From: Escherichia coli | Lineage (GTDB): Bacteria; Pseudomonadota; Gammaproteobacteria; Enterobacterales; Enterobacteriaceae | Direction: 5' to 3' (one strand) | DNA: 64,000 nucleotides | Assembly: GCF_030384885.1 (NCBI RefSeq) | Contig: NZ_CP128614.1 | Shown: piece after piece, positions 1-64,000 of the stretch | Layout: each line of letters opens with the position of its first letter | How positions within the stretch are numbered: the first letter of the stretch is position 1 | Notes under the pieces: generated by a model | The model's database searches: none | Seen by the model: only the letters and a program-made list of their open reading frames with translations | What the model was told of the DNA's origin: nothing | Position numbers and translations under genes: made by a program

Positions 1-78
1 GAGGCGAGCGGCCTGAGGATCGGCTACCTGATCGATCCCGACTGCACGCTGGTGCGGCTGATCCAGAACCCCGACTGA
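1..78 (+). CDS. bleMBL: 3' end of a bleomycin-resistance (VOC/glyoxalase-fold) gene, probably ble(MBL); start lies outside the window
   Basis: Frame 1 is open from position 1 to TGA at 76-78 (…IGYLIDPDCTLVRLIQNPD*), a typical Ble-family C-terminus; trpF starts 4 bp downstream, as in blaNDM-ble-trpF arrays. Confidence 0.4.
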   Translation, partial: EASGLRIGYLIDPDCTLVRLIQNPD

Positions 79-82
79 CCGC

Positions 83-721
83 ATGCCCGCGAAAATCAAG
101 ATTTGCGGGATCAGCACACCCGAGGCGCTCGATGCGACCATCGCGGCGCGGGCGGACTATGCCGGGTTGGTGTTCTATCCAGCGTCGCCCCGTGCGGTTA
201 CGTCGAATGTCGCGGGCGCTTTGACATCGCGCGCAGCTGGCCAGATCGCCATGGTCGGTTTGTTCGTCGATGCGGATGATGCTGTCATCGCCGACGCACT
301 GGTGGCAGCCAAGCTGAACGCGCTGCAGCTGCACGGTTCGGAATCGCCCGAACGCGTGGCCCAGTTGCGCGCGCGGTTTGGCAAGCCGGTGTGGAAGGCG
401 CTGCCCGTCGCCAGCGCCAGCGATGTCGCACGCGCCGCAGCCTATGCCGGGGCGGCGGACTTGATCTTGTTCGACGCCAAGACCCCCAAAGGCGCGCTGC
501 CCGGCGGCATGGGGTTGGCGTTCGACTGGTCGCTGCTGGCCGGATATCGCGGTGCCTTGCCGTGGGGGCTGGCAGGCGGGCTAAATCCGACGAATGTTGC
601 CGAGGCGATTGCGCGCACCGGAGCGCCGCTGGTCGATACCTCCAGCGGCGTCGAAAGCGCGCCGGGCGTCAAGGATACCGACAAGATTACCAATTTCGCC
701 TTTGCGGTGCGCTTGGCCTAA
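83..721 (+). CDS. trpF: Phosphoribosylanthranilate isomerase
   Basis: 212-aa ORF with the TrpF (PRAI) fold signature; position between ble-like tail and dsbD/tat matches the conserved blaNDM downstream segment. Confidence 0.8.
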   Translation: MPAKIKICGISTPEALDATIAARADYAGLVFYPASPRAVTSNVAGALTSRAAGQIAMVGLFVDADDAVIADALVAAKLNALQLHGSESPERVAQLRARFGKPVWKALPVASASDVARAAAYAGAADLILFDAKTPKGALPGGMGLAFDWSLLAGYRGALPWGLAGGLNPTNVAEAIARTGAPLVDTSSGVESAPGVKDTDKITNFAFAVRLA

Positions 722-731
722 ATCGCGTCGA

Positions 732-1763
732 TCAATAGGCGTCGTTCAGCGCAAAGATCGGCTTGCGGGTGCGCCACTGCCCTCGGGTGAAGTCGGGAAA
801 ATCTAACGTGCGATTGCCCTCAGCAATCGATTGTTCCGACAGAGGCGTGATCGCGCTCCAGGCCAGCGCGTCGTAAATGTCGATTGGCATCGGGGCCTTG
901 GCCTTCAGCGCCTCGACAAAAGCGTGGATCACGAACCAGTCCATCCCGCCATGCCCGGCCCCTGCCGCCAGATCGGCGTAGCGTTTCCATAGCGGGTGAT
1001 CGTATTTCGCAAACCAGCCCTCGGCAGGCTCCCAGCGGTGCGGCTGTGGGCTCTTGCCCTCCAGATAGATCGACTTGTTGACGTCCATCCACAGCCCCTC
1101 GGTGCCTTGCACCCGAAAGCCGAGAGAATAGGGGCGCGGCAGCGAGGTGTCGTGGCACAGCATGATCGTTTCACCATTAGTGCAGCCGATCATGGTGTTG
1201 ACCACATCACCCAGTGCGAATTTCACCTCGGCGTTGGGATGATCGGCAGAGCCGTTCTTGACGACATAATCATGCAGCCCGCGCGCCTTACAGCCGAAGC
1301 CGCCAGCGCCCGCTTCGCCCGGCAACGCGACCTTCAGGGTGCGGGTCTGCGGCGGGTAGCACACGCCGGCATCGGCGCAGCCCTGGTACTTCACGGTCAG
1401 GGTGGTCGCGCTCGCGCCGGCCGCGGGCGTGCCGGTGAGGGTGCCGAGCAATTCCTTGCGGTAGGTTTCGACGTCGCCGAAGAATTCGTCGCGGTAGGCC
1501 TTGCCCTTCGGCAGCGCCATGGTCGCGCCGGTGAAGGCGGCATCGGCCTTGACCGAGGTGCGGTGCCGGTACAGGTAATAGCCGTCGGCGATCCGCCAGC
1601 GCACCTCGATGCGGTCCGGCGCGGTGGCCTGCGCGGACAGGACGAAGACCTCGTCGACCGGCGGCAGTTCGAAGTCCTGGGCGACGGCCGAGGTCGCGGG
1701 CAGCGCAAGCAGCAGGGCGAGCCCGGCCAGCCAGCGGCGCAGGCGGATCGTGGATGCGGTCAT
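732..1763 (-). CDS. dsbD: Twin-arginine signal protein with DsbD N-terminal-like domain (the tat/dsbD gene of blaNDM contexts)
   Basis: 343-aa ORF; N-terminus has an RR-containing signal peptide (RLRRWLAGLALLLALPATSAVA); convergent with trpF. Confidence 0.65.
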   Translation of the reverse strand: MTASTIRLRRWLAGLALLLALPATSAVAQDFELPPVDEVFVLSAQATAPDRIEVRWRIADGYYLYRHRTSVKADAAFTGATMALPKGKAYRDEFFGDVETYRKELLGTLTGTPAAGASATTLTVKYQGCADAGVCYPPQTRTLKVALPGEAGAGGFGCKARGLHDYVVKNGSADHPNAEVKFALGDVVNTMIGCTNGETIMLCHDTSLPRPYSLGFRVQGTEGLWMDVNKSIYLEGKSPQPHRWEPAEGWFAKYDHPLWKRYADLAAGAGHGGMDWFVIHAFVEALKAKAPMPIDIYDALAWSAITPLSEQSIAEGNRTLDFPDFTRGQWRTRKPIFALNDAY

Positions 1764-1843
1764 TGGCTCAGTTTACCGGTCGGCTCTCGGCGGCCAGCCA
1801 TTGCAGGTATTCGGGCAGGCCGGACGCGGCTTCGACCGCGAGC

Positions 1844-3997
1844 GGGTATAGGAAGTATAAACCACCTTTTTGCTCCTCATCCGAAGTATCTTACCTGAAA
1901 TTCCCTCACTCGTTTACCGCTCAAGCCCCAATTTTAACTGCCGGTCCAGCCTAAACCGCTCTAATAAGGTTCGATTTGGCGGTAAAATCTCTAGCCTGAT
2001 AGCTCGAGAGATACAAACTGCCCCACCGCCCCGTTTAAAAGTTGGCAGTGTTGAGCAGTGTTGGATTTGGGGTCGTCAGTCAAAGAGACGACTCTGTGAT
2101 GGATCGAACAGGCTGGGAGTCAGTGGCGGCGCTCGTTCTGGTGGCAGCTCACGCTGCTTGGCGGCATTCGCCTTGGCTGTTTTCTGTTTCAGATGCTTGA
2201 GAATCTGCTCAATGACCTTCGGATCTTCGATGCTGGCAATCACTTTGACGTGACCGCCGCAGTGTTCGCAGACTTCAATATCAATATTGAAGACTCGCTT
2301 GAGGCGTTGCATCCAGGTCATGGCGCGGTGGCGCTCTGCAGGACTCTTGTCACGCCAGTTAGTATCGAGACCTTCCGATTTGTCGGGCTTCTTGCCCCGC
2401 TTGGCGGGTGTTACTTGAACTCGGTGTTTGCTGTTCGGTGCAAAGACGCCGTGGAAGCGTGTGAGGTTGACTCGCGGCTTAGGTACCAACGCAGCGAGTT
2501 TGGCGATGAAGTCCAGCGGCTCGAAGATCACATGGGTGGTGCCATTGCGGTACGGAGTTTTGAGCTCGTAACGCACCTGCCCATTGGCGGTTAATGCCAG
2601 ACGTTTTTCTGAAACCGCTGGCCGACTAATGTAGCGACACAAGCGCTCAAGCTTATCCCGCTGATGCGCTTCGGCCATCACACCGGCGTGTAGCGAGAAA
2701 CCAGCATGGTTGGCTACTCGACTGCTTGAGTCGGCTTTATCCTCACGCCCTGGCAAGGTTTGCAGGGTGAAGACTTTGCGCCCTTGCTGGGGGCCGACGG
2801 CAATGCGATACGTAACCGAAGCACCATGTAATTGAGTCAGCGTATCGTCTTCGCCCTCTTCCAGTGTCAACCACGTATTCTCGGCATCACGCTCCAAAAT
2901 CCCACGCTTTTCCATGCAGCGAGCGATGCGATGGCTGAGGGTGTGAGCGAGCGTATTCAGCTCATCGTAAGTGGGTGCCTTGACACGATGGAAGCGTTGC
3001 TTGCCATAGTCATCTTCGGCATAGACACCATCGAGAAACAGCATGTGGTAGTGGACATTGAGATTTAGCGCGGAGCCAAAGCGTTGGATAAGAGTCACTG
3101 AGCCAGTTTGTGCAGAGGCTTTGGTGTAACCGGCTTTTTTGATCAGATGAGTTGAGAGTGTACGATAGACGATACTCAAGACCTGGCCCATCAGCTGGGG
3201 ATGGCGAGCCAGCAAAAAGCGTAGCTGGAAAGGAAAGCTGAGCACCCACTGGCGAATGGGCTCCTTGGGGAAGACTTCGTCTATCAGCAGCGCCGCACTC
3301 TCGGCCATCCGGCGGGCACCGCAGCTAGGGCAAAAGCCGCGTCGTTTACAGCTGAAGGCGACCAGACGCTCGTGATGACAATCCTCGCAGCGAACCCGCA
3401 TGAAACCATACTCCAGACGGCCACATTGGAGGAGGTCGTTGAATTCTTGTTGGATGTAGCGAGGCAGGTGTTGACCTTGGGCTTCGAGTGAGGCTTTGAA
3501 GGCTGGGTAGTGCTGCTCAACCAGCTGGTAGAGCAGCGTCTGGTCGGGTTGGTGGCGTTCGTAACCGTTTGTTTGAGTGGGCGATTGACTCGCCGTGGCG
3601 TTCCTTGCCAGCGACATGGGTATCCTCCGCTGATACTGTGGTTATGTACAGTATCAGCGGCTTGCGTTCAGACGTCCAGTCTGGCCCTAGACATCGCTAA
3701 ATGCTTAACCCGCAATAGCCCTCACGAGTTGTTATCAGCCACTACCGGTTGAGCGAGAAGGTTTTGGGTTCAGGGTGCTATTGCTCCACCAATCACAATA
3801 CTGAAGCCCCAACTGTTATCAGTTGGGGCTTTTTCTTGTCTGTTTGCGGCGGTTGCGTTTTATCGGTAGTCGTCGAGCTCTGCACCATCCCACATAAGAG
3901 CTTAACGGTGCGATCTTCAACGCCATCACACAAAACTTTCTTTTTCACGCACAGTCAACTTATTGGATGTTTTATTAACAACCCAAAAGGAGATATT
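1844..3997 (-). mobile_element. ISCR1: ISCR1 (IS91-like rolling-circle element); boundaries approximate
   Basis: Contains the 513-aa orf513 transposase; oriIS-like end (GGTTTATACTTCCTATACCC on the element strand) near 1844; placed immediately downstream of sul1 as in complex class 1 integrons. Confidence 0.8.
2076..3617 (-). CDS. ISCR1 transposase (orf513)
   Basis: 513-aa ORF beginning MSLARNATASQSPTQTNGYERHQPDQ…, matching the ISCR1 Orf513 protein as recalled. Confidence 0.93.
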   Translation of the reverse strand: MSLARNATASQSPTQTNGYERHQPDQTLLYQLVEQHYPAFKASLEAQGQHLPRYIQQEFNDLLQCGRLEYGFMRVRCEDCHHERLVAFSCKRRGFCPSCGARRMAESAALLIDEVFPKEPIRQWVLSFPFQLRFLLARHPQLMGQVLSIVYRTLSTHLIKKAGYTKASAQTGSVTLIQRFGSALNLNVHYHMLFLDGVYAEDDYGKQRFHRVKAPTYDELNTLAHTLSHRIARCMEKRGILERDAENTWLTLEEGEDDTLTQLHGASVTYRIAVGPQQGRKVFTLQTLPGREDKADSSSRVANHAGFSLHAGVMAEAHQRDKLERLCRYISRPAVSEKRLALTANGQVRYELKTPYRNGTTHVIFEPLDFIAKLAALVPKPRVNLTRFHGVFAPNSKHRVQVTPAKRGKKPDKSEGLDTNWRDKSPAERHRAMTWMQRLKRVFNIDIEVCEHCGGHVKVIASIEDPKVIEQILKHLKQKTAKANAAKQRELPPERAPPLTPSLFDPSQSRLFD

Positions 3998-4021
3998 TAG
4001 CGGGCGGCCGGAAGGTGAATG

Positions 4022-4861
4022 CTAGGCATGATCTAACCCTCGGTCTCTGGCGTCGCGACTGCGAAATTTCGCGAGGGTTTCCGAGAAGGTGATTGCGCTT
4101 CGCAGATCTCCAGGCGCGTGGGTGCGGACGTAGTCAGCGCCATTGCCGATCGCGTGAAGTTCCGCCGCAAGGCTCGCTGGACCCAGATCCTTTACAGGAA
4201 GGCCAACGGTGGCGCCCAAGAAGGATTTCCGCGACACCGAGACCAATAGCGGAAGCCCCAACGCCGACTTCAGCTTTTGAAGGTTCGACAGCACGTGCAG
4301 CGATGTTTCCGGTGCGGGGCTCAAGAAAAATCCCATCCCCGGATCGAGGATGAGCCGGTCGGCAGCGACCCCGCTCCGTCGCAAGGCGGAAACCCGCGCC
4401 TCGAAGAACCGCACAATCTCGTCGAGCGCGTCTTCGGGTCGAAGGTGACCGGTGCGGGTGGCGATGCCATCCCGCTGCGCTGAGTGCATAACCACCAGCC
4501 TGCAGTCCGCCTCAGCAATATCGGGATAGAGCGCAGGGTCAGGAAATCCTTGGATATCGTTCAGGTAGCCCACGCCGCGCTTGAGCGCATAGCGCTGGGT
4601 TTCCGGTTGGAAGCTGTCGATTGAAACACAGTGCATCTGATCGGACAGGGCGTCTAAGAGCGGCGCAATACGTCTGATCTCATCGGCCGGCGATACAGGC
4701 CTCGCGTCCGGATGGCTGGCGGCCGGTCCGACATCCACGACGTCTGATCCGACTCGCAGCATTTCGATCGCCGCGGTGACAGCGCCGGCGGGGTCTAGCC
4801 GCCGGCTCTCATCGAAGAAGGAGTCCTCGGTGAGATTCAGAATGCCGAACACCGTCACCAT
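4022..4861 (-). CDS. sul1: Sulfonamide-resistant dihydropteroate synthase Sul1
   Basis: Translation from the internal Met ([23 protein letters not shown]…) is Sul1; the ORF-track start at 4948 is an upstream extension. Confidence 0.95.
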
Positions 4862-5202
4862 GGCGTCGGCCTCCGCAGCGACTTCCACGATGGGGATCGG
4901 GCGAGCAAAAAGGCAGCAATTATGAGCCCCATACCTACAAAGCCCCACGCATCAAGCTTTTGCCCATGAAGCAACCAGGCAATGGCTGTAATTATGACGA
5001 CGCCGAGTCCCGACCAGACTGCATAAGCAACACCGACAGGGATGGATTTCAGAACCAGAGAAAGAAAATAAAATGCGATGCCATAACCGATTATGACAAC
5101 GGCGGAAGGGGCAAGCTTAGTAAAGCCCTCGCTAGATTTTAATGCGGATGTTGCGATTACTTCGCCAACTATTGCGATAACAAGAAAAAGCCAGCCTTTC
5201 AT
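4855..5202 (-). CDS. qacEdelta1: Truncated SMR quaternary-ammonium efflux protein QacEdelta1 (3'-conserved segment)
   Basis: 115-aa [30 protein letters not shown]… abutting the sul1 start. Confidence 0.95.
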
Positions 5203-5304
5203 GATATATCTCCCAATTTGTGTAGGGCTTATTATGCACGCTTAAAAATAATAAAAGCAGACTTGACCTGATAGTTTGGCTGTGAGCAATTATGTGCTTA
5301 GTGC

Positions 5305-5364
5305 ATCTAACGCCGGAGTTAAGCCGCCGCGCGTAGCGCGGTCGGCTTGAACGAATTGTTAGAC
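5305..5364 (-). other. attC (59-base element) of the aadA2 cassette
   Basis: Imperfect inverted repeat immediately after the aadA2 stop, with core sites GTCTAAC … GTTAGAT on the cassette strand. Confidence 0.55.
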
Positions 5365-5365
5365 A

Positions 5366-6157
5366 TCATTTACCAACTGACTTGATGATCTCGCCTTTCA
5401 CAAAGCGAATAAATTCTTCCAAGTGATCTGCGCGTGAGGCCAAGTGATCTTCTTTTTGTCCCAGATAAGCTTGCTTAGCTTCAAGTAAGACGGGCTGATA
5501 CTGGGCAGGTAGGCGTTTTATTGCCCAGTCGGCAGCGACATCCTTCGGCGCGATTTTGCCGGTTATTGCGCTGTACCAAATGCGGGACAACGTAAGCACT
5601 ACATTTCGCTCATCGCCGGCCCAGTCGGGCTGCGAGTTCCATAGCTTCAAGGTTTCCCTCAGCGCCTCGAATAGATCCTGTTCAGGAACCGGGTCAAAGA
5701 ATTCCTCCGCTGCCGGACCTACCAAGGCAACGCTATGTTCTCTTGCTTTTGTAAGCAGGATAGCTAGATCAATGTCGATCATGGCTGGCTCGAAGATACC
5801 CGCAAGAATGTCATTGCGCTGCCATTCTCCAAATTGCAGCTCGCGCTTAGCCGGATAACGCCACGGGATGATGTCGTCATGCACGACAAGGGTGACTTCT
5901 ATAGCGCGGAGCGTCTCGCTCTCGCCAGGGAAAGCCGAAGCCTCCATAAGATCATTGAGCAATGCTCGCCGCGTCGTTTCATCAAGCTTTACGGCCACAG
6001 TAACCAACAAATCAATATCGCTGTATGGCTTCAGGCCGCCATCCACTGCGGAGCCGTACAAATGCACGGCCAGCAACGTTGATTCCAGATGGCGCTCAAT
6101 GACGCTTAGCACCTCTGATAGTTGGTTCGAAATTTCGATGGTCACCGCTTCCCTCAT
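5366..6157 (-). CDS. aadA2: Aminoglycoside (3'')(9) adenylyltransferase AadA2 (streptomycin/spectinomycin resistance)
   Basis: 263-aa ORF MREAVTIEISNQLSEVLSVIERHLESTLLAVHLYGSAVDGGLKPYSDIDLL…, recognised as AadA2. Confidence 0.9.
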   Translation of the reverse strand: MREAVTIEISNQLSEVLSVIERHLESTLLAVHLYGSAVDGGLKPYSDIDLLVTVAVKLDETTRRALLNDLMEASAFPGESETLRAIEVTLVVHDDIIPWRYPAKRELQFGEWQRNDILAGIFEPAMIDIDLAILLTKAREHSVALVGPAAEEFFDPVPEQDLFEALRETLKLWNSQPDWAGDERNVVLTLSRIWYSAITGKIAPKDVAADWAIKRLPAQYQPVLLEAKQAYLGQKEDHLASRADHLEEFIRFVKGEIIKSVGK

Positions 6158-6162
6158 GATGT

Positions 6163-6453
6163 CTAACGGGCGAGGTAAGCCGACCGCAGAATGCGGGTCG
6201 GCTTGACCGAAATGTTAGAACCAGAAGCCAAAACGGATAACTTGAATTTGGCGACGGGCGCTAACCGTGAAAAAACGCTGCGCCACCGAGGCGGCACAGC
6301 ACTGCAAAAACGATAGCTGCTTGCGCTTGCTACGCAAGGGCTAGAGGCCAAAAAGACTGAAAACCTGCGCAGCCCATGCAGGCGAAGCCCGGAAAAAAGG
6401 CAAAACAGGCACTGAATAACGCCTGAAAAGCTAAATGCCGTTTGAATAAACAT
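6163..6453 (-). CDS. gcuF: Gene cassette of unknown function gcuF (orfF) of the dfrA12-gcuF-aadA2 array
   Basis: 96-aa ORF sitting between dfrA12 and aadA2 in the same orientation. Confidence 0.6.
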   Translation of the reverse strand: MFIQTAFSFSGVIQCLFCLFSGLRLHGLRRFSVFLASSPCVASASSYRFCSAVPPRWRSVFSRLAPVAKFKLSVLASGSNISVKPTRILRSAYLAR

Positions 6454-6564
6454 GAGCTAAATAAAGCTGGGTTTCAGTGGTGCTAACGTTGGACGTAACG
6501 AGAGCCGGAGCGCAGCGGAGGGAACCAAAATGCGCAGCATTTTGGCGTCCCGTTGACGGAATGG

Positions 6565-7062
6565 TTAGCCGTTTCGACGCGCATAAACGGAGTGGGTGTA
6601 CGGAATTACAGCTTGAATGGTTTCGGTTGAGACAAGCTCGAATTCTGTTTCGTTGAGCATTGGGAAGAAGGCGTCACCCTCGAAGGTTTGATGTACCTCA
6701 GATAGAAACACGCCGTGGGCGTGAGGTAGTGCCAGAGTGTATATCTCAGCTCCGCCCGCGACGTAGAGTTCATTGCCGAGTTCGGATGCCAAAGCGATAG
6801 CGTGCGACAGCGTTGAAACAACTACGCAGCCAGTGGCGCGGTAGTTAGCTTGGCGTGAGATTACCAATGTGTGACGGTTCGGTAGAGGCTTGCCGATAGA
6901 CTCAAAGGTCTTTCGCCCCATGACAACGACTTTTCCCTCAGTGAGTCTGCGAAAAATCTTCTGCTCACCCGGAATTTTCCAGGGGATATTAGGACCATTG
7001 CCAATAACCCGATTGGCTCCCATCGCAGCAACGAGATAAATGCGTACTGATTCCGAGTTCAT
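6565..7062 (-). CDS. dfrA12: Trimethoprim-resistant dihydrofolate reductase DfrA12
   Basis: 165-aa ORF MNSESVRIYLVAAMGANRVIGNGPNIPWKIPGEQKIFRRLTEGKVVVMGRKTF…, recognised as DfrA12. Confidence 0.92.
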   Translation of the reverse strand: MNSESVRIYLVAAMGANRVIGNGPNIPWKIPGEQKIFRRLTEGKVVVMGRKTFESIGKPLPNRHTLVISRQANYRATGCVVVSTLSHAIALASELGNELYVAGGAEIYTLALPHAHGVFLSEVHQTFEGDAFFPMLNETEFELVSTETIQAVIPYTHSVYARRNG

Positions 7063-7063
7063 A

Positions 7064-7135
7064 TGGCTAACTTTGTTTTAGGGCGACTGCCCTGCTGCGT
7101 AACATCGTTGCTGCTCCATAACATCAAACATCGAC
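7064..7135 (-). other. attI1 recombination site / first-cassette boundary (approximate)
   Basis: …CTAAAACAAAGTTAGCC followed by the dfrA12 ATG on the cassette strand, between Pc/intI1 and the first cassette. Confidence 0.5.
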
Positions 7136-7206
7136 CCACGGCGTAACGCGCTTGCTGCTTGGATGCCCGAGGCATAGACTGTACAAAAAAACAGTCATAA
7201 CAAGCC

Positions 7207-8075
7207 ATGAAAACCGCCACTGCGCCGTTACCACCGCTGCGTTCGGTCAAGGTTCTGGACCAGTTGCGTGAGCGCATACGCTACTTGCATTACAGCTTAC
7301 CAACCGAACAGGCTTATGTCCACTGGGTTCGTGCCTTCATCCGTTTCCACGGTGTGCGTCACCCGGCAACCTTGGGCAGCAGCGAAGTCGAGGCATTTCT
7401 GTCCTGGCTGGCGAACGAGCGCAAGGTTTCGGTCTCCACGCATCGTCAGGCATTGGCGGCCTTGCTGTTCTTCTACGGCAAGGTGCTGTGCACGGATCTG
7501 CCCTGGCTTCAGGAGATCGGAAGACCTCGGCCGTCGCGGCGCTTGCCGGTGGTGCTGACCCCGGATGAAGTGGTTCGCATCCTCGGTTTTCTGGAAGGCG
7601 AGCATCGTTTGTTCGCCCAGCTTCTGTATGGAACGGGCATGCGGATCAGTGAGGGTTTGCAACTGCGGGTCAAGGATCTGGATTTCGATCACGGCACGAT
7701 CATCGTGCGGGAGGGCAAGGGCTCCAAGGATCGGGCCTTGATGTTACCCGAGAGCTTGGCACCCAGCCTGCGCGAGCAGCTGTCGCGTGCACGGGCATGG
7801 TGGCTGAAGGACCAGGCCGAGGGCCGCAGCGGCGTTGCGCTTCCCGACGCCCTTGAGCGGAAGTATCCGCGCGCCGGGCATTCCTGGCCGTGGTTCTGGG
7901 TTTTTGCGCAGCACACGCATTCGACCGATCCACGGAGCGGTGTCGTGCGTCGCCATCACATGTATGACCAGACCTTTCAGCGCGCCTTCAAACGTGCCGT
8001 AGAACAAGCAGGCATCACGAAGCCCGCCACACCGCACACCCTCCGCCACTCGTTCGCGACGGCCTTGCTCCGCAG
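7207..8075 (+). pseudogene. intI1: intI1 truncated at its 3' end by IS26
   Basis: N-terminal ~289 aa of IntI1 ([44 protein letters not shown]…) run into the IS26 inverted repeat at 8076. Confidence 0.9.
7294..7322 (-). promoter_or_regulatory. Pc: Integron cassette promoter Pc, variant PcW with TGN-extended -10
   Basis: On the cassette strand: TGGACA, 17-bp spacer, then TGG-TAAGCT; the corresponding intI1 codon 32 encodes Pro (IntI1 P32/H39). Confidence 0.75.
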
Positions 8076-8895
8076 GGCACTGTTGCAAAGTTAGCGATGA
8101 GGCAGCCTTTTGTCTTATTCAAAGGCCTTACATTTCAAAAACTCTGCTTACCAGGCGCATTTCGCCCAGGGGATCACCATAATAAAATGCTGAGGCCTGG
8201 CCTTTGCGTAGTGCACGCATCACCTCAATACCTTTGATGGTGGCGTAAGCCGTCTTCATGGATTTAAATCCCAGCGTGGCGCCGATTATCCGTTTCAGTT
8301 TGCCATGATCGCATTCAATCACGTTGTTCCGGTACTTAATCTGTCGGTGTTCAACGTCAGACGGGCACCGGCCTTCGCGTTTGAGCAGAGCAAGCGCGCG
8401 ACCATAGGCGGGCGCTTTATCCGTGTTGATGAATCGCGGGATCTGCCACTTCTTCACGTTGTTGAGGATTTTACCCAGAAACCGGTATGCAGCTTTGCTG
8501 TTACGACGGGAGGAGAGATAAAAATCGACAGTGCGGCCCCGGCTGTCGACGGCCCGGTACAGATACGCCCAGCGGCCATTGACCTTCACGTAGGTTTCAT
8601 CCATGTGCCACGGGCAAAGATCGGAAGGGTTACGCCAGTACCAGCGCAGCCGTTTTTCCATTTCAGGCGCATAACGCTGAACCCAGCGGTAAATCGTGGA
8701 GTGATCGACATTCACTCCGCGTTCAGCCAGCATCTCCTGCAGCTCACGGTAACTGATGCCGTATTTGCAGTACCAGCGTACGGCCCACAGAATGATGTCA
8801 CGCTGAAAATGCCGGCCTTTGAATGGGTTCATGTGCAGCTCCATCAGCAAAAGGGGATGATAAGTTTATCACCACCGACTATTTGCAACAGTGCC
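8076..8895 (-). mobile_element. IS26: IS26 (820 bp), wild-type transposase allele
   Basis: 14-bp terminal inverted repeats GGCACTGTTGCAAA at 8076-8089 and 8882-8895; no flanking target-site duplication. Confidence 0.95.
8128..8832 (-). CDS. tnpA26: IS26 transposase Tnp26 (Gly184)
   Basis: Translation MNPFKGRHFQRDIILWAVRWYCKYGISYRELQ… with …KRIIGATLGF…. Confidence 0.95.
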   Translation of the reverse strand: MNPFKGRHFQRDIILWAVRWYCKYGISYRELQEMLAERGVNVDHSTIYRWVQRYAPEMEKRLRWYWRNPSDLCPWHMDETYVKVNGRWAYLYRAVDSRGRTVDFYLSSRRNSKAAYRFLGKILNNVKKWQIPRFINTDKAPAYGRALALLKREGRCPSDVEHRQIKYRNNVIECDHGKLKRIIGATLGFKSMKTAYATIKGIEVMRALRKGQASAFYYGDPLGEMRLVSRVFEM

Positions 8896-9217
8896 CTCAA
8901 TAACGTGATCGAGGCCGATCACGGAAAGCTCAAGATACTGATCAAGCCGGTGCGCGGTTTCAAATCGATCCCCACGGCCTATGCCACGATCAAGGGATTC
9001 GAAGTCATGCGAGCCCTGCGCAAAGGACAGGCTCGCCCCTGGTGCCTGCAGCCCGGCATCAGGGGCGAGGTGCGCCTTGTGGAGAGAGCTTTTGGCATTG
9101 GGCCCTCGGCGCTGACGGAGGCCATGGGCATGCTCAACCACCATTTCGCAGCAGCCGCCTGATCGGCGCAGAGCGACAGCCTACCTCTGACTGCCGCCAA
9201 TCTTTGCAACAGAGCCC
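8896..9217 (+). mobile_element. IS6100: IS6100 3'-terminal fragment, truncated by IS26
   Basis: Encodes the C-terminal ~88 aa of an IS6-family transposase (…ALRKGQARPWCLQPGIRGEVRLVERAFGIGPSALTEAMGMLNHHFAAAA*) and ends with the IS6100-type inverted repeat TTTGCAACAGAGCC at 9204-9217. Confidence 0.85.
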
Positions 9218-9654
9218 GCCGTGCTAGTCTGCTCGGTGATGGTGGAGTGAAGCCAACCCGCAATCGGGTTATGAATCTGCATCGCGATTCGCAATCAGCT
9301 GTCTCTTGAGCATGTCGAACTCCTGCGATGTTATCTCGCCGTGCTCGTGCTGCTACACCAACTTGTCCAACTCATCCGCCACACCGCTCCCCACCACCTG
9401 CGATGGCCAGGTTGTTTGCTGGGCGCATTGGCGGAGTATCGTCTCGACCCGGGACACCCACACCGGCACAACCTTACGGGAGTGATTCACTGTCAAAGAA
9501 TCGGCCCGGTGCTCTGACGCAAGTATCGGGATGGTCACCATTTGTAAGCCGTAGACCTGAGTGGTGATCAAGACTTCGATACCACCGACCGTACCGGTAC
9601 TAATCGACGACGGTCGTGTTCGTCGCCTGCCGCAGGGACTCTGCACACCTCCGT

Positions 9655-10239
9655 TTACGCATGTGCCTGGAGGAGTTGGAAATCGTCGTGTTCGGGAAAC
9701 ATTAAACACAGGATGGCAGCGATCTGAGCCAGCACATGATCAGCTAGCTCACCATCCGGATCGACGGCCCACTGCATCGTCGCGCCAGCGATGACCGAGT
9801 GCAGGAGCAACTCAGCTGCCGCAGGAGCACCTGGGGGCAGTCGCTTGCGGATCCCCTCCACCACCGCGCGGTTCCGCTGGATCGCAAGCGTGCGTAGCTC
9901 CGGCACCTGGAGCTCGTACCAGGAGATGAGATAGTTCACCGAGAAGTCGTTGCGAGTGTTCATGCTCCGAACGAGCACCTGCAAAAATTCCCAGAGCCCT
10001 TGCGGCCCTGCGCCTATCGGTATCGCATTCAGGTAATGCCGCACCTGCTCGACGCCGCGCTCCATCATCCTCACCAGCAGCGTATCGCGGTTGGTGAAGC
10101 GCTGGATTAACGCTGCGCGGGAGAGCCCCACCTCCTTTGCTACTCCGCTGAGCGTGAACTCTATGGGACCGCAACGCTTCAGCACTACGGTGGCGGCCTC
10201 GAGTACCTCGTCATCGGACTTGAGCTTGGGGCGGGGCAT
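9655..10239 (-). CDS. mphR(A): TetR-family repressor MphR(A)
   Basis: 194-aa TetR-like ORF directly downstream of mrx and mph(A) in the canonical order. Confidence 0.88.
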   Translation of the reverse strand: MPRPKLKSDDEVLEAATVVLKRCGPIEFTLSGVAKEVGLSRAALIQRFTNRDTLLVRMMERGVEQVRHYLNAIPIGAGPQGLWEFLQVLVRSMNTRNDFSVNYLISWYELQVPELRTLAIQRNRAVVEGIRKRLPPGAPAAAELLLHSVIAGATMQWAVDPDGELADHVLAQIAAILCLMFPEHDDFQLLQAHA

Positions 10240-11477
10240 CAGTGTTCACCTTCTGTATGGGTTGGGGCGGAGGCTGTGGCTGCCGCCGCCATTGTAGCAA
10301 ATTGAAGACGGAGCGAGAGTAGAGCCACGAGCCCCGCAAACACGGCCGATACAACGAGGCCAGGGAGCGGACCAGCAAGGTCGACAAACGCGCCGGCCGC
10401 AAGCATAACCATGGGCGAGGCTGACAGCATCACCGCCGAGACCGTGCCGAGTACCCGGCCGAGAAGTTCTGGCGGCGTGCGGTTGTAGATGGCAGCGTTG
10501 AGAATGGGAGAGACTGAGCCGGTCAGCAGTCCCACGAGCGCGCCCAACAACATCAGCACCGGCACGCCTGGCAACTGTGAAAGCAGAAGCGAGCCCACCG
10601 CAGAGCCACAAAATGCCACCGCCAGCCAGTTCTGCGCTGATATCCGGGCGCCGACCGACGCATGAATGGCAATGCCAAGGAGACCACCAGCCCCCATCAT
10701 TGAGGAGAACAGCCCGAGCTCTGCTACTTGGCGTCCTGCATCTACAAACAGCGCAGGCATGATGACGCTGCCGTTGGCGCCAACGATGCCCACGAAGATC
10801 ATCACTATACCAAAGAGAGGGCGCAGCAGGGGTTCGCTCCAGAGAAAAGCGACGCCGGCGCGCATGGAGAGAGTCGCCGTCGTGGTCATCGTCCGAGCGG
10901 CACGCGCGGGAAGCACCCACGCGCCGAGCAGACCTGCAAGGACGGAGCAGAACGCCGTCAGCCCGAGCGTTGGCGCAGCGCCAAGCAGGCCGATTGCGGC
11001 CCCCCCAAGGGCCGGGCCACCTAGAATCGCGACGTTCCCGATCACCGCTTTCAGTGACGAGACGCGCTCAACGGAGAGCCCGGCGACGTGGCCGAGTTTG
11101 GGCAGCTCACTGTCCTGCGCGGCCATACCGGGTGCGTCGAACGCAGCACCGAGCACCACGCAAGCGATCAGCCCAGTGTTCGAGAGGGCGCCAACGGCAT
11201 CGAGCAGTGGGATGCTCGCCATGGCCACGCCGCCCACCACACCCGAGATCAATGCGACGGGCGCGCGCCCGAACCGATCGACGAGGCCACCACCAACCCA
11301 CGCGCCGATGATGGTCGCGATGACGCTGCTAGCGGCCGTGGCGCCCGCCCAGGCCGCGCTCTTTGTATGAGACAGGACGAACCATGGAAGCGCGAGGGCC
11401 GCCACCGCGTTGCCGATCCGGAAGAGAAAGGTCGCCGCGAACAGCGTCGCGAGCGGGCTATATCGACGTTCGCTCAT
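10239..11477 (-). CDS. mrx: MFS-type membrane protein Mrx
   Basis: 412-aa multi-transmembrane ORF between mph(A) and mphR(A). Confidence 0.88.
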   Translation of the reverse strand: MSERRYSPLATLFAATFLFRIGNAVAALALPWFVLSHTKSAAWAGATAASSVIATIIGAWVGGGLVDRFGRAPVALISGVVGGVAMASIPLLDAVGALSNTGLIACVVLGAAFDAPGMAAQDSELPKLGHVAGLSVERVSSLKAVIGNVAILGGPALGGAAIGLLGAAPTLGLTAFCSVLAGLLGAWVLPARAARTMTTTATLSMRAGVAFLWSEPLLRPLFGIVMIFVGIVGANGSVIMPALFVDAGRQVAELGLFSSMMGAGGLLGIAIHASVGARISAQNWLAVAFCGSAVGSLLLSQLPGVPVLMLLGALVGLLTGSVSPILNAAIYNRTPPELLGRVLGTVSAVMLSASPMVMLAAGAFVDLAGPLPGLVVSAVFAGLVALLSLRLQFATMAAAATASAPTHTEGEH

Positions 11478-12379
11478 TCCGCTGCGGCGAGCTGCGCCTT
11501 CGCCGCAGCGAGGTACTCTTCGTTACCCGAGTCGAGGGCGAAGAGTGCGTAGGTGACCGCCCCGAACGCAAGGCGCTCCGCGATGTGGTGGGCGAGCCGC
11601 GGCCACACCCGGCCACCGGCCGCTTCATACGTGAGGAGGAGCTTCGCGAGCCCCTCTTCACCAAAGACCATAAGGTGCGCGGCCATGTCGATGGCAGGGT
11701 CATCAACGCGGGCCTCGCTCCAGTCGATCATCCCGCTGACGCGCTCCGTGTTGTCGATGAGCACATGGCCCACGTAGAGATCGCCATGCACCACCACGGA
11801 GAAATCTGGCCACGACGAATCGTCGTCGAGCCAGCGCTGCCACCGGTGGAGGCGCTTGTCGTTCACCACGAACTCGCGTCGGACGCGGTCAACGTCGTCG
11901 GCCACCTTCTGACGGGCCTGCGTCGGTGTACGGATGAGCATCCCCGCATCCACGGCGGCGGAAATGGGGACGGCATGCAGGGCGGCGAGCGCGGTCGCGA
12001 AGCTCTCCGCGAAGACCTCCGAGTCCTGCGGCACGACCCAGTCGGGCGTGGACGAACCAGGCTGGATGACCATCGCAGTCGAGTCTTCGAGCATGGGATA
12101 GGCAACGAGCTCGGCGTTGGCCACGCGCCAGTCCGGCACCGCGAACGGCAGGCGATTCTTGAGCATTGCCAGCACCCGCGCCTCTGGTTCGACCTTCGCG
12201 CTTACCTCGGCTCGGCGCGGGATGCGCAGCACCCACCGACGTCCATCGTCGACGGTGGCGATCACGATCCTATAGTCGAGCCCAAGCTCATTGACAGTCA
12301 GCGGGCCATGGAGCTTGAGCCCATGTCGGGCTGCAAGTGCGTACAGTTGGGAGGTATCGGCGGTCGTGACTACGGTCAT
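11474..12379 (-). CDS. mph(A): Macrolide 2'-phosphotransferase Mph(A)
   Basis: 301-aa ORF MTVVTTADTSQLYALAARHGLKLHGPLTVNELGLDYRIVIATVDDGRRWVLRIPRR…, recognised as Mph(A). Confidence 0.95.
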   Translation of the reverse strand: MTVVTTADTSQLYALAARHGLKLHGPLTVNELGLDYRIVIATVDDGRRWVLRIPRRAEVSAKVEPEARVLAMLKNRLPFAVPDWRVANAELVAYPMLEDSTAMVIQPGSSTPDWVVPQDSEVFAESFATALAALHAVPISAAVDAGMLIRTPTQARQKVADDVDRVRREFVVNDKRLHRWQRWLDDDSSWPDFSVVVHGDLYVGHVLIDNTERVSGMIDWSEARVDDPAIDMAAHLMVFGEEGLAKLLLTYEAAGGRVWPRLAHHIAERLAFGAVTYALFALDSGNEEYLAAAKAQLAAAE

Positions 12380-12448
12380 GATTCACTCCTGAGGGCTTGA
12401 CGGGTTTAGCCACCTAAATGTAACAGTCACGTCGGTTATATTCAATCC

Positions 12449-13268
12449 GGCACTGTTGCAAAGTTAGCGATGAGGCAGCCTTTTGTCTTATTCAAAGGCC
12501 TTACATTTCAAAAACTCTGCTTACCAGGCGCATTTCGCCCAGGGGATCACCATAATAAAATGCTGAGGCCTGGCCTTTGCGTAGTGCACGCATCACCTCA
12601 ATACCTTTGATGGTGGCGTAAGCCGTCTTCATGGATTTAAATCCCAGCGTGGCGTTGATTATCCGTTTCAGTTTGCCATGATCGCATTCAATCACGTTGT
12701 TCCGGTACTTAATCTGTCGGTGTTCAACGTCAGACGGGCACCGGCCTTCGCGTTTGAGCAGAGCAAGCGCGCGACCATAGGCGGGCGCTTTATCCGTGTT
12801 GATGAATCGCGGGATCTGCCACTTCTTCACGTTGTTGAGGATTTTACCCAGAAACCGGTATGCAGCTTTGCTGTTACGACGGGAGGAGAGATAAAAATCG
12901 ACAGTGCGGCCCCGGCTGTCGACGGCCCGGTACAGATACGCCCAGCGGCCATTGACCTTCACGTAGGTTTCATCCATGTGCCACGGGCAAAGATCGGAAG
13001 GGTTACGCCAGTACCAGCGCAGCCGTTTTTCCATTTCAGGCGCATAACGCTGAACCCAGCGGTAAATCGTGGAGTGATCGACATTCACTCCGCGTTCAGC
13101 CAGCATCTCCTGCAGCTCACGGTAACTGATGCCGTATTTGCAGTACCAGCGTACGGCCCACAGAATGATGTCACGCTGAAAATGCCGGCCTTTGAATGGG
13201 TTCATGTGCAGCTCCATCAGCAAAAGGGGATGATAAGTTTATCACCACCGACTATTTGCAACAGTGCC
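12449..13268 (-). mobile_element. IS26: IS26 variant copy (820 bp) with Tnp26 G184N
   Basis: Same terminal repeats at 12449-12462 and 13255-13268; differs from the copy at 8076-8895 by GG to AA in codon 184. Confidence 0.93.
12501..13205 (-). CDS. tnpA26: IS26 transposase, G184N allele
   Basis: Translation identical to the first copy except …KRIINATLGF…. Confidence 0.93.
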   Translation of the reverse strand: MNPFKGRHFQRDIILWAVRWYCKYGISYRELQEMLAERGVNVDHSTIYRWVQRYAPEMEKRLRWYWRNPSDLCPWHMDETYVKVNGRWAYLYRAVDSRGRTVDFYLSSRRNSKAAYRFLGKILNNVKKWQIPRFINTDKAPAYGRALALLKREGRCPSDVEHRQIKYRNNVIECDHGKLKRIINATLGFKSMKTAYATIKGIEVMRALRKGQASAFYYGDPLGEMRLVSRVFEM

Positions 13269-13412
13269 ACGCAAAGACGTAATGAGCAGTGTATCCCCTG
13301 CCACAATACCCTCTTCAGGGATGCTGTCAGTGGACGTCCAGTACTGACCCGCCAGCAAAGAATGAAATCGCTCTAAACGGTCAATGCTATTTTTGCTGAC
13401 CAGGTCACCCAT
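13269..13412 (-). pseudogene. 5' fragment of a backbone gene cut by the IS26 right end
   Basis: Minus-strand ATG at 13410-13412 opens a frame (MGDLVSKNSIDRLERFHSLLAGQYWTSTDSIPEEG…) that runs straight into the IS26 terminal repeat at 13268. Confidence 0.35.
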
Positions 13413-13662
13413 ATACTTTTCCTTCCAGATTCGTGTGTTAGGTGAATCATACCAGATTGCCCTTGCCGTCTAATAACGCAGAAAACTGTGAATCCAAAAT
13501 TCCTTAAATTCAAACCTGTCCAATATAAAAGATGGCTCTTTTTCTTATCCAGTGTTAAGCGATAATGCTCAATTTTATTTCATTATTGTCAGAATCAAAA
13601 TAATCTGAAAATAAAAAAGGCTTCAGAATTGAAGCCTCTATATTATACAACGTGAATGTATT

Positions 13663-14019
13663 TTATTTATCTTTCACCGGGTTCATTTCCCAGTATCTTT
13701 CACGTACGTTTTCTTGGCAATGGTCCGCTCGCTCCGGCGTGTCCCTTTTACGAGTAGCAAATGCTTCAATTACGGCATTCAAGTCTTTTTCTTTGATTTT
13801 AGATCCAACAGGCAAGTTTTCTTCAAACTCAGTCCTTACCAGTTCTTTCGTTTTTTTATAATCGGTTTCACTTTGGATTTCAGGTTTTAAACAAATATCG
13901 GCAACCATCACATCTGATTTGCCCGGGATCGGTTTTTTCCCGTTTTCAGATGCAAGGACCGCAGAGGAGGTAAAGGCGACAGACAGAGTTGCACATAACA
14001 GAAGGTATTTTAATTTCAT
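13663..14019 (-). CDS. Hypothetical secreted protein (signal peptide)
   Basis: 118-aa ORF with N-terminal signal sequence MKLKYLLLCATLSVAFTSSAVLA. Confidence 0.5.
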   Translation of the reverse strand: MKLKYLLLCATLSVAFTSSAVLASENGKKPIPGKSDVMVADICLKPEIQSETDYKKTKELVRTEFEENLPVGSKIKEKDLNAVIEAFATRKRDTPERADHCQENVRERYWEMNPVKDK

Positions 14020-14168
14020 GACTCACTCCATGATTATCAATGATGGTTGCTCAGACACATCATTTATACCATGCCTGTCACCGAATACGAGATCCCCATA
14101 TTTTGGCTTTAAATATTATCCAATAGGGTTTCATACACCTGGCTTCTGAAAGCAAGGTTCAAGGAGCT

Positions 14169-14786
14169 TCAGGGGGAAATCAGATTGTTGTCGACCCAGT
14201 ACTTGTGCAAACCTACCACCCAATTCCTGGAAATGGACGAAAGTTCATGCGCCAGTTCACGACAGCATTCAGGCGTAAAAATACGTATGGGTCCTGAAGT
14301 ACCGATATCAACAGACATGATAAACTCCAGAATGTTGCCATGGCATAGGTTGTTTCTCAGCCTGACAATTTCTGCTTCAGGTGTTCTCCCGGCTGCTACC
14401 TTAACCAACATATCCTGCTCGGCTGGAAATGAAAGTAATTCTACCGGCACCCCTTCCTGCTTGGCCTTTCTCAGTAAGGCATTACTCATTACGGAGATAC
14501 CCTCCAAGTCCACCAGCTCAGGAGCTGCATGCTGATCGTTAACTGTTGGTTTCAGCATCAGCGACTTCAACGTAACCATGAGTGATGTTTCAATCCCGTT
14601 CAGGAAGCTCGTACAGGCCGGTATCCATAGTTCGTGATGCAACGCCTCGGTTGCTTGTTTAAAGAACCAGTCAATCACGGGGACAGTGTGATAATCATAA
14701 TAGTGATTTATCTCGCTGAATCTTGACATATAAGCATCGTACTCAGCCTGGTCTTCAGGAGATAAAAAATTTGGTGGGAGGGGCAT
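14169..14786 (-). CDS. Hypothetical protein
   Basis: 205-aa ORF, no recognised motif. Confidence 0.45.
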   Translation of the reverse strand: MPLPPNFLSPEDQAEYDAYMSRFSEINHYYDYHTVPVIDWFFKQATEALHHELWIPACTSFLNGIETSLMVTLKSLMLKPTVNDQHAAPELVDLEGISVMSNALLRKAKQEGVPVELLSFPAEQDMLVKVAAGRTPEAEIVRLRNNLCHGNILEFIMSVDIGTSGPIRIFTPECCRELAHELSSISRNWVVGLHKYWVDNNLISP

Positions 14787-14940
14787 CAGAATCCTTTCAT
14801 CCTAGCTTGTATACCTTCTTCGTAGGCCAGCTCGCCATTATCGGTAAAAGATGGTTTTTGGTGTTTGTGACAAAGCTTAATTTTTCGTCAGGCTCGATAG
14901 CGTTACCGGAGAGATTTGATCTTTTCTCTGTAACTCGCAA

Positions 14941-14960
14941 TACTGTTTATACATACAGTA
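14941..14960 (+). promoter_or_regulatory. LexA (SOS) box upstream of the umuD-like gene
   Basis: TACTGTTTATACATACAGTA: perfect CTGT-N8-ACAG palindrome 20 bp upstream of the 14980 start codon. Confidence 0.75.
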
Positions 14961-14979
14961 TGAGAATTCGAGTGTAGCT

Positions 14980-15414
14980 ATGTCTGTTATCCTTGAGCAC
15001 ATTAGCAACAAGCCTTACGAAATGGCACCTTTTTTCAGTGATTTACTGAGCTGTGGAGTGATGAGTCCGTGCGCCGGGCATGAAGATAATGAATTAAATT
15101 TGCATGAATATGTAGTCCGTAACCGCCCCTCAACCTTCTTTGTCAGGGCGGCGGGCCTCAGTATGATCAATGCCGGTATCAATGATGGCGCTATTCTGGT
15201 TGTGGATCGGTCTTTAACGGCACGACACGGCTCTATCGTCGTTGCGCTGGTGGATGGAGAGTTCACGGTAAAGATCTTACACACGTATCCTGAGCTGCTT
15301 TTGATGCCTTCTAATCCAGCCTATAAGCCGATACGTGTAAATCCCGAATCCCTTGAGATATGGGGCGTCGTCACCTTTGCACTGAATCAGTTTAGCCATG
15401 TACATGCACGTTGA
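14980..15414 (+). CDS. umuD: UmuD/MucA-like SOS mutagenesis protein (S24 LexA-like self-cleaving peptidase)
   Basis: 144-aa ORF with a Cys-Gly cleavage dipeptide near residue 25 and an S24 serine motif (GLSMINAG). Confidence 0.8.
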   Translation: MSVILEHISNKPYEMAPFFSDLLSCGVMSPCAGHEDNELNLHEYVVRNRPSTFFVRAAGLSMINAGINDGAILVVDRSLTARHGSIVVALVDGEFTVKILHTYPELLLMPSNPAYKPIRVNPESLEIWGVVTFALNQFSHVHAR

Positions 15415-16657
15415 TATTAACGGGGCCTATGCGGCATTTGAGTGTGCGATGGATCCCAAGCTGGCAAAAAAGCCGCTCATCATAGCCAGCAATAACGATT
15501 CGTCCGTCATTGCAATGAATAAACTGGCTAAAAGCGTTGGTATTAAGCGTGGGACCCCAATTTTTAAGTGCAGGGATTTGATTCAGCAACACCAGATCGA
15601 AGTCCGGAGCTCTAACTTTACTTTGTATGAAGACTACTCAAATCGCTTCCATGAAACGCTGGAAAGCTTCGCGCCTCAATCGAGTCGATATAGCATAGAT
15701 GAAAATTTCATGTTATTGAAAAACATGAACAAGATAATAGATTATGAAGATTACGGCCGGTTGATCAGAAGTACACTTCTTCATAATCTGTCCCTTACCT
15801 GTGGTGTGGGGTGTTCAAGCACCAAAACCCTGGCTAAATTATGCACCTATGCGAGCAAACGATGGGCAGCTACAGGCGGGGTTGTAGTTTTGACTGATCA
15901 GGCCAGGATCAGGAAGCTCCTGGGCCTTATCAGTACCAGAGAAATATGGGGTATTGGTCAAAAGATCAGTGAACGCCTGTCGGCTTTCGGGATCATCACT
16001 GCCGGTGATTTTTATAATAGCGACGTTCGCTTTTTACGTAAAAGCTTTGGCGTTGAAATCGAGCGTACCTGGCGGGAACTGCATGGCGAACCATGTTTCC
16101 GGCTGCATGAATCCCCTCCTGTCCGGCAACAGATTATCGTTTCCAGAAGTTTTGGTCAGCGCCTTAATGAGATAGGCAAGCTACATGAGGCAGTTTCATT
16201 TTTTACCGCCCGGGCGGCAGAGCAGCTGCGCAAGGATGGCTCGTGGACCCGTCAAATCACAGTCTTCATTCAGAGCAGCAATTATGCGCAAGGTGAAAAC
16301 CGCTACAGCAATTGTGGTATCGAGCCGCTTACCGCTACACAGGACACCCGCGATCTGGTTGATGCAGCCATGACCATCCTGAACCGCATTTACAAACCCG
16401 GGATAGCGTATGCGAAAGCTGGGGTAATGCTCTCCGCTATGACTGACGGCACAGAGCAACTCAGCCTGTTTGATGAGCGCCCGGCCAGGCCTGGCAGTCA
16501 GGCACTGATGAAAGTTATGGACCGGTTCAATAAAGAAAAGCGCGGAGCTCTGTTTTTGCTGGGGGAAGGCATTCAACAGGATTTTCGTATGAAACAGGCC
16601 ATGCTATCACCGAGATATACGACCCGCTGGGATGAATTACTCGTTGTAAAAGCGTAG
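15398..16657 (+). CDS. umuC: UmuC/MucB-like Y-family translesion DNA polymerase
   Basis: 419-aa ORF overlapping umuD by a few codons; N-terminus (DINGAYAAFEC…PLIIASNND) is Y-family-like. Confidence 0.8.
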   Translation: MYMHVDINGAYAAFECAMDPKLAKKPLIIASNNDSSVIAMNKLAKSVGIKRGTPIFKCRDLIQQHQIEVRSSNFTLYEDYSNRFHETLESFAPQSSRYSIDENFMLLKNMNKIIDYEDYGRLIRSTLLHNLSLTCGVGCSSTKTLAKLCTYASKRWAATGGVVVLTDQARIRKLLGLISTREIWGIGQKISERLSAFGIITAGDFYNSDVRFLRKSFGVEIERTWRELHGEPCFRLHESPPVRQQIIVSRSFGQRLNEIGKLHEAVSFFTARAAEQLRKDGSWTRQITVFIQSSNYAQGENRYSNCGIEPLTATQDTRDLVDAAMTILNRIYKPGIAYAKAGVMLSAMTDGTEQLSLFDERPARPGSQALMKVMDRFNKEKRGALFLLGEGIQQDFRMKQAMLSPRYTTRWDELLVVKA

Positions 16658-16693
16658 CGGCCATGACCGGCATGGCCGTACTCATCAAAAGTG

Positions 16694-16704
16694 AAAGTAA
16701 CTTT
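16694..16704. repeat. Palindrome AAAGTAACTTT, copy a (intergenic)
   Basis: Read directly; between the umuC stop and the DsbA-like gene stop. Confidence 0.6.
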
Positions 16705-17512
16705 AGGCCCCGCGAGCTTTTTCGATTGCGCCCTGCAAAGTTGCTGCGTCCATAGCCCCGGGGATAAATGTGGTAGTCGCCGCATTCGGCTTTTTCATAT
16801 TCATAATGATGAAGCCGGGTGTGCCGGTGATCCCAAGCGCTTCGCCCAGCTGCATGTTGCCGGAGATCACGTTTTCATATCGGTTTTTTTCCCTGTCAGA
16901 AAACGTGCTGTTAAACCCTGACTTATCCACCACAGTATTAAAGTCGCTGAGTTCGAATTTGCGTTGAGAGGTCATGAAGGTATGAGCCACAGCCATCAGG
17001 TTGTTGTGGTATTTACGATAGGCTTCAGCACCGAAATTCTGATAGACGTGCAGACCCGTAGCGGCCCCCATGGCAGATACAGGTTTTGAACCGGCAAAAA
17101 TCGGGAATTCTTTAAAGAAGAATTTTACATCTTTGCTCTGATTCATTACCGATTCAACAACAGGTGTAACCCGCATGCAGTAAATACACTGATAGTCGAA
17201 GAACTCGATTACCGCGACGTCGGCGTCATCCGGGCCGATGTTTGGCGTCTCCTTGGTATCCAGCAGAGCTGGCGCATATGGAATTATTCGTTCCACTGAG
17301 GCACTTACGTTCTGATTTTCCAGCGCCTTACCTGCTTCCACTAAATAATGGGGATTTTTTACCAGGTAAGTAGCGGCAATTTTGCCAATTTCTTCCTCAC
17401 TGAGCACCTTCGGTTTAAAATAAGTTGCCGCGATTAACGCCGAGGCAGCGGTAGCAATTACCGCAGAAATTAAAATCGTGGCCATCGGTTTTAAATAAAA
17501 TTCTTTAGACAT
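16703..17512 (-). CDS. DsbA-like periplasmic thioredoxin-fold oxidoreductase
   Basis: 269-aa ORF with an N-terminal anchor/signal and a CxxC motif (DYQCIYC). Confidence 0.55.
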   Translation of the reverse strand: MSKEFYLKPMATILISAVIATAASALIAATYFKPKVLSEEEIGKIAATYLVKNPHYLVEAGKALENQNVSASVERIIPYAPALLDTKETPNIGPDDADVAVIEFFDYQCIYCMRVTPVVESVMNQSKDVKFFFKEFPIFAGSKPVSAMGAATGLHVYQNFGAEAYRKYHNNLMAVAHTFMTSQRKFELSDFNTVVDKSGFNSTFSDREKNRYENVISGNMQLGEALGITGTPGFIIMNMKKPNAATTTFIPGAMDAATLQGAIEKARGA

Positions 17513-17618
17513 AGCTACCTTTATGCTTTTCAGCCTGTTAGTTATTAACCTGCGATGGATTATACTGGCCCGGTAAATCGGAATTATTCGTGAAACAATG
17601 CTTTTTGGAGATTAAAGG

Positions 17619-18230
17619 ATGATTAGGCAGGGCTTTATACTCACAACCGCAATGCTTTTGAGTGGTTGTGGATATCATTTCGCAAACCAGGTAGATGCGT
17701 ACGATCTAATGCCTCGTCCTGTTACAAATAAAAGGTTTCAGATAGTCCCTCCGGACGAAAGTATTCAGTCCAGAATGTTTTCAGGCCGTTTTGCTGATGG
17801 ATTAGCAAAAAAAGGAGTCATTATTTCCACTCACCAGCCAGATTATGTGCTCAGGTTCCGAATGAGCAGCTCACAGGAGAACATGCAGTATAGCGAGCAG
17901 CTTCTTACTGGGGTGACAGGCTACGTTGTAGATAAAAAGACAACGAGAACTGACAAGCATGGCGAATCGCATACTGACTATGACTACAGGCCGGTCGATG
18001 GGGTAATAGGCACTGAGACGATGTCGCAGATGCACTATATGCGACAGCTGGATGTCGAGGTATACCCGTCAGCGAAAGGAGCAAAGCAGGTTCTGAAAGT
18101 GAGTATGCAAAGCAATGCACCTGTGCCGTCAGACAGCATTGCTTATTCAGCAATGATCGACGCCTTTACTGATAAATTTGATGCGCCGCTGCGTTCCGGA
18201 AATTATGTTGCAGTGATCCCCTGGAACTGA
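17619..18230 (+). CDS. Putative lipoprotein
   Basis: 203-aa ORF with lipobox (LLSGC) after a short signal peptide. Confidence 0.5.
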   Translation: MIRQGFILTTAMLLSGCGYHFANQVDAYDLMPRPVTNKRFQIVPPDESIQSRMFSGRFADGLAKKGVIISTHQPDYVLRFRMSSSQENMQYSEQLLTGVTGYVVDKKTTRTDKHGESHTDYDYRPVDGVIGTETMSQMHYMRQLDVEVYPSAKGAKQVLKVSMQSNAPVPSDSIAYSAMIDAFTDKFDAPLRSGNYVAVIPWN

Positions 18231-18289
18231 AAGCAGACGGCGGGAAGAGAATGTTCAAAAGTGACTTTTGGACACGCACATAAACGTGG

Positions 18290-18712
18290 CTATCGCCCTC
18301 CCCCATTAAAATCATAAAGTCGGTAAAGATCGCCCATCGTGATGGAATTGGGCTTATTAATGATTAGATACTGTAACTGTTCTTTATGTTGAGTACTGGC
18401 GGCTGCATTCATAAGCACTTCCAGGTAGAACTTGTAGCCTATGCTTCGCTCTGAATACATATACTGGAACTGCATCAGTAAAATGCCTGACATAACATAC
18501 AACAGCAGCAGACTGAGTAACACAGTGCTATCAGGCTGTTCCAGTGCCATACTGACATACCCTGAACCCAGAATGCACAGAAGCCAACCCGTCATTAGAG
18601 CAGGCACCCTACGACTCAGACGTTCATAACAACGTTTTATTACGGGATCCCGGAGATACTTTTTGTCAGGTATCCCCGTTGCCCTGATGACGAAGTTACT
18701 GAGTATCGACAT
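18290..18712 (-). CDS. Hypothetical membrane protein
   Basis: 140-aa ORF with predicted transmembrane helices. Confidence 0.4.
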   Translation of the reverse strand: MSILSNFVIRATGIPDKKYLRDPVIKRCYERLSRRVPALMTGWLLCILGSGYVSMALEQPDSTVLLSLLLLYVMSGILLMQFQYMYSERSIGYKFYLEVLMNAAASTQHKEQLQYLIINKPNSITMGDLYRLYDFNGGGR

Positions 18713-18745
18713 CTTTTTTCCTTCTGGACGCTCTCAGTCAATAAA

Positions 18746-19144
18746 TCAGGCCAGGCGCTCATTGAAAGCTACCACGAGCTGCGAATCGGGATTTTTTACC
18801 AGTTCGGGCCGGATAACTTTTAGTTGCCTCGTTGGGGCGAGCTCATCTGTAGGCCTGATGGTGGTATTACCCGGCCCCTTGCGGGTACTGTCGGTGTTTA
18901 CCTTGAGCTTTTTATTTCCCAGGTAGCTTTCCATCTTTTTAGAGATGGTGTCACCTGTGGTCGCAACACCAGAGAGTTCCTTTAGTTGTTCACCTTGATC
19001 CATTTGTACCGATGACATCAGAAATACGATTCCTGGATCGTTTTCCGTTCCACAGGCTCCGTACTGACATTGTGCAGCGAAAACGGGCTGTACACCTACA
19101 GCAACCAGCATTAACGTACTCAGTAAAGTAGATTTCATACACAC
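18746..19144 (-). CDS. Hypothetical secreted protein
   Basis: 132-aa ORF with signal peptide (MCMKSTLLSTLMLVAVGVQPVFA). Confidence 0.45.
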   Translation of the reverse strand: MCMKSTLLSTLMLVAVGVQPVFAAQCQYGACGTENDPGIVFLMSSVQMDQGEQLKELSGVATTGDTISKKMESYLGNKKLKVNTDSTRKGPGNTTIRPTDELAPTRQLKVIRPELVKNPDSQLVVAFNERLA

Positions 19145-19158
19145 CTCTTACAGTCGGA

Positions 19159-19169
19159 AAAGTTACTTT
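19159..19169. repeat. Palindrome AAAGTTACTTT, copy b (overlaps the DsbC-like stop)
   Basis: Read directly (GGAAAAGTTACTTTTGCGC). Confidence 0.6.
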
Positions 19170-19912
19170 TGCGCAGCGCCCATTTGGGTCACCAGGTTTT
19201 CCGGGCTCAGCCACCCCGTAAATAACTGCGGTTTGCCGCTTAGTGTCACCATGGTAGGAGTACCTTGCAGCGGGATTGTTGAGGCCACCTGGAAATGCGA
19301 TTTGATAATGTTTAAGCAAGCCTCATCAGGACGTCCTTCCGGGATAGTTGAAACCGGATTCATCGCTGCATCCAGAGCTTCGTTTGGCTTTGCTGAACAC
19401 CAGATTTTGGCCATGTTCCCGGCTACTACCGAGTTCAGTCCTGCACGTGGGAATGCAAGAAACTTAATCGAAATACCGGCATCAAGATAAGACTTCAGAT
19501 CATGATGCAGTTTTTGGCAGTATCCACAGGTTATATCGGTAAAGATAGCAAGCCGGTATTTTTCGTTTGGTGATTTGTAGTCGATGGATTTTGTTTTGGA
19601 TGCGAATTCCCGGACGCCCATTAAAATGGCCTGCTCAGTGGTGTTTACCACATCTTTACCTTTCACGTGGAATAAGCTTCCGGTAAAAATGTAATCTCCG
19701 TCTTTGCTCACGTAACTTACCCCCTCCCTGGAAATCACCGTAAAAATATCTTTTACTGGCGAGGGTTCGACGTGCTCGATTGAAAGCCCAATGGCTTTGA
19801 GCTTATCCCGGGCTGCATCTGGCAGTACCATTGTATTAACCGGCTCGGCATTCATCGTGAAGGCGGTACTTAATGAAAGAAGTAATACCGATGCCTTAAT
19901 AATTTTTTTCAT
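19163..19912 (-). CDS. dsbC: DsbC-like thiol:disulfide interchange protein
   Basis: 249-aa ORF with signal peptide and the DsbC active site CGYC. Confidence 0.75.
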   Translation of the reverse strand: MKKIIKASVLLLSLSTAFTMNAEPVNTMVLPDAARDKLKAIGLSIEHVEPSPVKDIFTVISREGVSYVSKDGDYIFTGSLFHVKGKDVVNTTEQAILMGVREFASKTKSIDYKSPNEKYRLAIFTDITCGYCQKLHHDLKSYLDAGISIKFLAFPRAGLNSVVAGNMAKIWCSAKPNEALDAAMNPVSTIPEGRPDEACLNIIKSHFQVASTIPLQGTPTMVTLSGKPQLFTGWLSPENLVTQMGAAQK

Positions 19913-20059
19913 TTATGCTCCTTGAATCGAGCACTAATATTATCACGCCCAAAAATTCCAGAATTTTGCTTAAACGCTTAAATCAACGGGTAAAGCCGAA
20001 AGAAAGTCGATAGATATATGGGAGAATAGATAAAACGTAGATTCAGTGGAGAAATCGTT

Positions 20060-20599
20060 GTGTTTACACCACCAGCAGATGATGTGAAACCTATTCCCGT
20101 TCCTGATGAGATTTACACTCAGTGCATTACGGATGCCGCCCGCTTCTTCGGAATTGATGCCGAACTGGTTTTTACGTTGTTTGACAATGAAGGCGGTAAG
20201 GTTGGTACTTTCAGCAGGAATACTAACGGCACTTATGATATTGGCCCGATGCAGATCAACTCATCCAATCTGCCTGAAATAAAAAAGCATTTCCCGACTG
20301 TAACGTGGCGGGTTCTGGCTTACGATGCTTGCGCTAGTTTCTGGGTTGGAACATGGTGGCTCTACAGAAAAATTGTTGATCGCAAGGGCAATGTGTTTGA
20401 AGGGATTGCAGATTACAACAGCAAAACCCCAAAGGTACGTGCAAAGTACATATTTAACTTCATGGTAAAGTACAATCGCCGGATCCAGCAGCGTAACGGG
20501 ATGGGTGAGCTTTATCAATGGACCCAACAACCTCCTCGATACAATGGCCATATAGCTAAAAATGTCCCGGAGCAAAACCCGACTCCTGTTGTTAAATAA
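20060..20599 (+). CDS. Lytic transglycosylase (SLT domain), probably T4SS-associated
   Basis: 179-aa ORF with SLT-like motifs (GPMQIN, ADYNS). Confidence 0.6.
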   Translation: MFTPPADDVKPIPVPDEIYTQCITDAARFFGIDAELVFTLFDNEGGKVGTFSRNTNGTYDIGPMQINSSNLPEIKKHFPTVTWRVLAYDACASFWVGTWWLYRKIVDRKGNVFEGIADYNSKTPKVRAKYIFNFMVKYNRRIQQRNGMGELYQWTQQPPRYNGHIAKNVPEQNPTPVVK

Positions 20600-20681
20600 A
20601 TTCAACCTGATATTACAGAAGATCATCGAGTAGCTTGGGTACCCCCCCGCAAAAAATTCGCATAGACTCAGGGGTAATAAA

Positions 20682-21248
20682 TTGTCTTTTTCTGCAAGAA
20701 ATATATTTAAGATTCTCTCTTCTTTCTTGATGCAGAAAAGCCCTCTTCATGAAGAAGTATGTGTTCCTGAAGAAACAACAGCTGGTTTATGGGGCCCTCT
20801 CCCTGATTCGCATGTCGTGCTTTTCTTAGATTTCGATGGGGTTTGTCACAGGTGCAAAAATGAAACCTTTGAGCGAATGCCATTGGTGGAAAAATTACTG
20901 GATAAATGCCCTTCCATGGTGATTGTCATCTCCAGTTCGTGGCGTGAATGTGCCAGTATAACTTACCTGAAATCTCTTTTCCGGCTACCTTATAGAGACA
21001 AAGTCATAGGTGCTACCGATTCGGTATATTTAAAACCTAATCAGTCAGGTGTGCGGGCTGCTGAGTGTGAGGACTTTGTATTTTCACATCGAGTTAAAGC
21101 ATTTATCTGCCTTGATGACGACGAATCATTATTCCCGGTCGGTTATCCACATTTGCAAAAAACCAATTATTACACCGGCCTCACCGAATCTGATCTTGCA
21201 GCTCTTAACACCAGGTATCATCTGCTTATGAAACGTTGGGCTTCCTGA
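20682..21248 (+). CDS. HAD-like hydrolase (putative)
   Basis: 188-aa ORF with HAD motif I (VVLFLDFDGV) and a distal DDD motif (CLDDDESLF). Confidence 0.45.
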   Translation: MSFSARNIFKILSSFLMQKSPLHEEVCVPEETTAGLWGPLPDSHVVLFLDFDGVCHRCKNETFERMPLVEKLLDKCPSMVIVISSSWRECASITYLKSLFRLPYRDKVIGATDSVYLKPNQSGVRAAECEDFVFSHRVKAFICLDDDESLFPVGYPHLQKTNYYTGLTESDLAALNTRYHLLMKRWAS

Positions 21249-21251
21249 ATT

Positions 21252-21262
21252 AAAGTAACTTT
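21252..21262. repeat. Palindrome AAAGTAACTTT, copy c (intergenic)
   Basis: Read directly (TTAAAGTAACTTTTACGG). Confidence 0.6.
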
Positions 21263-21355
21263 TACGGAGAGCATGCCCGCATTATCAGTTCTATGCTTCT
21301 CCATTTCTGCCCCGGGTCAAAGCATTGCACAGTTGGAAGAAAACATGCCGGTCTC

Positions 21356-22645
21356 TTAAGCTTGCTGCTCAGTTTGGTTCCGGTGCTGAAAAACCTGCCA
21401 ACGGTGCTTTAGGAATTCAGTATTGATGGGTTTACGCAGCGGCTTAATAAACTCTCCTTGATATGCCGCTAAATCATGATCTACCGCCAAAGCTTCAGCG
21501 AGAATGTTAACCTCCAACGTCACCGGATGAATGGCAATCATGTTTGCGTCGAAAAGATCGTGTATATCATGGCGTAAGAGCAACCCATTTGTATAATGGT
21601 CTACTCCTCCGTTACGATGCTCCATCAGATGAGCAGCCTCAGTGCGCTGGCGCAGTCTAGAGCCTGTAATCACACATTGGTCATAACAGTTGTTGCGGAC
21701 GGCTTCTGCAAATGAGGCCTGATCTGGTCGTGTCTCGACAGTTGTCTTACTACCCTTACGCTTACCCGGTACAGTAGTTTCATCAGGAATATTCGGCTGA
21801 AGCTCCTTTTCTTCTATACCATCAGTCTTCATAGCGACCATAATCGCGGCCGGTGGAGATTTAGGCTGATCTTCCTGCGATCTTTCGCGGCCACCAACTG
21901 GATACCCTAGAAAACCCTCAATGATCTCTAGTGGAGGTAATGTAGCGTTTGAACGTGCATAAATAGCGAACTCTGCGGCACGTCCGCCGGGAATATATCT
22001 ACGTACCAGTATTGGAAGAGAGGCTTCTTCATCTGGTTCCTCTTTTTCCGACAGGATTATTCGTTCGGTGAGACGGGCTGAATTTTTTTTCATTTCACTC
22101 AACAGTCTATTGCGTTCTTTTACCTTTCGGTCATTATCCTCCAACATCTTACGATGACTAACCTTAGCCAGATGGTCTTCCAGTTCCTGTATATATTCGG
22201 GATCGATAGTGTCAATTAGACCGAACGCCATCAACCGCTCCCCCCTTGTTTTACAAGATTCTAGCCGAACGCGAATGTACTCCTTACGCTTGGCCATCAA
22301 ATGTTCTTTTTGTTTTTTTTCTCGAATTACACGGAGCTGAGTATTGTAATTAGAATAAACGGTTTCGCTATTCTGCTCTGTCTCTAGAGCAAATTTTTGT
22401 AGGTGTTCACGTAGTTTTTTACGGGTATTTTTGGGGGCATGCATTACGGTACGCTCAATGTATGAGCCTGTGCAGCGTAAAGAAAGTACAGTTTCAGCAT
22501 GGGAATAACCAGCATTGAGACGATAGCGGGCAATTTTAAGCAAATTATTAAAGTGTGCACCATTACATATACCTAGTTCTTCCAAGACACGACGTTCTCT
22601 ATCATTAATAGATGGATGGTTAATATCTTTTACTTTGTTTGCCAT
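21356..22645 (-). CDS. HNH endonuclease-domain protein with a large charged/coiled-coil N-terminal region
   Basis: 429-aa ORF; C-terminus has an HNH-like motif (…CVITGSRL…EAAHLMEHRNGGVDHYTNGLLLRHDIHDLFD…). Confidence 0.55.
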   Translation of the reverse strand: MANKVKDINHPSINDRERRVLEELGICNGAHFNNLLKIARYRLNAGYSHAETVLSLRCTGSYIERTVMHAPKNTRKKLREHLQKFALETEQNSETVYSNYNTQLRVIREKKQKEHLMAKRKEYIRVRLESCKTRGERLMAFGLIDTIDPEYIQELEDHLAKVSHRKMLEDNDRKVKERNRLLSEMKKNSARLTERIILSEKEEPDEEASLPILVRRYIPGGRAAEFAIYARSNATLPPLEIIEGFLGYPVGGRERSQEDQPKSPPAAIMVAMKTDGIEEKELQPNIPDETTVPGKRKGSKTTVETRPDQASFAEAVRNNCYDQCVITGSRLRQRTEAAHLMEHRNGGVDHYTNGLLLRHDIHDLFDANMIAIHPVTLEVNILAEALAVDHDLAAYQGEFIKPLRKPINTEFLKHRWQVFQHRNQTEQQA

Positions 22646-22730
22646 GTCCTGTGTCTCAGTGCCTATTCAGCCGGAACATCTACTACATAAAGAACGAGAT
22701 TGTACAGAAATCAGCTAAGTTTATGAATAA

Positions 22731-22765
22731 AAAAGGCCGCAAATTTATACTTTGCGGCCTTCACT
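22731..22765 (-). terminator. Rho-independent terminator after trhG
   Basis: GC hairpin (AAGGCCGCAAA…TTTGCGGCCTT) followed by a T-run on the minus strand, about 60 bp past the trhG stop. Confidence 0.6.
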
Positions 22766-22825
22766 GTTTAACACCATATTTTAGTAAATACGTTTAATTT
22801 TCATTAGGTTATATTTGAAACTCAC

Positions 22826-25800
22826 CTACCTTTTATTTTCATTAAGCCACTGATCCGCTTTATCGACACGTGACTGGTAAGGCTCATTTGTGTTGCTCAG
22901 CTCTGACTTCATGTACTGAATGAATTCATCTGCTTTCTGAGGCCCAAAGCGTGGGTCATCCGTCAATTGCTGCCGGATAGCCCTTTCAGAGTTCTGCGCT
23001 GCATTCGCATAAGTCGAAACGCCGTCGCTGCTAATACTCTGATACCGGTCACTTACAGCTGCGACGCCATCAGACATCTGCATGTGATTAAGGACTTTAC
23101 CCTGGAGAGAATCAGGCATATTTGCAGGGTTAGAGGCATCATTTGCTATCGATGTCTGGGTTTGAAGGATGCCCGCTCCCGTAAGCATCTCATTTACCGG
23201 TTTCGCCCCAACGCTGGTTAGCGTATCCGAAACAAATTGCTGGCCCCCGAGTAGCGCACCAGAAATCGCGCCCCGCTCAGTGTTGGCCTCTATCTTTTCC
23301 CCAACCAAGCGATCTGTGACGGTCTGAGTGCGGTTACCAACGAGACCACCGCCCGACCCACCCTCTCCTAGGTTTGCCCGTACGACTGACTCAAGTGAAC
23401 CATCAGCTCTGTTATGAGTGTTGAAACTGCTATGGATGCTCTGAACGTCATTCATACTCCAGTTAACGTTATAGTTACCCAGTTCATTAAGGATCTTCTG
23501 GGTATCCGCTTTGAGCTGCTCTCTTTCGGCACCGGTAGCCATGGTGCTGGCACCATAGGTAAAGACAGCTTGCTGTGCCAATTCAGCTCGCTTATCGTCC
23601 CGGCTTAAGTTCGGGTTGTTGGCAACACGACTAAAGTAGTTATCAGTGTTATTAGATAAGCCACGAACTTGACCGCTCTGATACATACTGTTCAAAGCAG
23701 TGGCTCGTTGATCCATTCCATCACCAACCACCCGACCTCCGGTAGCCTTTTCCAGATCGTTAAATGTGCCTTCTGCATTTCTGACATCCTGACCTGAATT
23801 GACGACTTTCTCTACACCCTGATTATTCAGTACAGGGCCATTCGTTTTGAGAGAATTGAGCACATTCCTTTCTTCATCAGAATAAGTGCGGCCCACGTTG
23901 TTGTTATGTATTCCCTGAATATCGCCTTTGCCCGCGTTATCAAGGTTATACGGAGTAAAGCCAGCTTCACTTTTTCCAGGGACACGCTGAGTCGCGTCCT
24001 GAGCGTTGGAGGAAAGACCGAGTTTAGCCTGCGAATCAACACTTCCACCCAGTTCCCCTACGCGTGACGCACTCATCACGCCAGACGTATTTACGCTGTC
24101 AGGAGTTCTATCCTGTGCCTGAGTGATAGTATTAATTCCTGACCCTTCGCCTGAAATTCTGTCGAGCTGATTGGTGATAGGTAGCAGCTGCTGTGCATTA
24201 CCACCGAAGTCGGAAACCAGACTTTTAAGCAGGCTGGAGGTTTCACGGAGATCCTGTTTATTACTTTCGGCCGTCTCTCCCCGGGCGGTATCAATCGCAA
24301 TTTTTTGCTCACTGAAATCTCGTGTTGCAGCCACAAGCGCGTCAGTACGTTGAAGCTGCGAACCAAGCTGATTACTGGCCTTGAAGGTATCGTTATAGGA
24401 GTTGAATTTCTCCATAAACGCATTCTCATCCAGCCCATTCTTACGAGCAAAATTCCTTACATCATCATCACTGAAGTTTTTGTTGCGAATAGAATCGGAG
24501 AACCTGTCCAGGTTAATGCTTTGTTTAGAATCAAGGCTCATTCCACTATTGGAGCTGGCGTTAGTCGATACCGATGTAGAAATGTTTTGCGCCATCGTCT
24601 GTGTCGCCTGGTTCATTTTCGACGATGCTTCTTTAAACGCATTAGTATTGGATATCTGATCGCTGCTTACCTGAGACGCCGCTTTACTGAACTGGTCAGT
24701 CAAAGCAGAATCCTGGCTAAGCTGATTCGTGATTGCTTTTGAAAGGTCATTTGAAAGCGAGTCACTGCCTGTATTGGTCTTAGATGCGCCGCTACTCAAT
24801 TGCCCTGCTACAGCTGCTTTCAGCCCGGCTCCGTTGCCAGTTCCAGCACCTCCATTAAGCCCAGCGTTTAGAATAACATTTGAAGCAATGCTGGCCATCT
24901 GAGACGCACTCACCCCATGTTTCGTTGCAATACCTTCTGCTACAGAGGCACCAATCTTATCCGAGATCTGCTTCATTGTTTGCAGGTTGGTTGAGAACTG
25001 CTGGCTCGACTGTCCTGACCTTCCAATTTCACTCATCTGACTGTAACCAGCCTGGAATGAATTACTTGCCGCACTCATAACTGATGAGGTTACAGCTGAT
25101 CCTTGCCCCTGGCTGTTAGCGATACTTGAACCAGCATTCCACATTCCAAGACGGAAATTACTTGAATCAACTGCGCCGCCATCGCTGTATCCCTGACCGG
25201 TACTGGTCAAGGCGGTTCGTGTCACGTCACCAAATGAAGATTTACCGCTGTTAGGGCCATCCCATACTTTGGGCGTTACATGACCAGTATCCACCGGCGC
25301 ATCGGGGGTCACTCCCTTAACCGCATTCATCATCGGGTGAATCGACTGTGTCATCAGGAATAATGTGAGTACCGGAATCAGAGCATAAAGCGCGGAAGCA
25401 ACAGACAGGTATGAACTGTATGTTTCCGCAAGCCCTGGGAGCCCCATCCACGTGACGGCATTATTCTGGCTGTTGAGGGTGCTCCAGGTATCCAGATCGG
25501 CCGTCGCGACTTTCTTCACATACGCGTTGACCATTACTGCCGTAAGCGGCCACATATTCACGAAGAGAATAAGTTGCAAATATTTCGCCGCAGCGGCAAC
25601 ACCATTACCACCTAACGCCAGCAGCATAAGCAAAGCAAATGGAGCAACCATGTAAGCAAACATCTCAAGGAATGCGATTGCTGCTCCAGACAGTTGTAAC
25701 CACAACTGGCCCTGTGAAGCCATTGTGTTGGTTCGCTTCAGAGAAGCCTCAAACAACTGCATATCGGAAGCCAGACTGAGTGGGGTCTTATATTTGCTTG

Positions 25801-26779
25801 CGCCATTTCTGAGCTCATTCATTATGAACAGGTTCAGGGTGGCGTCATACGAACCAATAGCCTTACCGTACATACCATTTGCTGACGCCATAACATCAGT
25901 AAAACTTGCGCCGGTAGGTGCACCATTTGCTTCGTCTGGAGTAAGGATGCCGTTTGTCTGTCCTATAAGGGAAATAGTCTGGCGAGCTTCAGCTGTACTG
26001 GTAACCTGTTTCACAGTTGACCAGACCTCATCACACGTACCAGATTTTGAACCGTTAGCGCCAACAATACTGGCAGAGGCATTCTTCAGTGCGCCTTTCA
26101 TCGCCTGATTAATCCGGTCCATGCTATCTGCCAGATTAGCTGAGAAAATATCGTTAAAAATAGTTTCTTTACCGGCAATATTTGCGCTTGAGTTTTGGGT
26201 AGCCTTCAGGCAGTTGTATGCAAGAGACTGAACGGTAGCACATACGTTCATTGGCCCTAGCCCGCTGGCCGGTTCAGGAAATGCAGAACAGTAGCCCTGG
26301 CTATCGCCGCCCCATTGCAAAAACTTCACGAATCGGATCATCGGACCGAGGGTGATGTCATCGTCCAGAGTTGTTGCAGACAGGTCCACCGGAGAAAGCG
26401 GATCAAACGCAGTTTTATAATCCTTCAGCAAACCCTGGCTTAAGTTAGTGGTGACGGTGGCCATCGCAGCAATAAAAATTGGAATTCCGTCGACGTTTCT
26501 GACCTCTCCCGACTTTACAGATTCAATAGTTACATCCACTCGAACCATTGCCATCATGAAAAGGATCAACCCCAAAAACCAGGAGAAAAACGGTAATTCA
26601 TTTTTGGTCGGAGCCTGAAGCCATAGCCACGTTTTATAGAATAGGCTCACACCTGCTACAACGGCGGCCGTGGTCAGGAACTCTTTTACACCAGTATATT
26701 GAGAAAAGATTAGGGCAATACCGGTAAAAGCCGACCAGACAAAATCAATATCACCCAGGGTATATATGTTGTAATCCAT
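22826..26779 (-). CDS. trhG: F-type T4SS TraG/TrhG-like mating-pair stabilisation protein
   Basis: 1317-aa ORF with an N-terminal polytopic membrane domain and long Ser/Gly/Asn-rich C-terminal region; last gene of the trhF-trhH-trhG block. Confidence 0.75.
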   Translation of the reverse strand: MDYNIYTLGDIDFVWSAFTGIALIFSQYTGVKEFLTTAAVVAGVSLFYKTWLWLQAPTKNELPFFSWFLGLILFMMAMVRVDVTIESVKSGEVRNVDGIPIFIAAMATVTTNLSQGLLKDYKTAFDPLSPVDLSATTLDDDITLGPMIRFVKFLQWGGDSQGYCSAFPEPASGLGPMNVCATVQSLAYNCLKATQNSSANIAGKETIFNDIFSANLADSMDRINQAMKGALKNASASIVGANGSKSGTCDEVWSTVKQVTSTAEARQTISLIGQTNGILTPDEANGAPTGASFTDVMASANGMYGKAIGSYDATLNLFIMNELRNGASKYKTPLSLASDMQLFEASLKRTNTMASQGQLWLQLSGAAIAFLEMFAYMVAPFALLMLLALGGNGVAAAAKYLQLILFVNMWPLTAVMVNAYVKKVATADLDTWSTLNSQNNAVTWMGLPGLAETYSSYLSVASALYALIPVLTLFLMTQSIHPMMNAVKGVTPDAPVDTGHVTPKVWDGPNSGKSSFGDVTRTALTSTGQGYSDGGAVDSSNFRLGMWNAGSSIANSQGQGSAVTSSVMSAASNSFQAGYSQMSEIGRSGQSSQQFSTNLQTMKQISDKIGASVAEGIATKHGVSASQMASIASNVILNAGLNGGAGTGNGAGLKAAVAGQLSSGASKTNTGSDSLSNDLSKAITNQLSQDSALTDQFSKAASQVSSDQISNTNAFKEASSKMNQATQTMAQNISTSVSTNASSNSGMSLDSKQSINLDRFSDSIRNKNFSDDDVRNFARKNGLDENAFMEKFNSYNDTFKASNQLGSQLQRTDALVAATRDFSEQKIAIDTARGETAESNKQDLRETSSLLKSLVSDFGGNAQQLLPITNQLDRISGEGSGINTITQAQDRTPDSVNTSGVMSASRVGELGGSVDSQAKLGLSSNAQDATQRVPGKSEAGFTPYNLDNAGKGDIQGIHNNNVGRTYSDEERNVLNSLKTNGPVLNNQGVEKVVNSGQDVRNAEGTFNDLEKATGGRVVGDGMDQRATALNSMYQSGQVRGLSNNTDNYFSRVANNPNLSRDDKRAELAQQAVFTYGASTMATGAEREQLKADTQKILNELGNYNVNWSMNDVQSIHSSFNTHNRADGSLESVVRANLGEGGSGGGLVGNRTQTVTDRLVGEKIEANTERGAISGALLGGQQFVSDTLTSVGAKPVNEMLTGAGILQTQTSIANDASNPANMPDSLQGKVLNHMQMSDGVAAVSDRYQSISSDGVSTYANAAQNSERAIRQQLTDDPRFGPQKADEFIQYMKSELSNTNEPYQSRVDKADQWLNENKR

Positions 26780-26787
26780 GTCAGACC

Positions 26788-28266
26788 TCAGTTACGTGTG
26801 CCACGAATACTTTCAGTGAAAGCCTTCCGTTGCAGGCGACGGTTATCCCAGGTTGAAATGACGTCCGAGCTGGTACCGACCTGGCTGTGCGATAGCTCAT
26901 AGGCGGCTTTAACCTGTTTTGAGAGATTGTCTGTTAATCGGTTGAGATCATCCCTTTTACCCGACAGCGACTCACTCGGTATGCTCATGGTTGAAATTTT
27001 GGCCTCAACCTGGCGCAACATGTTGATTACGAGGCTCGTCGCAGCAATAGTGCTTATGTCCTGAATGTATGCGTACCCTTCCGGTGCTTCGAATGTTTGC
27101 AAAGAGTCGATAATGGTCGGGATGCCGATATAGGAGATAATGCGTAATTCATCATCTGAAACACGAACGTCGTTGATGATTTTTTTCTGTACGTTTAAAA
27201 GAAGATCAGAAATGGTATCCTTCAATCCCTTAAAACCACCGTCATTAACTTCTGACATGACAAGGCACTGAGCCTTTCGTGGGGATGATGGATCTGGTGC
27301 CGGAGAACACTTGAGCATTTTAATTGATCCGCCAGCTGGTGGCCCCATGATGTAATCCGTGACAGTCATGGTAGACGGGCGGACTTCCATTCCCGCTTTT
27401 TCGCCTTTGCTATCCCAGTTGATAATGACAGTACCCACGAGAGACATAAGTTGTTCTGCCAATTTATAACCGGATAACTCCGTTACCCCTCCGATGTTCA
27501 TTGTTCCCTTATCAATATCCATGAACGACATATAGAAGAGGTTACCACTGAATTTTTCAGCGAACTCTTCGGGATCCTTTGCTTTAACCTGAGAAGTGAC
27601 AGCTTCAGGTGACTTTGTCATCGATGAGCCAAAATCAGGAATGAGACCATTAATCGATCCCAGAATTGAGGCTGGTCCAGAGCTAACTGAGTTAGCGAAC
27701 TGGCTTGGCGTACCCACGTTTTCAGAAAGGAAAGAGTAAGTTGCATTGCATGAATCTTTCGCAAATTTATTTAGCGCTTGCAGTTTGTTTTGGATGTCAT
27801 TAATCGTTGCAGCACAGTCAGCACAAATAGCTGAAACAGCAACGTTAAAAGCATAGATAGCCGCACCCTGGGCAATACCACGGGCCACCTGCACAAGCTG
27901 GTCCCCGTTGATCATGCTGAAGGACCCAAGAAAAACGTCAATACCATTACAACCGACAGAAGCTTTTGGAAACGACATGGAAACAAGGTTGGTATTAACG
28001 TTTGTTGTTCGGTAAGACATTGACCCGCCAACTATGCCTGTACGGGTTGCTGTGGAAAAGGTGGCCGGGCTGGTAGACGTCATCATGCCATTGAAAATGT
28101 TACGCATTGCGTTGTCTGCATTTGCAGTCGGGGCTAAAATTGCAGCACAAACAGAAAGAGACAAAAGTAACTTTTTGAAGTTGAAAACGGCATTACTGCG
28201 CATAAGTGCCTCCAAAACTGCCGCCAGCATTGAGATAATTGACCGGATCGGCCGTAGGCATGTCAT
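26788..28266 (-). CDS. trhH: F-type T4SS TraH/TrhH-like protein
   Basis: 492-aa ORF with a signal peptide; the true start is probably the internal Met near 28203. Confidence 0.75.
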   Translation of the reverse strand: MTCLRPIRSIISMLAAVLEALMRSNAVFNFKKLLLSLSVCAAILAPTANADNAMRNIFNGMMTSTSPATFSTATRTGIVGGSMSYRTTNVNTNLVSMSFPKASVGCNGIDVFLGSFSMINGDQLVQVARGIAQGAAIYAFNVAVSAICADCAATINDIQNKLQALNKFAKDSCNATYSFLSENVGTPSQFANSVSSGPASILGSINGLIPDFGSSMTKSPEAVTSQVKAKDPEEFAEKFSGNLFYMSFMDIDKGTMNIGGVTELSGYKLAEQLMSLVGTVIINWDSKGEKAGMEVRPSTMTVTDYIMGPPAGGSIKMLKCSPAPDPSSPRKAQCLVMSEVNDGGFKGLKDTISDLLLNVQKKIINDVRVSDDELRIISYIGIPTIIDSLQTFEAPEGYAYIQDISTIAATSLVINMLRQVEAKISTMSIPSESLSGKRDDLNRLTDNLSKQVKAAYELSHSQVGTSSDVISTWDNRRLQRKAFTESIRGTRN

Positions 28267-29239
28267 AGCCTTCGAGTTTTTGGTCCATTATTTTTTGAAG
28301 TAAGAATGGGTCTGATTCCATTTCGGATTTATTAACGGTAATAACGCCATCATCACCGATGGTATATTGCCTTTTAATATCTAGAGTTGACTGAAACGAA
28401 GCGTCATCGATCAGATTCATGCCCTTCGCGGCAAGTATAATAGTGTTCTTTAATTCATCAGCGGAGATCATGCCTTCACTAATGCGCTGAGCTGATGTCC
28501 CATCCTTTGAAACCAGGAAAATTGTAGGTACCTCTCGAATTTTAAATTGATCAATAATTTGTGCATTGGGGATGTTAAAATCCTGAAAAAGGCCATTATG
28601 CAATGGCCTTCCATCCATACTGATTGGAAGAATATCTACCGAATAATAGTTCTGCATAAATTGAAGTATTTGGCTCTCTTCGTGGCAAAACTGGCAAGTA
28701 CTCTGGAAAAAGAAAAATAAACCTGACTTAGTAAAGATATCTTTCATTACCGTTTGCTGATTTTTTTCAACAACAGTGCGGTGAGCATCCAGTGCCACCT
28801 TTTCCACTGGTTGCCTGCGTTTTTCAGACATCATCGGGTTTTTAAGAAAATAATCTTTTGATTTGTCAGAAAAACGCGTACTGATATCCAGCATTAACCT
28901 TTGCGCCGTGTAATAACGTGATAGATTTTCTGCGGTAGGGTTATCCATTGCCTGCGTTAACAGTCGAGGCATATTCTCTTTTAGCCATTTTGAATTTAAA
29001 TCTACCTTTTCCTCTTTTGAAGGCGAGCTAGCAGCACCGGTTGGTGGCAAAACCTTTTCTTCTTCAGCTTCGCTTTTTTTAGCAGGATCGTCATACCAGA
29101 AGAAACCCTTCTTATAAGCCTGGCCTGATACAAAGGGCGTATCTTTTATTAGGGGTTGCTCAGGGCTGGCGTGGGCACCAGTAATTACCAAAGACATAAG
29201 CAAAACCATCTTTGAAGGCGCTAATGCAATACGAGTCAT
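28193..29239 (-). CDS. trhF: F-type T4SS TraF/TrbB-family thioredoxin-fold protein (TrhF-like)
   Basis: 348-aa ORF with signal peptide and a CxxC motif (CQFC) in a thioredoxin-like C-terminal domain. Confidence 0.7.
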   Translation of the reverse strand: MTRIALAPSKMVLLMSLVITGAHASPEQPLIKDTPFVSGQAYKKGFFWYDDPAKKSEAEEEKVLPPTGAASSPSKEEKVDLNSKWLKENMPRLLTQAMDNPTAENLSRYYTAQRLMLDISTRFSDKSKDYFLKNPMMSEKRRQPVEKVALDAHRTVVEKNQQTVMKDIFTKSGLFFFFQSTCQFCHEESQILQFMQNYYSVDILPISMDGRPLHNGLFQDFNIPNAQIIDQFKIREVPTIFLVSKDGTSAQRISEGMISADELKNTIILAAKGMNLIDDASFQSTLDIKRQYTIGDDGVITVNKSEMESDPFLLQKIMDQKLEGYDMPTADPVNYLNAGGSFGGTYAQ

Positions 29240-29832
29240 AGACCGTTCTCCTTTTCTGATGCGGTTATGATGGCATACAAAAAAAAGGTTAGAGCTCGTA
29301 TAGCATGGTCGTTTTTATGTTGAAAAGGACGGAAAAGGAGTGCTGACTAAGAAGATAGTCTCGGTGATGGAAAGATCATCCATCTTGCACATTGTGAAAA
29401 ATCCGGTGTAACAAAAACATGGTTTTATCGAATATCTAAAAGCAAATATTGCTTTGAAAACAGGTGTATTAAGAGCTGAAAAAAATCATCACCAGTAACG
29501 CTGTTTCTATATTTCAAAGAAGGAATAGCTAAGGATCAAAGAAGCGAACTTAGGCAAGAATATAAAATATATTAATTGAAAGCGATTAAGAAGTCGTCAT
29601 GCATAGAAGGTTTTAGAGAACCTAAGTAGTTTTACGTTTTCAACAGAAAAAAAGGTGAACATTTTTTGGAACGAAGAAAGACTGTATAAAGAAAAATCAA
29701 ATTATATCTTTACTTGTCAAGAGTTAATATTTAAGTTGTAACTAATATTTGATTGTAAAGCAAACAACAGAATTTGACTTAAGTCAATATTTAGATTCAG
29801 ACAAGGCAAGTTTCGCGATATCTTTTTTAAAT

Positions 29833-40133: not shown

Positions 40134-41315
40134 ATGTTAAGCAGTAAAAAAAGGAAGTCCCCTACAAATATCAAAGAATCGCTCAATGATAACGCTGACC
40201 GTTTTTATAAGATGTTTCGCATTCATACCACGGCAAAAGTTGCTATGTCGCTAATTGCCATGACCGCTGTAGGGTTTTCTTTCTACAATCTTTACGAACA
40301 ATGGCAGGACGCTGAAGGGAAGAAAGACCATATAGCTGTAATACGGATTTCTGGCGAGATGGGTACCGGCTCGGAAACGGGCGATGGAACAGTGATCGCA
40401 ACAGCTCTTGCCAAAGCTTACAATAATCCCCATGCCAAAGCAGTTATTATCGAGGCAGAGTCAGGTGGTGGTGGTCCCTCTGACGCCATCATTATTTACC
40501 GCCAGATAAACGCGCTTAAAAACCACCAGCCACAGATTGAACGCGTATCAGATGCCGGTTGCTCTCTTTCATCTGTAGCCGCTGACAAGAGTAACAAAAC
40601 CGGGAGCACAGAACGTGGCGATGAAGCACGGTCGAAGCAAAACTCCCTCGAAGTACTCTCCAGCGGTACCGGTCGTTTTTTCTCTGATATCGCAGACTCA
40701 TATAAACCAATCATCGTTAGTGTGAAAGGCATATGCGCATCCGCATGCTATTACGCGGTATCGCCCGCTGATGCAATTTATGCCGACAGTAATGCCCTGA
40801 TCGGTTCTATCGGTGTGCGTATGGACCACTGGAATCTGTCAGAGATCATGAGCACAGTAGGCGTCAAGAATGAGCCCCTTACGGCCGGTGAGTTCAAAGA
40901 TGCTCTTGACCCCTTCCACCCATTGTCCGATTCAACGAGGGAGTTCATGCAGAAGGAGATCCTGAACACGATGCATGAAAAATTTATAACTGATGTTGAA
41001 CTTGGACGGGGTAAAAAGCTTCTCTCGCGTCATGATGCCGATGCTGTTTCTCTCTATTCAGGCCGTGTATGGCCAACACCTCAGGCAGTTAAGTACGGCC
41101 TGGTGGATGGAGATCTTACGTCAGTAGAGATCCGTACACGTCTTTCAAAAATGTACTCCACTGACACGTTCAAAAACTACAATGAGCCTCATCGTAATCT
41201 CCGTTCTGCACTCGGCATGCTGATGAGCCTGTCTTCAAATATTGAGAGCCTTACCGGTACCACTACCCGCTTGGTAGAATCTGTTAATGCCACCAGCTAC
41301 CCCTCTGTGAGGTAA
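40134..41315 (+). CDS. S49-family (SppA-like) serine peptidase with N-terminal membrane anchor
   Basis: 393-aa ORF; ClpP/crotonase-fold motifs (…AKAVIIEAESGGGGPSDA…SVKGICASACYYAVSPAD…). Confidence 0.55.
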   Translation: MLSSKKRKSPTNIKESLNDNADRFYKMFRIHTTAKVAMSLIAMTAVGFSFYNLYEQWQDAEGKKDHIAVIRISGEMGTGSETGDGTVIATALAKAYNNPHAKAVIIEAESGGGGPSDAIIIYRQINALKNHQPQIERVSDAGCSLSSVAADKSNKTGSTERGDEARSKQNSLEVLSSGTGRFFSDIADSYKPIIVSVKGICASACYYAVSPADAIYADSNALIGSIGVRMDHWNLSEIMSTVGVKNEPLTAGEFKDALDPFHPLSDSTREFMQKEILNTMHEKFITDVELGRGKKLLSRHDADAVSLYSGRVWPTPQAVKYGLVDGDLTSVEIRTRLSKMYSTDTFKNYNEPHRNLRSALGMLMSLSSNIESLTGTTTRLVESVNATSYPSVR

Positions 41316-41316
41316 C

Positions 41317-42048
41317 ATGGATGCTTTCAATCTGCTGTGGAGCATTACGGGGGTAGCTTTCATTATCCTTATTTTCGTCGTGTTGCTGTGTCTGTTGGGT
41401 TTTATGACCTCTGCCATAGCGGAACGGCGGACTGCAAAGGCAATTGAATCTGGGCTTCCTGAAGAAGCTCAGGGGCTACTTAGTGATCTCACCTTTCAGT
41501 TGTCGGCTCATAGCACTACTCAGGTTGATCACATTCTCGTAGCCCCACATGGTATATACGTCATAGAGCAGAAAAACTACGTAGGCAAGCTCTACGGTAC
41601 TCTGGAGGAAAGCCACTGGCGGAAATGGACTCAGTCCCGAACCCTCAAGTTGCAGAACCCGTTTAAGCAAAACCAGGGGCACATCAGGGCTATTCAGTCT
41701 GCTCTTAAGGCTAGAGAACTGGAATGTATCAATGTCGTCATCATAAACGGACGTTGTAAGTTTGATGGCATCAAGCCGGAATGGTTATGTATGGGGATGG
41801 ACGATTTTATCCATAAAGTCAAACAACGACGAGGGCTACGGTTGTTCACACCGGAGTCTGTTCAGCACATCTGTTCGGTGTTGAAGTCAACAAGGAAGTC
41901 GCCAGGGCTCTATACGGACCTTACTCATATTCACAACATAACGACAAAGTACAAAGCCCCGATGAAATTCGAGCAACGAGTAACATACATTCTGCTCAAC
42001 TTTATCCATTATCTGTGGGCAAGTCTGTTCACTAAGCAGAAGCCTTAG
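41317..42048 (+). CDS. NERD-domain (nuclease-related) membrane-anchored protein
   Basis: 243-aa ORF with N-terminal TM helix and NERD-like motif (VDHILVAPHGIYVIEQKNYVGKLYG); start 2 bp after the peptidase stop. Confidence 0.55.
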   Translation: MDAFNLLWSITGVAFIILIFVVLLCLLGFMTSAIAERRTAKAIESGLPEEAQGLLSDLTFQLSAHSTTQVDHILVAPHGIYVIEQKNYVGKLYGTLEESHWRKWTQSRTLKLQNPFKQNQGHIRAIQSALKARELECINVVIINGRCKFDGIKPEWLCMGMDDFIHKVKQRRGLRLFTPESVQHICSVLKSTRKSPGLYTDLTHIHNITTKYKAPMKFEQRVTYILLNFIHYLWASLFTKQKP

Positions 42049-42083
42049 CGCTCTATCATTGGTAAGGCTGTAAAATGTCTGCA

Positions 42084-42120
42084 AAAGGCCCCATCGGTAA
42101 ATTGTTGGGGCTTTTTCTTT
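42084..42120 (+). terminator. Rho-independent terminator ending the relaxase/T4CP operon
   Basis: Hairpin GGCCCCA…TGGGGC followed by TTTTTCTTT just after the NERD gene stop. Confidence 0.55.
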
Positions 42121-42334
42121 GCGTAGTTCTGATACGGTTTATCCTGTGGAGCATTATGGCCACCAGCCAGCTGGTGACTGGCCAACGCTTTGTATGACGT
42201 AGCCTACTCAGGGCAGGCTATTTTAGAGGGACCGATTTTTATCCGGGCTAATTTAGAAAGAGATAATTTGAACTTAGGCGGGCTGACCACCAGCAGAGAG
42301 GTAAATCACTAGCCGGTGATATTGACAGAAGTCG

Positions 42335-42697
42335 TCAGGGGTTTAACGCCGGAATATTTTGCCAGGCCTCCTGCAAGGTCTGCAAGACTTCTACAAGTGA
42401 TAGTGACGGCCACAGGACTGTTTCCGTCATTATCACTCCAGGTGGCTCGCACTCTACTGGTACCAGAATTAAAACAACACGAGTTCCTTTTACCTGGTAG
42501 GCAAGGTTTACTGCCGGTTGGCGGTAGGAGGCCAGTACACCCTCACCATATTGAGCAGGGTTACTTGCCCAGTTCCGCACCATTGCATACACCTGAGGCA
42601 TATACCGACTATCCAGATCCCCTTTGGGCCGTCTGAACGGCACGATTTCTTCTGAGCGGTAGGTGGTCGTTGTTGTATTGGTTGTCATCTTTGTCAC
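42335..42697 (-). CDS. Hypothetical protein
   Basis: 120-aa ORF with Thr-rich N-terminus. Confidence 0.35.
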   Translation of the reverse strand: MTKMTTNTTTTTYRSEEIVPFRRPKGDLDSRYMPQVYAMVRNWASNPAQYGEGVLASYRQPAVNLAYQVKGTRVVLILVPVECEPPGVIMTETVLWPSLSLVEVLQTLQEAWQNIPALNP

Positions 42698-42753
42698 CTC
42701 CCCTGTTCGTCCATTTAGAGTTTTAAGCTGCTTTACACATCACACTCAACTGA

Positions 42754-43038
42754 TTATTTAAGCTGGTCATCGTCTCTGGCCAGCATAGCCCAACCATTCG
42801 ACTGGTTTTCGCGGGAGTAAGGATTCATTTCAAAATAACTATCTACCGCGTCGCTGTCCGCAACAGAACTGTTGTTAGCTCTCTTTGAACCCTGAACCAC
42901 TACAGCATCAACCTCTGCGGCTTTCCCGTTGCGCTGTACCAGGATTTTAACCGTCTTGGGCTTACGTCTTGCGAGCAGTTTGTTGGCGATAAAAAGCACA
43001 ACAATCCAGGCCAAAAGCACGTATAAAAATTTATTCAT
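42754..43038 (-). CDS. Small membrane protein
   Basis: 94-aa ORF with N-terminal TM helix. Confidence 0.4.
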   Translation of the reverse strand: MNKFLYVLLAWIVVLFIANKLLARRKPKTVKILVQRNGKAAEVDAVVVQGSKRANNSSVADSDAVDSYFEMNPYSRENQSNGWAMLARDDDQLK

Positions 43039-43201
43039 AATGCCCTCCTTTGTATGTGATTATTATACCTGCTTCCATTGCAGGCCAAACAGGTTCGGTG
43101 TATGAAAAATAGACTTCTCTCCGGCGTATAGCAATCTACTTACTGATCTGTTTTCGTATCAAACTGTATGGCATAACCGAGGGGCGTACGTGGTGAGTCA
43201 G

Positions 43202-43212
43202 AAAGTTACTTT
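43202..43212. repeat. Palindrome AAAGTTACTTT, copy i (intergenic)
   Basis: Read directly (CAGAAAGTTACTTTTCCG). Confidence 0.6.
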
Positions 43213-43394
43213 TCCGTAATAGTTAATTTCAGATCCTTCTTCCAGTTACGCTTCAGTATAAAACCGATACCCTCTAATTCAGCATCCTTCACGTTTAATA
43301 CGCTTCACTTTAAGGCAGGGCTTTTCGGTTGATATGAATTCTTTTTCCGGTTGCTGGACATGGGTTTCATCCTGATAGTTAAAATTGCAGGCTA

Positions 43395-43697
43395 TCAGTC
43401 ACCACCACCACCTCCTCCTCCTCCTCCTCCACCGCCACCATCACAACCACCAGCTATGCTATTTTCACCATTACAATCACCTCCGAGGGGGTTCAAATGG
43501 CTGCTCCCCTGTAGATGGTGTCCTTGCCAGATCGAACCCGAACCAGCGCCTCCTGAGCGTCTTTGCTTGCCCTGAGGCAATTGTGCAGGCTCACCAGCAC
43601 CGGCGGTCCCAAAAATGTCCCGGGCAATTTTATAAAGAAGGTAAAAAGGTACGCCCAGCATCATAAAAAAGATTACTGAAAATATTACACGTTCCAT
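43395..43697 (-). CDS. Small membrane protein with C-terminal poly-glycine tail
   Basis: 100-aa ORF with N-terminal TM helix; C-terminus G13 encoded by the trinucleotide repeat. Confidence 0.35.
   Translation of the reverse strand: MERVIFSVIFFMMLGVPFYLLYKIARDIFGTAGAGEPAQLPQGKQRRSGGAGSGSIWQGHHLQGSSHLNPLGGDCNGENSIAGGCDGGGGGGGGGGGGGD
43402..43437 (+). repeat. Trinucleotide simple-sequence repeat (CCA)3(CCT)6
   Basis: Tract accaccacca cctcctcctcctcctcct read directly; in-frame within the 43395..43697 ORF. Confidence 0.8.
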
Positions 43698-44129
43698 TGA
43701 TGATCTCCTGTCTTGTGAGAGACCAGTTATATCAGGGTGATTCAGTATTTCCGTTTAGAAAAGAGTACTAATTTGGCCCTGTTCGATCTTAATTTGCCAT
43801 CCGGGAAAAAGTCATAGGGATAGGCCTGCCAGAGTCAATAACTTCCAGTGATCTGGAGGAGACCCCGGCTCTCTGAGCCCTCATGGATGGTACGGCTTTA
43901 CCCCCTGTAAACAGATTCACGTTCCGCAGGACAAACATCGACTACTGACGTCTCATATTTGCTGACGCTAATCCGACGTCTCATTGCCGTCTGCTTGTTT
44001 TCTTTAAAGGGTGTATTAGACGAATATCAAATCGGAATGGTAGGGGATGTGTGGGCACCATGCCCGGCCCTCTTTGAGCATCTGAGAGATTGGAGACCTA
44101 GCCGGGTAAGATAGCTACTTTCTTACGGG

Positions 44130-44498
44130 TTACCCTTCAAATCCAAAGACGAAACGGACGCTGCCGTTCTCCACGTGGAGACGCTTTACTTCTTCGACAA
44201 ATTCCTGGATCACCTCTCCGGCGTTATCGGGTGGTATGGCTGACAAAATTTCTTCCGAAGTCAGCCATGAGTATGAATGTTCACCGAATAAATCATCATC
44301 TTCGGACGGTATATCATCAGGTAATCCGCGTAATGCGTGGATAAAAACTGCTGATGTGCTCGCCCTTTCACGATCTACATCAAATCCGAGCCAGGCAAAG
44401 TGGAGATATGATCGGTCCCCTTTATAATTGCTTGATAAATTAATCCATTTACCAGGCTTTTCTTCCCTTTGAAATCGCCAGCAGATATCAACGCCCAT
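44130..44498 (-). CDS. Hypothetical protein
   Basis: 122-aa ORF. Confidence 0.4.
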   Translation of the reverse strand: MGVDICWRFQREEKPGKWINLSSNYKGDRSYLHFAWLGFDVDRERASTSAVFIHALRGLPDDIPSEDDDLFGEHSYSWLTSEEILSAIPPDNAGEVIQEFVEEVKRLHVENGSVRFVFGFEG

Positions 44499-44662
44499 TA
44501 AGAAACTCCATTACTATCGTTCGTATGAGATAACTATCATTTCAGAATACTATGACTTCTTCCCGTATAGAACTAATCGCTCACGCCAACTGGGCGAAGC
44601 CAACCGGTTCCGCCACTTCGCTCATTGGTTTTTAGGCGTAAGCACTGAAGCCAGTCTCCATG

Positions 44663-45205
44663 CTAACTGGCGAGCCTGCGAAAGTCAGACTCGTTGTTAT
44701 AAAGCGGCATATCGTAAGCGGTGTCTGAAATGAACATGCGGATCTGCTCAAGCGTCATGCCACAATGAAAACGGTTTACGCTCACATTGGCCCGGGGGAA
44801 GTCAGCACAAAACGCATTCAAAACATTTTCATGGACAATGCCAATGTTGATCAACGCAGCTGGCCCGTTGTCACGGAAGGATACGACACGGAATCCCCCA
44901 TACCAGCCTGAATGGGAGAAAAATGAAAATGCGCCGGATGCCAGACCATTAGACAGGTCATAGCGCAATTTCCCGCACAGAGACTGGCTGTCTTTGCTGT
45001 ACACGCGATTAATGAAAATACCGGGACCAACTTCTACCGGCTGCTTGTTGCTTGCTAAACACGGAAAGCCCACCAGCGAAACCTCCCTTTCTCCTGACCA
45101 GTTTACCTGATACCCGGCAGTGAGAAAGTCCGTCAGTTCTACGCCAGAAAGAGCATTAATGGCCGCGATATCGGTAGTCAAAATATTTACGTTTTTCATA
45201 TTCAT
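44663..45205 (-). CDS. Hypothetical protein
   Basis: 180-aa ORF. Confidence 0.45.
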   Translation of the reverse strand: MNMKNVNILTTDIAAINALSGVELTDFLTAGYQVNWSGEREVSLVGFPCLASNKQPVEVGPGIFINRVYSKDSQSLCGKLRYDLSNGLASGAFSFFSHSGWYGGFRVVSFRDNGPAALINIGIVHENVLNAFCADFPRANVSVNRFHCGMTLEQIRMFISDTAYDMPLYNNESDFRRLAS

Positions 45206-45266
45206 CTCATCTTTATTCTAAAGTGCGTTTTTTGTCTATCAGCCCGAGGATTGAAAATTTGAATAT

Positions 45267-45704
45267 TTAATGTGACAGATAAATACCTGTCACTTTTTCA
45301 AAAACAGCCTGTAATTGAATATCGAGAGAGTTCATTTTAAAATCCACCAGCTCAGCTTTATTATCGCAAACCAAATAAAAATAGGAGTCAAATGCGTCTG
45401 TATCTTCATCTTTAAAAATACGGAAGGAATTAATTTTATCATGCCCTTCAAATTCGGCATGAATACCATAGCGAACCGAGCCGTCATCGAACTGAACAAC
45501 CCGTCGTACAGAATTAATCCGGACGTACTGTTTTAAGGCCCTCGCGAAATCGGCATTTAACGCCAACGCTCGTAAGATTGAATCAGCGGTTTCATTCTGC
45601 TTTTTACGATCGTATTCAAATATCCCACAGCCGGTGTTACGAAAGACCGGCTGAAGAGCATTAACCAGGTTGAAGGAATCCACGTTTCTGTCGTTTCTGT
45701 ACAT
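45267..45704 (-). CDS. Hypothetical protein
   Basis: 145-aa ORF. Confidence 0.4.
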   Translation of the reverse strand: MYRNDRNVDSFNLVNALQPVFRNTGCGIFEYDRKKQNETADSILRALALNADFARALKQYVRINSVRRVVQFDDGSVRYGIHAEFEGHDKINSFRIFKDEDTDAFDSYFYLVCDNKAELVDFKMNSLDIQLQAVFEKVTGIYLSH

Positions 45705-45748
45705 GAGATATCTCCTGCCCCTCCGCTATACGAAGGGGCTTGATAGGG

Positions 45749-46045
45749 TTACTGCCAGGCTGCGATCACTTCTTCGCACTGGAAATGAGATAAGCACTGC
45801 TGGAGTAGAAGAGCCAGCACCGCTGTGTTAGGGACGCGATTGTTACACCACGCGTTGAAAAGCAGCTGCCATGGACCGGCATAATACCCGGCCAGTTTCT
45901 TTTTTTGTTTAGCTGTACGGCAGCGGGAAATGGCCTGCTGATAAAGGCTTTCATTCTCATCACCAGCCCGTTTTTGCAGAGTGCGATAAATATACGAATA
46001 AAGACTGTCAGAACAGTTTGAAGCGTACGCCAGTTGTTTTTTCAT
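45749..46045 (-). CDS. Hypothetical protein
   Basis: 98-aa ORF. Confidence 0.35.
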   Translation of the reverse strand: MKKQLAYASNCSDSLYSYIYRTLQKRAGDENESLYQQAISRCRTAKQKKKLAGYYAGPWQLLFNAWCNNRVPNTAVLALLLQQCLSHFQCEEVIAAWQ

Positions 46046-46165
46046 AATACCTCCTGTTTAGAAGTATTATATGTAAACAGCCTCAGCGGCTAATAACCCG
46101 TAGCAATATAATTTGCATTTTTTCTATTTCTGAAGACGCTTTTTAAATTAATATTTACTGAGTTA

Positions 46166-46444
46166 TCACAACTTATTATTCTTCCCGTCTGCTGTTTTAT
46201 TAATCCCCCAGTTAGTAATCACGCCAAGTCGGCGCAATTTTTCACGTTGTTCATAAATAAAAAAATCGCCAAGGCAGTCTTTTAAAACTTCACTATCCTG
46301 ATATTTTATTTTTTGAAGCATCCTCGCAACTATGGCGCGTTTCAGGAATATGGCTGCATCAGACTCAAGCATTTGTGAGGACTGTCTGACGGTCTCCTGC
46401 ATGTCGACGATACTGCTGAGCTTTCGTCTGACCACGCTTAGCAT
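46166..46444 (-). CDS. Hypothetical protein
   Basis: 92-aa ORF. Confidence 0.35.
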   Translation of the reverse strand: MLSVVRRKLSSIVDMQETVRQSSQMLESDAAIFLKRAIVARMLQKIKYQDSEVLKDCLGDFFIYEQREKLRRLGVITNWGINKTADGKNNKL

Positions 46445-46628
46445 AGTGTCCGGGAACCGCTTAGCGGCTGAATGTAACCCGCAACAACGTTACGCATTGT
46501 TTTACTCACTGCAATTTTCCATTTAAGTCTGTTTGTTCCACCAGCTGCTAACATCAGCGTTATTCATCCTGAGGTTTCGCCCGCGATTGACAGATCAGAG
46601 GCAGCATGGATGAAATTGCCAGAGTAGA

Positions 46629-46910
46629 TCACTGCATACGCGAATAGTGGTTTGTATTCAGTTCTGCGTTTGCCTGCTTTTCCAGTGCTGTCATAACCCG
46701 GCGGAGCATCGCCAGAGCCTGAACAGGCGAGCTCCCAAACTGCACTTTCACTTCAGCCGTATCATGATCCTGAATCAGGTCGAGTATATTCACTTCGATC
46801 CCTGCCCCGTTTTCATCTTTTGCCGTGCACTGAATACTTACCCGGGTCACCGAATCCGTCAGGACTGGCAGTGGGTTAGTTTTGTCTACGTTGATAACAG
46901 CCTTCTTCAT
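46629..46910 (-). CDS. Hypothetical protein downstream of the ParB-like gene
   Basis: 93-aa ORF. Confidence 0.4.
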   Translation of the reverse strand: MKKAVINVDKTNPLPVLTDSVTRVSIQCTAKDENGAGIEVNILDLIQDHDTAEVKVQFGSSPVQALAMLRRVMTALEKQANAELNTNHYSRMQ

Positions 46911-46975
46911 TGCCCTGTTTCCCCTTGTCCTGAAAAAGTTACCGACCCGTCCGGATGGAGGGGTCGGTCAGAAAA

Positions 46976-48160
46976 TCATGACTGTCCCTTGTTCATCTTA
47001 TCAGCATGCTTACGCAGGTACTCTTTCAGGTCAGCATGAGCGTTGATGATATCGTTCATTTCATCATTGGTCAGAACAAGCGTGTAAGTATCAGTACTGA
47101 CAGATTCACCTTCTTTAAGCTTGGCTTCTTCAGCAATACGTTCAAAAATCGGGATCGCGGTGTCTGCAATGACGGTCACAGTCTTTTTGTTCAGAACGCT
47201 GGACATGGAAGGTGCTTTACCTGCCGGGTTCTGTTTAGGAGCGCTGTCCTTTGGAGCTGGAGCCGGTTCCTGTACCGGTGGCGTATCCAGCGTCTCCGTA
47301 TTGCTTTCATCGTTCAGTTGATCCGGTACCGGGGTGTTATCGGTAGTATCATCTGCCGGTTGCTCAGCACCGATGTTTTCCGGAGTCTGCGGATCTGCCA
47401 TGCGCTCTTCTACCTTGGCAGCTTTGACGAATTTCAGCGTGTTTTTCGTCGCCTTGCCATAGATGGAGATCGCTTTGTTGATGTTATCTACCGCATCCTC
47501 ACCGCTGTACATATACTCGTCCAGTGCAACGTACATGCTCACCTGATCGCTCACAAGCATGGTCTGTAGTTCAGAAGGCAGGTCCAGTACGCGAACCATC
47601 TGGCGAAGATGCTGCTCTGATTTACCACGTTTTTTTGCCAGTTCCGCAAAGGTCTTAGGCTCTTCTTTATCTTCAACCAGACGCTTAATTGAAAGCGCTT
47701 CAGCTACGACAGACAGCGCCAGGTTGGAGTTGCCGGTCAGGGTGAAGAGTTCTGCTTTTGAAGCGCTACCGCGAAACTCTTCGCAGCGAATACGAGTAAT
47801 GCGTTCACGCCCTTCTGCTTCCAGCTGGCGGTTTGCAATAGCGATGGAACGGATACGGCAAGCCCCCTGACGCAGTACAGGTACGCCATTAACCATCTGA
47901 ACAACGATAGGCGTCACGCTGAACGGGTCTTCCATGTAGGCATCGGCCAGGCTGTTCAGGTGTTCCACAACGTGAGGCATTGAATAGTAGAGCTCGCCCA
48001 TACCGGCCGTGCGGGTGTTAAAGCCTTCCTGCTCTACAACAACCGAAGGGTCAATGATAAGGCCGTTGCCTTTACGGGCACCGTTACCAGTGCGTTCCAG
48101 GTAACCACGAAGGCTGATTTCGTTGCTGTTGTTTTTTACTTCAGTTTCGATTGCGGACAT
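46976..48160 (-). CDS. ParB/KorB-like protein (ParB N-terminal nuclease-like domain, HTH, Pro/Glu-rich linker)
   Basis: 394-aa ORF; ParB-box-like stretch (…VPVLRQGACRIRSIAIANRQ…) and a low-complexity acidic/proline linker; one palindrome copy lies ~90 bp upstream of the start. Confidence 0.5.
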   Translation of the reverse strand: MSAIETEVKNNSNEISLRGYLERTGNGARKGNGLIIDPSVVVEQEGFNTRTAGMGELYYSMPHVVEHLNSLADAYMEDPFSVTPIVVQMVNGVPVLRQGACRIRSIAIANRQLEAEGRERITRIRCEEFRGSASKAELFTLTGNSNLALSVVAEALSIKRLVEDKEEPKTFAELAKKRGKSEQHLRQMVRVLDLPSELQTMLVSDQVSMYVALDEYMYSGEDAVDNINKAISIYGKATKNTLKFVKAAKVEERMADPQTPENIGAEQPADDTTDNTPVPDQLNDESNTETLDTPPVQEPAPAPKDSAPKQNPAGKAPSMSSVLNKKTVTVIADTAIPIFERIAEEAKLKEGESVSTDTYTLVLTNDEMNDIINAHADLKEYLRKHADKMNKGQS

Positions 48161-48250
48161 TTTTGTTCTCTTTTTTGGTTGGTTGTTTAACTGCGCTACA
48201 ACACAACAATACCAGGTTCGACATTTTTCCTAATAGGTTGCGGAGAAGAA

Positions 48251-48261
48251 AAAGTAACTTT
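48251..48261. repeat. Palindrome AAAGTAACTTT, copy j (upstream of ParB-like gene)
   Basis: Read directly (GAAAAAGTAACTTTTTTT). Confidence 0.6.
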
Positions 48262-48376
48262 TTTTAAAAATTTTCCTGAGGCAATACTACTCGATCCGTC
48301 CGTTTTAAATCTTCACAACAGTGGGCCGTTTTTACGTTTAAGCAAAATAACTGGTTCAGAAGGTGACTCAGAGAGA

Positions 48377-48387
48377 AAAGTTACTTT
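48377..48387. repeat. Palindrome AAAGTTACTTT, copy k (intergenic)
   Basis: Read directly (GAAAAGTTACTTTTCCGG). Confidence 0.6.
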
Positions 48388-49261
48388 TCCGGTTGTCTGG
48401 GCCAGTGATGGGAGAGTGGCAGGACAGGAATGGCTAAACCGGTGCGGGTCTCTTGTAAGTCGCAGGGGATTCAGGAGATATAGAGGTAAACTGGTACGTT
48501 CAGTTTTTGGATTGAGCCGGGCTTTTGGCCCGGGCTTAAGGAAGCAGAAATTTGAACGAACTGGCAGGTAATGCTTTATGCCGCCGACAGCTGGCCGTCA
48601 GTGCTTTGCTGTTCTGGTTTGACAGTTGGGGGATAACCGGCAGTTAGCCGCTGGCATTCCGCATCACAGAAAGCCCTGAGGTTGCTGAAGACGGACTCCA
48701 TGAAATCAGCATGAGCATACGAGTCTACAGGACGTGTCTTGTTATCTTTCATCTTGTTCTCCTCAATCATTATTAAAACCAGCGGATTTAGTTTCTGGCG
48801 CTCCATCTGCTGACCGGCTTTCCCAGAGAGCAGCGATGTGTCGGGTTCTTTTTCTCATTTTATCGTTTTCATCGGGCCCATCCGGGCGTATAAGAGACCG
48901 ATTTGGCATGTTTAGGAAACGTACTGGCGTAATTAAAAGCTGAGGTTGGATTTGGAATAAAAGGATGCTTTTCCCGTTTGTCGGGTCTTTCGCCACCGCT
49001 GCACGATGATTCTGTCAGGCATTCTGCGCCCTCCCAGGCTGCACATCTGGAAACAAGCGTTGGGATGTTCCCTTCCCCTGCTCACCGTAGAAAGATCGGC
49101 AAGTCCCGACGGTCGTTCCGTACGAGCCGGGTCCAAATAATGAATAAATAAAACGCCGCTTCAATTGTATTGACAATAGAAGTCAGGAGGATCATAGTGT
49201 CATTCATGGTGCGGCTTTCGCACCACCGCCCCGGCGGTACCGGGCAGAACTGGAGTACCTC

Positions 49262-50206
49262 ATGAAACTTTCCCGTCAGACGACTTCTGATACTTCTGTT
49301 GATGGCCGTTCACGCGCATATGCCTGGGGCCGTGTCCATTATTTCATTATCGAACATGCACCAATGGCTGAGCTGGTCGCTATTGACGAGCTGCTGGAAA
49401 AAGCTGGCTGGAGCAATGACGGCTGTCCGAACTATGAGAAAGATGACGAGTTTGGTAATGCTGGTTACAGCTGTGGTTACTGGATCGATATTGACAGCGT
49501 GGGAAGCTTCAAGGCTGACTACAAACGTCTTAAGGGGGAGATTAGTGCGCATATCGCCTCAAAGGCGGCAGAGGTGGAGATCCGCGTACTGGACTCGATG
49601 TCCGACAAAGAATGTAAAGATGTTGCCTCGGTGGCATCTACTGTTCGCCGTGACTTACGTACGCAGTCCGAATCGCTTCATTCACTGCGTACAATCGTAA
49701 CGGTTGATCATTACAATCCCTATGTGACCACCAGCCGCCCGCTGAGCATTTCCGCCTGGACACTTATCCACGACTGTCTGAAAACAGGCACCATCAATGA
49801 CGTCTGTTCACGGTTGAGTTCATTAATCCTGCACTCTGAAGCCGCGATTGCCCGTTGTAAGGGAAGCTCCGACTACTCTTCGGAACACGCTCAGCTATCG
49901 TTTTTTGCTGGTAACGACTATGTCACCAGACGCACCCTTGTTGATGCAGCTCACGAAGAGGCTCTGCGAATGAACCGCCGCTTTGATGAACGCATTGCAA
50001 TGAACGCGGATTCTGATGCCAGAAGGCTCCAGTGCGAATTCAACCTTAGCAACCATGTCGTACAGCGTAGGACCGTTGAATCTGCTCATATCCAGGCACT
50101 CAATGAAGACGTCACCCGTTCACAGGCGGAACCACGCTGCCCTGGAAAGCTTCTTCTGAATATGACCAGTCATGAGGAAGTGCGGGACTCACTGAGCGCC
50201 TGTTAG
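49262..50206 (+). CDS. Hypothetical protein
   Basis: 314-aa ORF, first of four co-directional ORFs. Confidence 0.45.
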   Translation: MKLSRQTTSDTSVDGRSRAYAWGRVHYFIIEHAPMAELVAIDELLEKAGWSNDGCPNYEKDDEFGNAGYSCGYWIDIDSVGSFKADYKRLKGEISAHIASKAAEVEIRVLDSMSDKECKDVASVASTVRRDLRTQSESLHSLRTIVTVDHYNPYVTTSRPLSISAWTLIHDCLKTGTINDVCSRLSSLILHSEAAIARCKGSSDYSSEHAQLSFFAGNDYVTRRTLVDAAHEEALRMNRRFDERIAMNADSDARRLQCEFNLSNHVVQRRTVESAHIQALNEDVTRSQAEPRCPGKLLLNMTSHEEVRDSLSAC

Positions 50207-50302
50207 TCCAGCGACACCCCCTGCGGCTCTACTACCGGGCCGCAGTCTGCTCCTGCCCAGATGGTGCCAGTGGTGTAATGAATTTGTTTAATAAGGCTAA
50301 GT

Positions 50303-50905
50303 ATGATGAATAAAGAACAACTAATCGACAAACTGGAACGCGTGGTATGTGGTCAGTACTCCTACGAAATGCAGGAGCTTGCGTATTCGGCCCTCTGCTG
50401 CATTAAAGGCACCCCGGACGACTGCGCTAAGTTCCCTGTTACGCGTCCGCTGCCTGACACCTTAGTGGACGTATGGGACGAAATCGGGCAATACCTTGGC
50501 ACAGGCAAAGCCATTGAAACTCGCAGTTGCGGCGTTTCGCTTCTGCTTCATGGACACTGCTACGATTCAAATCATGTGCTTTACTGGCGCAATGCTGGCG
50601 CACTTCCAGCAGCTTGCGATACGCCACTGGCTGGTGGGTCTCGCAAACTGTTCACCTGCTCAGCCTGTGGAGTGGACGGTCTGGATGAACCACCTGAAAC
50701 CAGTTGCCACTGCTGCACAGAGGGGGCCCACTGGGTTGAGAGCAGGCTCTTCACCTCCGGGCAGGCAGACCCTGAAGAATTTAGACCCGTGGCGGTCGTG
50801 AAAGAGTGTGCAGGCTCAACGCCGGATGATCGGCTCATCTGGAGTGTGATTGAACAGCTCAACGGCGAACTGGCGGAAGGCGATAAACTATTTAAGCGAC
50901 GCTGA
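50303..50905 (+). CDS. Cysteine-rich hypothetical protein
   Basis: 200-aa ORF with many Cys residues (CC, C-x2-C, CHCC). Confidence 0.45.
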   Translation: MMNKEQLIDKLERVVCGQYSYEMQELAYSALCCIKGTPDDCAKFPVTRPLPDTLVDVWDEIGQYLGTGKAIETRSCGVSLLLHGHCYDSNHVLYWRNAGALPAACDTPLAGGSRKLFTCSACGVDGLDEPPETSCHCCTEGAHWVESRLFTSGQADPEEFRPVAVVKECAGSTPDDRLIWSVIEQLNGELAEGDKLFKRR

Positions 50906-50958
50906 CAGATCACGGCAGCATTTATAACAGACGAACTCCAGAATAATTTAAAGCAACC

Positions 50959-51315
50959 ATGAACATGAAAAAGCCCAAAGCTGCATTACAGAATGCCATG
51001 AAAGAAGATGTGCCAGCTGTGACACAGATTCAGATGCGATCTACGGTTTCCAGAAAGGTTCGCTATGTAAAACAGGCAAATCGAGAGGGTCTGAAATTAT
51101 CTGAGTGGATGTCGCGGCATCTCGACGCTGTCTGTGATACCGCAGATGAGATTCATAAAGGCAAACGCTCAACTCCGGTTGCGCCTGGGAAGATTCCCCC
51201 AGAGGTATACCAGGTGATATACGATCAGTGCGGCGGGTTCGTGGAGTGTGATGCTAATGCCCAGGTTATCTGGGAAGCCTGCCGTAATGCCATTCTTAAC
51301 GGAGACAAAGGGTAA
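50959..51315 (+). CDS. Hypothetical protein
   Basis: 118-aa ORF. Confidence 0.4.
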   Translation: MNMKKPKAALQNAMKEDVPAVTQIQMRSTVSRKVRYVKQANREGLKLSEWMSRHLDAVCDTADEIHKGKRSTPVAPGKIPPEVYQVIYDQCGGFVECDANAQVIWEACRNAILNGDKG

Positions 51316-51345
51316 ACGGCAGGTATCGCCTGTCATTTTACCCTT

Positions 51346-51564
51346 GTGAGGACAATACTGATGAACCATGAGAGCCGAACTGTATACCTGAACACGGCCA
51401 TTGAGGCCCTGCTGAAAGCTGAGGCGGCTCTGAACGATCTGGCATTAGCCTATGAGCTTAAACCTGATGAAAAGGCAAGCGCATGCCATCCCAGAACCGG
51501 CACACTTTCCACTGCGTCCCAGGTAAAAAAACTCCGCCGTGTCCTTGAGAAGCAGAAGGTATGA
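51346..51564 (+). CDS. Hypothetical small protein
   Basis: 72-aa ORF. Confidence 0.3.
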   Translation: MRTILMNHESRTVYLNTAIEALLKAEAALNDLALAYELKPDEKASACHPRTGTLSTASQVKKLRRVLEKQKV

Positions 51565-51573
51565 AGGGCTGCA

Positions 51574-51876
51574 TCAGCCAGGCCCGGATATAAATACATG
51601 CTCTGCCAGGTGAGTACCACTGCCCGGTAGCCGAATGATAAGTTTTGATTTCACGGTTGCAATTTCTCCCTCTGGCATCACTGCTCCACGATGCACCCCG
51701 ATCAGCTTAGCGTCTGAAAATGAAGATGCACCGGACCTGCATGAAGCGGAACGGTGCCCAGCTGAGTGTTTGTGGGCACAATGAACCGCAATTTCATGAT
51801 GGGAATGAAAGATGGCTGGTGGCCCGCTGATATGAACGCTTACCCTGCATAACGTTACTAACCACAATCTTTTCAC
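51574..51876 (-). CDS. Hypothetical protein (His/Cys-rich)
   Basis: 100-aa ORF. Confidence 0.3.
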   Translation of the reverse strand: MKRLWLVTLCRVSVHISGPPAIFHSHHEIAVHCAHKHSAGHRSASCRSGASSFSDAKLIGVHRGAVMPEGEIATVKSKLIIRLPGSGTHLAEHVFISGPG

Positions 51877-51888
51877 TAAAAGAAAAAA

Positions 51889-51917
51889 GGGTTCCTCCGC
51901 TTTAGAGGAACCCTTTC
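51889..51917 (-). terminator. Terminator-like hairpin
   Basis: GGGTTCCTC-N7-GAGGAACCC flanked by A/T runs. Confidence 0.45.
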
Positions 51918-51970
51918 AAAAGGTGCCGATGGCATACTAATCCACACCCTGAAAAGAGGGGGGTTGCCCC

Positions 51971-53309
51971 CATAAGCGCTAACTTAAGGGTTGAACCATC
52001 TGAAGAATGCGACGCCTCGGTGCCTCGTTAAGACGATGCCTCGCGTTCTTCAATTGCGTTTTGTAGGCTGTCAGGGATACTGTCCCACGAATGGCCACCT
52101 GTAAGCTCCAGATGACCATTTTTGTTATTCTCCACAACGAGTTAGTTCTTCTTTTCGGATCCGGCACTTCTGGGGGGGAAATCCAGCGATGGCTGGATTA
52201 TGTCGTCAATTAAAAATGCGGCGAGTAGATTAGCAAATATCCACGCTTTCGCGAGTTCAGGTTCCTTTGCACGCAAAGCATCCAGGTGCAGCAAACTTTT
52301 GAGCCGCTTAAAAGCCAGTTCAATTTGCCATCGCAGACGGTAACAATCAGCCACTTGCTCTGCTGAATATTCATCTTCCGGTAATGATGTTAGCAATAGC
52401 ACATGGCCCGCTGCTTCCAGCGTTTCCGCCTGAACTACTCGTCCTTTTCGACGATTCTCGCTGAGCAGTCGGGTTTTACTGATTAATGCTTTTTCGGGAG
52501 GAAGTGATACGGCAATGAGACGTGCCGGAAAGGGAGCTCCGGCTTTTTTATTACCTGAATTGCCTATCATTACAGTGGTTTCACCGTTCTTACCGCAATC
52601 CAGCCCGCGCAGAAAACCCATCATGTCAAAGCGCATTCCTTCTGCAGTTAACCAGCGCAATCCTCGCCAGTGAACCCGGACGATATAATCAGCTTCTCCA
52701 AAAGCAAGTGAGCGGATACATTCGGGACGCGAACCGAATCCCCGGTCAGCAATGCGTATCTCGTCTGCCGTTTGCGCAAATCGGTCCAGCCGTTCAGCGT
52801 CTCTGCTGTCGGTTAGCTCAAAATCAGTGAACTGACAGGTATGAGGATCATATCCCATATGTAGTCGCCATTCAGCGCTGCCGCCCCCGGGCGCACTGAT
52901 TGCTGTTCCATCGACAAGACGCAATCTCTTTCCGCTTGTACAACCCGTAACTGCGGCGCGTACAGCAAGTGTTTGTGCGGCAAGTATGCCAAACCAGTCG
53001 GCGGCATTCCGCAGCCGCTTCAGGAGAGCCACGTCAGATAATGTTGCAACGTCATGGAGCTGAGCCCATGCAGTGACTTCACGTAATGACATCCCCCCGG
53101 GGCCGTAAGCCAGCCCCAGACGTAGCAGAGTTGCAGCATCACGAATTTCGCGGCGGCGGGTTAGAGCCCCGGCATTACGTGCCGAAGTATCCAGTTCTTC
53201 GGGCTTACCAATATGGGCCAGAATTGCTGACCAGTTATCGTGAGAGTAATTCATCGGCACGTTAAATCATATCAGGCGTAATACCACAACCCTTAAGTTA
53301 GCGCTTATG
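51971..53309 (-). mobile_element. IS186: IS186 (IS4 family) with 11-bp target-site duplication GGGGTTGCCCC
   Basis: 23-bp terminal inverted repeats CATAAGCGCTAACTTAAGGGTTG at both ends; direct repeats GGGGTTGCCCC at 51960-51970 and 53310-53320. Confidence 0.9.
52142..53254 (-). CDS. IS186 transposase
   Basis: Translation MNYSHDNWSAILAHIGKPEELDTSARNAGALTRRREIRD… matching IS186 transposase as recalled. Confidence 0.9.
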   Translation of the reverse strand: MNYSHDNWSAILAHIGKPEELDTSARNAGALTRRREIRDAATLLRLGLAYGPGGMSLREVTAWAQLHDVATLSDVALLKRLRNAADWFGILAAQTLAVRAAVTGCTSGKRLRLVDGTAISAPGGGSAEWRLHMGYDPHTCQFTDFELTDSRDAERLDRFAQTADEIRIADRGFGSRPECIRSLAFGEADYIVRVHWRGLRWLTAEGMRFDMMGFLRGLDCGKNGETTVMIGNSGNKKAGAPFPARLIAVSLPPEKALISKTRLLSENRRKGRVVQAETLEAAGHVLLLTSLPEDEYSAEQVADCYRLRWQIELAFKRLKSLLHLDALRAKEPELAKAWIFANLLAAFLIDDIIQPSLDFPPRSAGSEKKN

Positions 53310-53332
53310 GGGGTTGCCCCCCTCTTTGTCAG

Positions 53333-53548
53333 CTACTTACCGGATTCGTAGGCCAGGATAGCAAATACCTCCCTTGTTCCGTCTTTCATCCGCAACTCGC
53401 AAAGCGAGTTTCGTGTGAGCCAGGTGAATATCAACAGCGTTAAACAAACTATTAATATGCACAAAACAATGGGTTGGTTCGGCATTTTCATGGCCTTCTT
53501 CTCCTTGCATTTAAGCAGGCAAGAGGCTACGCTGTGTGTGACTAGCAT
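53333..53548 (-). CDS. Small membrane protein between IS186 and IS150
   Basis: 71-aa hydrophobic ORF; its terminator hairpin is the IS186 target. Confidence 0.3.
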
Positions 53549-53589
53549 ACAGGGGCCTCGGGTTGTACTGACCCCAGAAAGTTGGACAG

Positions 53590-54441
53590 TTAAACACGAG
53601 GCATATAGGTCTGATTCCGATATTCAATTGGAGTCAGACCTTTTAATTTCAGGCTAATTCTTCTGCTGTTGTAGTATTCAATATATTCCGTAACAGCATC
53701 CTTCAGCTCGCTTATATTACTGAACTCATCAAGATAAAAACACTCCGACTTTAAGGTTCCAAAGAAACACTCCACCACAGCATTATCCAGACAATTGCCT
53801 TTTCTGGACATGCTTTGTTTAATACCATGTTCTTTAAGGATATTTTGATATCTTCTCATACGATACTGCCATCCCTGGTCAGAGTGCAGAACAGGATGCT
53901 CGTGAGGATTAAGCTTTTTGAATGCCTGATCGAGCATATTCTCGACCATGTTCATCACTGGTCTTTCCGAAAGGCTGTAAGAAATAACTTCGTTGTTGAA
54001 GAGATCTATTACTGGAGACAAATACAGCTTGCGCCCATTGACTGCAAATTCAGTAACATCGGTAACCCACTTCTCGTTTGGCCGCGTAGCCTTGAAATCT
54101 CTTTGGAGAACATTGGGGGCGGTTTGCCCTACCTCTCCTCTGTAAGAGCGGTATCGCTTGACCTTAATCGCTGCCTTCAGTGAGAGGATTCCCATCAGGC
54201 GCTGAACAGCTTTATGGTTAATCTGTTTCCCTTCTCGATGAAGAGACAGCGTTACCCTACGGTATCCGTATCGGCCTCTATTCTCATGATAAATCTCACC
54301 AATACGCTTTTTAACGTCCGCATACTTGTCAGGCTTGCTGAGAGCCTTTAGATGGTAATAAAACGTACTGCGCGGTATCTCCGCAGCCCTGAGAAGCTCA
54401 TCAAGAGGATAAAACTGCCTTAGCTCGTTGAGTACTTTCAC
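53590..54441 (-). CDS. insK: IS150 OrfB (InsK-like DDE integrase domain; OrfAB made by -1 frameshift)
   Basis: 283-aa ORF overlapping orfA by 4 bp in the -1 frame. Confidence 0.9.
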
Positions 54442-54959
54442 TTTTTCGTGGGATGAGCTAAGGCTTTCAGCTTTTTTAGATACACAAGCCGCGTTTCAAG
54501 AAATCGAACTTGCCTTTCAAGATCCTCAATGCGTCGGTCTTTTGACAGCTCCAATGCTGATGCCGCTTTTTCTGGATCAACTGATATTGCAATGTTTCTT
54601 TTGGTGCCAATCTTGAGCGCGCGTAAACCAGCTTCTCCGCGCTCTTCATAAACCTTCAGCCACCTGGCTACAGAACCACTACCAGCAAGCATAAAGTGAG
54701 CAGCAGCCTGATTAAGGGACATGTGCTGCTCGATCACCGCTTTCACGACCTTAATACGCAACTCAGGATCAGCACTAACACCTTTAGGTTTGGGAATTAA
54801 ACCTTTTTCTCCATGTTTTTCATAGAGGGCAACCCATGTCCTGACCTGGGTTCGGGGGACACCAAAACGTGCCGAGATGATCCTGTAACCATCATCAGTA
54901 GTGAAGTAGTGATTCACGACTTCAAGGCGCTTTTCAAAAGGGTATTTTGGCTTTGACAT
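54438..54959 (-). CDS. insJ: IS150 OrfA (InsJ-like, HTH)
   Basis: 173-aa ORF MSKPKYPFEKRLEVVNHYFTTDDGYRIISARFGVPRTQVRTWVALYEKHG…. Confidence 0.9.
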   Translation of the reverse strand: MSKPKYPFEKRLEVVNHYFTTDDGYRIISARFGVPRTQVRTWVALYEKHGEKGLIPKPKGVSADPELRIKVVKAVIEQHMSLNQAAAHFMLAGSGSVARWLKVYEERGEAGLRALKIGTKRNIAISVDPEKAASALELSKDRRIEDLERQVRFLETRLVYLKKLKALAHPTKK

Positions 54960-55291
54960 ATCAGGGGCTATTCCATTTCATCGTCCAACAAAATGGGTGC
55001 AGTACAGGTTAATTGAAAAATTACTCGGGGCTTTCTGCTTTTACCACAGTCAAACAGTGTTACCGCTGGCTGGGGCAAAAGCCTCCAGCACCAGCGTCAT
55101 TATATCACTCTGCCCTGATCAGCCAAACACCCTGCCTGCATAAATCATTGATTTATAATTTATTTGACATGAGTCACTTCCGGTTGTCGGAGACAGTCTT
55201 TTTACACTAAAGAAAAGGGTAACGGGCAGCTGCTTGGTCGGAACATACAGTGCAGTTCCTGCCCGTTTAATTTCCGGATGCAATGGTAGGA

Positions 55292-55897
55292 TCAGGAGGC
55301 ACTGGTTCCGTTGATTAGGGAAAGCTTATGTGCCTGAATACGGCTGTATTCGAGATGGGATGGAATATTACAGATGCGCTCCAGTCGATCATGCAGCCTC
55401 GTGTAGGTCAGTCGATGAATACCGGACATTTCATCAAGTAGCCAGCGCTTGATGTAAGGGTTACAGGAAAGCCGGGCAAGATCGTCGTCATCCACTTCGT
55501 CAAAGAACCAGTACTGCTCCATCGGGACTACCTGAAATATCCACGGCCGGGGATAGTCCCCTGTGACAACCAAAAACCATGCGAGAAAGCATAGACACAG
55601 CTCAACGATCATCAGCATCGAAAATTGCGAATAACTTAGACCAGGCACATAGGGTGAACTATCCGCAACATACCCCCTGAACAATTCCGCCACAAGGTAG
55701 CCCAATAGCGACAAGGCCAGCATCAGGGTCAGGATTAATCCCCCATTAAACGCTACCGAAGCCTTTTGAACCCGATCAGGTGCTGTCCGGCTGCGATAGT
55801 TGGTCACTACTCTTTCTACAAGTGCCCTTATGGCAGCCTGTTCTTTACTGACATCAGCTCCGGAAAAACCGGACGGGCTTTTATTTAATTCAGTCAT
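55292..55897 (-). CDS. Hypothetical membrane protein
   Basis: 201-aa ORF with two or more hydrophobic helices. Confidence 0.45.
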   Translation of the reverse strand: MTELNKSPSGFSGADVSKEQAAIRALVERVVTNYRSRTAPDRVQKASVAFNGGLILTLMLALSLLGYLVAELFRGYVADSSPYVPGLSYSQFSMLMIVELCLCFLAWFLVVTGDYPRPWIFQVVPMEQYWFFDEVDDDDLARLSCNPYIKRWLLDEMSGIHRLTYTRLHDRLERICNIPSHLEYSRIQAHKLSLINGTSAS

Positions 55898-56112
55898 ACC
55901 CCACTCCTGTTATGTGCTCTACTGAACAAACACGTAGATCATACAGAGCTCACGGACGCACTCCTGCCAGATAAAGGAGGGAATTTGGCTGTAAGACGGT
56001 TAGCCAACAGTTCAGGTTATGCGTGGGATCCGGCCAGTCAGAAAGGATTCCGTTATTAACAGGCAAGGTTAAAGGCAGATGGACGTTGAAATTGTGGATG
56101 CTAAAAGGGGTA

Positions 56113-56394
56113 TTACTCTTTTTCCTGCATAGCGGCTTTTTCAGCCCGGGTGGCCAGGCGAGCATTTCCGAAAGGTTCACGGACAAGCAGGGGCTTCTCC
56201 TTCTTCCAGCCCCTGATAGCCGTTTCTCCAAAACGACGTGGTGCATTGCCGTTCCAGCGAGCAATCACATGATTATCATGAATTTCTATAATGACAACGG
56301 GGTGGACAATGACCGTTGTAATGGTGGTATTTCCCATTTTGGTACGGGTTACAGACCAAACCTGCATCCCGGATTCCAGCTGGCTGATTTTCAT
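56113..56394 (-). CDS. Hypothetical protein
   Basis: 93-aa ORF. Confidence 0.35.
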   Translation of the reverse strand: MKISQLESGMQVWSVTRTKMGNTTITTVIVHPVVIIEIHDNHVIARWNGNAPRRFGETAIRGWKKEKPLLVREPFGNARLATRAEKAAMQEKE

Positions 56395-56768
56395 ATTATA
56401 TCCTTAAGCCAACACGAACTGCGCCACAAAAATTAATGTGGCGCAATTTACCATAAACAATAAACATCAGATACCCGTGAAGAGATTTCCCTTTATTTTA
56501 AAATTCTTCTGGAGAAAAAATGATATTTCCAGAAGAAGTCAGCGAAATTCAGAAACGGCCATCACAATGGTGCTGCGCTGACGCTGGCGTTCTGCCTTGC
56601 GCTGCCTGCGGCGATAGATCTATTTTGCGCTGACGTAAGGGCAGTCCTCACGGGTATACCAGCAGCAGCCGCAAGGTTCGGGCCGGGGTTTTCCGGCAAG
56701 TCCAAATGGTTTCATCAAGTCACCTTTTTAATATTTTTAATGGCAAGATACTTCCCTAACACATTGTT

Positions 56769-57080
56769 TTATCGCATATAACGCTGTTGCATAAACAGAT
56801 ACAGATAACCCTCAGGAGAAAACATGCAAAGGTTATCAGTGATAACCGCATCCAGATACCGAGTGTCAGTCTGTAAACGTTTTATCACCAGAAAATGTGC
56901 TGCCGCAGCCTTAATGCCAGAACTACCGTTTACAACATTATGTATACCCGCTTCGAATAACGAACGAGCATGAATTACCTTTTCCCGGGCCGCTTCGATC
57001 TCCGCATTAATAACGCATTGCCGCGCCTGGATGACTGCCTCTCCGGTTAAATCGCGGAAATTCATTAGAGATGTGATCAT
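56769..57080 (-). CDS. Hypothetical protein
   Basis: 103-aa ORF. Confidence 0.35.
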   Translation of the reverse strand: MITSLMNFRDLTGEAVIQARQCVINAEIEAAREKVIHARSLFEAGIHNVVNGSSGIKAAAAHFLVIKRLQTDTRYLDAVITDNLCMFSPEGYLYLFMQQRYMR

Positions 57081-57302
57081 GATTAACTCTCCAGATTATG
57101 TGGAATCATTATAACAACTGGCATCCCGCCACAAATAACCTGAGAAAAATTCTTTGAAATATTCCTATATATAAGGAATTACAGTCGGAAAAGAAACGAT
57201 GAAATAGCGCCGACCGCTTAAAATCGATAAATTAAAATGGACGGCACTGGAATGAAAAACTGAAAGTAGTAAGACCGTAATTATCCTTCACGGATGTAAG
57301 CT

Positions 57303-57503
57303 TTATAAGAGGAGTACTGGCAAAGCTTTGCCAAGTACTTCGGCGGTTGTGTCTACGATTTTACGGATGTCATCGATCTGCGAAGGCTTATTCAACACCA
57401 CCGTAAAAAGCTCTCCTTCGTTATCAGCCTGCTCGCAGTTTCCGTATCGGCTCCCGTCGTACAGCTGCACAATACGTGACATAGAAGACTTTGTTTGTTT
57501 CAT
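57303..57503 (-). CDS. Hypothetical small protein
   Basis: 66-aa ORF just downstream of paralog 1. Confidence 0.3.
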   Translation of the reverse strand: MKQTKSSMSRIVQLYDGSRYGNCEQADNEGELFTVVLNKPSQIDDIRKIVDTTAEVLGKALPVLLL

Positions 57504-57542
57504 GGCTTTGCACCTGCTTTTAGGCAGTTTGGTTACTGGTTA

Positions 57543-57767
57543 TCAGAAGCTGGTTTCATGCGCTTCCGGCTGGGACACGAACTGGTATTTGACGCCGCCA
57601 GGCACACCTACTGCTTCGGCAATAGAGTCGCAAAGCCGCGATAAATCATTTAGTGTCATCGGATATTCAATATCTACAGAATATAAAGCACCTGCATTTT
57701 CAGCATCTTCGATGTTTTTATACTGGGCACTAAATATAGCAATGGTCTGAATTTCGTGGTTATGCAT
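57543..57767 (-). CDS. Small conserved protein, paralog 1 (shares …YPMTLNDLSRLCDSIAEAVGVPGG… with 62732..62971)
   Basis: 74-aa ORF clearly homologous to the 79-aa ORF at 62732..62971. Confidence 0.5.
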   Translation of the reverse strand: MHNHEIQTIAIFSAQYKNIEDAENAGALYSVDIEYPMTLNDLSRLCDSIAEAVGVPGGVKYQFVSQPEAHETSF

Positions 57768-58165
57768 GAACCGGTCCTTATTAAATTATAAAAGCCACCC
57801 GAGAGTGGCCTGAGTTGAAACTTAAATCTGTGAAGTATTTTTGAGAGATTTTTTGCGATCCAGATGCCGGGCAACAATGGTTCCGATAACAAGTAGCATG
57901 ATGACCGCACTGAAGAAGGTGCTGTCAGGGACGCCCTGGAAAAAATCACTGAAACTGTAAACAATAAAAATCAATGCGCAAAAATAGAAAACGATACGAA
58001 CATAAGGGGTAAAAAACATTTTCATCGGTTGCCTTCCATTCAGGGAGAATTCTCAGTAATTACATCACACCTGAAGAGAAACTATTTTCGTATAAATGAG
58101 CATTTTCGACATATCAGAGGGGGGGTTTACTCATAAATGAGGTAGTAAGGGTCACACTTGAGGTG

Positions 58166-58176
58166 AAAGTTACTTT
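58166..58176. repeat. Palindrome AAAGTTACTTT, copy l (intergenic)
   Basis: Read directly (GTGAAAGTTACTTTCCTGG). Confidence 0.6.
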
Positions 58177-58204
58177 CCTGGCTGCGAACGAACTATCTCA
58201 AATG

Positions 58205-58498
58205 TTAGAGGTGTGCGTTCGCCTTGAGAGCCTCATGCCCTGAGGAGCTCAACTTGAGCCGATAGTATAAACCTGGCTCCAGATGGCTTGCTGGCTGGCA
58301 TAACTCCACGAGGCCGAGCCGGAACAGGACCGGAGAGCTCCTGCACGTCACATCATCAGGATTCCCCATAAACGTACGCCGTTCTCTGGCCCGTCTGAAA
58401 TTGCCAGAGATATCATAGACCGTGCCGGATGCCATCCGTCGTAACACGTAAATCTGTGCCATTGTAAGCTTCTGGGCGGAACTGCTTAAACCTGACAT
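58205..58498 (-). CDS. Hypothetical protein
   Basis: 97-aa ORF. Confidence 0.3.
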   Translation of the reverse strand: MSGLSSSAQKLTMAQIYVLRRMASGTVYDISGNFRRARERRTFMGNPDDVTCRSSPVLFRLGLVELCQPASHLEPGLYYRLKLSSSGHEALKANAHL

Positions 58499-58577
58499 AC
58501 CTTCCCCTCCTTATATAAAACAATCCGCCAGCAGCTCGACTGGCGGACAATGTTTGACTGGCAACAGCAAGGACATA

Positions 58578-59069
58578 CTATTTAGTGACAAGTTTGATCT
58601 TGGTTTCACTCATTCGAAGTCGAAACTCCTGAAAACCCTGCTCTACCGCTAACTCCAGCCACTCAACGGGAATGGTATAGCTACAATCAGACCCACCCAA
58701 AGCGGCATCACAAGCGTAATCCCAGTCCTCATCCAGTTTTGGATTCATCCCCTGGGCGTAAGCCACAGTATCGCGGGATGCGGGAGAGCCCTCAAGCTCA
58801 GCATTAGTGATCAGGTATACACCATGACTGTGCGCGAGAAGCACTTTTGGCACCAGATGTGTGCTGGCAATTTTTGAGGATGAGGGAAAGAAAACCCTAC
58901 CAGCTTTACGCGCCTCTTCTTCAGTCTGTCCCTCAGCGTTAAGGAGGGCTCCCCCCGGATAGCATGCCGGGTCATAGATCTGATCTGCGGTGACCGAAAA
59001 CGTTTTTGCGGTGCGAATTTCTTCGATCAGTTTATTAATATCCGCCATTTCAAATACGAGAGTGGTCAC
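58578..59069 (-). CDS. Hypothetical protein
   Basis: 163-aa ORF. Confidence 0.45.
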   Translation of the reverse strand: MTTLVFEMADINKLIEEIRTAKTFSVTADQIYDPACYPGGALLNAEGQTEEEARKAGRVFFPSSSKIASTHLVPKVLLAHSHGVYLITNAELEGSPASRDTVAYAQGMNPKLDEDWDYACDAALGGSDCSYTIPVEWLELAVEQGFQEFRLRMSETKIKLVTK

Positions 59070-59073
59070 AGGC

Positions 59074-59421
59074 TTACTCTCCCTCTTCAGTGGACAACAT
59101 CAGATACTTTGTTGCCAGCAGAAGCTCTCCCACATCCTTGAGGGACAATTCAGCTTTGCCTTCTACGGCAAGCTGCAAGCGCTGTCGAATTGCATGAACA
59201 GAATCTGAAGATAAAGATGCCATTTTGCGCAAAACGGCATTAGCCTTTTCTACAGCAGGATACAGAATTTCTGAGTTGGTATTATCTTCGTCATTATCAA
59301 AGATAATTTCAGAATCCATATTGATGTTATCTTCAAGCCAGCTTGAAAGCACTTCAAGTAATGACATCACCTTTTCAATTTGCATATCGCCTCCTCTGTT
59401 AATGTGAAACAAATATAACAA
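59074..59421 (-). CDS. Hypothetical acidic protein
   Basis: 115-aa ORF 4 bp downstream of the previous gene's start. Confidence 0.4.
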   Translation of the reverse strand: MLYLFHINRGGDMQIEKVMSLLEVLSSWLEDNINMDSEIIFDNDEDNTNSEILYPAVEKANAVLRKMASLSSDSVHAIRQRLQLAVEGKAELSLKDVGELLLATKYLMLSTEEGE

Positions 59422-59900
59422 AGTGGCTTACCCGGCTAATAACCTGAGCAGAAAGTTTTCGCACTTTGTTTGAAAACAACTTTTCTGCTCAGGTTAATGT
59501 TAAAGTCGCTGTGTAAAAGATAAAGGGCACTAAAGATGATTTAAGCATCAAACAGACTAAATCGGATTCCGTCTTTTATATCGCTTTTAAAATAGAATGA
59601 ATGAAATATAAATTTAGCGTTTATGATTGAACGCTGTAGAGGTTGATTTATCCAGTGATATTCAGTTTGGGGCCTTAAAAAGGTTTTATTTTGGATTCGA
59701 ATTACAAAGGGAGCACCGACATTTTTCTGGGGGCTCCCGCAGAGAAAAAGCGGTGAGGCTATGAAGACGAAGAGGAGGTATTCGACGAAATACTGTATGG
59801 CCACAGGAGAGCTTCAGCACCCATATCCTGCCGTCTCGCTCGCCTGTAATGATTTCAACATGTACAACGTCATACCACGTAGTTGTATTTCTCACTTTGT

Positions 59901-60221
59901 TTATGCTTCCTGACACCGTGTGAACGCAATCTTCGTCTGGATGCGTTCATAGATGGAAAACTGCCTTTCAATGGAACCGGCATTAGACAGTAATTCATGA
60001 AGCTCAGCAGAGTCTGTATCGGGAACGATAGCTACAGAAACTCCATATCTCCGTCCAATTTTGATTAGGTGCGCAAGCTGTTCTTTTTCGGATTCTGTGA
60101 GCATTGCCAGATCTCTTCCGGACACCTGCTCTATAAACGAACCAAGGTTTTTGGGAAAAAAGGGTTCGGCATCAGAGTTATGTGCTGGGCGCGTCTGCGG
60201 CTTATCGAAGCTATTGGGCAT
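59901..60221 (-). CDS. Hypothetical protein
   Basis: 106-aa ORF. Confidence 0.4.
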   Translation of the reverse strand: MPNSFDKPQTRPAHNSDAEPFFPKNLGSFIEQVSGRDLAMLTESEKEQLAHLIKIGRRYGVSVAIVPDTDSAELHELLSNAGSIERQFSIYERIQTKIAFTRCQEA

Positions 60222-60372
60222 GAATAGAACCTATACAGTTAGAGAACTGGAGAATGGATAAAGACTCTATGAAAATCAGTTGTGCTACACTCGAATGCTA
60301 ATCAAGCTTTATGATGGCTTTAGTAGGGATGGCCGTCAACTTAAACCGATAAGAAGGGAGCCATTTATCGTT

Positions 60373-60383
60373 AAAGTAACTTT
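60373..60383. repeat. Palindrome AAAGTAACTTT, copy m (intergenic)
   Basis: Read directly (TTAAAGTAACTTTCCCGG). Confidence 0.6.
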
Positions 60384-60400
60384 CCCGGATGATGCTCTTT

Positions 60401-60628
60401 TTACGAAATAAGTTTCTCACACTCCTGTATAAGAGTCGCCCTGGAACGAGATCGACTGGCTTTGCTTAATGAAGAGCGTAGTTGATGTTCATCAACCCCA
60501 TCAGCGATAAACTGACCGATTTTTGTTTCAAGCCGCTGCATTGCCTCGTAAAGCTTGGCATCCGCATTATTTTTAAGAAACCTCAGTATATAATCAGCAA
60601 TAATTTGGACGGGAGTGAACTTATACAT
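60401..60628 (-). CDS. Hypothetical small protein
   Basis: 75-aa ORF; a palindrome copy lies just past its stop. Confidence 0.35.
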   Translation of the reverse strand: MYKFTPVQIIADYILRFLKNNADAKLYEAMQRLETKIGQFIADGVDEHQLRSSLSKASRSRSRATLIQECEKLIS

Positions 60629-60855
60629 TATGTATCCTTAAGACGTTGTGTTAAATGATTCAAAAAAATTTATAACCAGACGTAAATTATTATACATAAG
60701 TAAGCACTTTAGCTAACAAGCTGGAGGAGTGAATTTCGGTTAGCAACTATATTTTAGAAGCTGATTGCTGAATAGACAAAGCCCGGCTTACCGGGCATTC
60801 ATTTAATTAGATGCTAGAAATCTGACCCGTCGTCTGACTTTTATTCCAGGCAGAG

Positions 60856-61467
60856 TTAGGAACTAATAATGATGGCCTGGTCAGTTTGAGGAAGCCGGTT
60901 TCCTCTGATAAATGCAGGGTGGTTTAAACGAGAAGAAGAAATGGTCATCGCCAGAAATGTCTCTTCACGCGAACGCAGAAATTCCCCCCATGAATAGGTT
61001 TCCCATACGTCGTGAGAAAGGTCGGATTCCTTTATGTACCGGGATTGCATTGTTGGCTCAAAATCGACAGGGGCTAAACTGTCATAGGATGGATGAACAC
61101 GGTACCCCAATCCCTCCTCCGTCTGATGGTATGCATGTGCCAAAAGGACATCGTGGGAGACCAGGTCATAGTCGTTGTCCTGAACGAGCGTTTTTACGGT
61201 ATGACTAATTTCCCCAAAGCCGTCTATTTCCCAGAGCGTTATCATTGTGAACTCAGCTAAAGTTCGTGGGCTCTTTACCAGAAAGCCATTTAATGCTCGT
61301 CGCCCCTTCAGCATGCCAACGTGGTAGGTCTTGTTGGGATAGGGTTTCATTGCCACCAGCGAATCAGCTTTAAGCTCAAGTGACAATTCAGGGACAGACA
61401 CGGACATGAGAGTACACTTGTTTTTCATATGGTGAAGAATACGTGGCACAAGATGCAGATACATCAT
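60856..61467 (-). CDS. Hypothetical protein
   Basis: 203-aa ORF. Confidence 0.45.
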   Translation of the reverse strand: MMYLHLVPRILHHMKNKCTLMSVSVPELSLELKADSLVAMKPYPNKTYHVGMLKGRRALNGFLVKSPRTLAEFTMITLWEIDGFGEISHTVKTLVQDNDYDLVSHDVLLAHAYHQTEEGLGYRVHPSYDSLAPVDFEPTMQSRYIKESDLSHDVWETYSWGEFLRSREETFLAMTISSSRLNHPAFIRGNRLPQTDQAIIISS

Positions 61468-61578
61468 TTTCTCCTTTTATGGATATAACTGGCAGATCCT
61501 CAGCAGCATCAAAATAGTTAATAGACTTTTTTAATTGGTTAACCACTGTTGATTGACTTGTTTTATGTCTCTGAGAAA

Positions 61579-62145
61579 TTATTCGTTTTGTTTCTGTTCG
61601 TTATACTGCTCAAACCAGAAGACGACCGGTTTTACTACAATATGAAGCAAACCAAAACGTTCTGCGGTACGGAAATTCACGCTATATGCGCGAGCCCGTT
61701 CAACCTGTTTGGTAATTTCATTTCTCATTCCTTCAACACTAAAAGCTCCTTTAAAAAGGTTGCAGGGAGCGCATGATGGAAATAAGTTTTCTATTGCATG
61801 CAGTTCAGGGTGCATAACCTTACCCGTACTTCGGGCAACATGAGTTACGCCGCTGCCGACCGGGGCTCTCACCAGTTCAAAGTCGCGTCGAACAGGCTCA
61901 ACATGATCGGCATGCCACCCTTTTTCAGGAAGCTTGCAACCACAATAGGCACAACGCCCCCCAAATTTCATTCGCAGCTCAGCTCGCTGTATTTTAGAGA
62001 TCTTATTTTTAGGTTTTGAGAACCTACCATCAGGTGATTCCGCTTTGGATAACTTTGCTGAGGGCTCAGGTAACTCAACTAAATTCCCGTTGATATTTAT
62101 CACCTTGACCATATCATTTTCCGCCTTTACTAATCTCACGGGCAC
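61579..62145 (-). CDS. HNH endonuclease
   Basis: 188-aa ORF with Cys pairs and HNH core (CAYCGCKL…HADHVEP…ENLFPSCAPCN). Confidence 0.6.
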   Translation of the reverse strand: MPVRLVKAENDMVKVININGNLVELPEPSAKLSKAESPDGRFSKPKNKISKIQRAELRMKFGGRCAYCGCKLPEKGWHADHVEPVRRDFELVRAPVGSGVTHVARSTGKVMHPELHAIENLFPSCAPCNLFKGAFSVEGMRNEITKQVERARAYSVNFRTAERFGLLHIVVKPVVFWFEQYNEQKQNE

Positions 62146-62172
62146 AGGAGCTGGCTTAAGTAACCGCTGAAG

Positions 62173-62361
62173 TTAACAGCCACTGACTGCCTCTACCCAG
62201 ACCTTCTGTTTATACTCAATAGGCCACCCCTCTTTATCTGCCCGGATGACGCAATCATTTACCGTGGTGCGTGACCGGATACGAACATCAAGCGGAAGCG
62301 AATCGTTATCCACACGAGCCTGTGCCTCATTTAAAATGCGTAAAAACATCTCTTTGGTCAT
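62173..62361 (-). CDS. Hypothetical small protein
   Basis: 62-aa ORF translationally coupled to the upstream ORF. Confidence 0.3.
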   Translation of the reverse strand: MTKEMFLRILNEAQARVDNDSLPLDVRIRSRTTVNDCVIRADKEGWPIEYKQKVWVEAVSGC

Positions 62362-62669
62362 TCAGATACCCCCTCAACTTTGCGAATTTTGATCAGATGA
62401 GGGCGATTCAGTTTACAAAGTTGTTCTGTCGCTTCATCAATCGAATTGAACCGATGAGCCTCTTCGATATTTAAAGTCCAGTATTTCGCTTTCCCTTCTC
62501 CCAGATCGGACTCAAAATAATTTCGCTTTACATCCATTTTTTTAGGCCTGCCATTTATCTTGACGACATTATGTCTGTCATCAAAAAGAAATTCGTCCCC
62601 CTCAAAAGTGATTAATACAAATGGCCCCTCAGGCTTGGAAGTCCGGGGACTTCCCATTTTCAAAGTCAT
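62358..62669 (-). CDS. Hypothetical protein
   Basis: 103-aa ORF; overlaps the next small ORF (62173..62361) by 4 bp. Confidence 0.4.
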   Translation of the reverse strand: MTLKMGSPRTSKPEGPFVLITFEGDEFLFDDRHNVVKINGRPKKMDVKRNYFESDLGEGKAKYWTLNIEEAHRFNSIDEATEQLCKLNRPHLIKIRKVEGVSE

Positions 62670-62731
62670 ACTTCAGCCTCTCGATAGAACTCATGAAACC
62701 TCAAATTAAAATGGACTCACACCACACTGAT

Positions 62732-62971
62732 TCAGTATTCCTCCTGAACCCCATTAGGCTCTGTTGTGATTTCATATTTAATACCGCCAGGTGCTCCCAC
62801 AGCGTCCGCGACCGACTCACACAGCAGCGAGAGATCGTTGAGGGTCATTGGGTGTTCAATGTCCAGCGTGAAGAGTTTCCCGGCTTGCTTGGCGGCTGTC
62901 TTGTCAGCATGTTCAGCATTAAAAAGGTATACGGTGTGTTTTTCCTGAGCGGGGGTATTTTGATTTTGCAT
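62732..62971 (-). CDS. Small conserved protein, paralog 2
   Basis: 79-aa ORF homologous to 57543..57767 (…HPMTLNDLSLLCESVADAVGAPGG…). Confidence 0.5.
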   Translation of the reverse strand: MQNQNTPAQEKHTVYLFNAEHADKTAAKQAGKLFTLDIEHPMTLNDLSLLCESVADAVGAPGGIKYEITTEPNGVQEEY

Positions 62972-63103
62972 TGATGATCCTTTTGTTTAGTTCCCCGATT
63001 CCGGGGGTGAGTGAATTAATTTAAATTTATATTTGTCTGGTTTAATTAGAACGTTTCCAGGCTATGCGTAAACAGGTAATGCAAAGGCTGTATCAACAGG
63101 ATT

Positions 63104-63114
63104 AAAGTTACTTT
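63104..63114. repeat. Palindrome AAAGTTACTTT, copy n (upstream of paralog 2)
   Basis: Read directly (TTAAAGTTACTTTTCTGG). Confidence 0.6.
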
Positions 63115-63220
63115 TCTGGATGCAGCAACGCTTGGACATGATGTCCACATTACATCACGATCAAAGCTAAGTTTTTTTTGTATAACCCCTTCATTTTCGT
63201 GTGTTTCGCGTTTCAGACGC

Positions 63221-63997
63221 TTATACGACCTGCCTGACCATCCTCATCAGAAGGCGGTTTAACAGTCCTTTCGCTGTCGGGCGATTGCTATCGACATAGT
63301 AAAAACCTGTTTTGGTCGTACCGTGAGCACTGCTCAGCACCCTCAGTTCCCAGATAACGTCACGGATAACGCCGCCATTTTCTGGCTTAAGGCATTCAGA
63401 TAAATGGCGCATGAAACGAGCTCTTACGGCACGGTAATAGCGGAACTCCTCTGGCTGGTTAGTATTTTCTTTCACCCGGAGTCGCTGGTTACACAGAGTT
63501 AGAACTGCATCCATCATTCCCGCCTTCAGCTTCGCCTGGATCGCACCTTGTTGCTGTTCCCTCTCACCTTCGAGTAACGTTAAGATTCTTTCTCCGAGTG
63601 CCGTCTTGTTGTGTACGTGCAACTGTACACAGGCAGCTACGCATGCCCAGAATCTGAACTTTTTTATCTGTCCACGCAATTTCCGGGCTACAACCTGACG
63701 GTATGCAGTATCGCTGAGTATTTTAAAACGCCGACTGGCAACCAGCTCTGGAAGCGACACTCTTTCGCCTATCCCCAGGCGGGAAAAGGTTTGTCCCCGT
63801 TGTGCGAGACGATGATAGACAGCGCCCTTCCCTTTTGAAATTCGGACCGCGCCATAACGAAGAAGATACTGAGCAGCAGTCGTTGGAGTAAACTCACCGT
63901 CAGCGATGCTCTGGCGTAACCCGTCGTATTCATGCCAGATAATCCAGGACGCCGTATCTTCTTCAACAGTCAGCTCATCCTCTTCCTCGAATGCCAC
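63221..63997 (-). CDS. Hypothetical protein (may be N-terminally incomplete at the window edge)
   Basis: 258-aa ORF whose Met sits 3 bp from the window end. Confidence 0.4.
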   Translation of the reverse strand: MAFEEEDELTVEEDTASWIIWHEYDGLRQSIADGEFTPTTAAQYLLRYGAVRISKGKGAVYHRLAQRGQTFSRLGIGERVSLPELVASRRFKILSDTAYRQVVARKLRGQIKKFRFWACVAACVQLHVHNKTALGERILTLLEGEREQQQGAIQAKLKAGMMDAVLTLCNQRLRVKENTNQPEEFRYYRAVRARFMRHLSECLKPENGGVIRDVIWELRVLSSAHGTTKTGFYYVDSNRPTAKGLLNRLLMRMVRQVV

Positions 63998-64000
63998 GAC

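Follow-up and report, generated by a model that had tools for sequence, protein, structure and literature searches.

Which promoter transcribes the gene cassettes of this class 1 integron, how strongly does it do so, and can the array still be rearranged? These questions are raised by a 29-bp segment at 7294–7322 of the 64,000-nucleotide stretch of Escherichia coli DNA analysed here (the window; NZ_CP128614.1). We are highly confident that the full best explanation of the segment is the Pc promoter of a sul1-type class 1 integron, in its PcW-TGN-10 form, driving dfrA12-gcuF-aadA2. The original prediction had likewise called it the weak Pc strengthened by an extended -10 element, and had asked for a comparison with the catalogue of Pc variants; when that comparison was run, the fit was exact (Jové et al., 2010, PLoS Genet 6:e1000793, Tables 1 and 2), and nothing in the sequence contradicts the PcW-TGN-10 reading.

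The promoter lies on the minus strand, which the original prediction had left unstated while giving the coordinates and bases exactly. Read 5′ to 3′ from 7322 to 7294 the segment is TGGACATAAGCCTGTTCGGTTGGTAAGCT, made up of the -35 hexamer TGGACA (7322–7317), a 17-nt spacer (7316–7300) whose 3′ end is the TGN element TGG (7302–7300), and the -10 hexamer TAAGCT (7299–7294). PcW is defined as TGGACA and TAAGCT separated by 17 bp; in PcW-TGN-10 the C located 2 bp upstream of the -10 is replaced by G (Jové et al., 2010; PMC2791841). Nešvera and co-workers were the first to note this mutation. A PcW copy used for comparison (L039) has TCG where the window has TGG. The promoter overlaps codons 31–39 of intI1 on the opposite strand, the position homologous to that of the mapped Pc, and codons 31, 32, 38 and 39 read TTA, CCA, GTC and CAC (L, P, V and H), as in Table 3 of Jové et al. 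(2010). Codon 32 (CCA, Pro; 7300–7302) is the reverse complement of the TGG element and codon 39 (CAC, His) lies at 7321–7323, so that the integrase is IntI1 P32_H39, the variant that PcW-TGN-10 specifies; this promoter accounted for 16.8% of 321 integrons (PMC2791841). The predicted tie between promoter and P32 is therefore borne out. The -35, the 17-bp spacer, the -10, the G and the linked IntI1 residues all agree with the catalogue: every defining base, the location within intI1 and the accompanying P32_H39 are identical, and while the promoter shows no difference, the integrase that carries it is truncated here.

Downstream on the same strand lie the genes of three cassettes. The first, dfrA12 (6565–7062), matches NCBIfam DfrA12 over its full length (385 bits). 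The second, gcuF (orfF; 6163–6453), is an ORF of unknown function with no NCBIfam match, the identical gene in RefSeq being assigned to a DUF1010 protein. The third, aadA2 (5366–6157), is annotated as such in identical plasmid records, and its cassette begins at the core site GTTAGAC (6167–6161). The 3′-conserved segment begins at GTTAGAT (5311–5305) and, by the annotation of a collinear record, carries qacEdelta1 (4855–5202) and sul1 (4022–4861), also on the minus strand and together spanning 4022–5202. Cassette boundaries were taken from the core sites, in part by eye; a search for attC hairpins as ungapped inverted repeats failed to pick up the attC sites. A 5′-conserved segment (intI1, Pc and attI1), a cassette array and qacEdelta1-sul1, the components of a sul1-type (clinical) class 1 integron, are thus all present, with the 5′-conserved segment cut within intI1 by IS26. 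We take this dfrA12-gcuF(orfF)-aadA2 integron to be In27. Copies elsewhere have the same cassette order and the same 5′- and 3′-conserved segments. However, many of them retain a complete intI1 (for example L036 and L039), whereas the present copy is truncated by IS26, and some carry PcS or PcW with P2.

The truncation of the integrase gene by IS26, as the original prediction had it, is borne out. The intI1 remnant occupies 7207–8075 on the plus strand and keeps 289 of 337 native codons. The IS26 terminal repeat GGCACTGTTGCAAA interrupts the gene at 8075/8076; the element extends over 8076–8895, with terminal repeats at 8076–8089 and 8882–8895 and an IS6-family transposase gene on the minus strand (8128–8850). 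The NCBIfam integron integrase profile is matched only at positions 1–290 of 337, and a tblastn search with full-length IntI1 aligned residues 1–289 and detected no second integron integrase across the window. Six foreign codons from IS26 extend the reading frame to a stop at 8094, which yields a 295-aa chimera with the tail RALLQS. When compared with the full-length IntI1 of another plasmid, the remnant keeps R146, K171, H277 and R280 and has lost H303 and Y312. Since R146, H277, R280 and Y312 are key residues of integron integrases (PMC9229058), a functional IntI1, 337 aa long with all four residues, is not encoded. The integrase would be dead, its own recombinase activity having gone with the last 48 codons, Y312 among them.

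Whether this also freezes the cassettes depends on which enzyme is considered. The claim that the cassettes cannot be rearranged stands for the integron's own enzyme, which lacks Y312, but not in general: attI1 is intact, so that IntI1 supplied in trans, of which none is encoded in the window, could plausibly still move them, and the array is immobile in cis only. Even before truncation, exchange may have been slow at the excision step, as IntI1 P32_H39 excises 336-fold less well than R32_H39, with integration only about 3-fold lower (PMC2791841). The array is thus predicted to have been fixed first by a poorly excising P32 integrase and then by the loss of its C-terminus, a history in keeping with the published view that successful arrays are kept stable by strong promoters.

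Ahead of the remnant, on the plus strand, the hexamers TTGCTG (7152–7157) and TAGACT (7175–7180), 17 nt apart, are presumably PintI1, and the CTG-N10-CAG box CTGTACAAAAAAACAG (7179–7194), which overlaps them, is presumably a LexA site; the two together span 7152–7194 and the box is undisrupted. The literature describes a LexA site that overlaps PintI1 and remains whole unless P2 is formed (Jové et al., 2010; PMC2791841). Since promoter and box are intact, SOS induction could still lead to synthesis of the 295-aa product. It keeps the N-terminal region, which has been linked to attC binding (Jové et al., PMC2791841), and most of the catalytic domain, and the tyrosine is absent. It might be imagined that such a catalytically dead subunit, made during SOS, occupies attI1 or attC or poisons tetramers of IntI1 acting in trans and so protects the array, a proposal that we regard as very unlikely to be correct.

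The end of attI1 (7065–7131, minus strand) carries translation signals that bear on the first cassette. ORF-17 runs from 7131 to 7078 and ORF-11 from 7105 to 7067, the latter preceded by a GGAG Shine-Dalgarno sequence (7117–7114) 8 nt before its ATG and closed by a TAG within the crossover core GTTAGCC (7071–7065). This is the published layout of the ORF-11 leader (PMC8876359), with GGAG 8 nt upstream, the crossover spanned and the TAG formed by core-site positions 3–5; the translation comprises 12 residues including the Met, not 11. The dfrA12 ATG (7062) lies 8 nt into the cassette and 4 nt past the ORF-11 stop, and no Shine-Dalgarno sequence of dfrA12's own is present in TTAGCCAT. Because of this absence, the 4-nt gap and published tests of ORF-11 coupling with different cassettes devoid of a translation initiation region (PMC8876359), dfrA12 translation probably depends on coupling to ORF-11 by termination and reinitiation. 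The output of dfrA12 is then probably set by ORF-11 coupling as well as by promoter strength.

At the usual distance of about 7 nt from the -10, Pc transcription would start near 7286–7288, which agrees with PMC8876359, where the Pc and PintI1 starts are given as 100 bp apart. Published strengths were obtained with an identical promoter sequence fused to lacZ in E. coli, in a different construct: in one reporter assay PcW gained 15-fold through the TGN motif, compared with 25-fold for PcS, within the ranking PcW < PcH1 < PcW-P2 < PcW-TGN-10 < PcS (4.5-, 7-, 15- and 25-fold over PcW; PMC2791841), and a review gives 40 for PcW, 720 for PcW-TGN-10 and 1240 for PcS (PMC8876359). From these figures we infer that the promoter in the window would be about 15-fold above PcW and a little over half as strong as PcS, and the predicted "moderate to high expression" of the cassettes is a reasonable reading of the reporter data. 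Distal cassettes are less expressed owing to a position effect (PMC8876359), and aadA2, in third position, should be less expressed than dfrA12. Folding of the predicted 5′ untranslated region (7287–7040) gave no unusual structure (z = +0.6), and a riboswitch-like or attenuator interpretation of the Pc leader RNA was set aside as unwarranted on that value.

Other accounts of the locus deny the segment its role. One holds that the match is a chance resemblance within coding sequence, devoid of promoter function, and draws on the generic sigma-70 consensus scan, which did not flag Pc because TAAGCT matches the -10 consensus TATAAT at only three of six positions. Such a miss is what is expected of a weak -10 that relies on a TGN extension; for promoters of this kind the scan is uninformative, and its silence is no counter-evidence. 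A search for TGGACA-N14-TGN-TAAGCT with at most one mismatch returned a single match in the 64-kb window, against a chance expectation of 0.03 (a match arose in 3 of 100 shuffles). As the site is also the exact mapped position of Pc in intI1, with all flanking integron landmarks in register, and reporter fusions have been assayed with precisely this configuration (PMC2791841), coincidence is exceedingly improbable. Nor is it likely that the cassettes are transcribed mainly from elsewhere, be it P2 in attI1, a hybrid promoter with a -35 from an IS26 end, or a promoter internal to a cassette; we consider this highly doubtful. P2 does drive most transcription in PcW + P2 integrons (PMC2791841; PMC8876359), and one sampled integron with dfrA12 first (L039) has PcW with an active P2, so that there too a weak PcW is rescued, and again ahead of dfrA12. 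In integrons of that type, however, the rescue involves a GGG insertion, the LexA site is disrupted and IntI1 keeps R32, whereas the window has no insertion, an intact CTG-N10-CAG box and P32. An active P2 requires a 17-nt spacer generated by three inserted G residues (PMC2791841; PMC8876359). The P2 of the window (7178–7203, minus strand), with TTGTTA at 7203–7198 and TACAGT at 7183–7178, has the 14-nt spacer TGACTGTTTTTTTG without GGG; it is the inactive form and thus no rival promoter. The original prediction had itself named a transcript starting at P2 as the observation that would speak against Pc, and the sequence excludes it. Ends of IS26 can supply a -35, but here TTGCAA is followed after 17 nt by AGGCCG; the outward hybrid was rejected on inspection, the -10 being missing at the correct spacing, and such a promoter would be some 760 nt upstream of Pc. 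The consensus scan of 4800–8900 found no sigma-70-like site on the minus strand (the cassette direction), with the reservation that the same scan misses Pc.

A different objection accepts PcW-TGN-10 and holds that expression is nevertheless low in this host or context, that translation and gene position set resistance, and that "moderate to high" overstates the case. An earlier study, the first report of the same mutation, found a gain of only 5-fold (cited in PMC2791841), and the size of the TGN effect does depend on assay and host; still, the 15-fold rise over PcW was accompanied in the same assay by an 8-fold shift in MIC (PMC2791841), and clinical Proteus isolates with PcW-TGN-10 resembled strains with strong promoters (PMC6491665). 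The absence of a Shine-Dalgarno sequence proper to dfrA12 would favour low output, yet ORF-11 coupling, where tested, leads to efficient translation of cassettes in first position (PMC8876359). Similarly, the convergent PintI1 is intact, but no influence of PintI1 on expression from Pc could be measured (PMC8876359). The third position of aadA2, which is subject to the position effect, also speaks for this objection, which on balance appears unlikely.

With PcW-TGN-10 as the cassette promoter, the following sequence of events can be proposed. The sigma-70 RNA polymerase of the host would bind the near-consensus -35 TGGACA and the poor -10 TAAGCT, the TG of the extended -10 offsetting the latter. 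Initiation near 7287 would proceed leftward on the minus strand through attI1, dfrA12, gcuF and aadA2 as one operon, and the transcript probably continues into qacEdelta1-sul1. Ribosomes terminating on ORF-11, 4 nt before the dfrA12 ATG, would probably reinitiate there. The G that creates the TGN motif is the same base pair that changes IntI1 codon 32 from Arg to Pro, and the stronger promoter and the poorly excising integrase therefore come together. The final 48 codons of intI1, that for Y312 among them, would later have been lost to IS26, so that the integron's own enzyme no longer reshuffles its cassettes. The outcome would be a fixed, constitutively expressed trimethoprim-streptomycin/spectinomycin operon. 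In practical terms, the Pc variant predicts constitutive and fairly strong expression of dfrA12 and aadA2 on the plasmid.

This arrangement is common. The 4.1 kb at 4800–8900 are 100% identical in plasmids of Escherichia, Klebsiella, Enterobacter and Raoultella, and at least 737 PLSDB records, among the best 5000 matches, cover at least 80% of the region. In a survey of 5,426 complete E. coli genomes, this part of intI1 was present in 3,006 records, 745 of which (25%) match the window at all 90 nt around Pc, the others differing at one to four bases. dfrA12 is joined as first cassette to this 5′-conserved segment in 816 records from 777 E. coli genomes. Sixty evenly spaced rows were sampled from these, and 46 were 100% identical over 555 nt; four non-identical copies that were fetched comprised two with PcW-TGN-10, one with PcS and one with PcW and an active P2. 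From these evenly spaced samples, at least about 77% of E. coli integrons with dfrA12 first are estimated to carry PcW-TGN-10, and conversely about five in six E. coli PcW-TGN-10 promoters, also by an estimate from sampled rows, precede dfrA12. PcW-TGN-10, PcH1 and PcS have all been reported with dfrA12-orfF-aadA2 (PMC6491665; PMC4129628). The exact IS26/intI1 junction recurs in 205 E. coli records (199 genomes) and 307 PLSDB plasmids, as counted with a 54-nt probe (27 + 27) that can seed only across the junction; this replaced an 80-nt probe that over-counted because fragments of intI1 and IS26 separated by as much as about 500 nt were merged. An IUPAC scan of one genome per GTDB species yielded 34 Pc loci (23 PcW, 6 PcH1, 3 PcS and 2 PcW-TGN-10), among which no readable first cassette was dfrA12; this sample of mostly environmental taxa is small and dissimilar, and all that can be taken from it is that, away from clinical plasmids, only a minority of Pc loci are PcW-TGN-10. 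Earlier work has documented the promoter variant and its tie to P32, the occurrence of the variant with this array, and the IS26-truncated module beside blaNDM-5, and all of them are widespread. The locus thus holds nothing new for integron biology, being an ordinary catalogued variant within an extremely common resistance module.

That module of NDM-5 plasmids is seen, for example, in pMyNCGM539 (LC744496), where IS26-truncated intI1-dfrA12-gcuF-aadA2-qacEdelta1-sul1-ISCR1-dsbD fragment-trpF-bleMBL-blaNDM-5 is collinear with positions 1–8895 of the window with two mismatches and has the identical IS26/intI1 junction. The window itself contains ISCR1 (2076–3617, minus strand), the dsbD fragment (732–1763, minus strand) and trpF (83–721). 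Its first 78 nt run to the stop of an ORF (...LVRLIQNPD*) that is, by collinearity, the end of bleMBL. In pMyNCGM539 bleMBL is immediately downstream of blaNDM-5, and blaNDM-5 probably lies just beyond the left edge of the window. A transcript from Pc would be convergent with trpF and, by the same collinearity, with ble and blaNDM-5, and these three genes would therefore not be driven by Pc. pMyNCGM539 is an IncF plasmid of E. coli, whereas the rest of the window is IncHI2-like: positions 30000–44000 are 100% identical to IncHI2-type plasmids of about 250–290 kb from E. coli, Salmonella and Enterobacter (such as pHS13-1-IncHI2), which places the NDM-5-type integron module on an IncHI2-like and not an IncF backbone.

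To the right of the integron, a directly oriented pair of IS26 copies (8076–8895 and 12449–13268) flanks a macrolide-resistance module, and 8076–13268 looks like a typical IS26 pseudo-compound transposon. It contains mph(A) (11474–12379), a gene for an MFS protein (10239–11477), presumably mrx, and an ORF of 194 aa (9655–10239) without an NCBIfam match that is likewise presumed to be mphR(A). An ORF at 8305–9162 has a C-terminal part that, judged by eye, resembles a fragment of the IS6100 transposase next to the first IS26. The backbone encodes a MobH-family relaxase (33129–36281) and TraD (36281–38365). Three long ORFs of 1317 aa (22826–26779, minus strand), 394 aa (46976–48160) and 258 aa (63221–63997) had no NCBIfam match at E ≤ 1e-10 and are probably uncharacterised IncHI2 backbone proteins. 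Also in the backbone part are a gene for a UmuC-type subunit of the translesion DNA polymerase V (15398–16657) and an IS4-family transposase gene on the minus strand (52142–53260).

Follow-up and report, generated by a model that had tools for sequence, protein, structure and literature searches.

A truncated IncHI2 backbone gene next to a blaNDM and mph(A) region of an Escherichia coli plasmid is probably an inherited IS26 deletion endpoint

Introduction

Elements of the Tn3 family are expected to duplicate 5 bp of their target when they insert. IS26 leaves another kind of scar when it transposes replicatively within one molecule, in cis (adjacent deletion): classically, the copy then lies flush with its target, has no target duplication and has lost the adjacent DNA. 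Adjacent deletion mediated by IS26 has reportedly been described for IS26 and IS6-family elements by Harmer and Hall and by He et al.

Both kinds of element shape the resistance regions of IncHI2 plasmids, which are remodeled by IS26 and truncated Tn1721 (PMC9019673, PMC8407110); the movement of IS26 is discussed in the same two papers. In IncHI2 regions seeded by Tn1721/TnAs1, one edge consists of a Tn1721-type 38-bp inverted repeat with a short direct repeat of the target, and IS26, ISCR and integron modules have remade what lies inside (PMC9019673, PMC7355605). A passage of PMC9019673 that cites Pong et al. 2019 credits a variant, IS26-v1 (Tnp26 G184N), with raised cointegration activity.

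We analyzed 64,000 nt of E. coli DNA (RefSeq assembly GCF_030384885.1, contig NZ_CP128614.1; the whole stretch is called the window below), in which an IS26 cuts a backbone gene. The resistance region has the same kind of edge and the same kind of interior as the Tn1721/TnAs1-seeded regions. It differs from them in that the right Tn1721 end has been wholly lost together with 596 nt of backbone, and its insertion site, in a 388-codon ORF by umuDC, is not described in PMC9019673 or PMC7355605. At the right edge, the locus has every feature of an IS26 adjacent deletion: a complete IS26 flush with a truncated gene, no 8-bp duplication, loss of the adjacent DNA and a position at the edge of a region with multiple IS26 copies. 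We see no difference in kind from the known process, except that here the event is read from sequence and the excised circle is hypothetical.

Results

The window is identical to positions 128001-192000 of NZ_CP128643.1 (pWL164-blaNDM-6, 227,970 bp, IncHI2) save for 2 bases of one transposase codon, and we used this record as a guide to the sequence outside the window. NZ_CP128643.1 carries an IncHI2 backbone (repHI2, trhB/V/N/U/I/H and htdO/T), and PLSDB types the plasmids matching the backbone of the window as IncHI2A/MOBH. The flanking backbone contains two small ORFs, umuD, umuC and dsbA, of which umuDC-dsbA is a shared context that does not define IncHI2. A literature search on pWL164 found no paper describing the plasmid. 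Elsewhere in the backbone, at 52142-54959 (record 180142-182959), IS421 and IS150 insertions surround a hok-type toxin gene and a truncated DUF5431 gene; these are further insertion sequence scars, unrelated to the resistance region.

The resistance region spans 40.5 kb (40,505 bp) between two pieces of one backbone ORF. Its cargo comprises blaCTX-M-14, fosA3, aac(3)-IVa, aph(4)-Ia, sul2, floR, blaNDM-6, an ISCR1/class 1 integron module and mph(A). The features on either side of its right edge are as follows.

1-8075: blaNDM/ISCR1/class 1 integron module, with a truncated intI1 at its right side
8076-8895, minus strand: second IS26, standard sequence, direct orientation, with the truncated intI1 on one side and the mph(A) module on the other
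8896-12448, minus strand: mph(A) module, including a truncated IS6100, inward of the junction IS26 (from the ORFs and the RefSeq record)
9655-10239, minus strand: mphR(A), part of the mph(A) module
10239-11477, minus strand: mrx(A), part of the mph(A) module
11474-12379, minus strand: mph(A), part of the mph(A) module
12449-13268, minus strand: complete IS26 of 820 bp, at the right end of the resistance region (a RefSeq transposase is annotated at the same position in the near-identical record)
12501-13205, minus strand: tnp26 (from the ORF list and its translation)
12654-12656, minus strand: codon 184 of tnp26, AAC (Asn) instead of GGC (Gly), as in IS26-v1 or G184N (from comparison of copies)
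13255-13268, no strand assigned: IS26 terminal inverted repeat TTTGCAACAGTGCC, which makes the junction with the backbone
13242-13412, minus strand: 56-aa fusion ORF (48 backbone codons plus 8 from the IS26 terminal repeat, with the stop at 13242), RefSeq hypothetical protein WP_152919720.1
13269-13412, minus strand: 5′ remnant (48 codons, 144 nt) of an uncharacterized IncHI2 backbone ORF, identical to residues 1-48 of a 388-aa ORF
13413-13551, minus strand: retained upstream region of the truncated ORF, with consensus matches only (AAGGA and a weak sigma-70-like match)
13616-13639, no strand assigned: terminator-like hairpin in the sequence between this upstream region and the next backbone gene
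13663-14019, minus strand: next backbone gene, beyond the hairpin

The IS26 at the junction is complete. Perfect 14-bp terminal repeats (GGCACTGTTGCAAA) are present at 12449-12462 and 13255-13268, and the element encodes a single 234-aa DDE transposase, Tnp26 (MNPFKGRHF...VFEM), for which RefSeq has WP_001067855.1 at the same CDS position in NZ_CP128643.1. Backbone sequence starts at 13269, flush with the end of IS26 at 13268.

The sequence-only reading held that the right end of this IS26 abuts an ORF that starts at 13412 and is cut at 13268, 48 codons in. Coordinates and translation agree with this: the ATG lies at 13412-13410 on the minus strand, and the frame reaches the end of IS26 after exactly 144 nt. 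A Shine-Dalgarno-like AAGGA lies 8 nt ahead of the ATG, and one weak sigma-70-like match at 13551-13522 is a putative promoter; both are consensus matches. Since the frame runs on for 8 codons into the IS26 repeat, the annotated 56-aa product WP_152919720.1 is most likely an annotation by-product.

The same frame is intact in related plasmids. All 48 residues are identical to the N terminus of a 388-aa ORF (WP_000502667.1) of p28322-1 (locus L007), and 47/48 match a 1111-aa ORF (WP_000502666.1) of R478-type IncHI2 plasmids (locus L003). In both loci, DNA homology is unbroken through the cut point, with flanks that align base for base (...CTTCAACGTA|ACGCAAAGACG...). The intact 1111-codon region occurs in 301 PLSDB records and the intact 388-codon ORF in 16; the p28322-1 lineage is the closest to the window (99.8% identity). 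Because the start codon and N terminus are conserved and the homologues run intact through the cut, the ORF at 13412 is, by these comparisons, a genuine, truncated backbone gene. The gene is uncharacterized. Searches of both intact proteins against Pfam and NCBIfam assigned no family, the only hits being sub-threshold (Phycobilisome, E = 0.053; TraX, E = 0.054).

This comparison also bears on the reading in which the 48-codon frame is a chance ORF and IS26 landed in intergenic backbone DNA. Short ORFs are common locally, with 46 of at least 30 aa within the 4 kb examined, such that a 48-codon frame by itself carries no weight, and the lack of a family assignment also fits a chance frame. Against it stand the extensions of the frame to 388 and 1111 codons in the 16 and 301 related plasmids and the conservation of 47 or all 48 N-terminal residues. 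With a continuation present in related backbones, we consider a chance ORF almost inconceivable.

The 388-codon ORF has a history of its own. Positions 6401-7003 of L007 align to positions 1-603 of L003, and the alignment resumes from L007 position 7001 onwards at L003 position 4426 onwards, so that relative to R478-type plasmids 3.8 kb are missing from the p28322-1-type locus. The 388-aa ORF consists of residues 1-239 of the 1111-aa protein joined in frame to residues 15-163 of a 163-aa ORF, a predicted membrane protein with which its tail is identical. A CTT microhomology is present at the fusion point (L007:6553-7719 compared with L003:1-5144). As judged from this alignment, the 388-aa "gene" is a deletion-derived chimera, and therefore its 3′ remnant in pWL164 (WP_181728339.1) would descend from the second, 163-aa gene.

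The sequence-only reading suggested that the missing 3′ part of the truncated gene may lie beyond the other end of the resistance region, and proposed to look for it in the rest of the plasmid, especially upstream of blaNDM. Within the window, no remainder was found there; searches with the R478-type and p28322-1-type references matched nothing besides the sequence from 13269 onwards. In the whole of NZ_CP128643.1, only two pieces of the 388-codon ORF region are present: the 144-nt 5′ piece at record 141269-141412 (141269-141568 with its upstream sequence), and a 3′ piece consisting of the last 427 nt and downstream DNA at record 100184-100763, which lies outside the window at a distance of 40.5 kb, on the same strand. 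The middle 596 nt (L007:6980-7575) were found nowhere in this plasmid. Thus, part of the gene does lie beyond the far end, as proposed, but the two pieces are not contiguous, and the 3′ remnant adjoins not IS26 but the 38-bp inverted repeat GGGGAGCCCGCAGAATTCGGAAAAAATCGTACGCTAAG of a Tn1721/TnAs1-type transposon.

Both ends of this transposon can be seen among related plasmids. The left junction (...ATCTTAAA|GGGGAGCCCGCAGAATTC...) is present in L008 and L010, and the right junction (...GCGGTTCCCCC|TTAAATACC...) in L006 and L009 (p19M12 and pM160133_p1), where the right-end inverted repeat is a variant, GGGGGAACCGCAG... Read together, the two junctions show that the insertion duplicated the 5 bp TTAAA (L007:6975-6979), as expected of a Tn3-family element, which the 38-bp repeats also fit. 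Read from these junctions, the original disruption of the ORF is a Tn1721/TnAs1-type insertion at codon 247. In NZ_CP128643.1, the right end of Tn1721 is absent and the left end lies outside the window.

The relative orientation of remnant and junction varies among plasmids. In several junction-bearing IncHI2 plasmids (NZ_CP034788.1, NZ_MN915011.1 and NZ_CP022165.1), the Tn1721-ended 3′ remnant is on the opposite strand from the codon-48 junction, which implies IS26-mediated inversions of large segments. In others, and in pWL164, remnant and junction are on the same strand, 10-60 kb apart.

The junction is widespread. A 200-bp query centered on it found the exact IS26|backbone junction, contiguous, in 316 PLSDB records; this query is too short to be bridged by separate pieces, while a broader count of 323 included two-piece alignments of the pM160133_p1 type. 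The left junction of Tn1721 was found in 614 records. As these counts sample closely related plasmids, they do not represent independent events; the two figures are consistent with Tn1721 inserting first and the IS26 deletion following later. In pM160133_p1, IS26 lies just 56 bp inside the right end of Tn1721 and the ORF is intact from the Tn1721 site onwards. This plasmid represents a less advanced state and is a candidate intermediate, and it may possibly be a side branch.

The cargo inside the junction differs among the plasmids that carry it. The same junction occurs in L001, L002 and L008 with sul1 (pSTM6-275), aac(3)-II (pEGY1-MCR-1) or other cargo (pJH51-1) on its inner side. The arrangement mph(A)-IS26-backbone was found in 0 PLSDB records and in 1/5,426 complete E. 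coli genomes, that of NZ_CP128643.1. Because 316 IncHI2 plasmids of PLSDB share this exact junction and carry other cargo beside it, the junction predates blaNDM. Position 13268|13269 is thus the right edge of the resistance region, as the sequence-only reading had it, but it is not where the blaNDM region joined the backbone.

Three observations bear on how the junction formed. The junction IS26 is flanked by TTCAATCC on its inner side and ACGCAAAG on the backbone side, and these do not constitute an 8-bp target duplication. The 8-bp duplication that had been proposed as a check was not found elsewhere in the plasmid either: among the 8-bp flanks of all five IS26 copies of NZ_CP128643.1, none match each other, ACGCAAAG or its reverse complement CTTTGCGT. 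This lack is no argument against the element being IS26, since copies involved in a deletion or recombination are expected to show it. Finally, the reciprocal junction, in which the gene runs through ACGCAAAG into IS26 (the ...CAACGTAACGCAAAG|IS26 type), was found in 0 PLSDB records with a synthetic query in one IS26 orientation.

Given the loss of 596 nt and the lack of a matching 8-bp flank at any IS26 of the plasmid, we read 13268|13269 as the endpoint of an IS26-mediated adjacent deletion that arose once, in an ancestor of a large IncHI2 sub-lineage, was inherited and predates the acquisition of blaNDM; we hold this to be very probable. Direct insertion at codon 48 of an intact gene, by IS26 or an IS26-bounded region at the time blaNDM arrived, would also place a 3′ remnant of the same ORF on the same strand directly outside the other end of the region, where one is found. 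That remnant should then be contiguous with codon 48 and bear an 8-bp duplication next to IS26, whereas it adjoins a Tn1721-type repeat with a 5-bp duplication and begins 596 nt further on. No plasmid IS26 with the expected flank and no PLSDB record with the reciprocal junction turned up, and the codon-48 junction is present in 316 plasmids without this blaNDM/mph(A) arrangement. We regard this scenario as very improbable. Thus, of the insertion or deletion by IS26 that had been proposed from the sequence, deletion is the best explanation.

The deletion could also have taken two events. IS26 might have inserted at codon 48 with an 8-bp duplication and then recombined, homologously or through Tnp26, with a directly oriented IS26 inside the resistance region, so that the DNA between the two was lost together with one copy of the duplication. 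The scar would be exactly the one observed, the same as from a single step, and directly oriented partners are abundant in such regions (4/5 IS26 copies of this plasmid share the orientation of the junction copy). This route requires two events where one suffices, and its intermediate was not found in PLSDB in the one IS26 orientation queried, although such an intermediate could have been short-lived. We consider it unlikely, and favor adjacent deletion in one step.

Inside the junction, the blaNDM and mph(A) modules resemble those of IncF plasmids. blaNDM lies just left of the start of the window (record 126897-127709) and is annotated by RefSeq as allele NDM-6. Positions 1-13268 match IncF blaNDM-5 plasmids such as pFUJ80154-1 (NZ_AP024688.1) at 99.9-100%. 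The order in pFUJ80154-1 is IS6100-mphR-mrx-mph(A)-IS26-blaNDM-ble-trpF-...-ISCR1-sul1-qacEdelta1-aadA2-dfrA12-intI1(truncated)-IS26. In comparison, the two modules of the window stand in circularly permuted order, IS26 cuts IS6100 at 8895|8896, the host replicon is IncHI2 and the annotated allele is NDM-6. A query with the IS26|IS6100(truncated) junction returned 268 records, a figure contaminated by joined alignment pieces. The aadA2 cassette at 5320-6157 (record 133319-134157) is annotated by RefSeq as a frameshifted pseudogene in the near-identical record.

The modules are bounded by IS26 copies at record 125582, 136076 and 140449. As these three copies are in direct orientation, the data fit a model in which IS26-bounded units were taken up beside a resident boundary IS26, by IS26-IS26 recombination or targeted conservative integration, which would leave the outer junction unaltered.

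The sequence-only reading was also correct in calling the junction IS26 a variant. TT at 12655-12656, in place of CC, is the only difference between this copy and the other IS26 of the window (8076-8895); on the minus strand, the change is GG to AA and yields Tnp26 G184N. This is the two-base change, to Asn184, of IS26-v1. The junction IS26 copies of pEGY1-MCR-1 and pJH51-1 have one extra substitution, at IS26 position 362, that is absent from the window copy. CC is present at the two bases in every IS26 of NZ_CP128643.1, where all five complete copies are of the standard (Gly184) type, and also in L001, L005 and L009. Thus, the window differs at codon 184 from a plasmid to which it is otherwise identical.

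We considered whether the junction IS26 is a simple chimera of a resident v1 copy and a standard IS26 that came in. We did not adopt this, because one crossover with a pEGY1/pJH51-type copy should give the reverse of the pattern seen (TT at IS26 positions 207-208, C at 362). Since the only two differences in 64 kb fall exactly on codon 184, the junction IS26 may have switched between standard and G184N alleles within one plasmid lineage, either because IS26 copies underwent gene conversion or because another copy replaced the resident one; we offer this tentatively and think it rather unlikely. The 2-nt difference could be due instead to ambiguity in assembly or polishing among six near-identical insertion sequence copies, or to a different version of the record.

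Discussion

A sequence of five steps would account for the locus. In an ancestral R478-type backbone, ORFs of 1111, 171 and 163 codons lay beside umuDC. A 3.8-kb deletion then joined codon 239 of the 1111-codon ORF in frame to codon 15 of the 163-codon ORF to create the 388-codon chimera. Next, a Tn1721/TnAs1-type transposon inserted in codon 247, duplicating TTAAA, and the resistance region grew inside the transposon. Comparison among the plasmids shows these three steps, as it does the absence of the 596 nt and of a target duplication.

In the fourth step, Tn1721 would have lost its right end, and the ORF 596 nt, to an IS26 on the right side of the region. Judging by the established behavior of IS26, the element probably transposed replicatively within the molecule into ACGCAAAG and the DNA in between was lost as a circle, which would leave IS26 flush with codon 48 and no target duplication. 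In the fifth, also modeled on what is established for IS26, cargo inside the resident IS26 would have been exchanged repeatedly, through IS26-IS26 recombination or targeted conservative integration of translocatable units. In the plasmid studied here, the incoming piece would have been an IncF-type segment, blaNDM...intI1(truncated)-IS26-IS6100(truncated)-mphR-mrx-mph(A).

IS26 deletion endpoints of this kind are well understood; the case is known biology that leaves the understanding of IS26 and IncHI2 plasmids unchanged, and its practical value is modest. Two annotated proteins, WP_152919720.1 (56 aa) and WP_181728339.1 (128 aa), can be flagged as gene fragments. A large group of IncHI2 plasmids (316 PLSDB records) can be recognized by the exact IS26|ACGCAAAG junction, which marks their lineage. 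If the allele switching considered above did occur, the IS26 at the edge of IncHI2 resistance regions would be a docking site under active exchange, and sibling plasmids would differ in its state of activity. For the plasmid described here, the deletion model means that the blaNDM/mph(A) segment was probably recruited at a pre-existing IS26 docking site and not by a fresh insertion into the backbone.

Follow-up and report, generated by a model that had tools for sequence, protein, structure and literature searches.

A predicted LexA-controlled Pol V-type operon in the conserved backbone of IncHI2 plasmids

Introduction

Error-prone polymerases of the UmuDC/MucAB type are repressed by LexA, whose self-cleavage is triggered by RecA filaments, and the dimer of cut UmuD then joins the polymerase subunit. 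In the chromosomal umuDC operon of E. coli, umuD lies before umuC and a single strong LexA box is found just upstream, with the hexamer TTGATC placed 17–19 nt before this box. Its products carry a Cys-Gly cleavage site and a Ser/Lys dyad (UmuD) as well as the residues D6, Y11, D101 and E102 and a clamp motif (UmuC). A plasmid-borne Pol V homologue with overlapping genes is the mucAB operon of pKM101/R46 (IncN; pol RI), the promoter of which has the layout TTGCCA-16 nt-GATACT with a -10 hexamer fused to the LexA box. All of these sequence features have counterparts in the plasmid operon described here, apart from the MucA cleavage site, which is Ala-Gly and not Cys-Gly.

Other SOS-linked mutagenic polymerases on conjugative elements include rumAB of R391/SXT and impCAB of IncI1 plasmids (PMC9262582, PMC11602152, PMC8460599). 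These systems differ from the operon studied here in that a third gene is part of impCAB and element-encoded regulators add to the control of rumAB, neither of which we see in our case. According to one of these studies, native R391 is poorly mutagenic since factors encoded on the element suppress rumAB, which is a strong mutator when cloned (PMC8460599). A LexA box alone is therefore no guarantee of a mutator phenotype.

In Salmonella, E. coli and Enterobacter, much of the carriage of resistance genes, mcr-1 and ESBL genes among them, is due to IncHI2 plasmids. Their backbone functions are known to include "the mutagenesis induction system (mucAB)" (PMC6206278), the operon is also named in the context of the IncHI2 backbone elsewhere (PMC5955447), and the mucAB or umu genes serve as landmarks for the insertion site of resistance regions (PMC9599605, PMC5955447). 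The "mucAB" genes of the R478/IncHI2 backbone are the same locus as the operon analyzed here, without any difference, and NCBI PGAP annotates the gene pair as umuD/umuC on IncHI2A/MOBH/MPF_F examples. In the searchable literature, we found neither a description of the LexA box and promoter footprint of this operon nor an experiment on the function or induction of IncHI umuDC, and the genes appear there only as landmarks or as a backbone module.

Results and discussion

Two intact and coupled genes of Pol V type

A preliminary description of a 64-kb stretch of DNA (the window, for short) had proposed a plasmid-borne umuDC-like operon with an upstream LexA box at positions 14941–16657, and this interval opens precisely with the box and closes with the stop codon of the umuC-like gene (Table 1). 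The replicon is typed as IncHI2A, MOBH and MPF_F and thus as a conjugative plasmid, in agreement with the proposed location. Both open reading frames are intact, and their products score above the NCBIfam cut-offs for Pol V proteins.

Table 1. Coordinates of the operon and its proposed control elements in the window.
Feature	Position	Strand	Basis
Probable -35 hexamer TTGATC	14916–14921	+	Conservation; putative promoter role
Probable -10 hexamer AATACT (GATACT in relatives)	14939–14944	+	Conservation; putative
LexA operator (SOS box) TACTGTTTATACATACAGTA	14941–14960	+	Exact match, weight-matrix score, conservation; binding predicted
GAGTG, weak ribosome-binding site 5 nt ahead of the ATG	14970–14974	+	Read from the sequence; putative
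umuD-like gene, 144 aa, S24 self-cleaving subunit	14980–15414	+	ORF, Pfam, NCBIfam, alignment
umuC-like gene, 419 aa, catalytic subunit (Y-family polymerase)	15398–16657	+	ORF, Pfam, NCBIfam, alignment
G+C-rich hairpin where the umuC-like and dsbA-like genes converge	16654–16681	.	Folding

The ATG of the umuD-like gene is the earliest possible start after the upstream stop codon, and the motif CGAGTGT around its weak ribosome-binding site is common to IncHI2 and IncHI1B plasmids. The encoded protein matches the Pfam family Peptidase_S24 (PF00717; 2e-24, 86 bits) and belongs to the NCBIfam family of the autoproteolytic Pol V subunit (PRK10276; 129.8 bits with a cut-off of 110), and among solved structures it aligns best with UmuD and UmuD' (8gmt, 1umu). 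Residues Cys25-Gly26, Ser61 and Lys98 align with the Cys24-Gly25 cleavage site, Ser60 and Lys97 of UmuD, which holds for these structures as well as for sequence alignments to UmuD and MucA, and they are invariant among six members of the clade described below. We rejected an assignment as a HumD-type translesion factor, for which the protein scores 69.3 bits with a cut-off of 120 (NCBIfam NF051876).

The umuC-like gene comes next in the same orientation, and its first 17 nt overlap the end of the umuD-like gene. Its start at 15398 is supported by the N-terminal sequence MYMHVD, which is common to the relatives; one record annotates the start at 15404. All three Pfam domains IMS (PF00817), IMS_C (PF11799) and DUF4113 (PF13438) match the protein, and with 464.7 bits it clears the cut-off of 431 of NCBIfam PRK03609 and falls into this family. 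The models of Pol IV, in turn, all remain far under their cut-offs, and we discarded that assignment. The catalytic residues D6, D101 and E102, the steric-gate residue Y11 and the clamp motif QLSLF (residues 354–358) are present and conserved. No inactivating change was found in the cleavage machinery or in the polymerase motifs, the latter being a point on which the preliminary description had made its proposal depend. A sequence search of the PDB for a UmuC structure returned only chains of Pol IV, Dpo4, iota and kappa and no UmuC chain.

The coding regions of IncHI2 and IncHI1B plasmids are 75–76% identical, with a non-synonymous divergence of 0.10–0.11. Synonymous changes between the two are saturated in both genes, with 70 of 102 sites changed in the umuD-like gene, for which dN/dS is 0.06, and 219 of 286 sites changed in the umuC-like gene, for which dN is 0.10. 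Both coding regions are thus under strong purifying selection. The hairpin downstream of the operon folds with -18.8 kcal/mol (z = -2.7), and its position is taken by another hairpin, unlike it in sequence, in the IncHI1B plasmid. Tentatively, this element could be a bidirectional terminator; the + strand shows no clear U-run.

A strong LexA box overlapping a putative promoter

The sequence TACTGTTTATACATACAGTA occurs once in the window and in none of 100 shuffles. It had been called a perfect LexA box 20 bp upstream of the umuD-like start, which is accurate for its arms (TACTG...CAGTA) and for its place just upstream of the gene. Over its full length, however, the box matches the idealized palindrome TACTG(TA)5CAGTA at 18 of 20 positions, with a T at position 7 and a C at position 12 as the deviations. 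The box of E. coli umuDC reaches an equal number of matches. The gap to the start codon is 19 nt, a trivial difference.

We scored LexA sites with a symmetrized weight matrix built from 17 published sites, of which those of umuDC and mucAB were verified against fetched DNA. With 26.6 bits, the box is the top site of the whole window and as strong as the strongest SOS boxes of E. coli, given 26.7 bits for dinD and 26.3 bits for umuDC, and next to 26.1 bits for mucAB. The second-best site in the window reaches 18.2 bits, and no site in 30 shuffled versions of it exceeds 18.6 bits. The box is of the gammaproteobacterial type (CTGT-N8-ACAG) and overlaps the putative promoter, which marks the operon at the sequence level as a candidate member of the SOS regulon. 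This pattern is found five times in the window with 0.62 occurrences expected, an excess that is due to the LexA-type boxes of the operon, ISCR1 and intI1. At 54010, within the ORF of an IS3-family transposase, there is another LexA-like site, which we took as a chance match because its 17.6 bits are below the shuffle maximum.

For a phylogenetic footprint, we fetched the loci of a second IncHI2 lineage (98.6% UmuC identity), an IncHI1B plasmid (84%) and four metagenome or isolate contigs (67–72%), resulting in a set of seven upstream regions (two from IncHI2, one from IncHI1B and four from the relatives with 67–72% UmuC identity). Only two upstream blocks are invariant in all seven, namely TTTGATCTTT (14915–14924), of which TTGATC forms the core, and, 16 variable bases further on, ATACTG-N10-CAGT. 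The motif ATACT and its spacing to TTGATC are fixed in 7/7 sequences, the bases flanking the -35 block vary, and most of the upstream intergenic region cannot even be aligned between IncHI2 and IncHI1B. Positions in the center of the box are variable across the relatives, as is typical of LexA boxes, and the IncHI1B box carries a symmetric two-sided change from CTGT...ACAG to CTGG...CCAG that preserves the palindrome. Among the seven sequences, the upstream region holds no conserved block beyond the -35 element and the LexA box and thus no sign of a second operator.

The simplest reading of these blocks is that the operon probably has a promoter of the form TTGATC-17 nt-(A/G)ATACT, with the -10 hexamer, which shares 4 nt with the LexA box, and the start site within the box. 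Bound LexA would thereby exclude RNA polymerase. A consensus promoter scan reported no promoter at the box because the hexamers are weak (8 of 12 positions matched). We discarded a divergent ORF of 205 aa (14169–14786) as a possible partner under common control: It lies ca. 155 bp from the box, the intervening DNA is not conserved in IncHI1B, and distant relatives have other genes in its place.

A backbone module next to a resistance region

The 2.2-kb stretch around the operon is 95–100% identical in 945 plasmids of PLSDB, 899 of which cover at least 80% of it and 934 of which are typed as conjugative. More than 500 IncHI2 plasmids, among them pSTM6-275 and pXGE1mcr, carry it at 100% identity, and the PLSDB hosts (Escherichia, Enterobacter, Salmonella, Klebsiella and Citrobacter) are all Enterobacterales. 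Among complete E. coli genomes, 229 of 5426 (ca. 4%) contain the stretch, with 232 of 236 copies located on plasmids.

In all relatives that we fetched, the order umuD-umuC ... DsbA-like ... 203-aa lipoprotein is kept, and the operon adjoins transfer-associated genes (DsbA-like, lipoprotein, TraP and TraG) in every one of them. Since this order is shared by IncHI2, IncHI1B and more distant relatives, the operon is a module of an IncH-like backbone and lies outside the resistance region. The preliminary description had placed it alongside this region, and the distance is indeed short: The resistance region, which comprises mph(A)-mrx-mphR, integron cassettes, sul1 and ISCR1, stops at an IS26 right end at 13268, 1.7 kb upstream of the box. 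However, this closeness stems from nearby IS26-mediated insertions, and the operon itself is part of the conserved IncHI backbone. PADLOC returned no match for the UmuD-like and UmuC-like proteins and three neighboring hypothetical proteins. An Rfam search of the whole window reported only an attI/AAC_AAD_leader element at 7039–7117 and nothing near the operon.

A distinct IncH branch of the Pol V family

The proteins of the window are 41–42% (UmuD) and 47–48% (UmuC) identical to those of E. coli and 48% (MucA) and 45% (MucB) identical to those of pKM101/R46. The genes overlap by 17 nt, compared with 1 nt for E. coli umuDC, and unlike the latter they are plasmid-borne. As the window proteins are no closer to MucAB than to UmuDC, we rejected their placement in the MucAB (pol RI) orthologue group; judging from these identities, the name "mucAB" for the IncHI2 operon is one by analogy only.

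In a search of 5.8 billion proteins, the UmuC-like protein has a clade of relatives with 100% down to 67% identity followed by a drop to at most 51%, and this clade is a single cluster in a library clustered at 50% identity. By these sequence comparisons, IncH-type Pol V forms a branch of its own within the Pol V family. All members share the motif DIN(G/R/S)AYAAFE, in which Ala10 stands beside the steric-gate Tyr11, and they also carry Arg70 and Phe74. Ala10, Arg70 and Phe74 correspond to F10, F70 and Y74 of E. coli UmuC and to F/M, F and Y in the other compared proteins. These three residues are not unique to the clade but minority states among 150 related cluster representatives (counted over motif matches). 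At position 10, 126 of 136 matches have Phe and 3 have Ala, with two more Ala among sequences missing the pattern. At position 70, Phe is found in 83 and Arg in 14 of 139 matches, and at position 74, 101 of 139 have Tyr and 36 have Phe.

The F10L variant of E. coli UmuC shows higher fidelity and sugar selectivity (PMC3401427). Because one substitution alters both properties there, Ala10 might tune fidelity or sugar selection in the IncH enzymes, which is speculation and the only mildly novel angle of this locus. That IncH-type Pol V is biochemically distinct, with Ala10 altering its error rate or ribonucleotide use and the operon, under LexA control on the main plasmid family that carries mcr-1 and ESBL genes, measurably speeding up resistance evolution of the host, is an idea that we consider rather unlikely.

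Proposed mechanism and alternative readings

We consider it highly likely that the locus is a functional, LexA-repressed operon for a Pol V-type translesion polymerase that belongs to the IncHI plasmid backbone. The preliminary reading as a LexA-controlled Pol V-type operon agrees with what the sequence has to offer, with operator, promoter elements, coupled reading frames, intact residues, conservation and purifying selection all in place. Binding and cleavage of LexA, induction, lesion bypass and mutagenesis are expected by analogy to the paradigms of E. coli UmuDC and pKM101 MucAB. In undamaged cells, a dimer of host LexA would sit on the box, cover the -10 hexamer and transcription start, and block RNA polymerase. 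DNA damage, e.g., by quinolones, or incoming single-stranded DNA would give rise to RecA filaments that trigger LexA self-cleavage and so allow transcription of the operon, with translation of umuC presumably coupled to that of umuD through their overlap. On the RecA filament, the UmuD-like protein would be cut between Cys25 and Gly26 by its own Ser61/Lys98 dyad, and the shortened dimer is predicted to assemble with the UmuC-like polymerase, RecA-ATP and, via QLSLF, the beta clamp for low-fidelity copying past lesions. Points that speak against this view are the weak promoter hexamers, the identity of only 45–48% to MucB and UmuC, and the clade-specific A10, R70 and F74 near the active site. 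The main caveat is R391 rumAB, which shows that a Pol V on a mobile element may be almost silent in its native setting (PMC8460599).

An alternative is that the operon is SOS-regulated and active but selected for damage tolerance or plasmid survival, e.g., gap filling after conjugative entry or survival of DNA damage in the host, so that the mutation supply to the host from the native plasmid may be small and possibly damped by plasmid or host factors. The operon sits in the backbone beside transfer-associated genes in every relative and not in the resistance region, strong purifying selection over a long divergence suggests that the plasmid benefits, and the contrast of poorly mutable native R391 with the strong mutator activity of cloned rumAB sets a precedent (PMC8460599). 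However, the footprint gives no sign of a second operator. Nothing else that we found contradicts this alternative, which shares ground with the main explanation instead of displacing it; we regard it as possible at a somewhat low probability.

Inactive relics, i.e., a crippled polymerase or a UmuD-like protein that cannot be cleaved, could account for the unusual A10, R70 and F74, but this is very improbable for two intact ORFs with all catalytic and cleavage residues present, a dN/dS of ca. 0.06 and products above curated NCBIfam cut-offs, the more so as the three residues are fixed across the clade of 67–100% identity and also occur in other cluster representatives. It is similarly hard to believe that the palindrome arose by chance or serves a plasmid-encoded regulator other than LexA, for which we found nothing specific: the chance expectation is 0, the score equals that of the best E. 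coli LexA sites, the LexA-specific arms TACTG...CAGT are conserved around a variable center, the position before a umuDC-type operon is that seen for E. coli umuDC and mucAB, and this is the LexA motif used by Enterobacterales, to which all hosts belong.

A functional LexA-repressed Pol V-type operon in the plasmid backbone would provide hosts with a second, SOS-inducible and error-prone Pol V that is switched on by quinolones and other DNA-damaging drugs. With two other LexA-controlled promoters nearby, those of the ISCR1 transposase and of intI1, the plasmid would thus extend the SOS regulon of its host. The feature itself is ordinary, already known and routinely annotated, and nothing about it is new in kind; the residual value of this analysis is a clean phylogenetic footprint of promoter and operator in a widespread clade.

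Other LexA-type boxes in the window

The resistance region contains two further LexA-type boxes, and the operon is located 8–11 kb from the corresponding LexA-controlled promoters of the ISCR1 transposase and intI1. One of them, GACTGTACAAAAAAACAGTC (7177–7196), lies upstream of intI1 and corresponds to the LexA site known for class 1 integrases. The intI1 integrase ORF runs into IS26 at 8076 in this plasmid and encodes only 295 aa. The other box, TACTGTGGTTATGTACAGTA (3634–3653), is found 16 nt upstream of the start of the ISCR1 transposase, and LexA binding and SOS control have recently been shown for this site (bioRxiv 10.1101/2025.11.21.689736).

LexA-type sites across the window

The pattern CTGT-N8-ACAG occurs five times in the whole window versus 0.62 expected, and three of these sites are the boxes of umuDC (14941-14960) and of ISCR1 and intI1 (Table), while the centres of the remaining two, at 18121 and 35766, are G+C-rich. 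TACTGTGGTTATGTACAGTA upstream of ISCR1 (orf513/rcr1) is a second good LexA-type box, and a 2025 preprint describes the ISCR1 transposase promoter as bound by LexA and the transposase as SOS-induced (bioRxiv 10.1101/2025.11.21.689736).

The class 1 integron also contains the single Rfam match of the whole window, an AAC_AAD_leader / attI element. GACTGTACAAAAAAACAGTC before intI1 is the LexA site known from class 1 integrases. An IS26 copy (8076-8895) interrupts the 3' end of the intI1 ORF, leaving only 295 aa; the SOS-controlled promoter therefore drives a truncated integrase here.

One further candidate, TACTGGAGACAAATACAGCT inside an IS3-family transposase ORF, scores below the top score from shuffled sequence and is probably a chance occurrence.

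Start and promoter of umuDC

The annotated start of umuC varies by record, with MYMHVD at 15398 in most and MHVD at 15404 in pME-1a; we favour 15398 because MYMHVD is conserved in relatives. When the umuDC promoter region was compared with two PLSDB plasmids (H107, NZ_ON960334.1; H108, NZ_CP036311.1), only bases 1-37 or 38-86 of the query matched, and the break in the match coincides exactly with the LexA box's left edge (window 14941/14942). The position of this break suggests an insertion or rearrangement that parted the -35 element from the box and gene in some plasmids.

Genes next to umuDC

Two backbone ORFs of 205 and 118 aa, divergent from umuDC, are without match in Pfam, NCBIfam or PADLOC. 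The related IncHI1B plasmid has similar-sized ORFs at the same positions and on the same strand, though the N-terminus of the 205-aa ORF differs between the two, and more distant relatives carry different genes in their place. In the most distant clade member (L009; UmuC 67% identical), umuDC with its LexA box has a SRAP-domain gene immediately upstream and a PLD-like gene on its downstream side, and these genes may together form a small DNA-damage gene cluster.

Table. LexA-type boxes, associated ORFs and umuDC neighbours (window positions unless marked L009)
Feature	Position	Strand	Details
ISCR1 transposase ORF	2076-3617	-	
LexA-type box TACTGTGGTTATGTACAGTA	3634-3653		16 nt upstream of ISCR1 start; 18.2 bits
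AAC_AAD_leader / attI	7039-7117	-	71.2 bits (Rfam)
LexA-type box GACTGTACAAAAAAACAGTC	7177-7196		10 nt before intI1 start
intI1 integrase ORF	7207-8094	+	
118-aa ORF	13663-14019	-	
205-aa ORF	14169-14786	-	
LexA-like site TACTGGAGACAAATACAGCT	54010-54029		17.6 bits
SRAP-domain gene	1763-2431 (L009)		abasic-site processing family
PLD-like gene	4331-5113 (L009)

Follow-up and report, generated by a model that had tools for sequence, protein, structure and literature searches.

Why does one short palindrome recur along the backbone of an IncHI plasmid, and which protein would read it? The window analyzed here, 64,000 nucleotides of Escherichia coli contig NZ_CP128614.1, belongs to an R478-like IncHI2 plasmid. 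It contains exactly 14 matches to AAAGTWACTTT, all at the positions given in a preliminary description of this DNA. Dinucleotide-preserving shuffles gave 0.03 on average and never more than 1, which bears out the claim that the word is far above chance. The GC-rich resistance region (window 1-16693) holds 0 copies, as had also been noticed. Site placement (Table 1) followed the annotation of pHS13-1-IncHI2, 99.997% identical over window 14100-51971, and it agrees with the earlier division into 11 intergenic or gene-end copies and three coding ones (in trhH and twice in the coupling-protein gene). We found no published description of the palindrome in the literature.

The count of 14 stands for exact copies with a W centre, and the total rises to 17 when G and C centres are included. 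Allowing one mismatch added just three window sites (18258, 30783, and 35132), none of them listed in the preliminary description, and zero variants with a change in the core. Since these three vary at the central base alone, the real pattern is AAAGTNACTTT, with W preferred. The extension to a 13-bp palindrome (AAAAGTNACTTTT, also written AAAAGTWACTTTT; oligonucleotide form AAAAGTAACTTTT), described for many copies, is complete in 6/14 window sites and one-sided in five more. As for the shared flanks, a T(T)CC/CTGG-type flank is present at four window sites (48377, 58166, 60373, and 63104) but does not extend to the whole set, where no information was detected beyond position +/-6.

The motif count on full and related plasmids, which had been suggested as a check, gave 54 copies in R478 versus ~1 expected, by far its commonest 5-N-5 word, and 46 in R27 (IncHI1). 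Expectations came from shuffles and order-3 Markov models (~0-1 copies). The exact core was 50-fold enriched, one-mismatch variants ~2-fold, and neither two-mismatch variants nor isolated half sites showed enrichment. Thus, with only the exact core strongly enriched and half sites unenriched, the unit is the complete palindrome, which is what a dimeric binder would lead one to expect.

Table 1. Palindrome sites and the candidate binder gene in the window, with their surroundings and counterparts in R27.
Feature	Position	Strand	Surroundings or basis	Counterpart
Exact site AAAGTAACTTT	16694..16704	.	between convergent umuC and DsbA-family gene ends	R27 orthologue conserved (R478 position 175717)
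G-centre site AAAGTGACTTT	18258..18268	.	between two convergent small genes	
Exact site	19159..19169	.	between two minus-strand genes, ~21 bp upstream of downstream gene start	kept in R27, centre base changed
Exact site	21252..21262	.	3 bp past HAD-domain gene stop; convergent HNH gene opposite	
Exact site	28164..28174	.	first codons of trhH, at junction with thioredoxin-family gene (upstream)	R27, same place, at 111899
C-centre site AAAGTCACTTT	30783..30793	.	within trhR	R27 orthologue conserved, centre T
Exact site	31224..31234	.	77-87 bp upstream of trhR start codon, one side of oriT repeats	conserved in R27 at 108821
Exact site	31709..31719	.	~190 bp upstream of mobI (relaxase operon), other side of oriT repeats	R27 at 108336
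C-centre site	35132..35142	.	within MobH relaxase gene	
Exact site	36570..36580	.	within coupling-protein gene (annotated traD; TraG in IncHI naming)	kept in R27, flanks 71% identical, synonymous positions conserved
Exact site	38300..38310	.	coupling-protein gene near 3' end, 1730 bp from site 36570	conserved in R27 with same 1730-bp spacing; synonymous positions conserved
Exact site	43202..43212	.	~164 bp upstream of small minus-strand gene	
PL1, orphan ParB-family protein, 394 aa, candidate binder	46976..48160	-	profile, alignment, structure model	
Exact site	48251..48261	.	centre 96 bp upstream of PL1 (ParB-like gene) start codon	arrangement recurs in R27, Yersinia and Leclercia relatives
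Exact site	48377..48387	.	centre 222 bp upstream of PL1 start codon	
Exact site	58166..58176	.	~141 bp upstream of small minus-strand gene	
Exact site	60373..60383	.	~152 bp upstream of small minus-strand gene; 18 bp past preceding gene's stop	
Exact site	63104..63114	.	~133 bp upstream of small minus-strand gene, downstream of PAPS-reductase-family gene	

The palindrome is under selection at the DNA level, even within genes. Its core is exact at 24 of the 26 R478 sites alignable to R27, with flanks just 64-84% identical, and at third-codon positions the two plasmids agree in 52/54 cases within the core versus 777/1573 (49%) in the flanks (Fisher p = 1e-13). Non-coding DNA, a 16% fraction of R478, harbors 28 of its 54 sites (~threefold enrichment, p = 2e-9) and 20 of the 46 in R27 (p = 2.5e-5). 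Most sites lie 80-300 bp upstream of start codons, and neither a sigma-70-like promoter nor a partner element at fixed distance turned up beside them. A palindrome kept intact by selection, even in genes, points to a docking site of a plasmid-wide DNA-binding protein. The likeness to an operator network seen in the preliminary description therefore holds: the sites are restricted to the backbone and enriched near promoters, and strong purifying selection acts on them in IncHI1, IncHI2, and IncHI1B-type plasmids as well as in relatives further away.

Two paralogous proteins are the main candidates for binding these sites: PL1, matched to R0104 of R27 by gene order, and PL2 (R0042 of R27), encoded outside the window. 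From N to C terminus, PL1 comprises a ParB/Srx-like domain, a canonical ParB helix-turn-helix, a disordered linker rich in acidic residues and proline, and a helical domain. It matched the Pfam HTH_ParB profile, and NCBIfam ParB and Noc below their cut-offs, and it can be aligned with the Caulobacter ParB DNA-binding domain. Foldseek searches with its AlphaFold model (pLDDT > 90 for residues 20-250) returned ParB-CTP, KorB-KorA, and Noc as top matches, with the best superposition on the KorB-KorA complex 8qa9 (TM 0.64-0.66). By these profile, alignment, and structure results, PL1 is a genuine ParB/KorB/Noc-fold protein. The FNTR and RQGxCRxR motifs are invariant among its orthologues; as GxCRxR replaces the CTP-binding GERRxR of ParB, clamp behaviour is uncertain. 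No ParA partner gene lies beside PL1 or PL2.

The candidate genes carry the palindrome in their own promoters. It was found upstream of PL1 in five lineages and upstream of PL2 in several, and both rank with the most strongly expressed genes of R27 (PMC7366339, supplement). However, many other genes also have sites upstream, so presence at these two promoters is not specific proof. The PL1 recognition helix, SEQH[LIV]R[QK], is the better conserved across lineages, but the H-x-R pattern of the helix is shared throughout the protein family, even by members from motif-free elements. As a binder, PL2 is placed equally well, and the two cannot be told apart. Two distant family members (L145 and L146) had no dispersed palindrome in 21 kb, so the link between protein family and dispersed palindrome is not general.

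The motif is specific to this plasmid family. On IncHI-type backbones there is roughly one site per 4-5 kb, with dense coverage also of Klebsiella IncHI1B-type plasmids and of the Yersinia and Leclercia relatives. The Klebsiella type presented 20 sites in 38.8 kb, 5 of them beside RepB and 6 within the 750 bp that immediately precede its PL1 orthologue (35% identical); a second region of this type had 19 sites in 40 kb, 2 of them upstream of PL2. Sites lie 104 and 205 bp upstream of PL1 in the Yersinia relative, and metagenomic PL2-type genes have one 43 or 130 bp upstream.

We suggest that a dimeric protein encoded by the plasmid binds specifically to AAAGTNACTTT, a word frequently extended to AAAAGTWACTTTT; PL1, perhaps joined or replaced by PL2, is the most likely such protein, and we put the probability of this reading at about 0.5. 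Alternatively, the palindrome could be the operator of another plasmid regulator, namely TrhR/TrhY, HtdA, or an uncharacterised small backbone protein, which we consider unlikely. Mutation of htdA in R27 derepresses 139/181 expressed genes, implying a plasmid-wide cis element or a cascade (PMC7366339); trhR and the mobI/relaxase operon both have sites upstream, and the backbone encodes dozens of hypothetical proteins. Yet the F-operon promoter, which serves as the standard reporter of TrhR/TrhY activation (PMC7366339), is strongly activated by this pair and repressed through HtdA while having no site in R478 even at two mismatches and one poor two-mismatch match in R27. The htdA promoter also lacks a site, and the trhR operon has one although it is the sole tra operon outside HtdA control; moreover, the reported action of HtdA on TrhR/TrhY takes place at protein level (PMC7366339). 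None of TrhR, TrhY, and HtdA matches a known DNA-binding family, and searches of TrhR and TrhY against Pfam and NCBIfam gave no family match and no FlhC or FlhD profile match. The FlhC-like pair proposed earlier as a binder (TrhR/TrhY) is thus improbable, as the promoter it activates has no site and the profile is missing.

If a ParB-family protein is the binder, the sites might still be dispersed centromeres (parS) for partition or positioning rather than transcriptional operators. IncC plasmids, of the same MOBH/MPF-F lineage, use 12-14 dispersed palindromic parS sites bound by ParB in partition (PMC10954446). About half of the IncHI sites have no evident promoter role, lying within genes or between convergent ones, and the six-site Klebsiella cluster is centromere-like. 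We find this quite unlikely, given the orphan state of PL1 and PL2, the IncHI Par1 module, which has a ParB of its own and long 249-bp tandem-repeat arrays next to parA, and a parA promoter with no palindrome site; the intergenic enrichment and the distance to start codons fit regulation better. Very unlikely is a host protein conserved in Enterobacterales and exploited by IncHI plasmids. The motif stays unchanged in Serratia, Salmonella, Escherichia, Klebsiella, Yersinia, and Leclercia plasmids while the candidate proteins diverged to 35-45% identity, which would fit such a protein, but accessory DNA, much of it enterobacterial in origin, is nearly site-free (3 in about 70 kb of R478, 0 in the window's first 16.7 kb) and IncC plasmids from the same hosts had no motif in the 8.6 kb examined. 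We know of no enterobacterial regulator with this consensus. Finally, the palindrome could have no protein-binding role and simply reflect a mobile repeat, a bias in codons or peptides, or base composition, since coding copies could encode K-V-T-F-like peptides and the backbone is AT-rich. The chance of this is negligible and we regard it as refuted: the copies far exceed both expectation models, the core is conserved in R27, its synonymous positions are conserved far above those of the flanks, and sites occur in all reading frames and in non-coding DNA. Unrelated flanks also mean that the palindrome is not a mobile repeat, in line with the earlier reading.

The comparison with KorB and its operator OB of the IncP plasmids RK2/RP4, made in the preliminary description, is apt in 6-1-6 geometry, density, site placement, and the ParB/KorB-fold candidate. 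Both sites are 13-bp perfect palindromes (OB is TTTAGCSGCTAAA, here AAAAGTWACTTTT) repeated over the backbone roughly once per 5 kb, in promoters, distal to promoters, and inside genes, and KorB acts from dispersed OB sites up to 1.5 kb away (PMC11790492). PL1 shares the KorB domain order, superposes best on KorB-KorA, and has sites upstream of its own gene, as the regulator does there. Unlike in KorB/OB, the site sequence is unrelated, there are ~50 sites versus 12, PL1 has neither an adjacent ParA (IncC) gene nor an identified KorA- or TrbA-like partner, box II reads GxCRxR and not GERRxR, and there are two paralogous orphan proteins whose binding and repression are candidate functions. The IncA/IncC parS system (Kiss et al. 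2024, PMC10954446; ParB of parAB053) also has a MOBH relaxase, the MPF-F lineage, and a conserved backbone-scattered palindrome, which a KorB-domain ParB bound in EMSA; most of its copies are intergenic, a few fall in ORFs, and some stand beside activator-dependent promoters. However, its core is TTTCACATGTGAAA with required AAAC/GTTT flanks in 12-14 copies, its binder comes from a ParAB operon, and one parS overlaps the parA promoter (PMC10954446), which is site-free in IncHI. Among IncC proteins, the closest to PL1 is another ParB-like protein, an orphan distinct from the parAB053 ParB.

Noc of the Bacillus subtilis chromosome is likewise a ParB-family protein on tens of dispersed palindromes, intergenic and intragenic, and PL1 matches Noc weakly by profile and by fold. 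Noc itself is a chromosomal protein that functions in nucleoid occlusion via a membrane-targeting N-terminal helix, whereas nothing about PL1 points to membrane binding. Two orphan ParB-like CTP-dependent regulators from mobile elements, VirB (Shigella virulence plasmid) and BisD (ICEclc), load at specific inverted repeats and alter transcription at a distance; they use few loading sites versus ~50 in IncHI, and both are activators. VirB counteracts H-NS, and IncHI transfer is H-NS-silenced and temperature-dependent.

If PL1 and/or PL2 read the palindrome, the ~50 sites would form a network spanning the backbone of IncHI-type plasmids. If KorB on RK2 is a guide, PL1, together with or replaced by PL2, would probably dock in dimeric form on the exact palindromes, and nucleotide-dependent clamp closure might then allow spreading or sliding from the sites. 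The expression state of genes for replication, transfer, and maintenance would depend on such a protein, as would that of many small backbone genes and of its own gene, and the regulatory outcome may be silencing, the effect of KorB, or relief from H-NS silencing, the effect of VirB.

The backbone of the window corresponds to the Tra1/oriT part of an R478-like IncHI2 plasmid. A megablast search gave more than 900 near-full-length matches among IncHI2 plasmids, and pHS13-1-IncHI2 was almost identical over the interval compared (see table). The gene content comprises trhG, trhH, trhY, trhR, oriT, mobI, the genes for the MobH relaxase and the coupling protein, and then a long series of small genes; the beginning of the window is GC-rich accessory DNA. 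An insertion missing from pHS13-1-IncHI2, with inverted ends ATAAGCGCTAACTTAAGGGTTG and located within a GGGGGTTGCCCCC target, resembles IS186.

Coordinates of the features discussed in the text
Feature	Sequence	Coordinates	Strand	Remark
Region used for megablast	window	28000-50000
Match to pHS13-1-IncHI2	window	14100-51971		99.997% identity
Accessory DNA	window	first 14-16 kb		GC-rich
Insertion	window	51972-53308		1.3 kb
Dispersed palindrome, all copies	window	16694-63114		17 copies
One-mismatch copies	window	18258, 30783, 35132
oriT inverted repeats	window	31490-31640		trhR-mobI interval; three in tandem, arms 13-15 nt
PL1 gene	window	46976-48160	-	orphan ParB-family protein
Two arrays of 249-bp tandem repeat	R478 (L002)	12516-15095		~4 copies
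Accessory block	R478	~80-150 kb
AAAGGTACTTT upstream of PL2	R478 (L007)	270102
AAAGGTACTTT upstream of PL2	R27 (L008)	45096
Five sites immediately downstream of repB	NZ_CP034040.1 (L012)	1084-2341
Six sites upstream of PL1 orthologue	NZ_CP034040.1 (L012)	17922-18671

The preliminary description had located 14 exact copies of a dispersed palindrome, AAAGTWACTTT (site duplex AAAAGTAACTTTT), in this backbone, eleven of them intergenic or at gene ends and three in coding sequence. All 14 positions were right (0.03 copies expected), the split matched the annotation, and the resistance region indeed held none, the first copy being at 16694. Allowing one mismatch added only three sites. Since these deviate at the centre base only, the motif is AAAGTNACTTT with a preference for W at the centre.

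To count the palindrome plasmid-wide, we assembled R478 (IncHI2, 274,762 bp) and R27 (IncHI1, 180,461 bp). They carried 54 and 46 copies, respectively, where 0-1 were expected, and the runner-up palindrome reached 8 copies in R478 and 4 in R27. Order-3 Markov simulations of R478 gave 0-3 exact copies, so the earlier claim of an excess far above chance was borne out. In R478, one-mismatch variants numbered 32 (~17 expected) and two-mismatch variants 203 (~183 expected). Thus, the site is sharply defined, and the roughly twofold excess of one-mismatch core variants suggests that a minority of sites is decayed or weak. The accessory block of R478 had almost no copies.

According to a crude ORF model, 28 of the 54 sites in R478 (p = 2e-9) and 20 of the 46 in R27 (p = 2.5e-5) were non-coding, for a non-coding fraction of 16-17%. 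About half of all sites were intragenic, and several lay between convergent genes. Across six replicons, 53 intergenic sites had a single downstream gene and were mostly 80-300 bp from its start codon (median ~140). Aligning these 53 in gene orientation revealed no partner element at a fixed distance, and the centre base showed no dependence on the direction of the gene. Sites were found beside repB and upstream of trhA, trhR, mobI, parM, htdT and, in R478, trhF.

The comparison of R478 and R27 pointed to selection on the site. The surroundings of 26 R478 sites could be aligned to R27 across the motif, and 23 sites were conserved as scored, or 24 counting 187421, whose scored loss is an alignment artefact, as a site is present at that place in R27. 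Around the aligned sites, the flanks were only 64-84% identical. For the 19 sites inside ORFs, 52 of the 54 third-codon positions in the core were identical vs. 777 of 1573 (49%) in the flanks (Fisher p = 1e-13). Purifying selection thus acts on the DNA sequence itself, apart from the encoded protein.

The palindrome was also present in relatives beyond IncHI1 and IncHI2. In Klebsiella plasmids of the IncHI1B/pNDM-MAR type, one region held 20 sites in 38.8 kb and another held 19 in 40.6 kb. A Yersinia intermedia relative had 7 in 21 kb, a Leclercia relative 5 in 21 kb, and three metagenomic contigs encoding distant ParB-like homologues 2-3 copies apiece. No copy was present in 8.6 kb of an IncC plasmid. 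When 100,044 species genomes were scanned for paired sites, the matches listed were mostly chance matches and tandem coding repeats, and one IncHI-like enterobacterial contig was among them. Taken together, these data show a genuine site, specific to the IncHI superfamily and with a function in evolutionary terms. A cyanobacterial contig of Tolypothrix campylonemoides (JXCB02000056.1) presented 8 dispersed copies of the 11-mer in 14 kb; these may be a different repeat family, unrelated to IncHI plasmids, sharing the word by chance. The Klebsiella plasmid NZ_CP034040.1 also displayed site clusters that are missing in IncHI1 and IncHI2, with spacings down to 36 and 54 bp, one of them next to repB.

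What the site is, and what binds it, can be narrowed by weighing several candidates. A mobile or structured repeat (REP, MITE, IS ends) does not fit, as similarity stops at the core and orthologous flanks diverge normally; information content is about zero past the flanking A/T at +/-6 bp, so the copies are not pieces of a longer repeat. A plasmid-wide cis element is attractive given the regulation of R27 reported by Gibert et al., where TrhR/TrhY activate the F, Z, AC and H operons, and the preliminary description had proposed this pair as FlhC-like binders. That proposal was not supported: neither TrhR nor TrhY matched any Pfam or NCBIfam family. The F-operon promoter, which depends on TrhR/TrhY (PMC7366339), has no site in R478 and a single poor two-mismatch match in R27. 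FlhDC-like activator boxes of the AcaCD/SetCD type were rejected likewise, with no FlhC/FlhD family match for TrhR/TrhY and the activated promoter lacking the box. HtdA had no Pfam or NCBIfam family match either, and the htdA promoter has no site.

R478 encodes three ParB-family proteins: Par1 ParB, PL1 and PL2. Par1 ParB adjoins ParA near two arrays of 249-bp tandem repeats, and it is an unlikely binder, with repeat arrays of its own and no site upstream of parA in R478 or R27. The arrays, which fill a gene-free region upstream of parA in R478, probably act as the centromere for partition by the Par1 module; they contain no copy of the palindrome. ParR of Par2 was also discarded, as R478 has one site upstream of parM and R27 none there.

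The two remaining proteins are orphan paralogues with 32% identity, PL1 encoded in the window and PL2 outside it, the latter a homologue of R0042 of R27. Neither has an adjoining ParA gene. PL1 has the canonical ParB helix-turn-helix GKSEQHLRQMVRVLDLP and aligns with the DNA-binding domain of Caulobacter ParB. Its AlphaFold model is confident for residues 20-250 (pLDDT >90); beyond these lie a disordered acidic/proline-rich linker and a C-terminal domain of helices, and Foldseek ranked ParB-CTP, KorB-KorA, Noc and Spo0J structures at the top. The plasmid thus encodes a protein with the N-terminal ParB/Srx domain, helix-turn-helix and C-terminal domain of the ParB fold. In orthologues of 34-66% identity, the N-domain motifs FNTR and RQGxCRxR are invariant; when the CTP-binding motifs of the ParB N-domain (GERRxR, ENxxR) were looked for, FNTR, RQG(A/H)CRxR(A) and GN proved invariant or almost so. 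Nucleotide binding by PL1 is uncertain because the canonical GERRxR is altered in the orthologues, with Cys replacing the first Arg of GERR.

The position of sites near these genes would fit autoregulation. PL1 has two sites in the window, 96 and 222 bp upstream of its start codon; R27 shares this pair, as does the Yersinia relative at 104 and 205 bp, whereas the Leclercia relative carries an exact copy plus one with a single mismatch, and the Klebsiella type has six within 750 bp. A scan for sigma-70 promoters and terminators upstream of PL1 gave no match. In the Klebsiella type and two metagenomic contigs, sites precede PL2-type genes by 43-130 bp, and R478 and R27 share a one-mismatch variant ~80-95 bp out (AAAGGTACTTT), which may be a deliberately weaker operator. 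Both R0042 and R0104, the latter equated with PL1 by gene order, were among the most strongly expressed genes in an R27 microarray. Recognition-helix conservation was not decisive for separating the paralogues: PL1 is more conserved, but the same residues recur family-wide. Distant contexts of the PL family (L145, L146) had no dispersed palindromes, and a further contig was too short.

Genes of this ParB-like family repeatedly adjoin DNA methyltransferase genes. A Dam gene lies upstream of PL2-type genes (L015, L142, L143), an N6_N4 methylase upstream of the homologue P0037 (L141), and the orphan ParB-like gene of IncC has a methyltransferase gene ~1 kb downstream (L013). A DUF4942 gene comes after PL2-type genes.

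We therefore favor, with a probability of about 0.5, that the palindrome is the binding or loading site of an orphan ParB-family protein (PL1 and/or PL2) in a KorB-like network. The likeness to the KorB operators of IncP plasmids, suggested from the outset, held for the many copies, their promoter, distal and intragenic placement, the ParB-fold protein and the sites upstream of its own gene; membership of the IncP KorB regulon did not. KorB of RK2 recognises OB palindromes of 13 bp and, as a sliding clamp that depends on CTP, has a reach of up to 1.5 kb (PMC11790492). The IncHI mix of promoter, convergent and intragenic sites resembles the three classes of RK2 operators. However, the site differs in sequence from OB (TTTAGCSGCTAAA), and PL1 and PL2 lack the adjoining cognate ParA (IncC) of the IncP regulator. 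Thus, the IncHI network is analogous to that regulon and not a member of it.

IncC plasmids belong to the same MOBH/MPF-F transfer lineage as IncHI. A KorB-domain ParB binds their parS sites, which are spread over the backbone; most are intergenic and four lie in ORFs (Kiss et al., PMC10954446). The parS core of IncA/IncC, TTTCACATGTGAAA with AAAC/GTTT flanks, differs from the IncHI core, and one copy overlaps the parA promoter, whereas R478 and R27 have none there. The closest IncC counterpart of PL1 is not this ParB but another ParB-like protein, an orphan. VirB and BisD are likewise orphan ParB-like proteins on mobile elements, able to activate genes too.

The oriT region contains inverted repeats of the form AAAAGTGACCCTATG-N9-CATAGGGTCACTTTT, the third of them degenerate, and in each arm the outer 9 nt are identical to the opening 9 nt of the palindrome. 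They are kept in R27 and R478, with one exact dispersed site on each side, and are probably a relaxosome/oriT structure. Isolated AAAGTNAC half sites, an idea prompted by these repeats, were not enriched. A far broader scenario seems unlikely: PL1 and PL2 would load at the ~50 exact palindromes, coat the whole IncHI backbone and switch its chromatin state plasmid-wide (silencing or relief of H-NS silencing), thereby underlying the global HtdA/TrhRY- and temperature-dependent control of most IncHI genes, with the oriT arms, starting with the AAAAGTGAC half site, linking it to the start of transfer.

In the literature covered, no account of the motif turned up; the papers first reporting the R27 and R478 genomes lay outside that coverage. 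In typhoid Salmonella, IncHI plasmids are carriers of multidrug resistance, and in Enterobacterales they bear mcr-1, mcr-9 and carbapenemase genes. How they are regulated is only partly understood: most R27 genes respond to the HtdA-TrhR/TrhY circuit, temperature and H-NS, and we know of no common cis element described for this response. An exact palindrome of ~50 copies, conserved from IncHI1 to Yersinia and metagenomic relatives, provides a mutable handle on this regulatory network and draws attention to two uncharacterised but highly expressed ParB-like proteins as candidate global regulators. The motif would be usable as a sequence signature of IncHI-type backbone DNA, and extra site copies might titrate the binder and disturb IncHI plasmids, as in the case of SGI1 parS mimics against IncC plasmids. 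If confirmed, this would be the largest known plasmid operator or loading-site network for a ParB-family protein.

What the first reader, a model, noticed from the sequence alone, without database searches (positions are those of the whole stretch)
16703..29239. Three CxxC thioredoxin-fold proteins around the T4SS block
A DsbA-like protein (CIYC, 16703..17512), a DsbC-like protein (CGYC, 19163..19912) and the TrhF/TrbB-like protein (CQFC, 28193..29239) are all encoded near the pilus assembly genes. This points to a plasmid-supplied disulfide oxidation/isomerisation pathway for T4SS components.
Basis: partly seen in the sequence, partly recalled or inferred. Interest (0 to 1): 0.3.

Follow-up and report, generated by a model that had tools for sequence, protein, structure and literature searches.

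The report
IncHI2 plasmid's known disulfide-folding helper genes
The three genes are real periplasmic thioredoxin-fold proteins, but they are a long-sequenced backbone feature of IncHI resistance plasmids whose role in folding the cysteine-rich mating apparatus was already studied in the sister plasmid R27, so the finding is correct and mostly ordinary.

Summary
All three ORFs exist at the stated coordinates, and each has one CxxC motif inside a significant thioredoxin-fold domain.

The window is an IncHI2 plasmid. This block is 100% identical to hundreds of sequenced plasmids and syntenic with IncHI1 R27 (75-84% protein identity).

Refinements:
- The "DsbA-like" protein is not a classical monomeric DsbA. 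It belongs to the BcfH/ScsC class, which has an N-terminal helical extension. Those proteins are trimeric oxidase/isomerases.
- TrhF is a TraF-family mating-pair-formation protein. Its CxxC is conserved across the TraF-like clade.
- Only trhF sits in a tra operon. A strong terminator follows trhG, and dsbC and the dsbA-like gene are separate transcription units.
- A fourth thioredoxin-fold gene, htdT, lies about 155 kb away, outside the window.
- No DsbB or DsbD partner is annotated on a matching plasmid, so recycling must depend on the host.
- The cysteine-rich likely clients are TrhN (32 Cys), TrhU (16) and TrhH (7), not TrhG (4).

The role of the DsbA-like gene in conjugation remains untested. 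It recurs in an SLT-DsbC-x-x-DsbA-HAD cassette and at the ends of F-type tra operons.

The parts
16703..17512 (-). DsbA-family protein of the BcfH/ScsC class. 269 aa, CIYC at 109-112, invariant G-T-P loop at 230-232. The N-terminus has a hydrophobic helix (residues 7-31) followed by a helical extension (39-83). Orthologue of R27 R0135.
   Evidence: Pfam DSBA E 6.5e-20. PDB phmmer best hit is 7JVE BcfH, E 1.5e-35 over residues 37-268, followed by ScsC and WpDsbA2. AF2 model has pLDDT 88.4; Foldseek top hit is BcfH at E 5.8e-19. 75% identical to R27. 26 of 29 aligned relatives carry ScsC_N PF18312.
17619..18230 (+). Predicted lipoprotein (203 aa, lipobox LSGC at Cys17), divergent from the dsbA-like gene. 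Conserved neighbour; function unknown.
   Evidence: ORF. R27 orthologue is annotated as a lipoprotein, 69% identity. No Pfam or NCBIfam hit.
18290..18712 (-). 140-aa hydrophobic protein (helical membrane segments judged by eye from the sequence, not predicted with a tool). Last gene of the likely dsbC operon; function unknown.
   Evidence: Lies 33 nt after the preceding gene. R27 orthologue 45% identity. dN/dS 0.21.
18746..19138 (-). 130-aa secreted protein with a Cys pair (C24, C29) directly after its signal peptide. Lies 24 nt downstream of dsbC; function unknown.
   Evidence: R27 orthologue 58% identity, also with 2 Cys. dN/dS 0.19.
19163..19912 (-). DsbC-family disulfide isomerase paralogue. 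249 aa, signal peptide, DsbC_N dimerisation domain, CGYC at 129-132, second Cys pair C172/C199.
   Evidence: Pfam DsbC_N E 7.4e-14 and Thioredoxin_2 E 3.7e-16. PDB hits to DsbC structures at E 1e-43 to 1e-35, with the active-site motif (tCGYC), both later Cys and the GTP loop aligned. NCBIfam DsbC 178 bits, below the equivalog cutoff of 215. 84% identical to R27 DsbC.
20060..20599 (+). Lytic transglycosylase (TrbN/IagB-like; bfpH/R0130 orthologue), divergent from dsbC across a 147-bp intergenic region.
   Evidence: Pfam SLT E 6e-05. NCBIfam TrbN E 7.3e-23. 86% identical to R27. The R27 orthologue is induced with R0135 under transfer-permissive conditions.
20730..21248 (+). HAD-domain protein. 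It is part of the conserved cassette, which is also present in a Klebsiella IncF plasmid.
   Evidence: RefSeq annotation. 57% identical to R27. 43% identical to pKP9.
22732..22762 (-). Intrinsic-terminator-like hairpin (12-bp stem, 6 G-C pairs, T-run) 64 nt after the trhG stop codon. It ends the trhF-trhH-trhG operon.
22826..26779 (-). TrhG (TraG_N family, 1317 aa, 4 Cys).
   Evidence: Pfam TraG_N E 5.4e-29. Cys count.
26788..28203 (-). TrhH (TraH family, 471 aa from the RefSeq start). It has 7 Cys including CADC; one lies in the signal peptide.
   Evidence: Pfam TraH E 4.8e-57. RefSeq annotation. Cys positions.
28193..29239 (-). TrhF in R27 nomenclature: a TraF-family Mpf protein. It has a signal peptide, a helical N-domain and a C-terminal thioredoxin domain with CQFC at 182-185 and the conserved Pro238.
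   Evidence: Pfam TraF E 2.6e-51. TIGR02740 328.7 bits, above the cutoff of 232.25. C182, C185 and P238 are invariant in 15 orthologues. CxxC is present in 135 of 140 sequences (query plus 139 diverse representatives). AF2 thioredoxin domain has pLDDT 80-92; Foldseek finds ResA/TlpA-like thioredoxins at E 3e-4.

Best explanation
The window is part of an IncHI2 conjugative plasmid. Its backbone encodes four periplasmic thioredoxin-fold proteins, three of them in this window, which assist oxidative folding of the cysteine-rich F-like (MPF_F) mating apparatus.

1. TrhF is a TraF-family component of the apparatus, translationally coupled to TrhH. By analogy with F TraF, its N-domain docks on TrhH. 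Its C-terminal thioredoxin domain keeps a complete CxxC/cis-Pro site, so it probably acts locally on its partners. This last step is inferred.

2. The DsbC paralogue is a secreted V-shaped dimeric isomerase. Host DsbD keeps it reduced. It reshuffles wrong disulfides in multi-cysteine clients (TrhN 32 Cys, TrhU 16, TrhH 7) and is redundant with host DsbC. This is shown for the R27 orthologue and inferred here.

3. The 'DsbA-like' protein belongs to the BcfH/ScsC class, not the classical DsbA class. A hydrophobic N-terminal helix is followed by a helical oligomerisation arm and a DsbA-type catalytic domain. It most likely forms a trimer, possibly membrane-tethered, that works as an oxidase/isomerase for transfer-related envelope proteins. 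This is inferred; its role in conjugation is untested.

The plasmid carries no DsbB or DsbD equivalent, so the system borrows host redox recycling. dsbC and the dsbA-like gene are separate transcription units within a conserved cassette: SLT, DsbC, two small proteins, DsbA-like, HAD.
For: Identity and conservation:
- The 14-kb block is 100% identical in many IncHI2A plasmids. 920 of 1032 matching records cover at least 80% of it.
- R27 has the same gene order, at 75-87% protein identity.
- Between IncHI1 and IncHI2, synonymous sites are saturated. dN is only 0.098 for dsbC and 0.156 for the dsbA-like gene, the same range as trhF (0.099), trhH (0.086) and trhG (0.172).

Domain and fold assignments.

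TrhF:
- CxxC and the conserved Pro are invariant in orthologues.
- CxxC is present in 135 of 140 sequences (query plus 139 diverse TraF-like representatives).

Likely clients:
- Cys counts on an IncHI2 plasmid are TrhN 32, TrhU 16, TrhH 7, TrhG 4.

Literature:
- R27 dsbC deletion lowers transfer about 10^4-fold in dsbC-null hosts. F trbB deletion lowers it about 10-fold (PMC10838148).
- F TraF binds TraH, and TrbB is a DsbD-dependent isomerase (PMC7555446).
- R27 R0135 (dsbA) and bfpH are induced at 25 C and in an htdA mutant (PMC7366339).
- BcfH is a trimeric DsbA-like protein (PMC11653150; PMC11634996).
- The title of the Legionella DsbA2 (Com1-like) paper links that protein to Dot/Icm T4SS disulfide formation (reference seen).

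Linkage to conjugation loci:
- The DsbA-family gene sits directly after traI, or after traX and finO, in two IncF plasmids.
- It lies in an SLT/DsbC/x/x/DsbA/HAD cassette in a Klebsiella IncF plasmid.
- 2463 of 3232 plasmids with a homologue are typed as conjugative.
- Rts1 carries an analogous trio inside its Mpf operons.

No DsbB or DsbD is annotated on NZ_LT795115.1.
Against: - No experiment on the IncHI2 genes themselves was found.
- The DsbA-like gene's role in transfer is untested in any IncHI plasmid, to my knowledge.
- dsbC and the dsbA-like gene lie outside the tra operons, beyond a terminator.
- From my memory of the Elton 2005 abstract, overproduced R27 TrhF did not rescue DTT hypersensitivity of mating, unlike DsbC(R27) and HtdT. 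That argues against general isomerase activity for TrhF.
- The window protein itself does not reach E 0.01 against ScsC_N, so trimerisation is inferred from relatives and from the alignment to BcfH.
- ScsC-type proteins also act in copper tolerance, which would be a different role.
- The PLSDB gene tables are incomplete, so the absence of DsbB and DsbD is not absolute.
- The baseline fraction of conjugative plasmids in PLSDB was not computed, so the 76% figure is not a tested enrichment.
Confidence: 0.6

Rival explanations
1. The DsbC paralogue and the DsbA-like protein are general periplasmic proteostasis or stress cargo. They might serve copper or other metal tolerance in the manner of ScsC, or fold other plasmid-encoded exported proteins such as the large Ig-like adhesins, beta-lactamases or MCR. 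On this view they help the host or plasmid in new hosts and are not dedicated to the T4SS.
For: - After BcfH, the closest structures are the copper-tolerance ScsC proteins.
- 26 of 29 relatives carry the 'copper resistance ScsC N-terminal domain'.
- The genes lie outside the tra operons, behind a terminator.
- IncHI2 plasmids carry tellurite-resistance genes and several Ig-like exported proteins; RSP has 8 Cys.
- 615 of 3232 plasmids with a homologue are typed non-mobilizable.
Against: - No ScsB or ScsD partner is adjacent or annotated anywhere on the plasmid.
- The block is equally conserved in R27.
- The R27 orthologue is co-induced with tra genes.
- The gene recurs directly at the ends of F-type tra operons and beside a T4SS-type lytic transglycosylase.
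- R27 dsbC deletion has a conjugation phenotype.
Confidence: 0.2
2. TrhF is purely a structural or chaperone-like Mpf subunit, like F TraF, and its CxxC is not used for redox catalysis. Only DsbC and HtdT perform disulfide chemistry for the apparatus.
For: - F TraF is essential yet lacks CxxC (PMC7555446).
- From my memory of the Elton 2005 abstract, R27 TrhF did not complement in DTT or dsbA assays.
- 5 of 140 sequences in the TraF-like set lack the motif, so it is dispensable in some lineages.
Against: CxxC and the cis-Pro position are invariant in 15 TrhF orthologues down to 28% identity. They are present in 135 of 140 sequences (query plus 139 diverse representatives), although the two middle residues vary. 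That pattern is typical of selection on the two cysteines.
Confidence: 0.35
3. The co-location is incidental. The two dsb genes are hitchhiking accessory genes in a variable region next to umuDC and resistance modules, with no functional tie to each other or to transfer.
For: - They are flanked on one side by umuDC and an IS26/ISCR1 resistance region.
- An HNH gene has been inserted in the same stretch in IncHI2.
Against: - The gene order is identical in IncHI1 and IncHI2 despite saturated synonymous divergence, and dN is as low as for the Mpf genes.
- A DsbC/DsbA/SLT/HAD cassette recurs in an unrelated IncF plasmid at 43-73% identity.
Confidence: 0.05

Closest known systems
R27 (IncHI1) TrhF, DsbC(R27), HtdT and R0135 'dsbA' (Elton et al. 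2005, J Bacteriol 187:8267; Lawley et al. Tra1/Tra2 analyses)
   Same: Direct orthologues in identical gene order: TrhF 84%, DsbC 84% and DsbA-family 75% identity. The CxxC motifs sit at the same residue numbers. htdT is also present in IncHI2, at 81-82% identity.
   Different: The middle residues of two motifs differ: CIYC here against CHFC in R27, and CGYC against CGFC. IncHI2 has an extra HNH endonuclease gene between trhG and the HAD gene. The R0135 orthologue was not, to my knowledge, part of the 2005 functional study.
F-plasmid TraF and TrbB
   Same: TrhF belongs to the same Pfam family (PF13728). It has TraF's length class and N-domain together with TrbB's CxxC. TrbB is a DsbD-dependent isomerase that is redundant with host DsbC.
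   Different: TrhF fails the equivalog cutoffs for both TraF (113.5 against 204.6) and TrbB (56.5 against 132), and matches TIGR02740 'TraF-like' instead. F splits the two roles between two proteins; IncHI has one TraF-like protein plus DsbC-type isomerases.
Salmonella BcfH (PDB 7JVE), a trimeric DsbA-like oxidase/isomerase of a fimbrial operon, and the trimeric ScsC proteins (Proteus, Caulobacter)
   Same: These are the best sequence match (E 1.5e-35, covering the N-terminal helix region) and the best fold match (E 5.8e-19) for the DsbA-like protein. They share the helical N-terminal arm, the DsbA-type catalytic domain and the G-T-P loop.
   Different: Identity is only about 29% by Foldseek. 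The window protein has a long hydrophobic N-terminal helix where relatives have a classic signal peptide. It is plasmid-borne beside transfer genes, not in a fimbrial or scs operon. It does not individually reach the ScsC_N threshold. Its oligomeric state is untested.
DsbP of IncA/C plasmids and S054 of SXT; Rts1 Orf206, Orf212 and Orf240
   Same: Related MOBH/MPF_F elements also encode DsbC-like, DsbA-family and CxxC-TraF proteins within their Mpf operons. Some are needed for transfer even in dsbC+ hosts. DsbP appears among the PDB hits of the DsbC paralogue (E 3.7e-12).
   Different: DsbP, S054 and Orf212 correspond to HtdT (22-24% identity), not to the window DsbC. Rts1 Orf206 resembles the window DsbA-like protein only around the active site: 31% over 54 aa.
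Legionella pneumophila DsbA2 (27-kDa Com1-like protein)
   Same: It is a Com1-like DsbA-family protein linked to T4SS (Dot/Icm) disulfide formation (title cited). The window protein hits a Com1-like '27kDa outer membrane protein' structure, 3GYK, at E 5.7e-13.
   Different: It was not compared directly because no sequence was available here. It is chromosomal and serves a type IVB system.

Membership tests
DsbC (dimeric periplasmic disulfide isomerase) | N-terminal dimerisation domain (DsbC_N) | tested here: met
   PF10411 E 7.4e-14, residues 32-89.
DsbC (dimeric periplasmic disulfide isomerase) | Thioredoxin domain with CGYC active site, Thr-Pro (cis-Pro) loop and second structural Cys pair | tested here: met
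   CGYC at 129-132. C172 and C199 align with the Cys pair of the DsbC structures, and the 'qGTP' loop aligns.
DsbC (dimeric periplasmic disulfide isomerase) | Scores as the chromosomal DsbC equivalog (NCBIfam NF008129 cutoff) | tested here: not met
   178.3 bits against a cutoff of 215. It is a DsbC-family paralogue, not the housekeeping DsbC.
DsbC (dimeric periplasmic disulfide isomerase) | Isomerase activity and DsbD-dependent reduced state | not testable with these tools
   Known only by literature on the 84%-identical R27 orthologue.
Classical DsbA (monomeric oxidase, DsbB partner) | DsbA-type thioredoxin domain with helical insertion and a CxxC motif | tested here: met
   PF01323 E 6.5e-20 over residues 101-263. 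The AF2 model shows a thioredoxin core with a helical insertion.
Classical DsbA (monomeric oxidase, DsbB partner) | Monomeric architecture without an oligomerisation arm; closest structures are DsbA oxidases | tested here: not met
   A helical extension of about 45 residues (39-83) precedes the catalytic domain. The top 20 Foldseek hits are BcfH and ScsC chains, mostly the trimeric forms. E. coli DsbA is absent from the top 50.
Classical DsbA (monomeric oxidase, DsbB partner) | CPHC-type active site | tested here: not met
   The motif is CIYC here and CHFC in R27. CPHC as the E. coli DsbA motif is from my own knowledge.
BcfH/ScsC-type trimeric DsbA-like proteins | N-terminal helical trimerisation domain (Pfam ScsC_N PF18312) | tested here: inconclusive
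   The window protein has no hit at E <= 0.01. However, 26 of 29 aligned relatives do, in the same alignment columns. The phmmer alignment to BcfH starts at residue 37, inside this arm.
BcfH/ScsC-type trimeric DsbA-like proteins | Trimer in solution; dual oxidase/isomerase activity | not testable with these tools
   Needs SEC-MALS or AUC and enzyme assays. Only monomer modelling was available.
BcfH/ScsC-type trimeric DsbA-like proteins | Genomic partners (ScsB/ScsD for Scs systems; fimbrial operon for BcfH) | tested here: not met
   The neighbours are a lipoprotein gene, umuC and the dsbC operon. No ScsB or ScsD is annotated on the plasmid.
TraF/TrbB family of F-like T4SS (PF13728) | Full-length match to the family model above its curated cutoff | tested here: met
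   PF13728 175 bits against a cutoff of 23, covering profile positions 1-223 of 224. TIGR02740 328.7 bits against 232.25.
TraF/TrbB family of F-like T4SS (PF13728) | C-terminal thioredoxin fold | tested here: met
   AF2 residues about 150-290 have pLDDT 78-92. Foldseek finds ResA, TlpA, DsbE and thioredoxin structures at E 3e-4 to 5e-3 with probability 1.00.
TraF/TrbB family of F-like T4SS (PF13728) | Equivalog of F TraF (TIGR02739) or of F TrbB (TIGR02738) | tested here: not met
   113.5 bits against 204.6, and 56.5 against 132. It is a sister subfamily that combines TraF architecture with a CxxC.
TraF/TrbB family of F-like T4SS (PF13728) | Gene embedded with traH and traG homologues | tested here: met
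   trhF overlaps trhH by 11 nt, trhG follows 8 nt later, and a terminator comes after trhG.

The most novel reading that the evidence does not exclude
The BcfH/ScsC-like 'DsbA family' gene, the DsbC paralogue, the TrbN-like lytic transglycosylase gene and the HAD gene together form a portable envelope-preparation cassette. It is shared by IncHI plasmids and many IncF plasmids and recurs at the distal end of F-type tra operons. The probably trimeric, membrane-tethered oxidoreductase would be a dedicated and so far uncharacterised assembly factor for F-like conjugative pili. It would make transfer less dependent on the host's own DsbA/DsbC system, which would matter for host range and for Dsb-inhibitor strategies against the spread of resistance.
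Probability: 0.3. Interest if true: 0.45.

Novelty: already known. Interest (0 to 1): 0.15.

Why it matters
IncHI2 plasmids are major carriers of mcr-1, carbapenemase and other multidrug-resistance genes. Their transfer apparatus contains very cysteine-rich proteins that need correct disulfides.

Conjugative plasmids are already known to bring their own disulfide isomerases (R27, F, IncA/C, SXT, Rts1). This finding therefore adds no new principle.

The useful residue is narrower. The DsbA-family gene, present on more than 3000 sequenced plasmids, belongs to the BcfH/ScsC class and has never been tested for a role in conjugation. If plasmid-borne Dsb enzymes buffer transfer against loss or inhibition of host DsbA or DsbC, proposed DsbA/DsbB inhibitors might be less effective at blocking plasmid spread than hoped.

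Tried and rejected
- Primary papers. I tried to read Elton 2005, Hemmis & Schildbach 2013, Hemmis 2011, Premkumar 2014 and Jameson-Lee 2011. None is held. Their content is therefore taken from citing papers or marked as my own recollection.
- Promoter scan of 16.5-30 kb. It was uninformative: 8 sites against 22 expected from shuffles. Only the terminator after trhG was used.
- dN/dS between IncHI1 and IncHI2. Synonymous sites are saturated for six of eight genes, so only dN values are reported.
- PDB sequence search with TrhF. It gave nothing, so the fold was established through AF2 and Foldseek instead. The overall model is mediocre (pLDDT 63.6), and only the thioredoxin domain is trusted.
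- Orthology of Rts1 Orf206 with the DsbA-like protein. Rejected: similarity is only 31% over 54 aa around the active site.
- Homology of the two small genes between DsbC and DsbA in Klebsiella pKP9 with the window's 130- and 140-aa genes. No tblastn similarity at E < 1e-3.
- The DsbD_N-containing ORF at 732..1763 as the missing reductant. Rejected: it is a chimeric remnant of the blaNDM-type resistance module, lacks DsbD's membrane and C-terminal domains, and is found on many unrelated plasmid types.
- Literature searches for IncHI2 plus DsbA plus conjugation. No functional study was found.

Full report
**What is there**

| ORF | Length | Motif and cysteines | Main domain evidence |
|---|---|---|---|
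| 16703..17512 | 269 aa | CIYC at 109-112; no other Cys | Pfam DSBA E 6.5e-20 |
| 19163..19912 | 249 aa | CGYC at 129-132; also C172 and C199 | Pfam DsbC_N E 7.4e-14, Thioredoxin_2 E 3.7e-16 |
| 28193..29239 | 348 aa | CQFC at 182-185 | Pfam TraF E 2.6e-51; NCBIfam TIGR02740 'TraF-like' 328.7 bits, cutoff 232.25 |

Each has a Shine-Dalgarno-like motif and a hydrophobic N-terminus.

**Where the window comes from**

- The 14-kb stretch 16000..30000 is 100% identical to many IncHI2A plasmids of E. coli, Salmonella and other Enterobacteriaceae. 1032 PLSDB records match and 920 of them cover at least 80% of it.
- RefSeq annotates the genes as 'DsbA family protein', 'thioredoxin fold domain-containing protein' and 'thioredoxin family protein', next to trhH and a TraG_N protein.
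- The IncHI1 prototype R27 has the same order: trhF, trhH, trhG, HAD, lytic transglycosylase, dsbC, two small genes, lipoprotein, DsbA family, umuCD.
- Protein identities to R27 are 84% (TrhF), 87% (TrhH), 76% (TrhG), 84% (DsbC) and 75% (DsbA family). The CxxC motifs sit at identical residue numbers.
- The only structural difference is an HNH endonuclease gene (21356..22645), which IncHI2 has between trhG and the HAD gene.
- Between the two plasmid groups, synonymous sites are saturated. dN is 0.098 for dsbC and 0.156 for the DsbA-family gene, matching trhF (0.099), trhH (0.086) and trhG (0.172). These are backbone genes under purifying selection.

**Transcription layout**

- trhF overlaps trhH by 11 nt, and trhG follows 8 nt later.
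- A 12-bp-stem terminator lies 64 nt after trhG, at 22762..22732 on the minus strand.
- dsbC is therefore not in that operon. It starts a likely three-gene unit: dsbC, then a 130-aa gene after 24 nt, then a 140-aa gene after 33 nt. This unit is divergent from a TrbN/IagB-like lytic transglycosylase gene across 147 bp.
- The DsbA-family gene stands alone. It is divergent from a lipoprotein gene and convergent with umuC.
- 'Around the T4SS block' is thus accurate only loosely. The window holds the Tra1-type part (trhF/H/G, relaxase, coupling protein). The pilus-assembly operons lie elsewhere on the plasmid.

**The DsbC paralogue**

- It aligns over its full length with solved DsbC structures at E 1e-43 to 1e-35. 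The CGYC motif, the second Cys pair and the G-T-P loop are conserved.
- It scores 178 bits on the NCBIfam DsbC equivalog, whose cutoff is 215. It is a DsbC-family paralogue, not the housekeeping enzyme.
- A paper on Rts1 summarises the primary work: deleting R27 dsbC lowers conjugation about 10,000-fold, but only in dsbC-null hosts. Deleting F trbB lowers it about 10-fold (PMC10838148).

**The 'DsbA-like' protein**

- Its best PDB sequence match is 7JVE, at E 1.5e-35 over residues 37-268. ScsC proteins, Wolbachia DsbA2 and a Com1-like '27kDa outer membrane protein' follow.
- 7JVE is Salmonella BcfH, a trimeric DsbA-like protein that oligomerises through a long N-terminal helix (PMC11653150; PMC11634996).
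- An AF2 model built from 29 relatives (pLDDT 88.4) shows a hydrophobic helix at 7-31, a helical arm at 39-83 and then the catalytic domain.
- Foldseek ranks BcfH first (E 5.8e-19) and the ScsC proteins next. E. coli DsbA is not in the top 50.
- 26 of 29 aligned relatives carry the ScsC_N domain. The window protein itself does not reach E 0.01 for that domain.
- It should therefore not be filed as a classical DsbA oxidase. The best reading is a BcfH/ScsC-class oxidoreductase, probably trimeric. That class has shown both oxidase and isomerase/reductase behaviour and tends to avoid DsbB.

**TrhF**

- It has TraF's length and architecture plus a TrbB-like CxxC. It fails the equivalog cutoffs of both F TraF and F TrbB.
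- C182, C185 and Pro238 are invariant in 15 orthologues down to 28% identity.
- In the alignment of 140 sequences (query plus 139 representatives at 50% clustering), 135 keep CxxC at the aligned site with variable middle residues.
- The AF2 thioredoxin domain (residues about 150-290, pLDDT 78-92) matches ResA/TlpA-type thioredoxins.
- In F, TraF binds TraH and is essential for pilus extension (PMC7555446).
- From my recollection of the Elton 2005 abstract, which I could not read here, R27 TrhF did not show DsbC-like complementation whereas DsbC(R27) and HtdT did. The strong conservation of the two cysteines argues that they matter, perhaps for a local or partner-specific reaction. This remains open.

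1. A fourth thioredoxin-fold gene, htdT (CDGC), sits in the trhA-trhC operon. It is present in IncHI2 at 81-82% identity to R27 (1115 records). On a plasmid carrying the identical block it lies about 155 kb from the dsbC gene.
2. No DsbB, DsbD, CcdA or ScsB is annotated on that 246-kb plasmid. The plasmid supplies periplasmic catalysts but not their recycling partners. The PLSDB gene table is incomplete, so this absence is not absolute.
3. The cysteine-rich candidates are TrhN (32 Cys) and TrhU (16 Cys), both outside the window, and TrhH (7 Cys). TrhG has only 4 Cys in 1317 residues.

**Wider context**

- Homologues of the DsbA-family protein occur on 3232 PLSDB plasmids, and 2463 of these are typed as conjugative.
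- In two IncF plasmids the gene directly follows traI, or traX and finO.
- A Klebsiella IncFIB/FII plasmid carries a cassette with an IS-truncated SLT gene (73% identity), DsbC (47%), two small genes, DsbA family (43%) and HAD (43%). This mirrors the IncHI arrangement.
- Rts1 (IncT) has an analogous set inside its Mpf operons: a DsbA family gene before traL, a DsbC family gene between traV and traC, and a CKLC TraF. Its Orf206 is only weakly similar to the window protein.
- In R27, R0135 ('dsbA') and the transglycosylase gene bfpH are induced at 25 C and in an htdA mutant, both conditions that favour transfer (PMC7366339).

**Verdict**

- It is partly supported. The isomerase arm has experimental backing in the orthologue. 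The 'oxidation' arm is unproven and the enzyme class was mis-assigned. The pathway is also incomplete without host DsbB and DsbD.
- The only mildly open point is the function of the BcfH/ScsC-like gene and its recurring cassette.
- Interest is low, and novelty is 'already known'.

Noticed in passing
window 732..1763 (-), with 83..721 (+) and 2076..3617 (-): A 343-aa ORF carries a DsbD N-terminal domain (PF11412, E 6.2e-30, with the Cys pair in 'YQGCADAGVCYPP') fused to an unrelated GH109_C-like tail. It lies between trpF and ISCR1, followed by sul1 and aadA. This is the remnant of a blaNDM-type module (blaNDM, ble, trpF, dsbD, cutA), so ble and blaNDM probably lie just left of the window start.
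   Followed up: partly
window 21356..22645 (-): An HNH endonuclease gene (429 aa, PF13391 E 1.5e-10) lies between trhG and the HAD gene. It is absent from this position in R27, so it is an IncHI2-specific insertion into the conserved block.
   Followed up: no
window 18746..19138 (-) and 18290..18712 (-): Two small conserved genes lie downstream of dsbC. One encodes a 130-aa secreted protein with a Cys pair (C24, C29) right after its signal peptide. The other encodes a 140-aa hydrophobic, probably membrane, protein. Neither matches any family. R27 orthologues are 58% and 45% identical, with dN/dS about 0.2. They could be clients or partners of the Dsb proteins.
   Followed up: partly
L005 (Klebsiella pKP9) 6821..12142; L006 8890..9693; L007 8917..9708: An SLT/DsbC/x/x/DsbA-family/HAD cassette resembling the IncHI one occurs on a Klebsiella IncFIB/FII plasmid. 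In two other IncF plasmids the DsbA-family gene sits directly after traI, or after traX and finO, at the end of the tra operon.
   Followed up: partly
L003 10873..11385; L009 5057..5569; window 28193..29239: There is a name collision. RefSeq labels the S26 signal-peptidase gene next to trhW (TrhP in the Rts1 paper's R27 column) as 'IncHI-type conjugal transfer protein TrhF'. The TrhF of R27 nomenclature (TraF-like, the gene in this finding) is labelled only 'thioredoxin family protein'. This is easy to confuse in database searches.
   Followed up: yes
window 26788..28266 (-): The longest ORF for trhH starts at 28266 (492 aa). RefSeq uses the ATG at 28203 (471 aa), which has a GGAGG motif upstream and overlaps the trhF stop codon by 11 nt. 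The shorter start looks right.
   Followed up: yes
window 1..13400: This is a high-GC (0.50-0.65) acquired resistance region. It contains ISCR1, sul1, aadA, an integrase, IS26-type transposase fragments, and an MFS gene plus a phosphotransferase gene (mph-like cluster at 10239..12379). It abuts the backbone just before umuDC at 14980..16657.
   Followed up: no
L015 (Rts1) 6969..7814, 12192..12938, 34795..35886: Rts1 (IncT) carries a DsbA-family gene before traL, a DsbC-family gene between traV and traC, and a CKLC-containing TraF-like gene before traH, plus a second DsbA-family gene upstream of the relaxase gene. Multiple thioredoxin-fold genes appear to be a common trait of the MOBH/MPF_F lineage.
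   Followed up: partly

Follow-up and report, generated by a model that had tools for sequence, protein, structure and literature searches.

A putative HNH_2 nuclease gene in an apparently exchangeable cassette of IncHI2 plasmids

The stretch of DNA that we analysed (the window, 64,000 nucleotides from Escherichia coli) is part of an IncHI2 plasmid backbone, on the Tra1 side (MOBH relaxase, MPF_F). At 21356..22645 on the minus strand, the list of open reading frames and Pfam identify a coding sequence of the HNH_2 endonuclease family, whose 429-aa product is identical to WP_001284752.1. The gene region is matched at 99% or more by 523 records in PLSDB, and PGAP gives the protein the generic name "HNH endonuclease signature motif containing protein." Ahead of the gene lie the intrinsic terminator of trhG (22732..22762, minus strand), which has a 12-bp G+C stem and a T-run, and then a promoter-like site, TTCATA-17-TACAAT (22699..22727, minus strand; a match to the consensus only). 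Because these are followed by the ATG, the gene appears to be its own transcription unit. On the other side is a HAD_SAK_2 gene that is conserved in IncHI plasmids (20682..21248, plus strand), and 3 nt past its stop codon is a copy of an IncHI backbone motif, AAAGTAACTTT (21252..21262). The Tra1 neighbors are trhF-trhH-trhG along with SLT, DsbC, and HAD genes. An earlier note on this DNA had put the gene directly after the trhG terminator and beside a HAD-like gene, which is where we find it.

The same note described a large nuclease with an HNH motif at its C-terminal end, and this description holds. Pfam matches residues 324-373 to the full HNH_2 profile (PF13391, positions 1-66) with 41.2 bits (the cut-off is 21; E = 1.5e-10). 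The nuclease domain as a whole, as judged from Pfam, the invariant residues, an AF2 model, Foldseek, and PHROGs, covers residues 295-429 (21359..21763, minus strand) and includes a preceding helix with the motif 'KR.G...RPDQ..F...V..NC'. In an alignment of 27 family members, nearly all of the invariant columns are within the C-terminal 135 residues, including C320, C324, A337-A338-H339, D349, N353-G354-L355, R358, D360, H362, and F365-D366. The catalytic histidine (H339), the structural asparagine (N353), and the metal-binding histidine (H362) do not vary in any of the 27 sequences, so the motif is intact; the earlier note had allowed that it might be degenerate. H339 probably serves as the general base, with N353 and H362 completing the motif. 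AF2 gives the protein a mean pLDDT of 80 and is confident about the HNH domain (residues 306-428, about 92), where it places a beta-beta-alpha-metal fold (strands 335-339 and 354-358, then a helix at 359-366; pLDDT about 90).

When this model was compared to the PDB with Foldseek, only the nuclease domain aligned. The best matches were VcaM4I (6yex) and TagI (6ghs), with probability 1.0, 114-119 aligned columns, and 17-22% identity, and EcoKMcrA (6ghc) and ScoMcrA (5zmm) ranked lower. Structural matches in BFVD are likewise confined to the nuclease domain, and PHROGs families align solely with the C-terminal part (residues 295-425, approximately). Viral relatives of the HNH_2 domain match VcaM4I by sequence, although this link covers the nuclease domain only. 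Together, the sequence and the model argue that the C-terminal 135 residues are a restriction-enzyme-type HNH_2 (beta-beta-alpha-metal) nuclease, which is probably active. Other annotation resources say little about the protein. NCBIfam has only a sub-threshold generic match (PT-DNA restriction endonuclease, E = 0.003). In a search with PADLOC (PADLOC-DB 2.0), a tool that the earlier note had proposed, the 429-aa protein has only weak, sub-threshold matches to generic HNH models (PDLC04132, 1.7e-5, and PDLC03546, 0.029), with no partner genes adjacent, and it matches no curated defense system. Nor is the protein a known homing endonuclease; HNH_2 is the only domain detected, and its PGAP name is generic.

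We know much less about the N-terminal region. Pfam finds no domain ahead of HNH_2, so this region is uncharacterized, as the earlier note had it, and sequence and profile searches of the PDB gave only low-complexity noise. We also looked in this region for the known domains that read DNA or its modifications (SRA/PUA, NEco, SBD, etc.) and found none. AF2 does model helical modules. The HMM and structural searches that the earlier note called for led to an architecture but not to a match with any known domain.

Residues 1-70 (22436..22645, minus strand) form a compact four-helix module with a pI of 9.2 (AF2 helices spanning residues 10-70, pLDDT about 95) and the conserved patches 'LRELGV..G' and 'SYI.R'. 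This module might be HTH-like. It recurs weakly in wider relatives, sometimes in two copies. Residues 71-196 (22058..22435, minus strand) form two long K/R/E-rich helices (72-130 and 149-193) with a net charge of +10, connected by a conserved 'TR..RL.AFG' turn. The N-terminal half is basic, with a net charge of +13 over residues 1-196. The earlier note had called the N terminus lysine/glutamate-rich and coiled-coil-like: the long charged helices are there, but the heptad periodicity is just weak. A three-helix module, with AF2 helices at 210-246, occupies residues 197-250 (21896..22057, minus strand) and carries the conserved motif 'PDEEAPL.ELVRRYIPGG.AAEF ... PL.IIEGFLG'. Finally, residues 251-294 (21764..21895, minus strand) are a P/A/E-rich linker of variable length, as seen in the alignment. 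AF2 predicts that a stretch of about 50 residues (roughly 254-305) is disordered, with pLDDT below 50.

The N-terminal region is rare. An exhaustive search of 1.84 billion cluster representatives with a profile of residues 1-250 found just eight proteins, namely six full-length proteins of 393-490 aa and two fragments. All six of the full-length proteins have the HNH_2 domain. A word-indexed search of 5.8 billion proteins gave the same picture, and on this sequence evidence the N-terminal region appears confined to a small family of mobile-element proteins from Enterobacterales. Yet the same N terminus is not tied to a single kind of nuclease: in P0051 and P0052 it is joined to different, more canonical subtypes of HNH_2, so that three subtypes occur behind one shared N terminus. 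Conversely, about 18 enterobacterial proteins have the same nuclease subtype (50-63% identity) behind other N termini, some of which carry one or two weakly recognizable copies of the first helical module. In IMG/VR, the nuclease domain is present in 80 loci and is C-terminal every time, with very diverse N termini to which Pfam assigns no domains. We considered modified-base reader domains in the phage relatives and NUMOD-type modules in P0051, but Pfam finds neither, and we dropped both ideas. Because shuffling goes both ways, the unit of evolution is the nuclease module plus an exchangeable front end. HNH_2 restriction enzymes of types IIS and IV are laid out in this way (PMC5714182).

Exchange is also evident at the level of the locus. 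The space that separates the HAD stop codon from the trhG terminator comes in at least three sharply bordered allelic states. In state A (about 526 records), it contains the 429-aa HNH_2 gene. In state B (about 429 records, the R478-like IncHI2 lineage), it contains a 1.73-kb cassette in the opposite orientation, with genes (L014:2864-4441) for a 353-aa HNH protein of family PF01844 (WP_000902297.1) and then a 168-aa YrhA-family protein (NF038335, E = 2e-36). PADLOC does not match the proteins of this cassette, which may be a nuclease and its immunity partner. In state C, which is that of IncHI1 plasmids, there is only an empty 246-bp spacer (L015:2724-2969). Homology between A and B stops at 21238 and restarts at 22729, directly past the trhG terminator, which is the right border, so the A cassette (21239..22728) has no homology to the R478-like lineage. 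It includes the promoter-like site. The motif copy at 21252..21262 marks the left border. In the empty IncHI1 spacer, two inverted copies of the motif flank an inner inverted repeat, and the whole folds at -26.7 kcal/mol (z = -4.9); the copy at 21252..21262 is the left arm of that hairpin. Since both IncHI2 alleles keep the left arm only and their cassettes begin right after it, it appears that the cassettes replaced the loop and the right arm.

The flanks of the cassette are divergent as well. Over about 30 kb, the backbones of A and B are 98-99.8% identical, but next to the cassette their identity falls to about 89-91%, for about 0.7 kb on the left (the HAD gene) and for under 0.3 kb on the right, where the drop lies in the first 100 bp or so beyond the cassette. 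The HAD alleles of A, of B, and of L012, a more distant but syntenic backbone, are roughly equidistant, although A and B are 98.5% identical in the adjacent SLT gene. These alignments indicate that recombination swaps the cassette as a single unit, at a hot spot bounded by the HAD gene and the terminator of trhG. The HAD_SAK_2 gene is present in all IncHI plasmids and has a dN/dS of 0.41-0.44, as compared to 0.04-0.10 for its neighbors. Either it hitch-hikes with the cassette or it is a conflict gene itself.

The protein itself is a mosaic. The neighboring proteins are 85-98% identical to their counterparts in L012, but the 429-aa protein is just 57% identical. Relative to L012, the backbone genes have dS of 0.17-0.49 and dN/dS of 0.04-0.10. 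The nuclease domain has a backbone-like dS (0.28) with a dN/dS of 0.37, whereas in the N-terminal coding parts the synonymous sites are saturated (pS of 0.66-0.81) and GC3 is lower as well (0.27-0.33 versus 0.46). The change in synonymous divergence falls across residues 251-294, so the linker is the approximate junction of the mosaic. We considered whether the N terminus had simply evolved quickly in place, but it is only there that the synonymous sites are saturated, which points to replacement of an allele or domain rather than to elevated dN alone. Because the saturation is confined to the N-terminal part, a much older allele seems to have been joined near the linker.

The gene is under purifying selection, with a dN/dS in the range of 0.31-0.39. 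For example, in a comparison with an allele of 90% identity (L021), dN/dS is 0.39 for the whole gene, 0.41 for the HAD gene, and 0.07 for the SLT gene. So the gene is functional, though its constraint is relaxed relative to the backbone and is much looser than that on the transfer genes. It is also dispensable. The ORF is interrupted by IS5 (in at least 10 Salmonella plasmids) or by IS3, ISVsa5 and ISKpn26 have inserted between the ATG and the trhG terminator, and all of these carriers are typed as conjugative. An uninterrupted copy is missing from about 2% of carriers. Given these disruptions and states B and C, an essential role in transfer or maintenance is ruled out. We also note that five different insertion sequences (IS1, ISVsa5, IS5, ISKpn26, and IS3) have landed in this 2.3-kb AT-rich stretch in different plasmids (L016-L020, at the equivalents of window positions 20600-22900), which suggests an insertion hot spot.

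Relatives of the protein are found in varied places. One (P0008) adjoins a type I restriction-modification system and a protein with NERD and helicase domains in a Salmonella island. Another (P0004) is in a tight gene string whose last gene encodes a PifA of full length (E = 2e-238); Septu PtuAB lies at a distance of 6 kb, and ccdAB is in between. On this Enterobacter hormaechei plasmid contig (L010:54-11697), the order is PtuA/PtuB, ccdAB, a 91-aa ORF, P0004, an 86-aa ORF, and PifA. In F-type plasmids, pifC lies upstream of pifA, in the position that this HNH_2 gene string occupies. Homology to PifC was checked and rejected (BLASTP E > 1; hhalign probability of 0.6%). P0005 and P0051 are in small islands that bear an integrase. 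P0009 and P0012 are alleles at one site of phage-like elements of about 100 kb, near tailspike, terminase, and portal genes; they have the same nuclease domain and different N termini (395 and 471 aa; L005/L006:10001-11188 and L022:7001-8416), and the site lies after a YafQ-like toxin gene and before the genes for an S74 tailspike and terminase. P0026 is amid DNA-metabolism genes of a phage-plasmid-like element, P0027 is flanked by a pair of replication genes on a Serratia plasmid, and P0018 is a lone gene amid metabolic genes. Thus most of the relatives are outside of defense islands, in structural or DNA-metabolism regions of phage-plasmids, in the replication region of a plasmid, or, in one case, alone on a chromosome.

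We searched these loci for partner genes. No methyltransferase partner is adjacent in the window or beside the relatives that we examined; the type I hsdM by P0008 and the Dam gene near P0026 are parts of other units. Similarly, no partner gene is constant across the loci examined. In three independent elements (L010:7716-7991, L003:9725-9997, and L110:5723-5998), a conserved ORF of about 90 aa (41-80% identity) does abut the HNH_2 gene at its start. These are the loci of P0004, P0005, and P0051, however, and neither the window nor the loci of P0008, P0009, and P0012 have the ORF, so we rejected the idea of a universal small partner in favor of a facultative partner of a single sub-clade. Because this ORF is also found beside a different nuclease subtype, it seems to track the N-terminal domain.

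The motif at the left border of the cassette belongs to a larger set. The near-palindrome (A)AAAGTRACTTT(T) has 17 sites in the window (at 16694, 18258, 19159, 21252, 28164, 30783, 31224, 31709, 35132, 36570, 38300, 43202, 48251, 48377, 58166, 60373, and 63104), as compared to about 1.5 expected, and none of 100 shuffled sequences reached 17. Twelve of the sites are intergenic, two are in the oriT-proximal spacer, and the flanks are not conserved. Every IncHI locus has the motif, those of IncHI1 among them, whereas nine non-IncHI loci lack it. It resembles an operator, which might serve a conserved DNA-binding protein of IncHI plasmids, comparable to the KorA and KorB operators of IncP plasmids. 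The literature that we searched has nothing on it. We also considered AAAGTWACTTT as the target of the enzyme and rejected it: it is present in IncHI1 plasmids without the gene and is absent from about 150 kb around the relatives elsewhere. As it tracks IncHI backbones, including those without the gene, it is not a target that is specific to the family.

IncHI2 plasmids encode other solitary HNH nucleases. The earlier note had pointed out a second, compact one in the window, and it is there: the 188-aa protein (61579-62145, minus strand) scores just above the cut-off for PF01844 and has weak PtuB-like matches in PADLOC, with no PtuA neighbor. Its gene is followed by one for a DUF6012 protein (60856-61467, minus strand). 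Elsewhere in the window, a protein with a nuclease-related domain (NERD, E = 1e-21; 41317-42048, plus strand) ends the mobI-mobH-traD gene string. On plasmid pEB247 (L013:3759-7405), HNH_2 paralogs of 271 and 285 aa are encoded between hipAB and the plasmid hns gene, with a small ORF before each. These two share the HNH_2 subtype, and the 285-aa paralog aligns with about 44% identity in the nuclease domain, whereas the 353-aa and 188-aa proteins belong to PF01844. None of the four has the N-terminal modules of the 429-aa protein.

Among characterized enzymes, those of types IIS and IV that bear N-terminal recognition domains use HNH_2 as their cleavage module (PMC5714182). The type IIS examples AlwI, BbrI, and HphI belong to group 6 of the His-Me finger nucleases (Jablonska et al. 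2017, PMC5714182). The 429-aa protein shares with these an HNH_2 cleavage domain and a separate N-terminal domain, but its recognition domain is unrelated or unmatched, and neither its gene nor those of the relatives that we examined are next to a cognate methyltransferase. It also resembles the type IV enzymes VcaM4I and TagI (and, distantly, EcoKMcrA and ScoMcrA), which are likewise solitary enzymes without a methyltransferase and which combine a non-catalytic N terminus with a C-terminal HNH_2 domain that takes in the helix ahead of the beta-beta-alpha core. Type IV enzymes, however, have an N-terminal reader of modified bases or of the backbone, and we looked for one here and did not find it. 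So the protein is type IV-like, but it cannot be filed as a type IV enzyme. Phage homing enzymes (T4 MobA-E and those of the I-HmuI type) resemble it in being encoded by sporadic, intergenic, self-promoted genes between conserved genes, with alternative nuclease genes at one site and divergent flanks. They differ in HNH subfamily and in domain order, which is reversed; also, the 429-aa protein has no NUMOD or IENR modules and its replicon is a conjugative plasmid.

What might the protein do? Our tentative reading, which we hold with somewhat less than even confidence, is that it is a solitary, modular, restriction-type DNA endonuclease and that its gene is exchangeable cargo used in conflicts between mobile elements. 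The nuclease would be a weapon for a restriction-like attack on the DNA of incoming phages or of rival plasmids. The disordered linker would tether it to the basic, all-helical N-terminal region, which most likely selects the substrate, by binding DNA and/or by dimerizing the enzyme, by analogy with the N-terminal domains of HNH_2 enzymes of types IIS and IV. With no methyltransferase partner, the enzyme would need target DNA unlike that of the host and the plasmid in modification, sequence, or structure. Because the N-terminal region does not resemble any known reader domain, we can only infer how the target is chosen. The earlier note had suggested a role in defense or anti-defense. Defense is plausible, given the fold, the hypervariable locus, and the defense genes by two of the relatives, while nothing specific favors anti-defense. 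The gene would be accessory cargo rather than a conjugation gene, and its position next to transfer genes, which the earlier note had mentioned, seems to have no functional meaning. It does follow trhF-trhH-trhG in Tra1 and adjoin the SLT, DsbC, and HAD genes, so an accessory role in conjugative DNA processing or mating might be imagined. But a strong terminator and its own promoter-like site divide it from trhG, it is absent from IncHI1 and replaced in R478-like IncHI2, plasmids in which it is disrupted are still typed as conjugative, and its relatives are found in phage-plasmids and islands without transfer genes. We consider a role in conjugation to be very improbable.

A selfish nuclease of the homing type would explain these observations almost equally well. 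A free-standing endonuclease of this kind would cut IncHI alleles that lack the cassette near the HAD-trhG spacer, and repair would copy the cassette with short flanks, much as the seg and mob genes of T-even phages bring about intron-less homing or marker exclusion. This would account for why close relatives have, lack, or have replaced the cassette at exactly one intergenic site, where its borders are sharp; for the promoter-like site of its own between conserved genes; and for the second, unrelated HNH cassette at that site in the sister lineage. Also, allelic variants share one site in phage-plasmids, and another relative is amid phage DNA-metabolism genes. The dip in identity beside the cassette is what co-conversion predicts, but it does not discriminate: ordinary recombination explains it too, and hot-spot exchange with divergent flanks is also seen for defense genes. 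On the other hand, a C-terminal nuclease of the HNH_2 subtype is typical of restriction enzymes and not of the known HNH homing enzymes, Pfam detects HNH_2 and none of the homing DNA-binding modules such as NUMOD or IENR, and incompatibility and entry exclusion limit the co-residence of IncHI plasmids. Overall, we think that homing is unlikely, although it is the main rival of the conflict reading. Somewhat less likely still is that the HAD-trhG spacer is a dedicated competition locus, whose alternative cassettes cut rival IncHI plasmids that have a different or empty allele, with the N terminus as a swappable targeting domain. A toxin-like or addiction nuclease, or an anti-defense or establishment effector that acts on the host's nucleic acids after transfer, seems improbable to us. 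A solitary nuclease on a plasmid could be any of these, the HNH protein of state B has a possible immunity partner in the small YrhA-family protein, the 90-aa ORF abuts the start of the gene in one sub-clade, and there are toxin-antitoxin genes (ccdAB and the YafQ-like toxin gene) near some relatives. But no antitoxin or immunity candidate is beside the gene in the window, the gene is carried stably by over 500 plasmids with about 2% disrupted, it is transcribed away from the oriT-proximal spacer, and it does not match any known anti-defense family.

The literature that we searched does not mention the 429-aa protein, and while its catalytic family is already known, neither the behavior of the hot spot nor the architecture of the N-terminal region is described there. 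Yet this exact gene is in over 500 sequenced plasmids, under a generic annotation only, and mcr-1, like other resistance genes, is carried to a major extent by IncHI2 plasmids. If the conflict reading that we favor is correct and the protein restricts phages or rival plasmids, then the range of plasmids and phages able to coexist with IncHI2 would depend in part on it, and hence so would the spread of resistance. HNH_2 nucleases would gain a new module for substrate selection in the N-terminal region, and more conflict genes could be sought at the HAD-trhG site as a defined hot spot. If the site is instead a dedicated competition locus, it could lead to homing-like conversion or to the exclusion of rival plasmids within a major group of resistance plasmids. 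Even if the protein is inert or merely selfish, its gene is still a lineage marker that separates ST3-like from R478-like IncHI2 plasmids.
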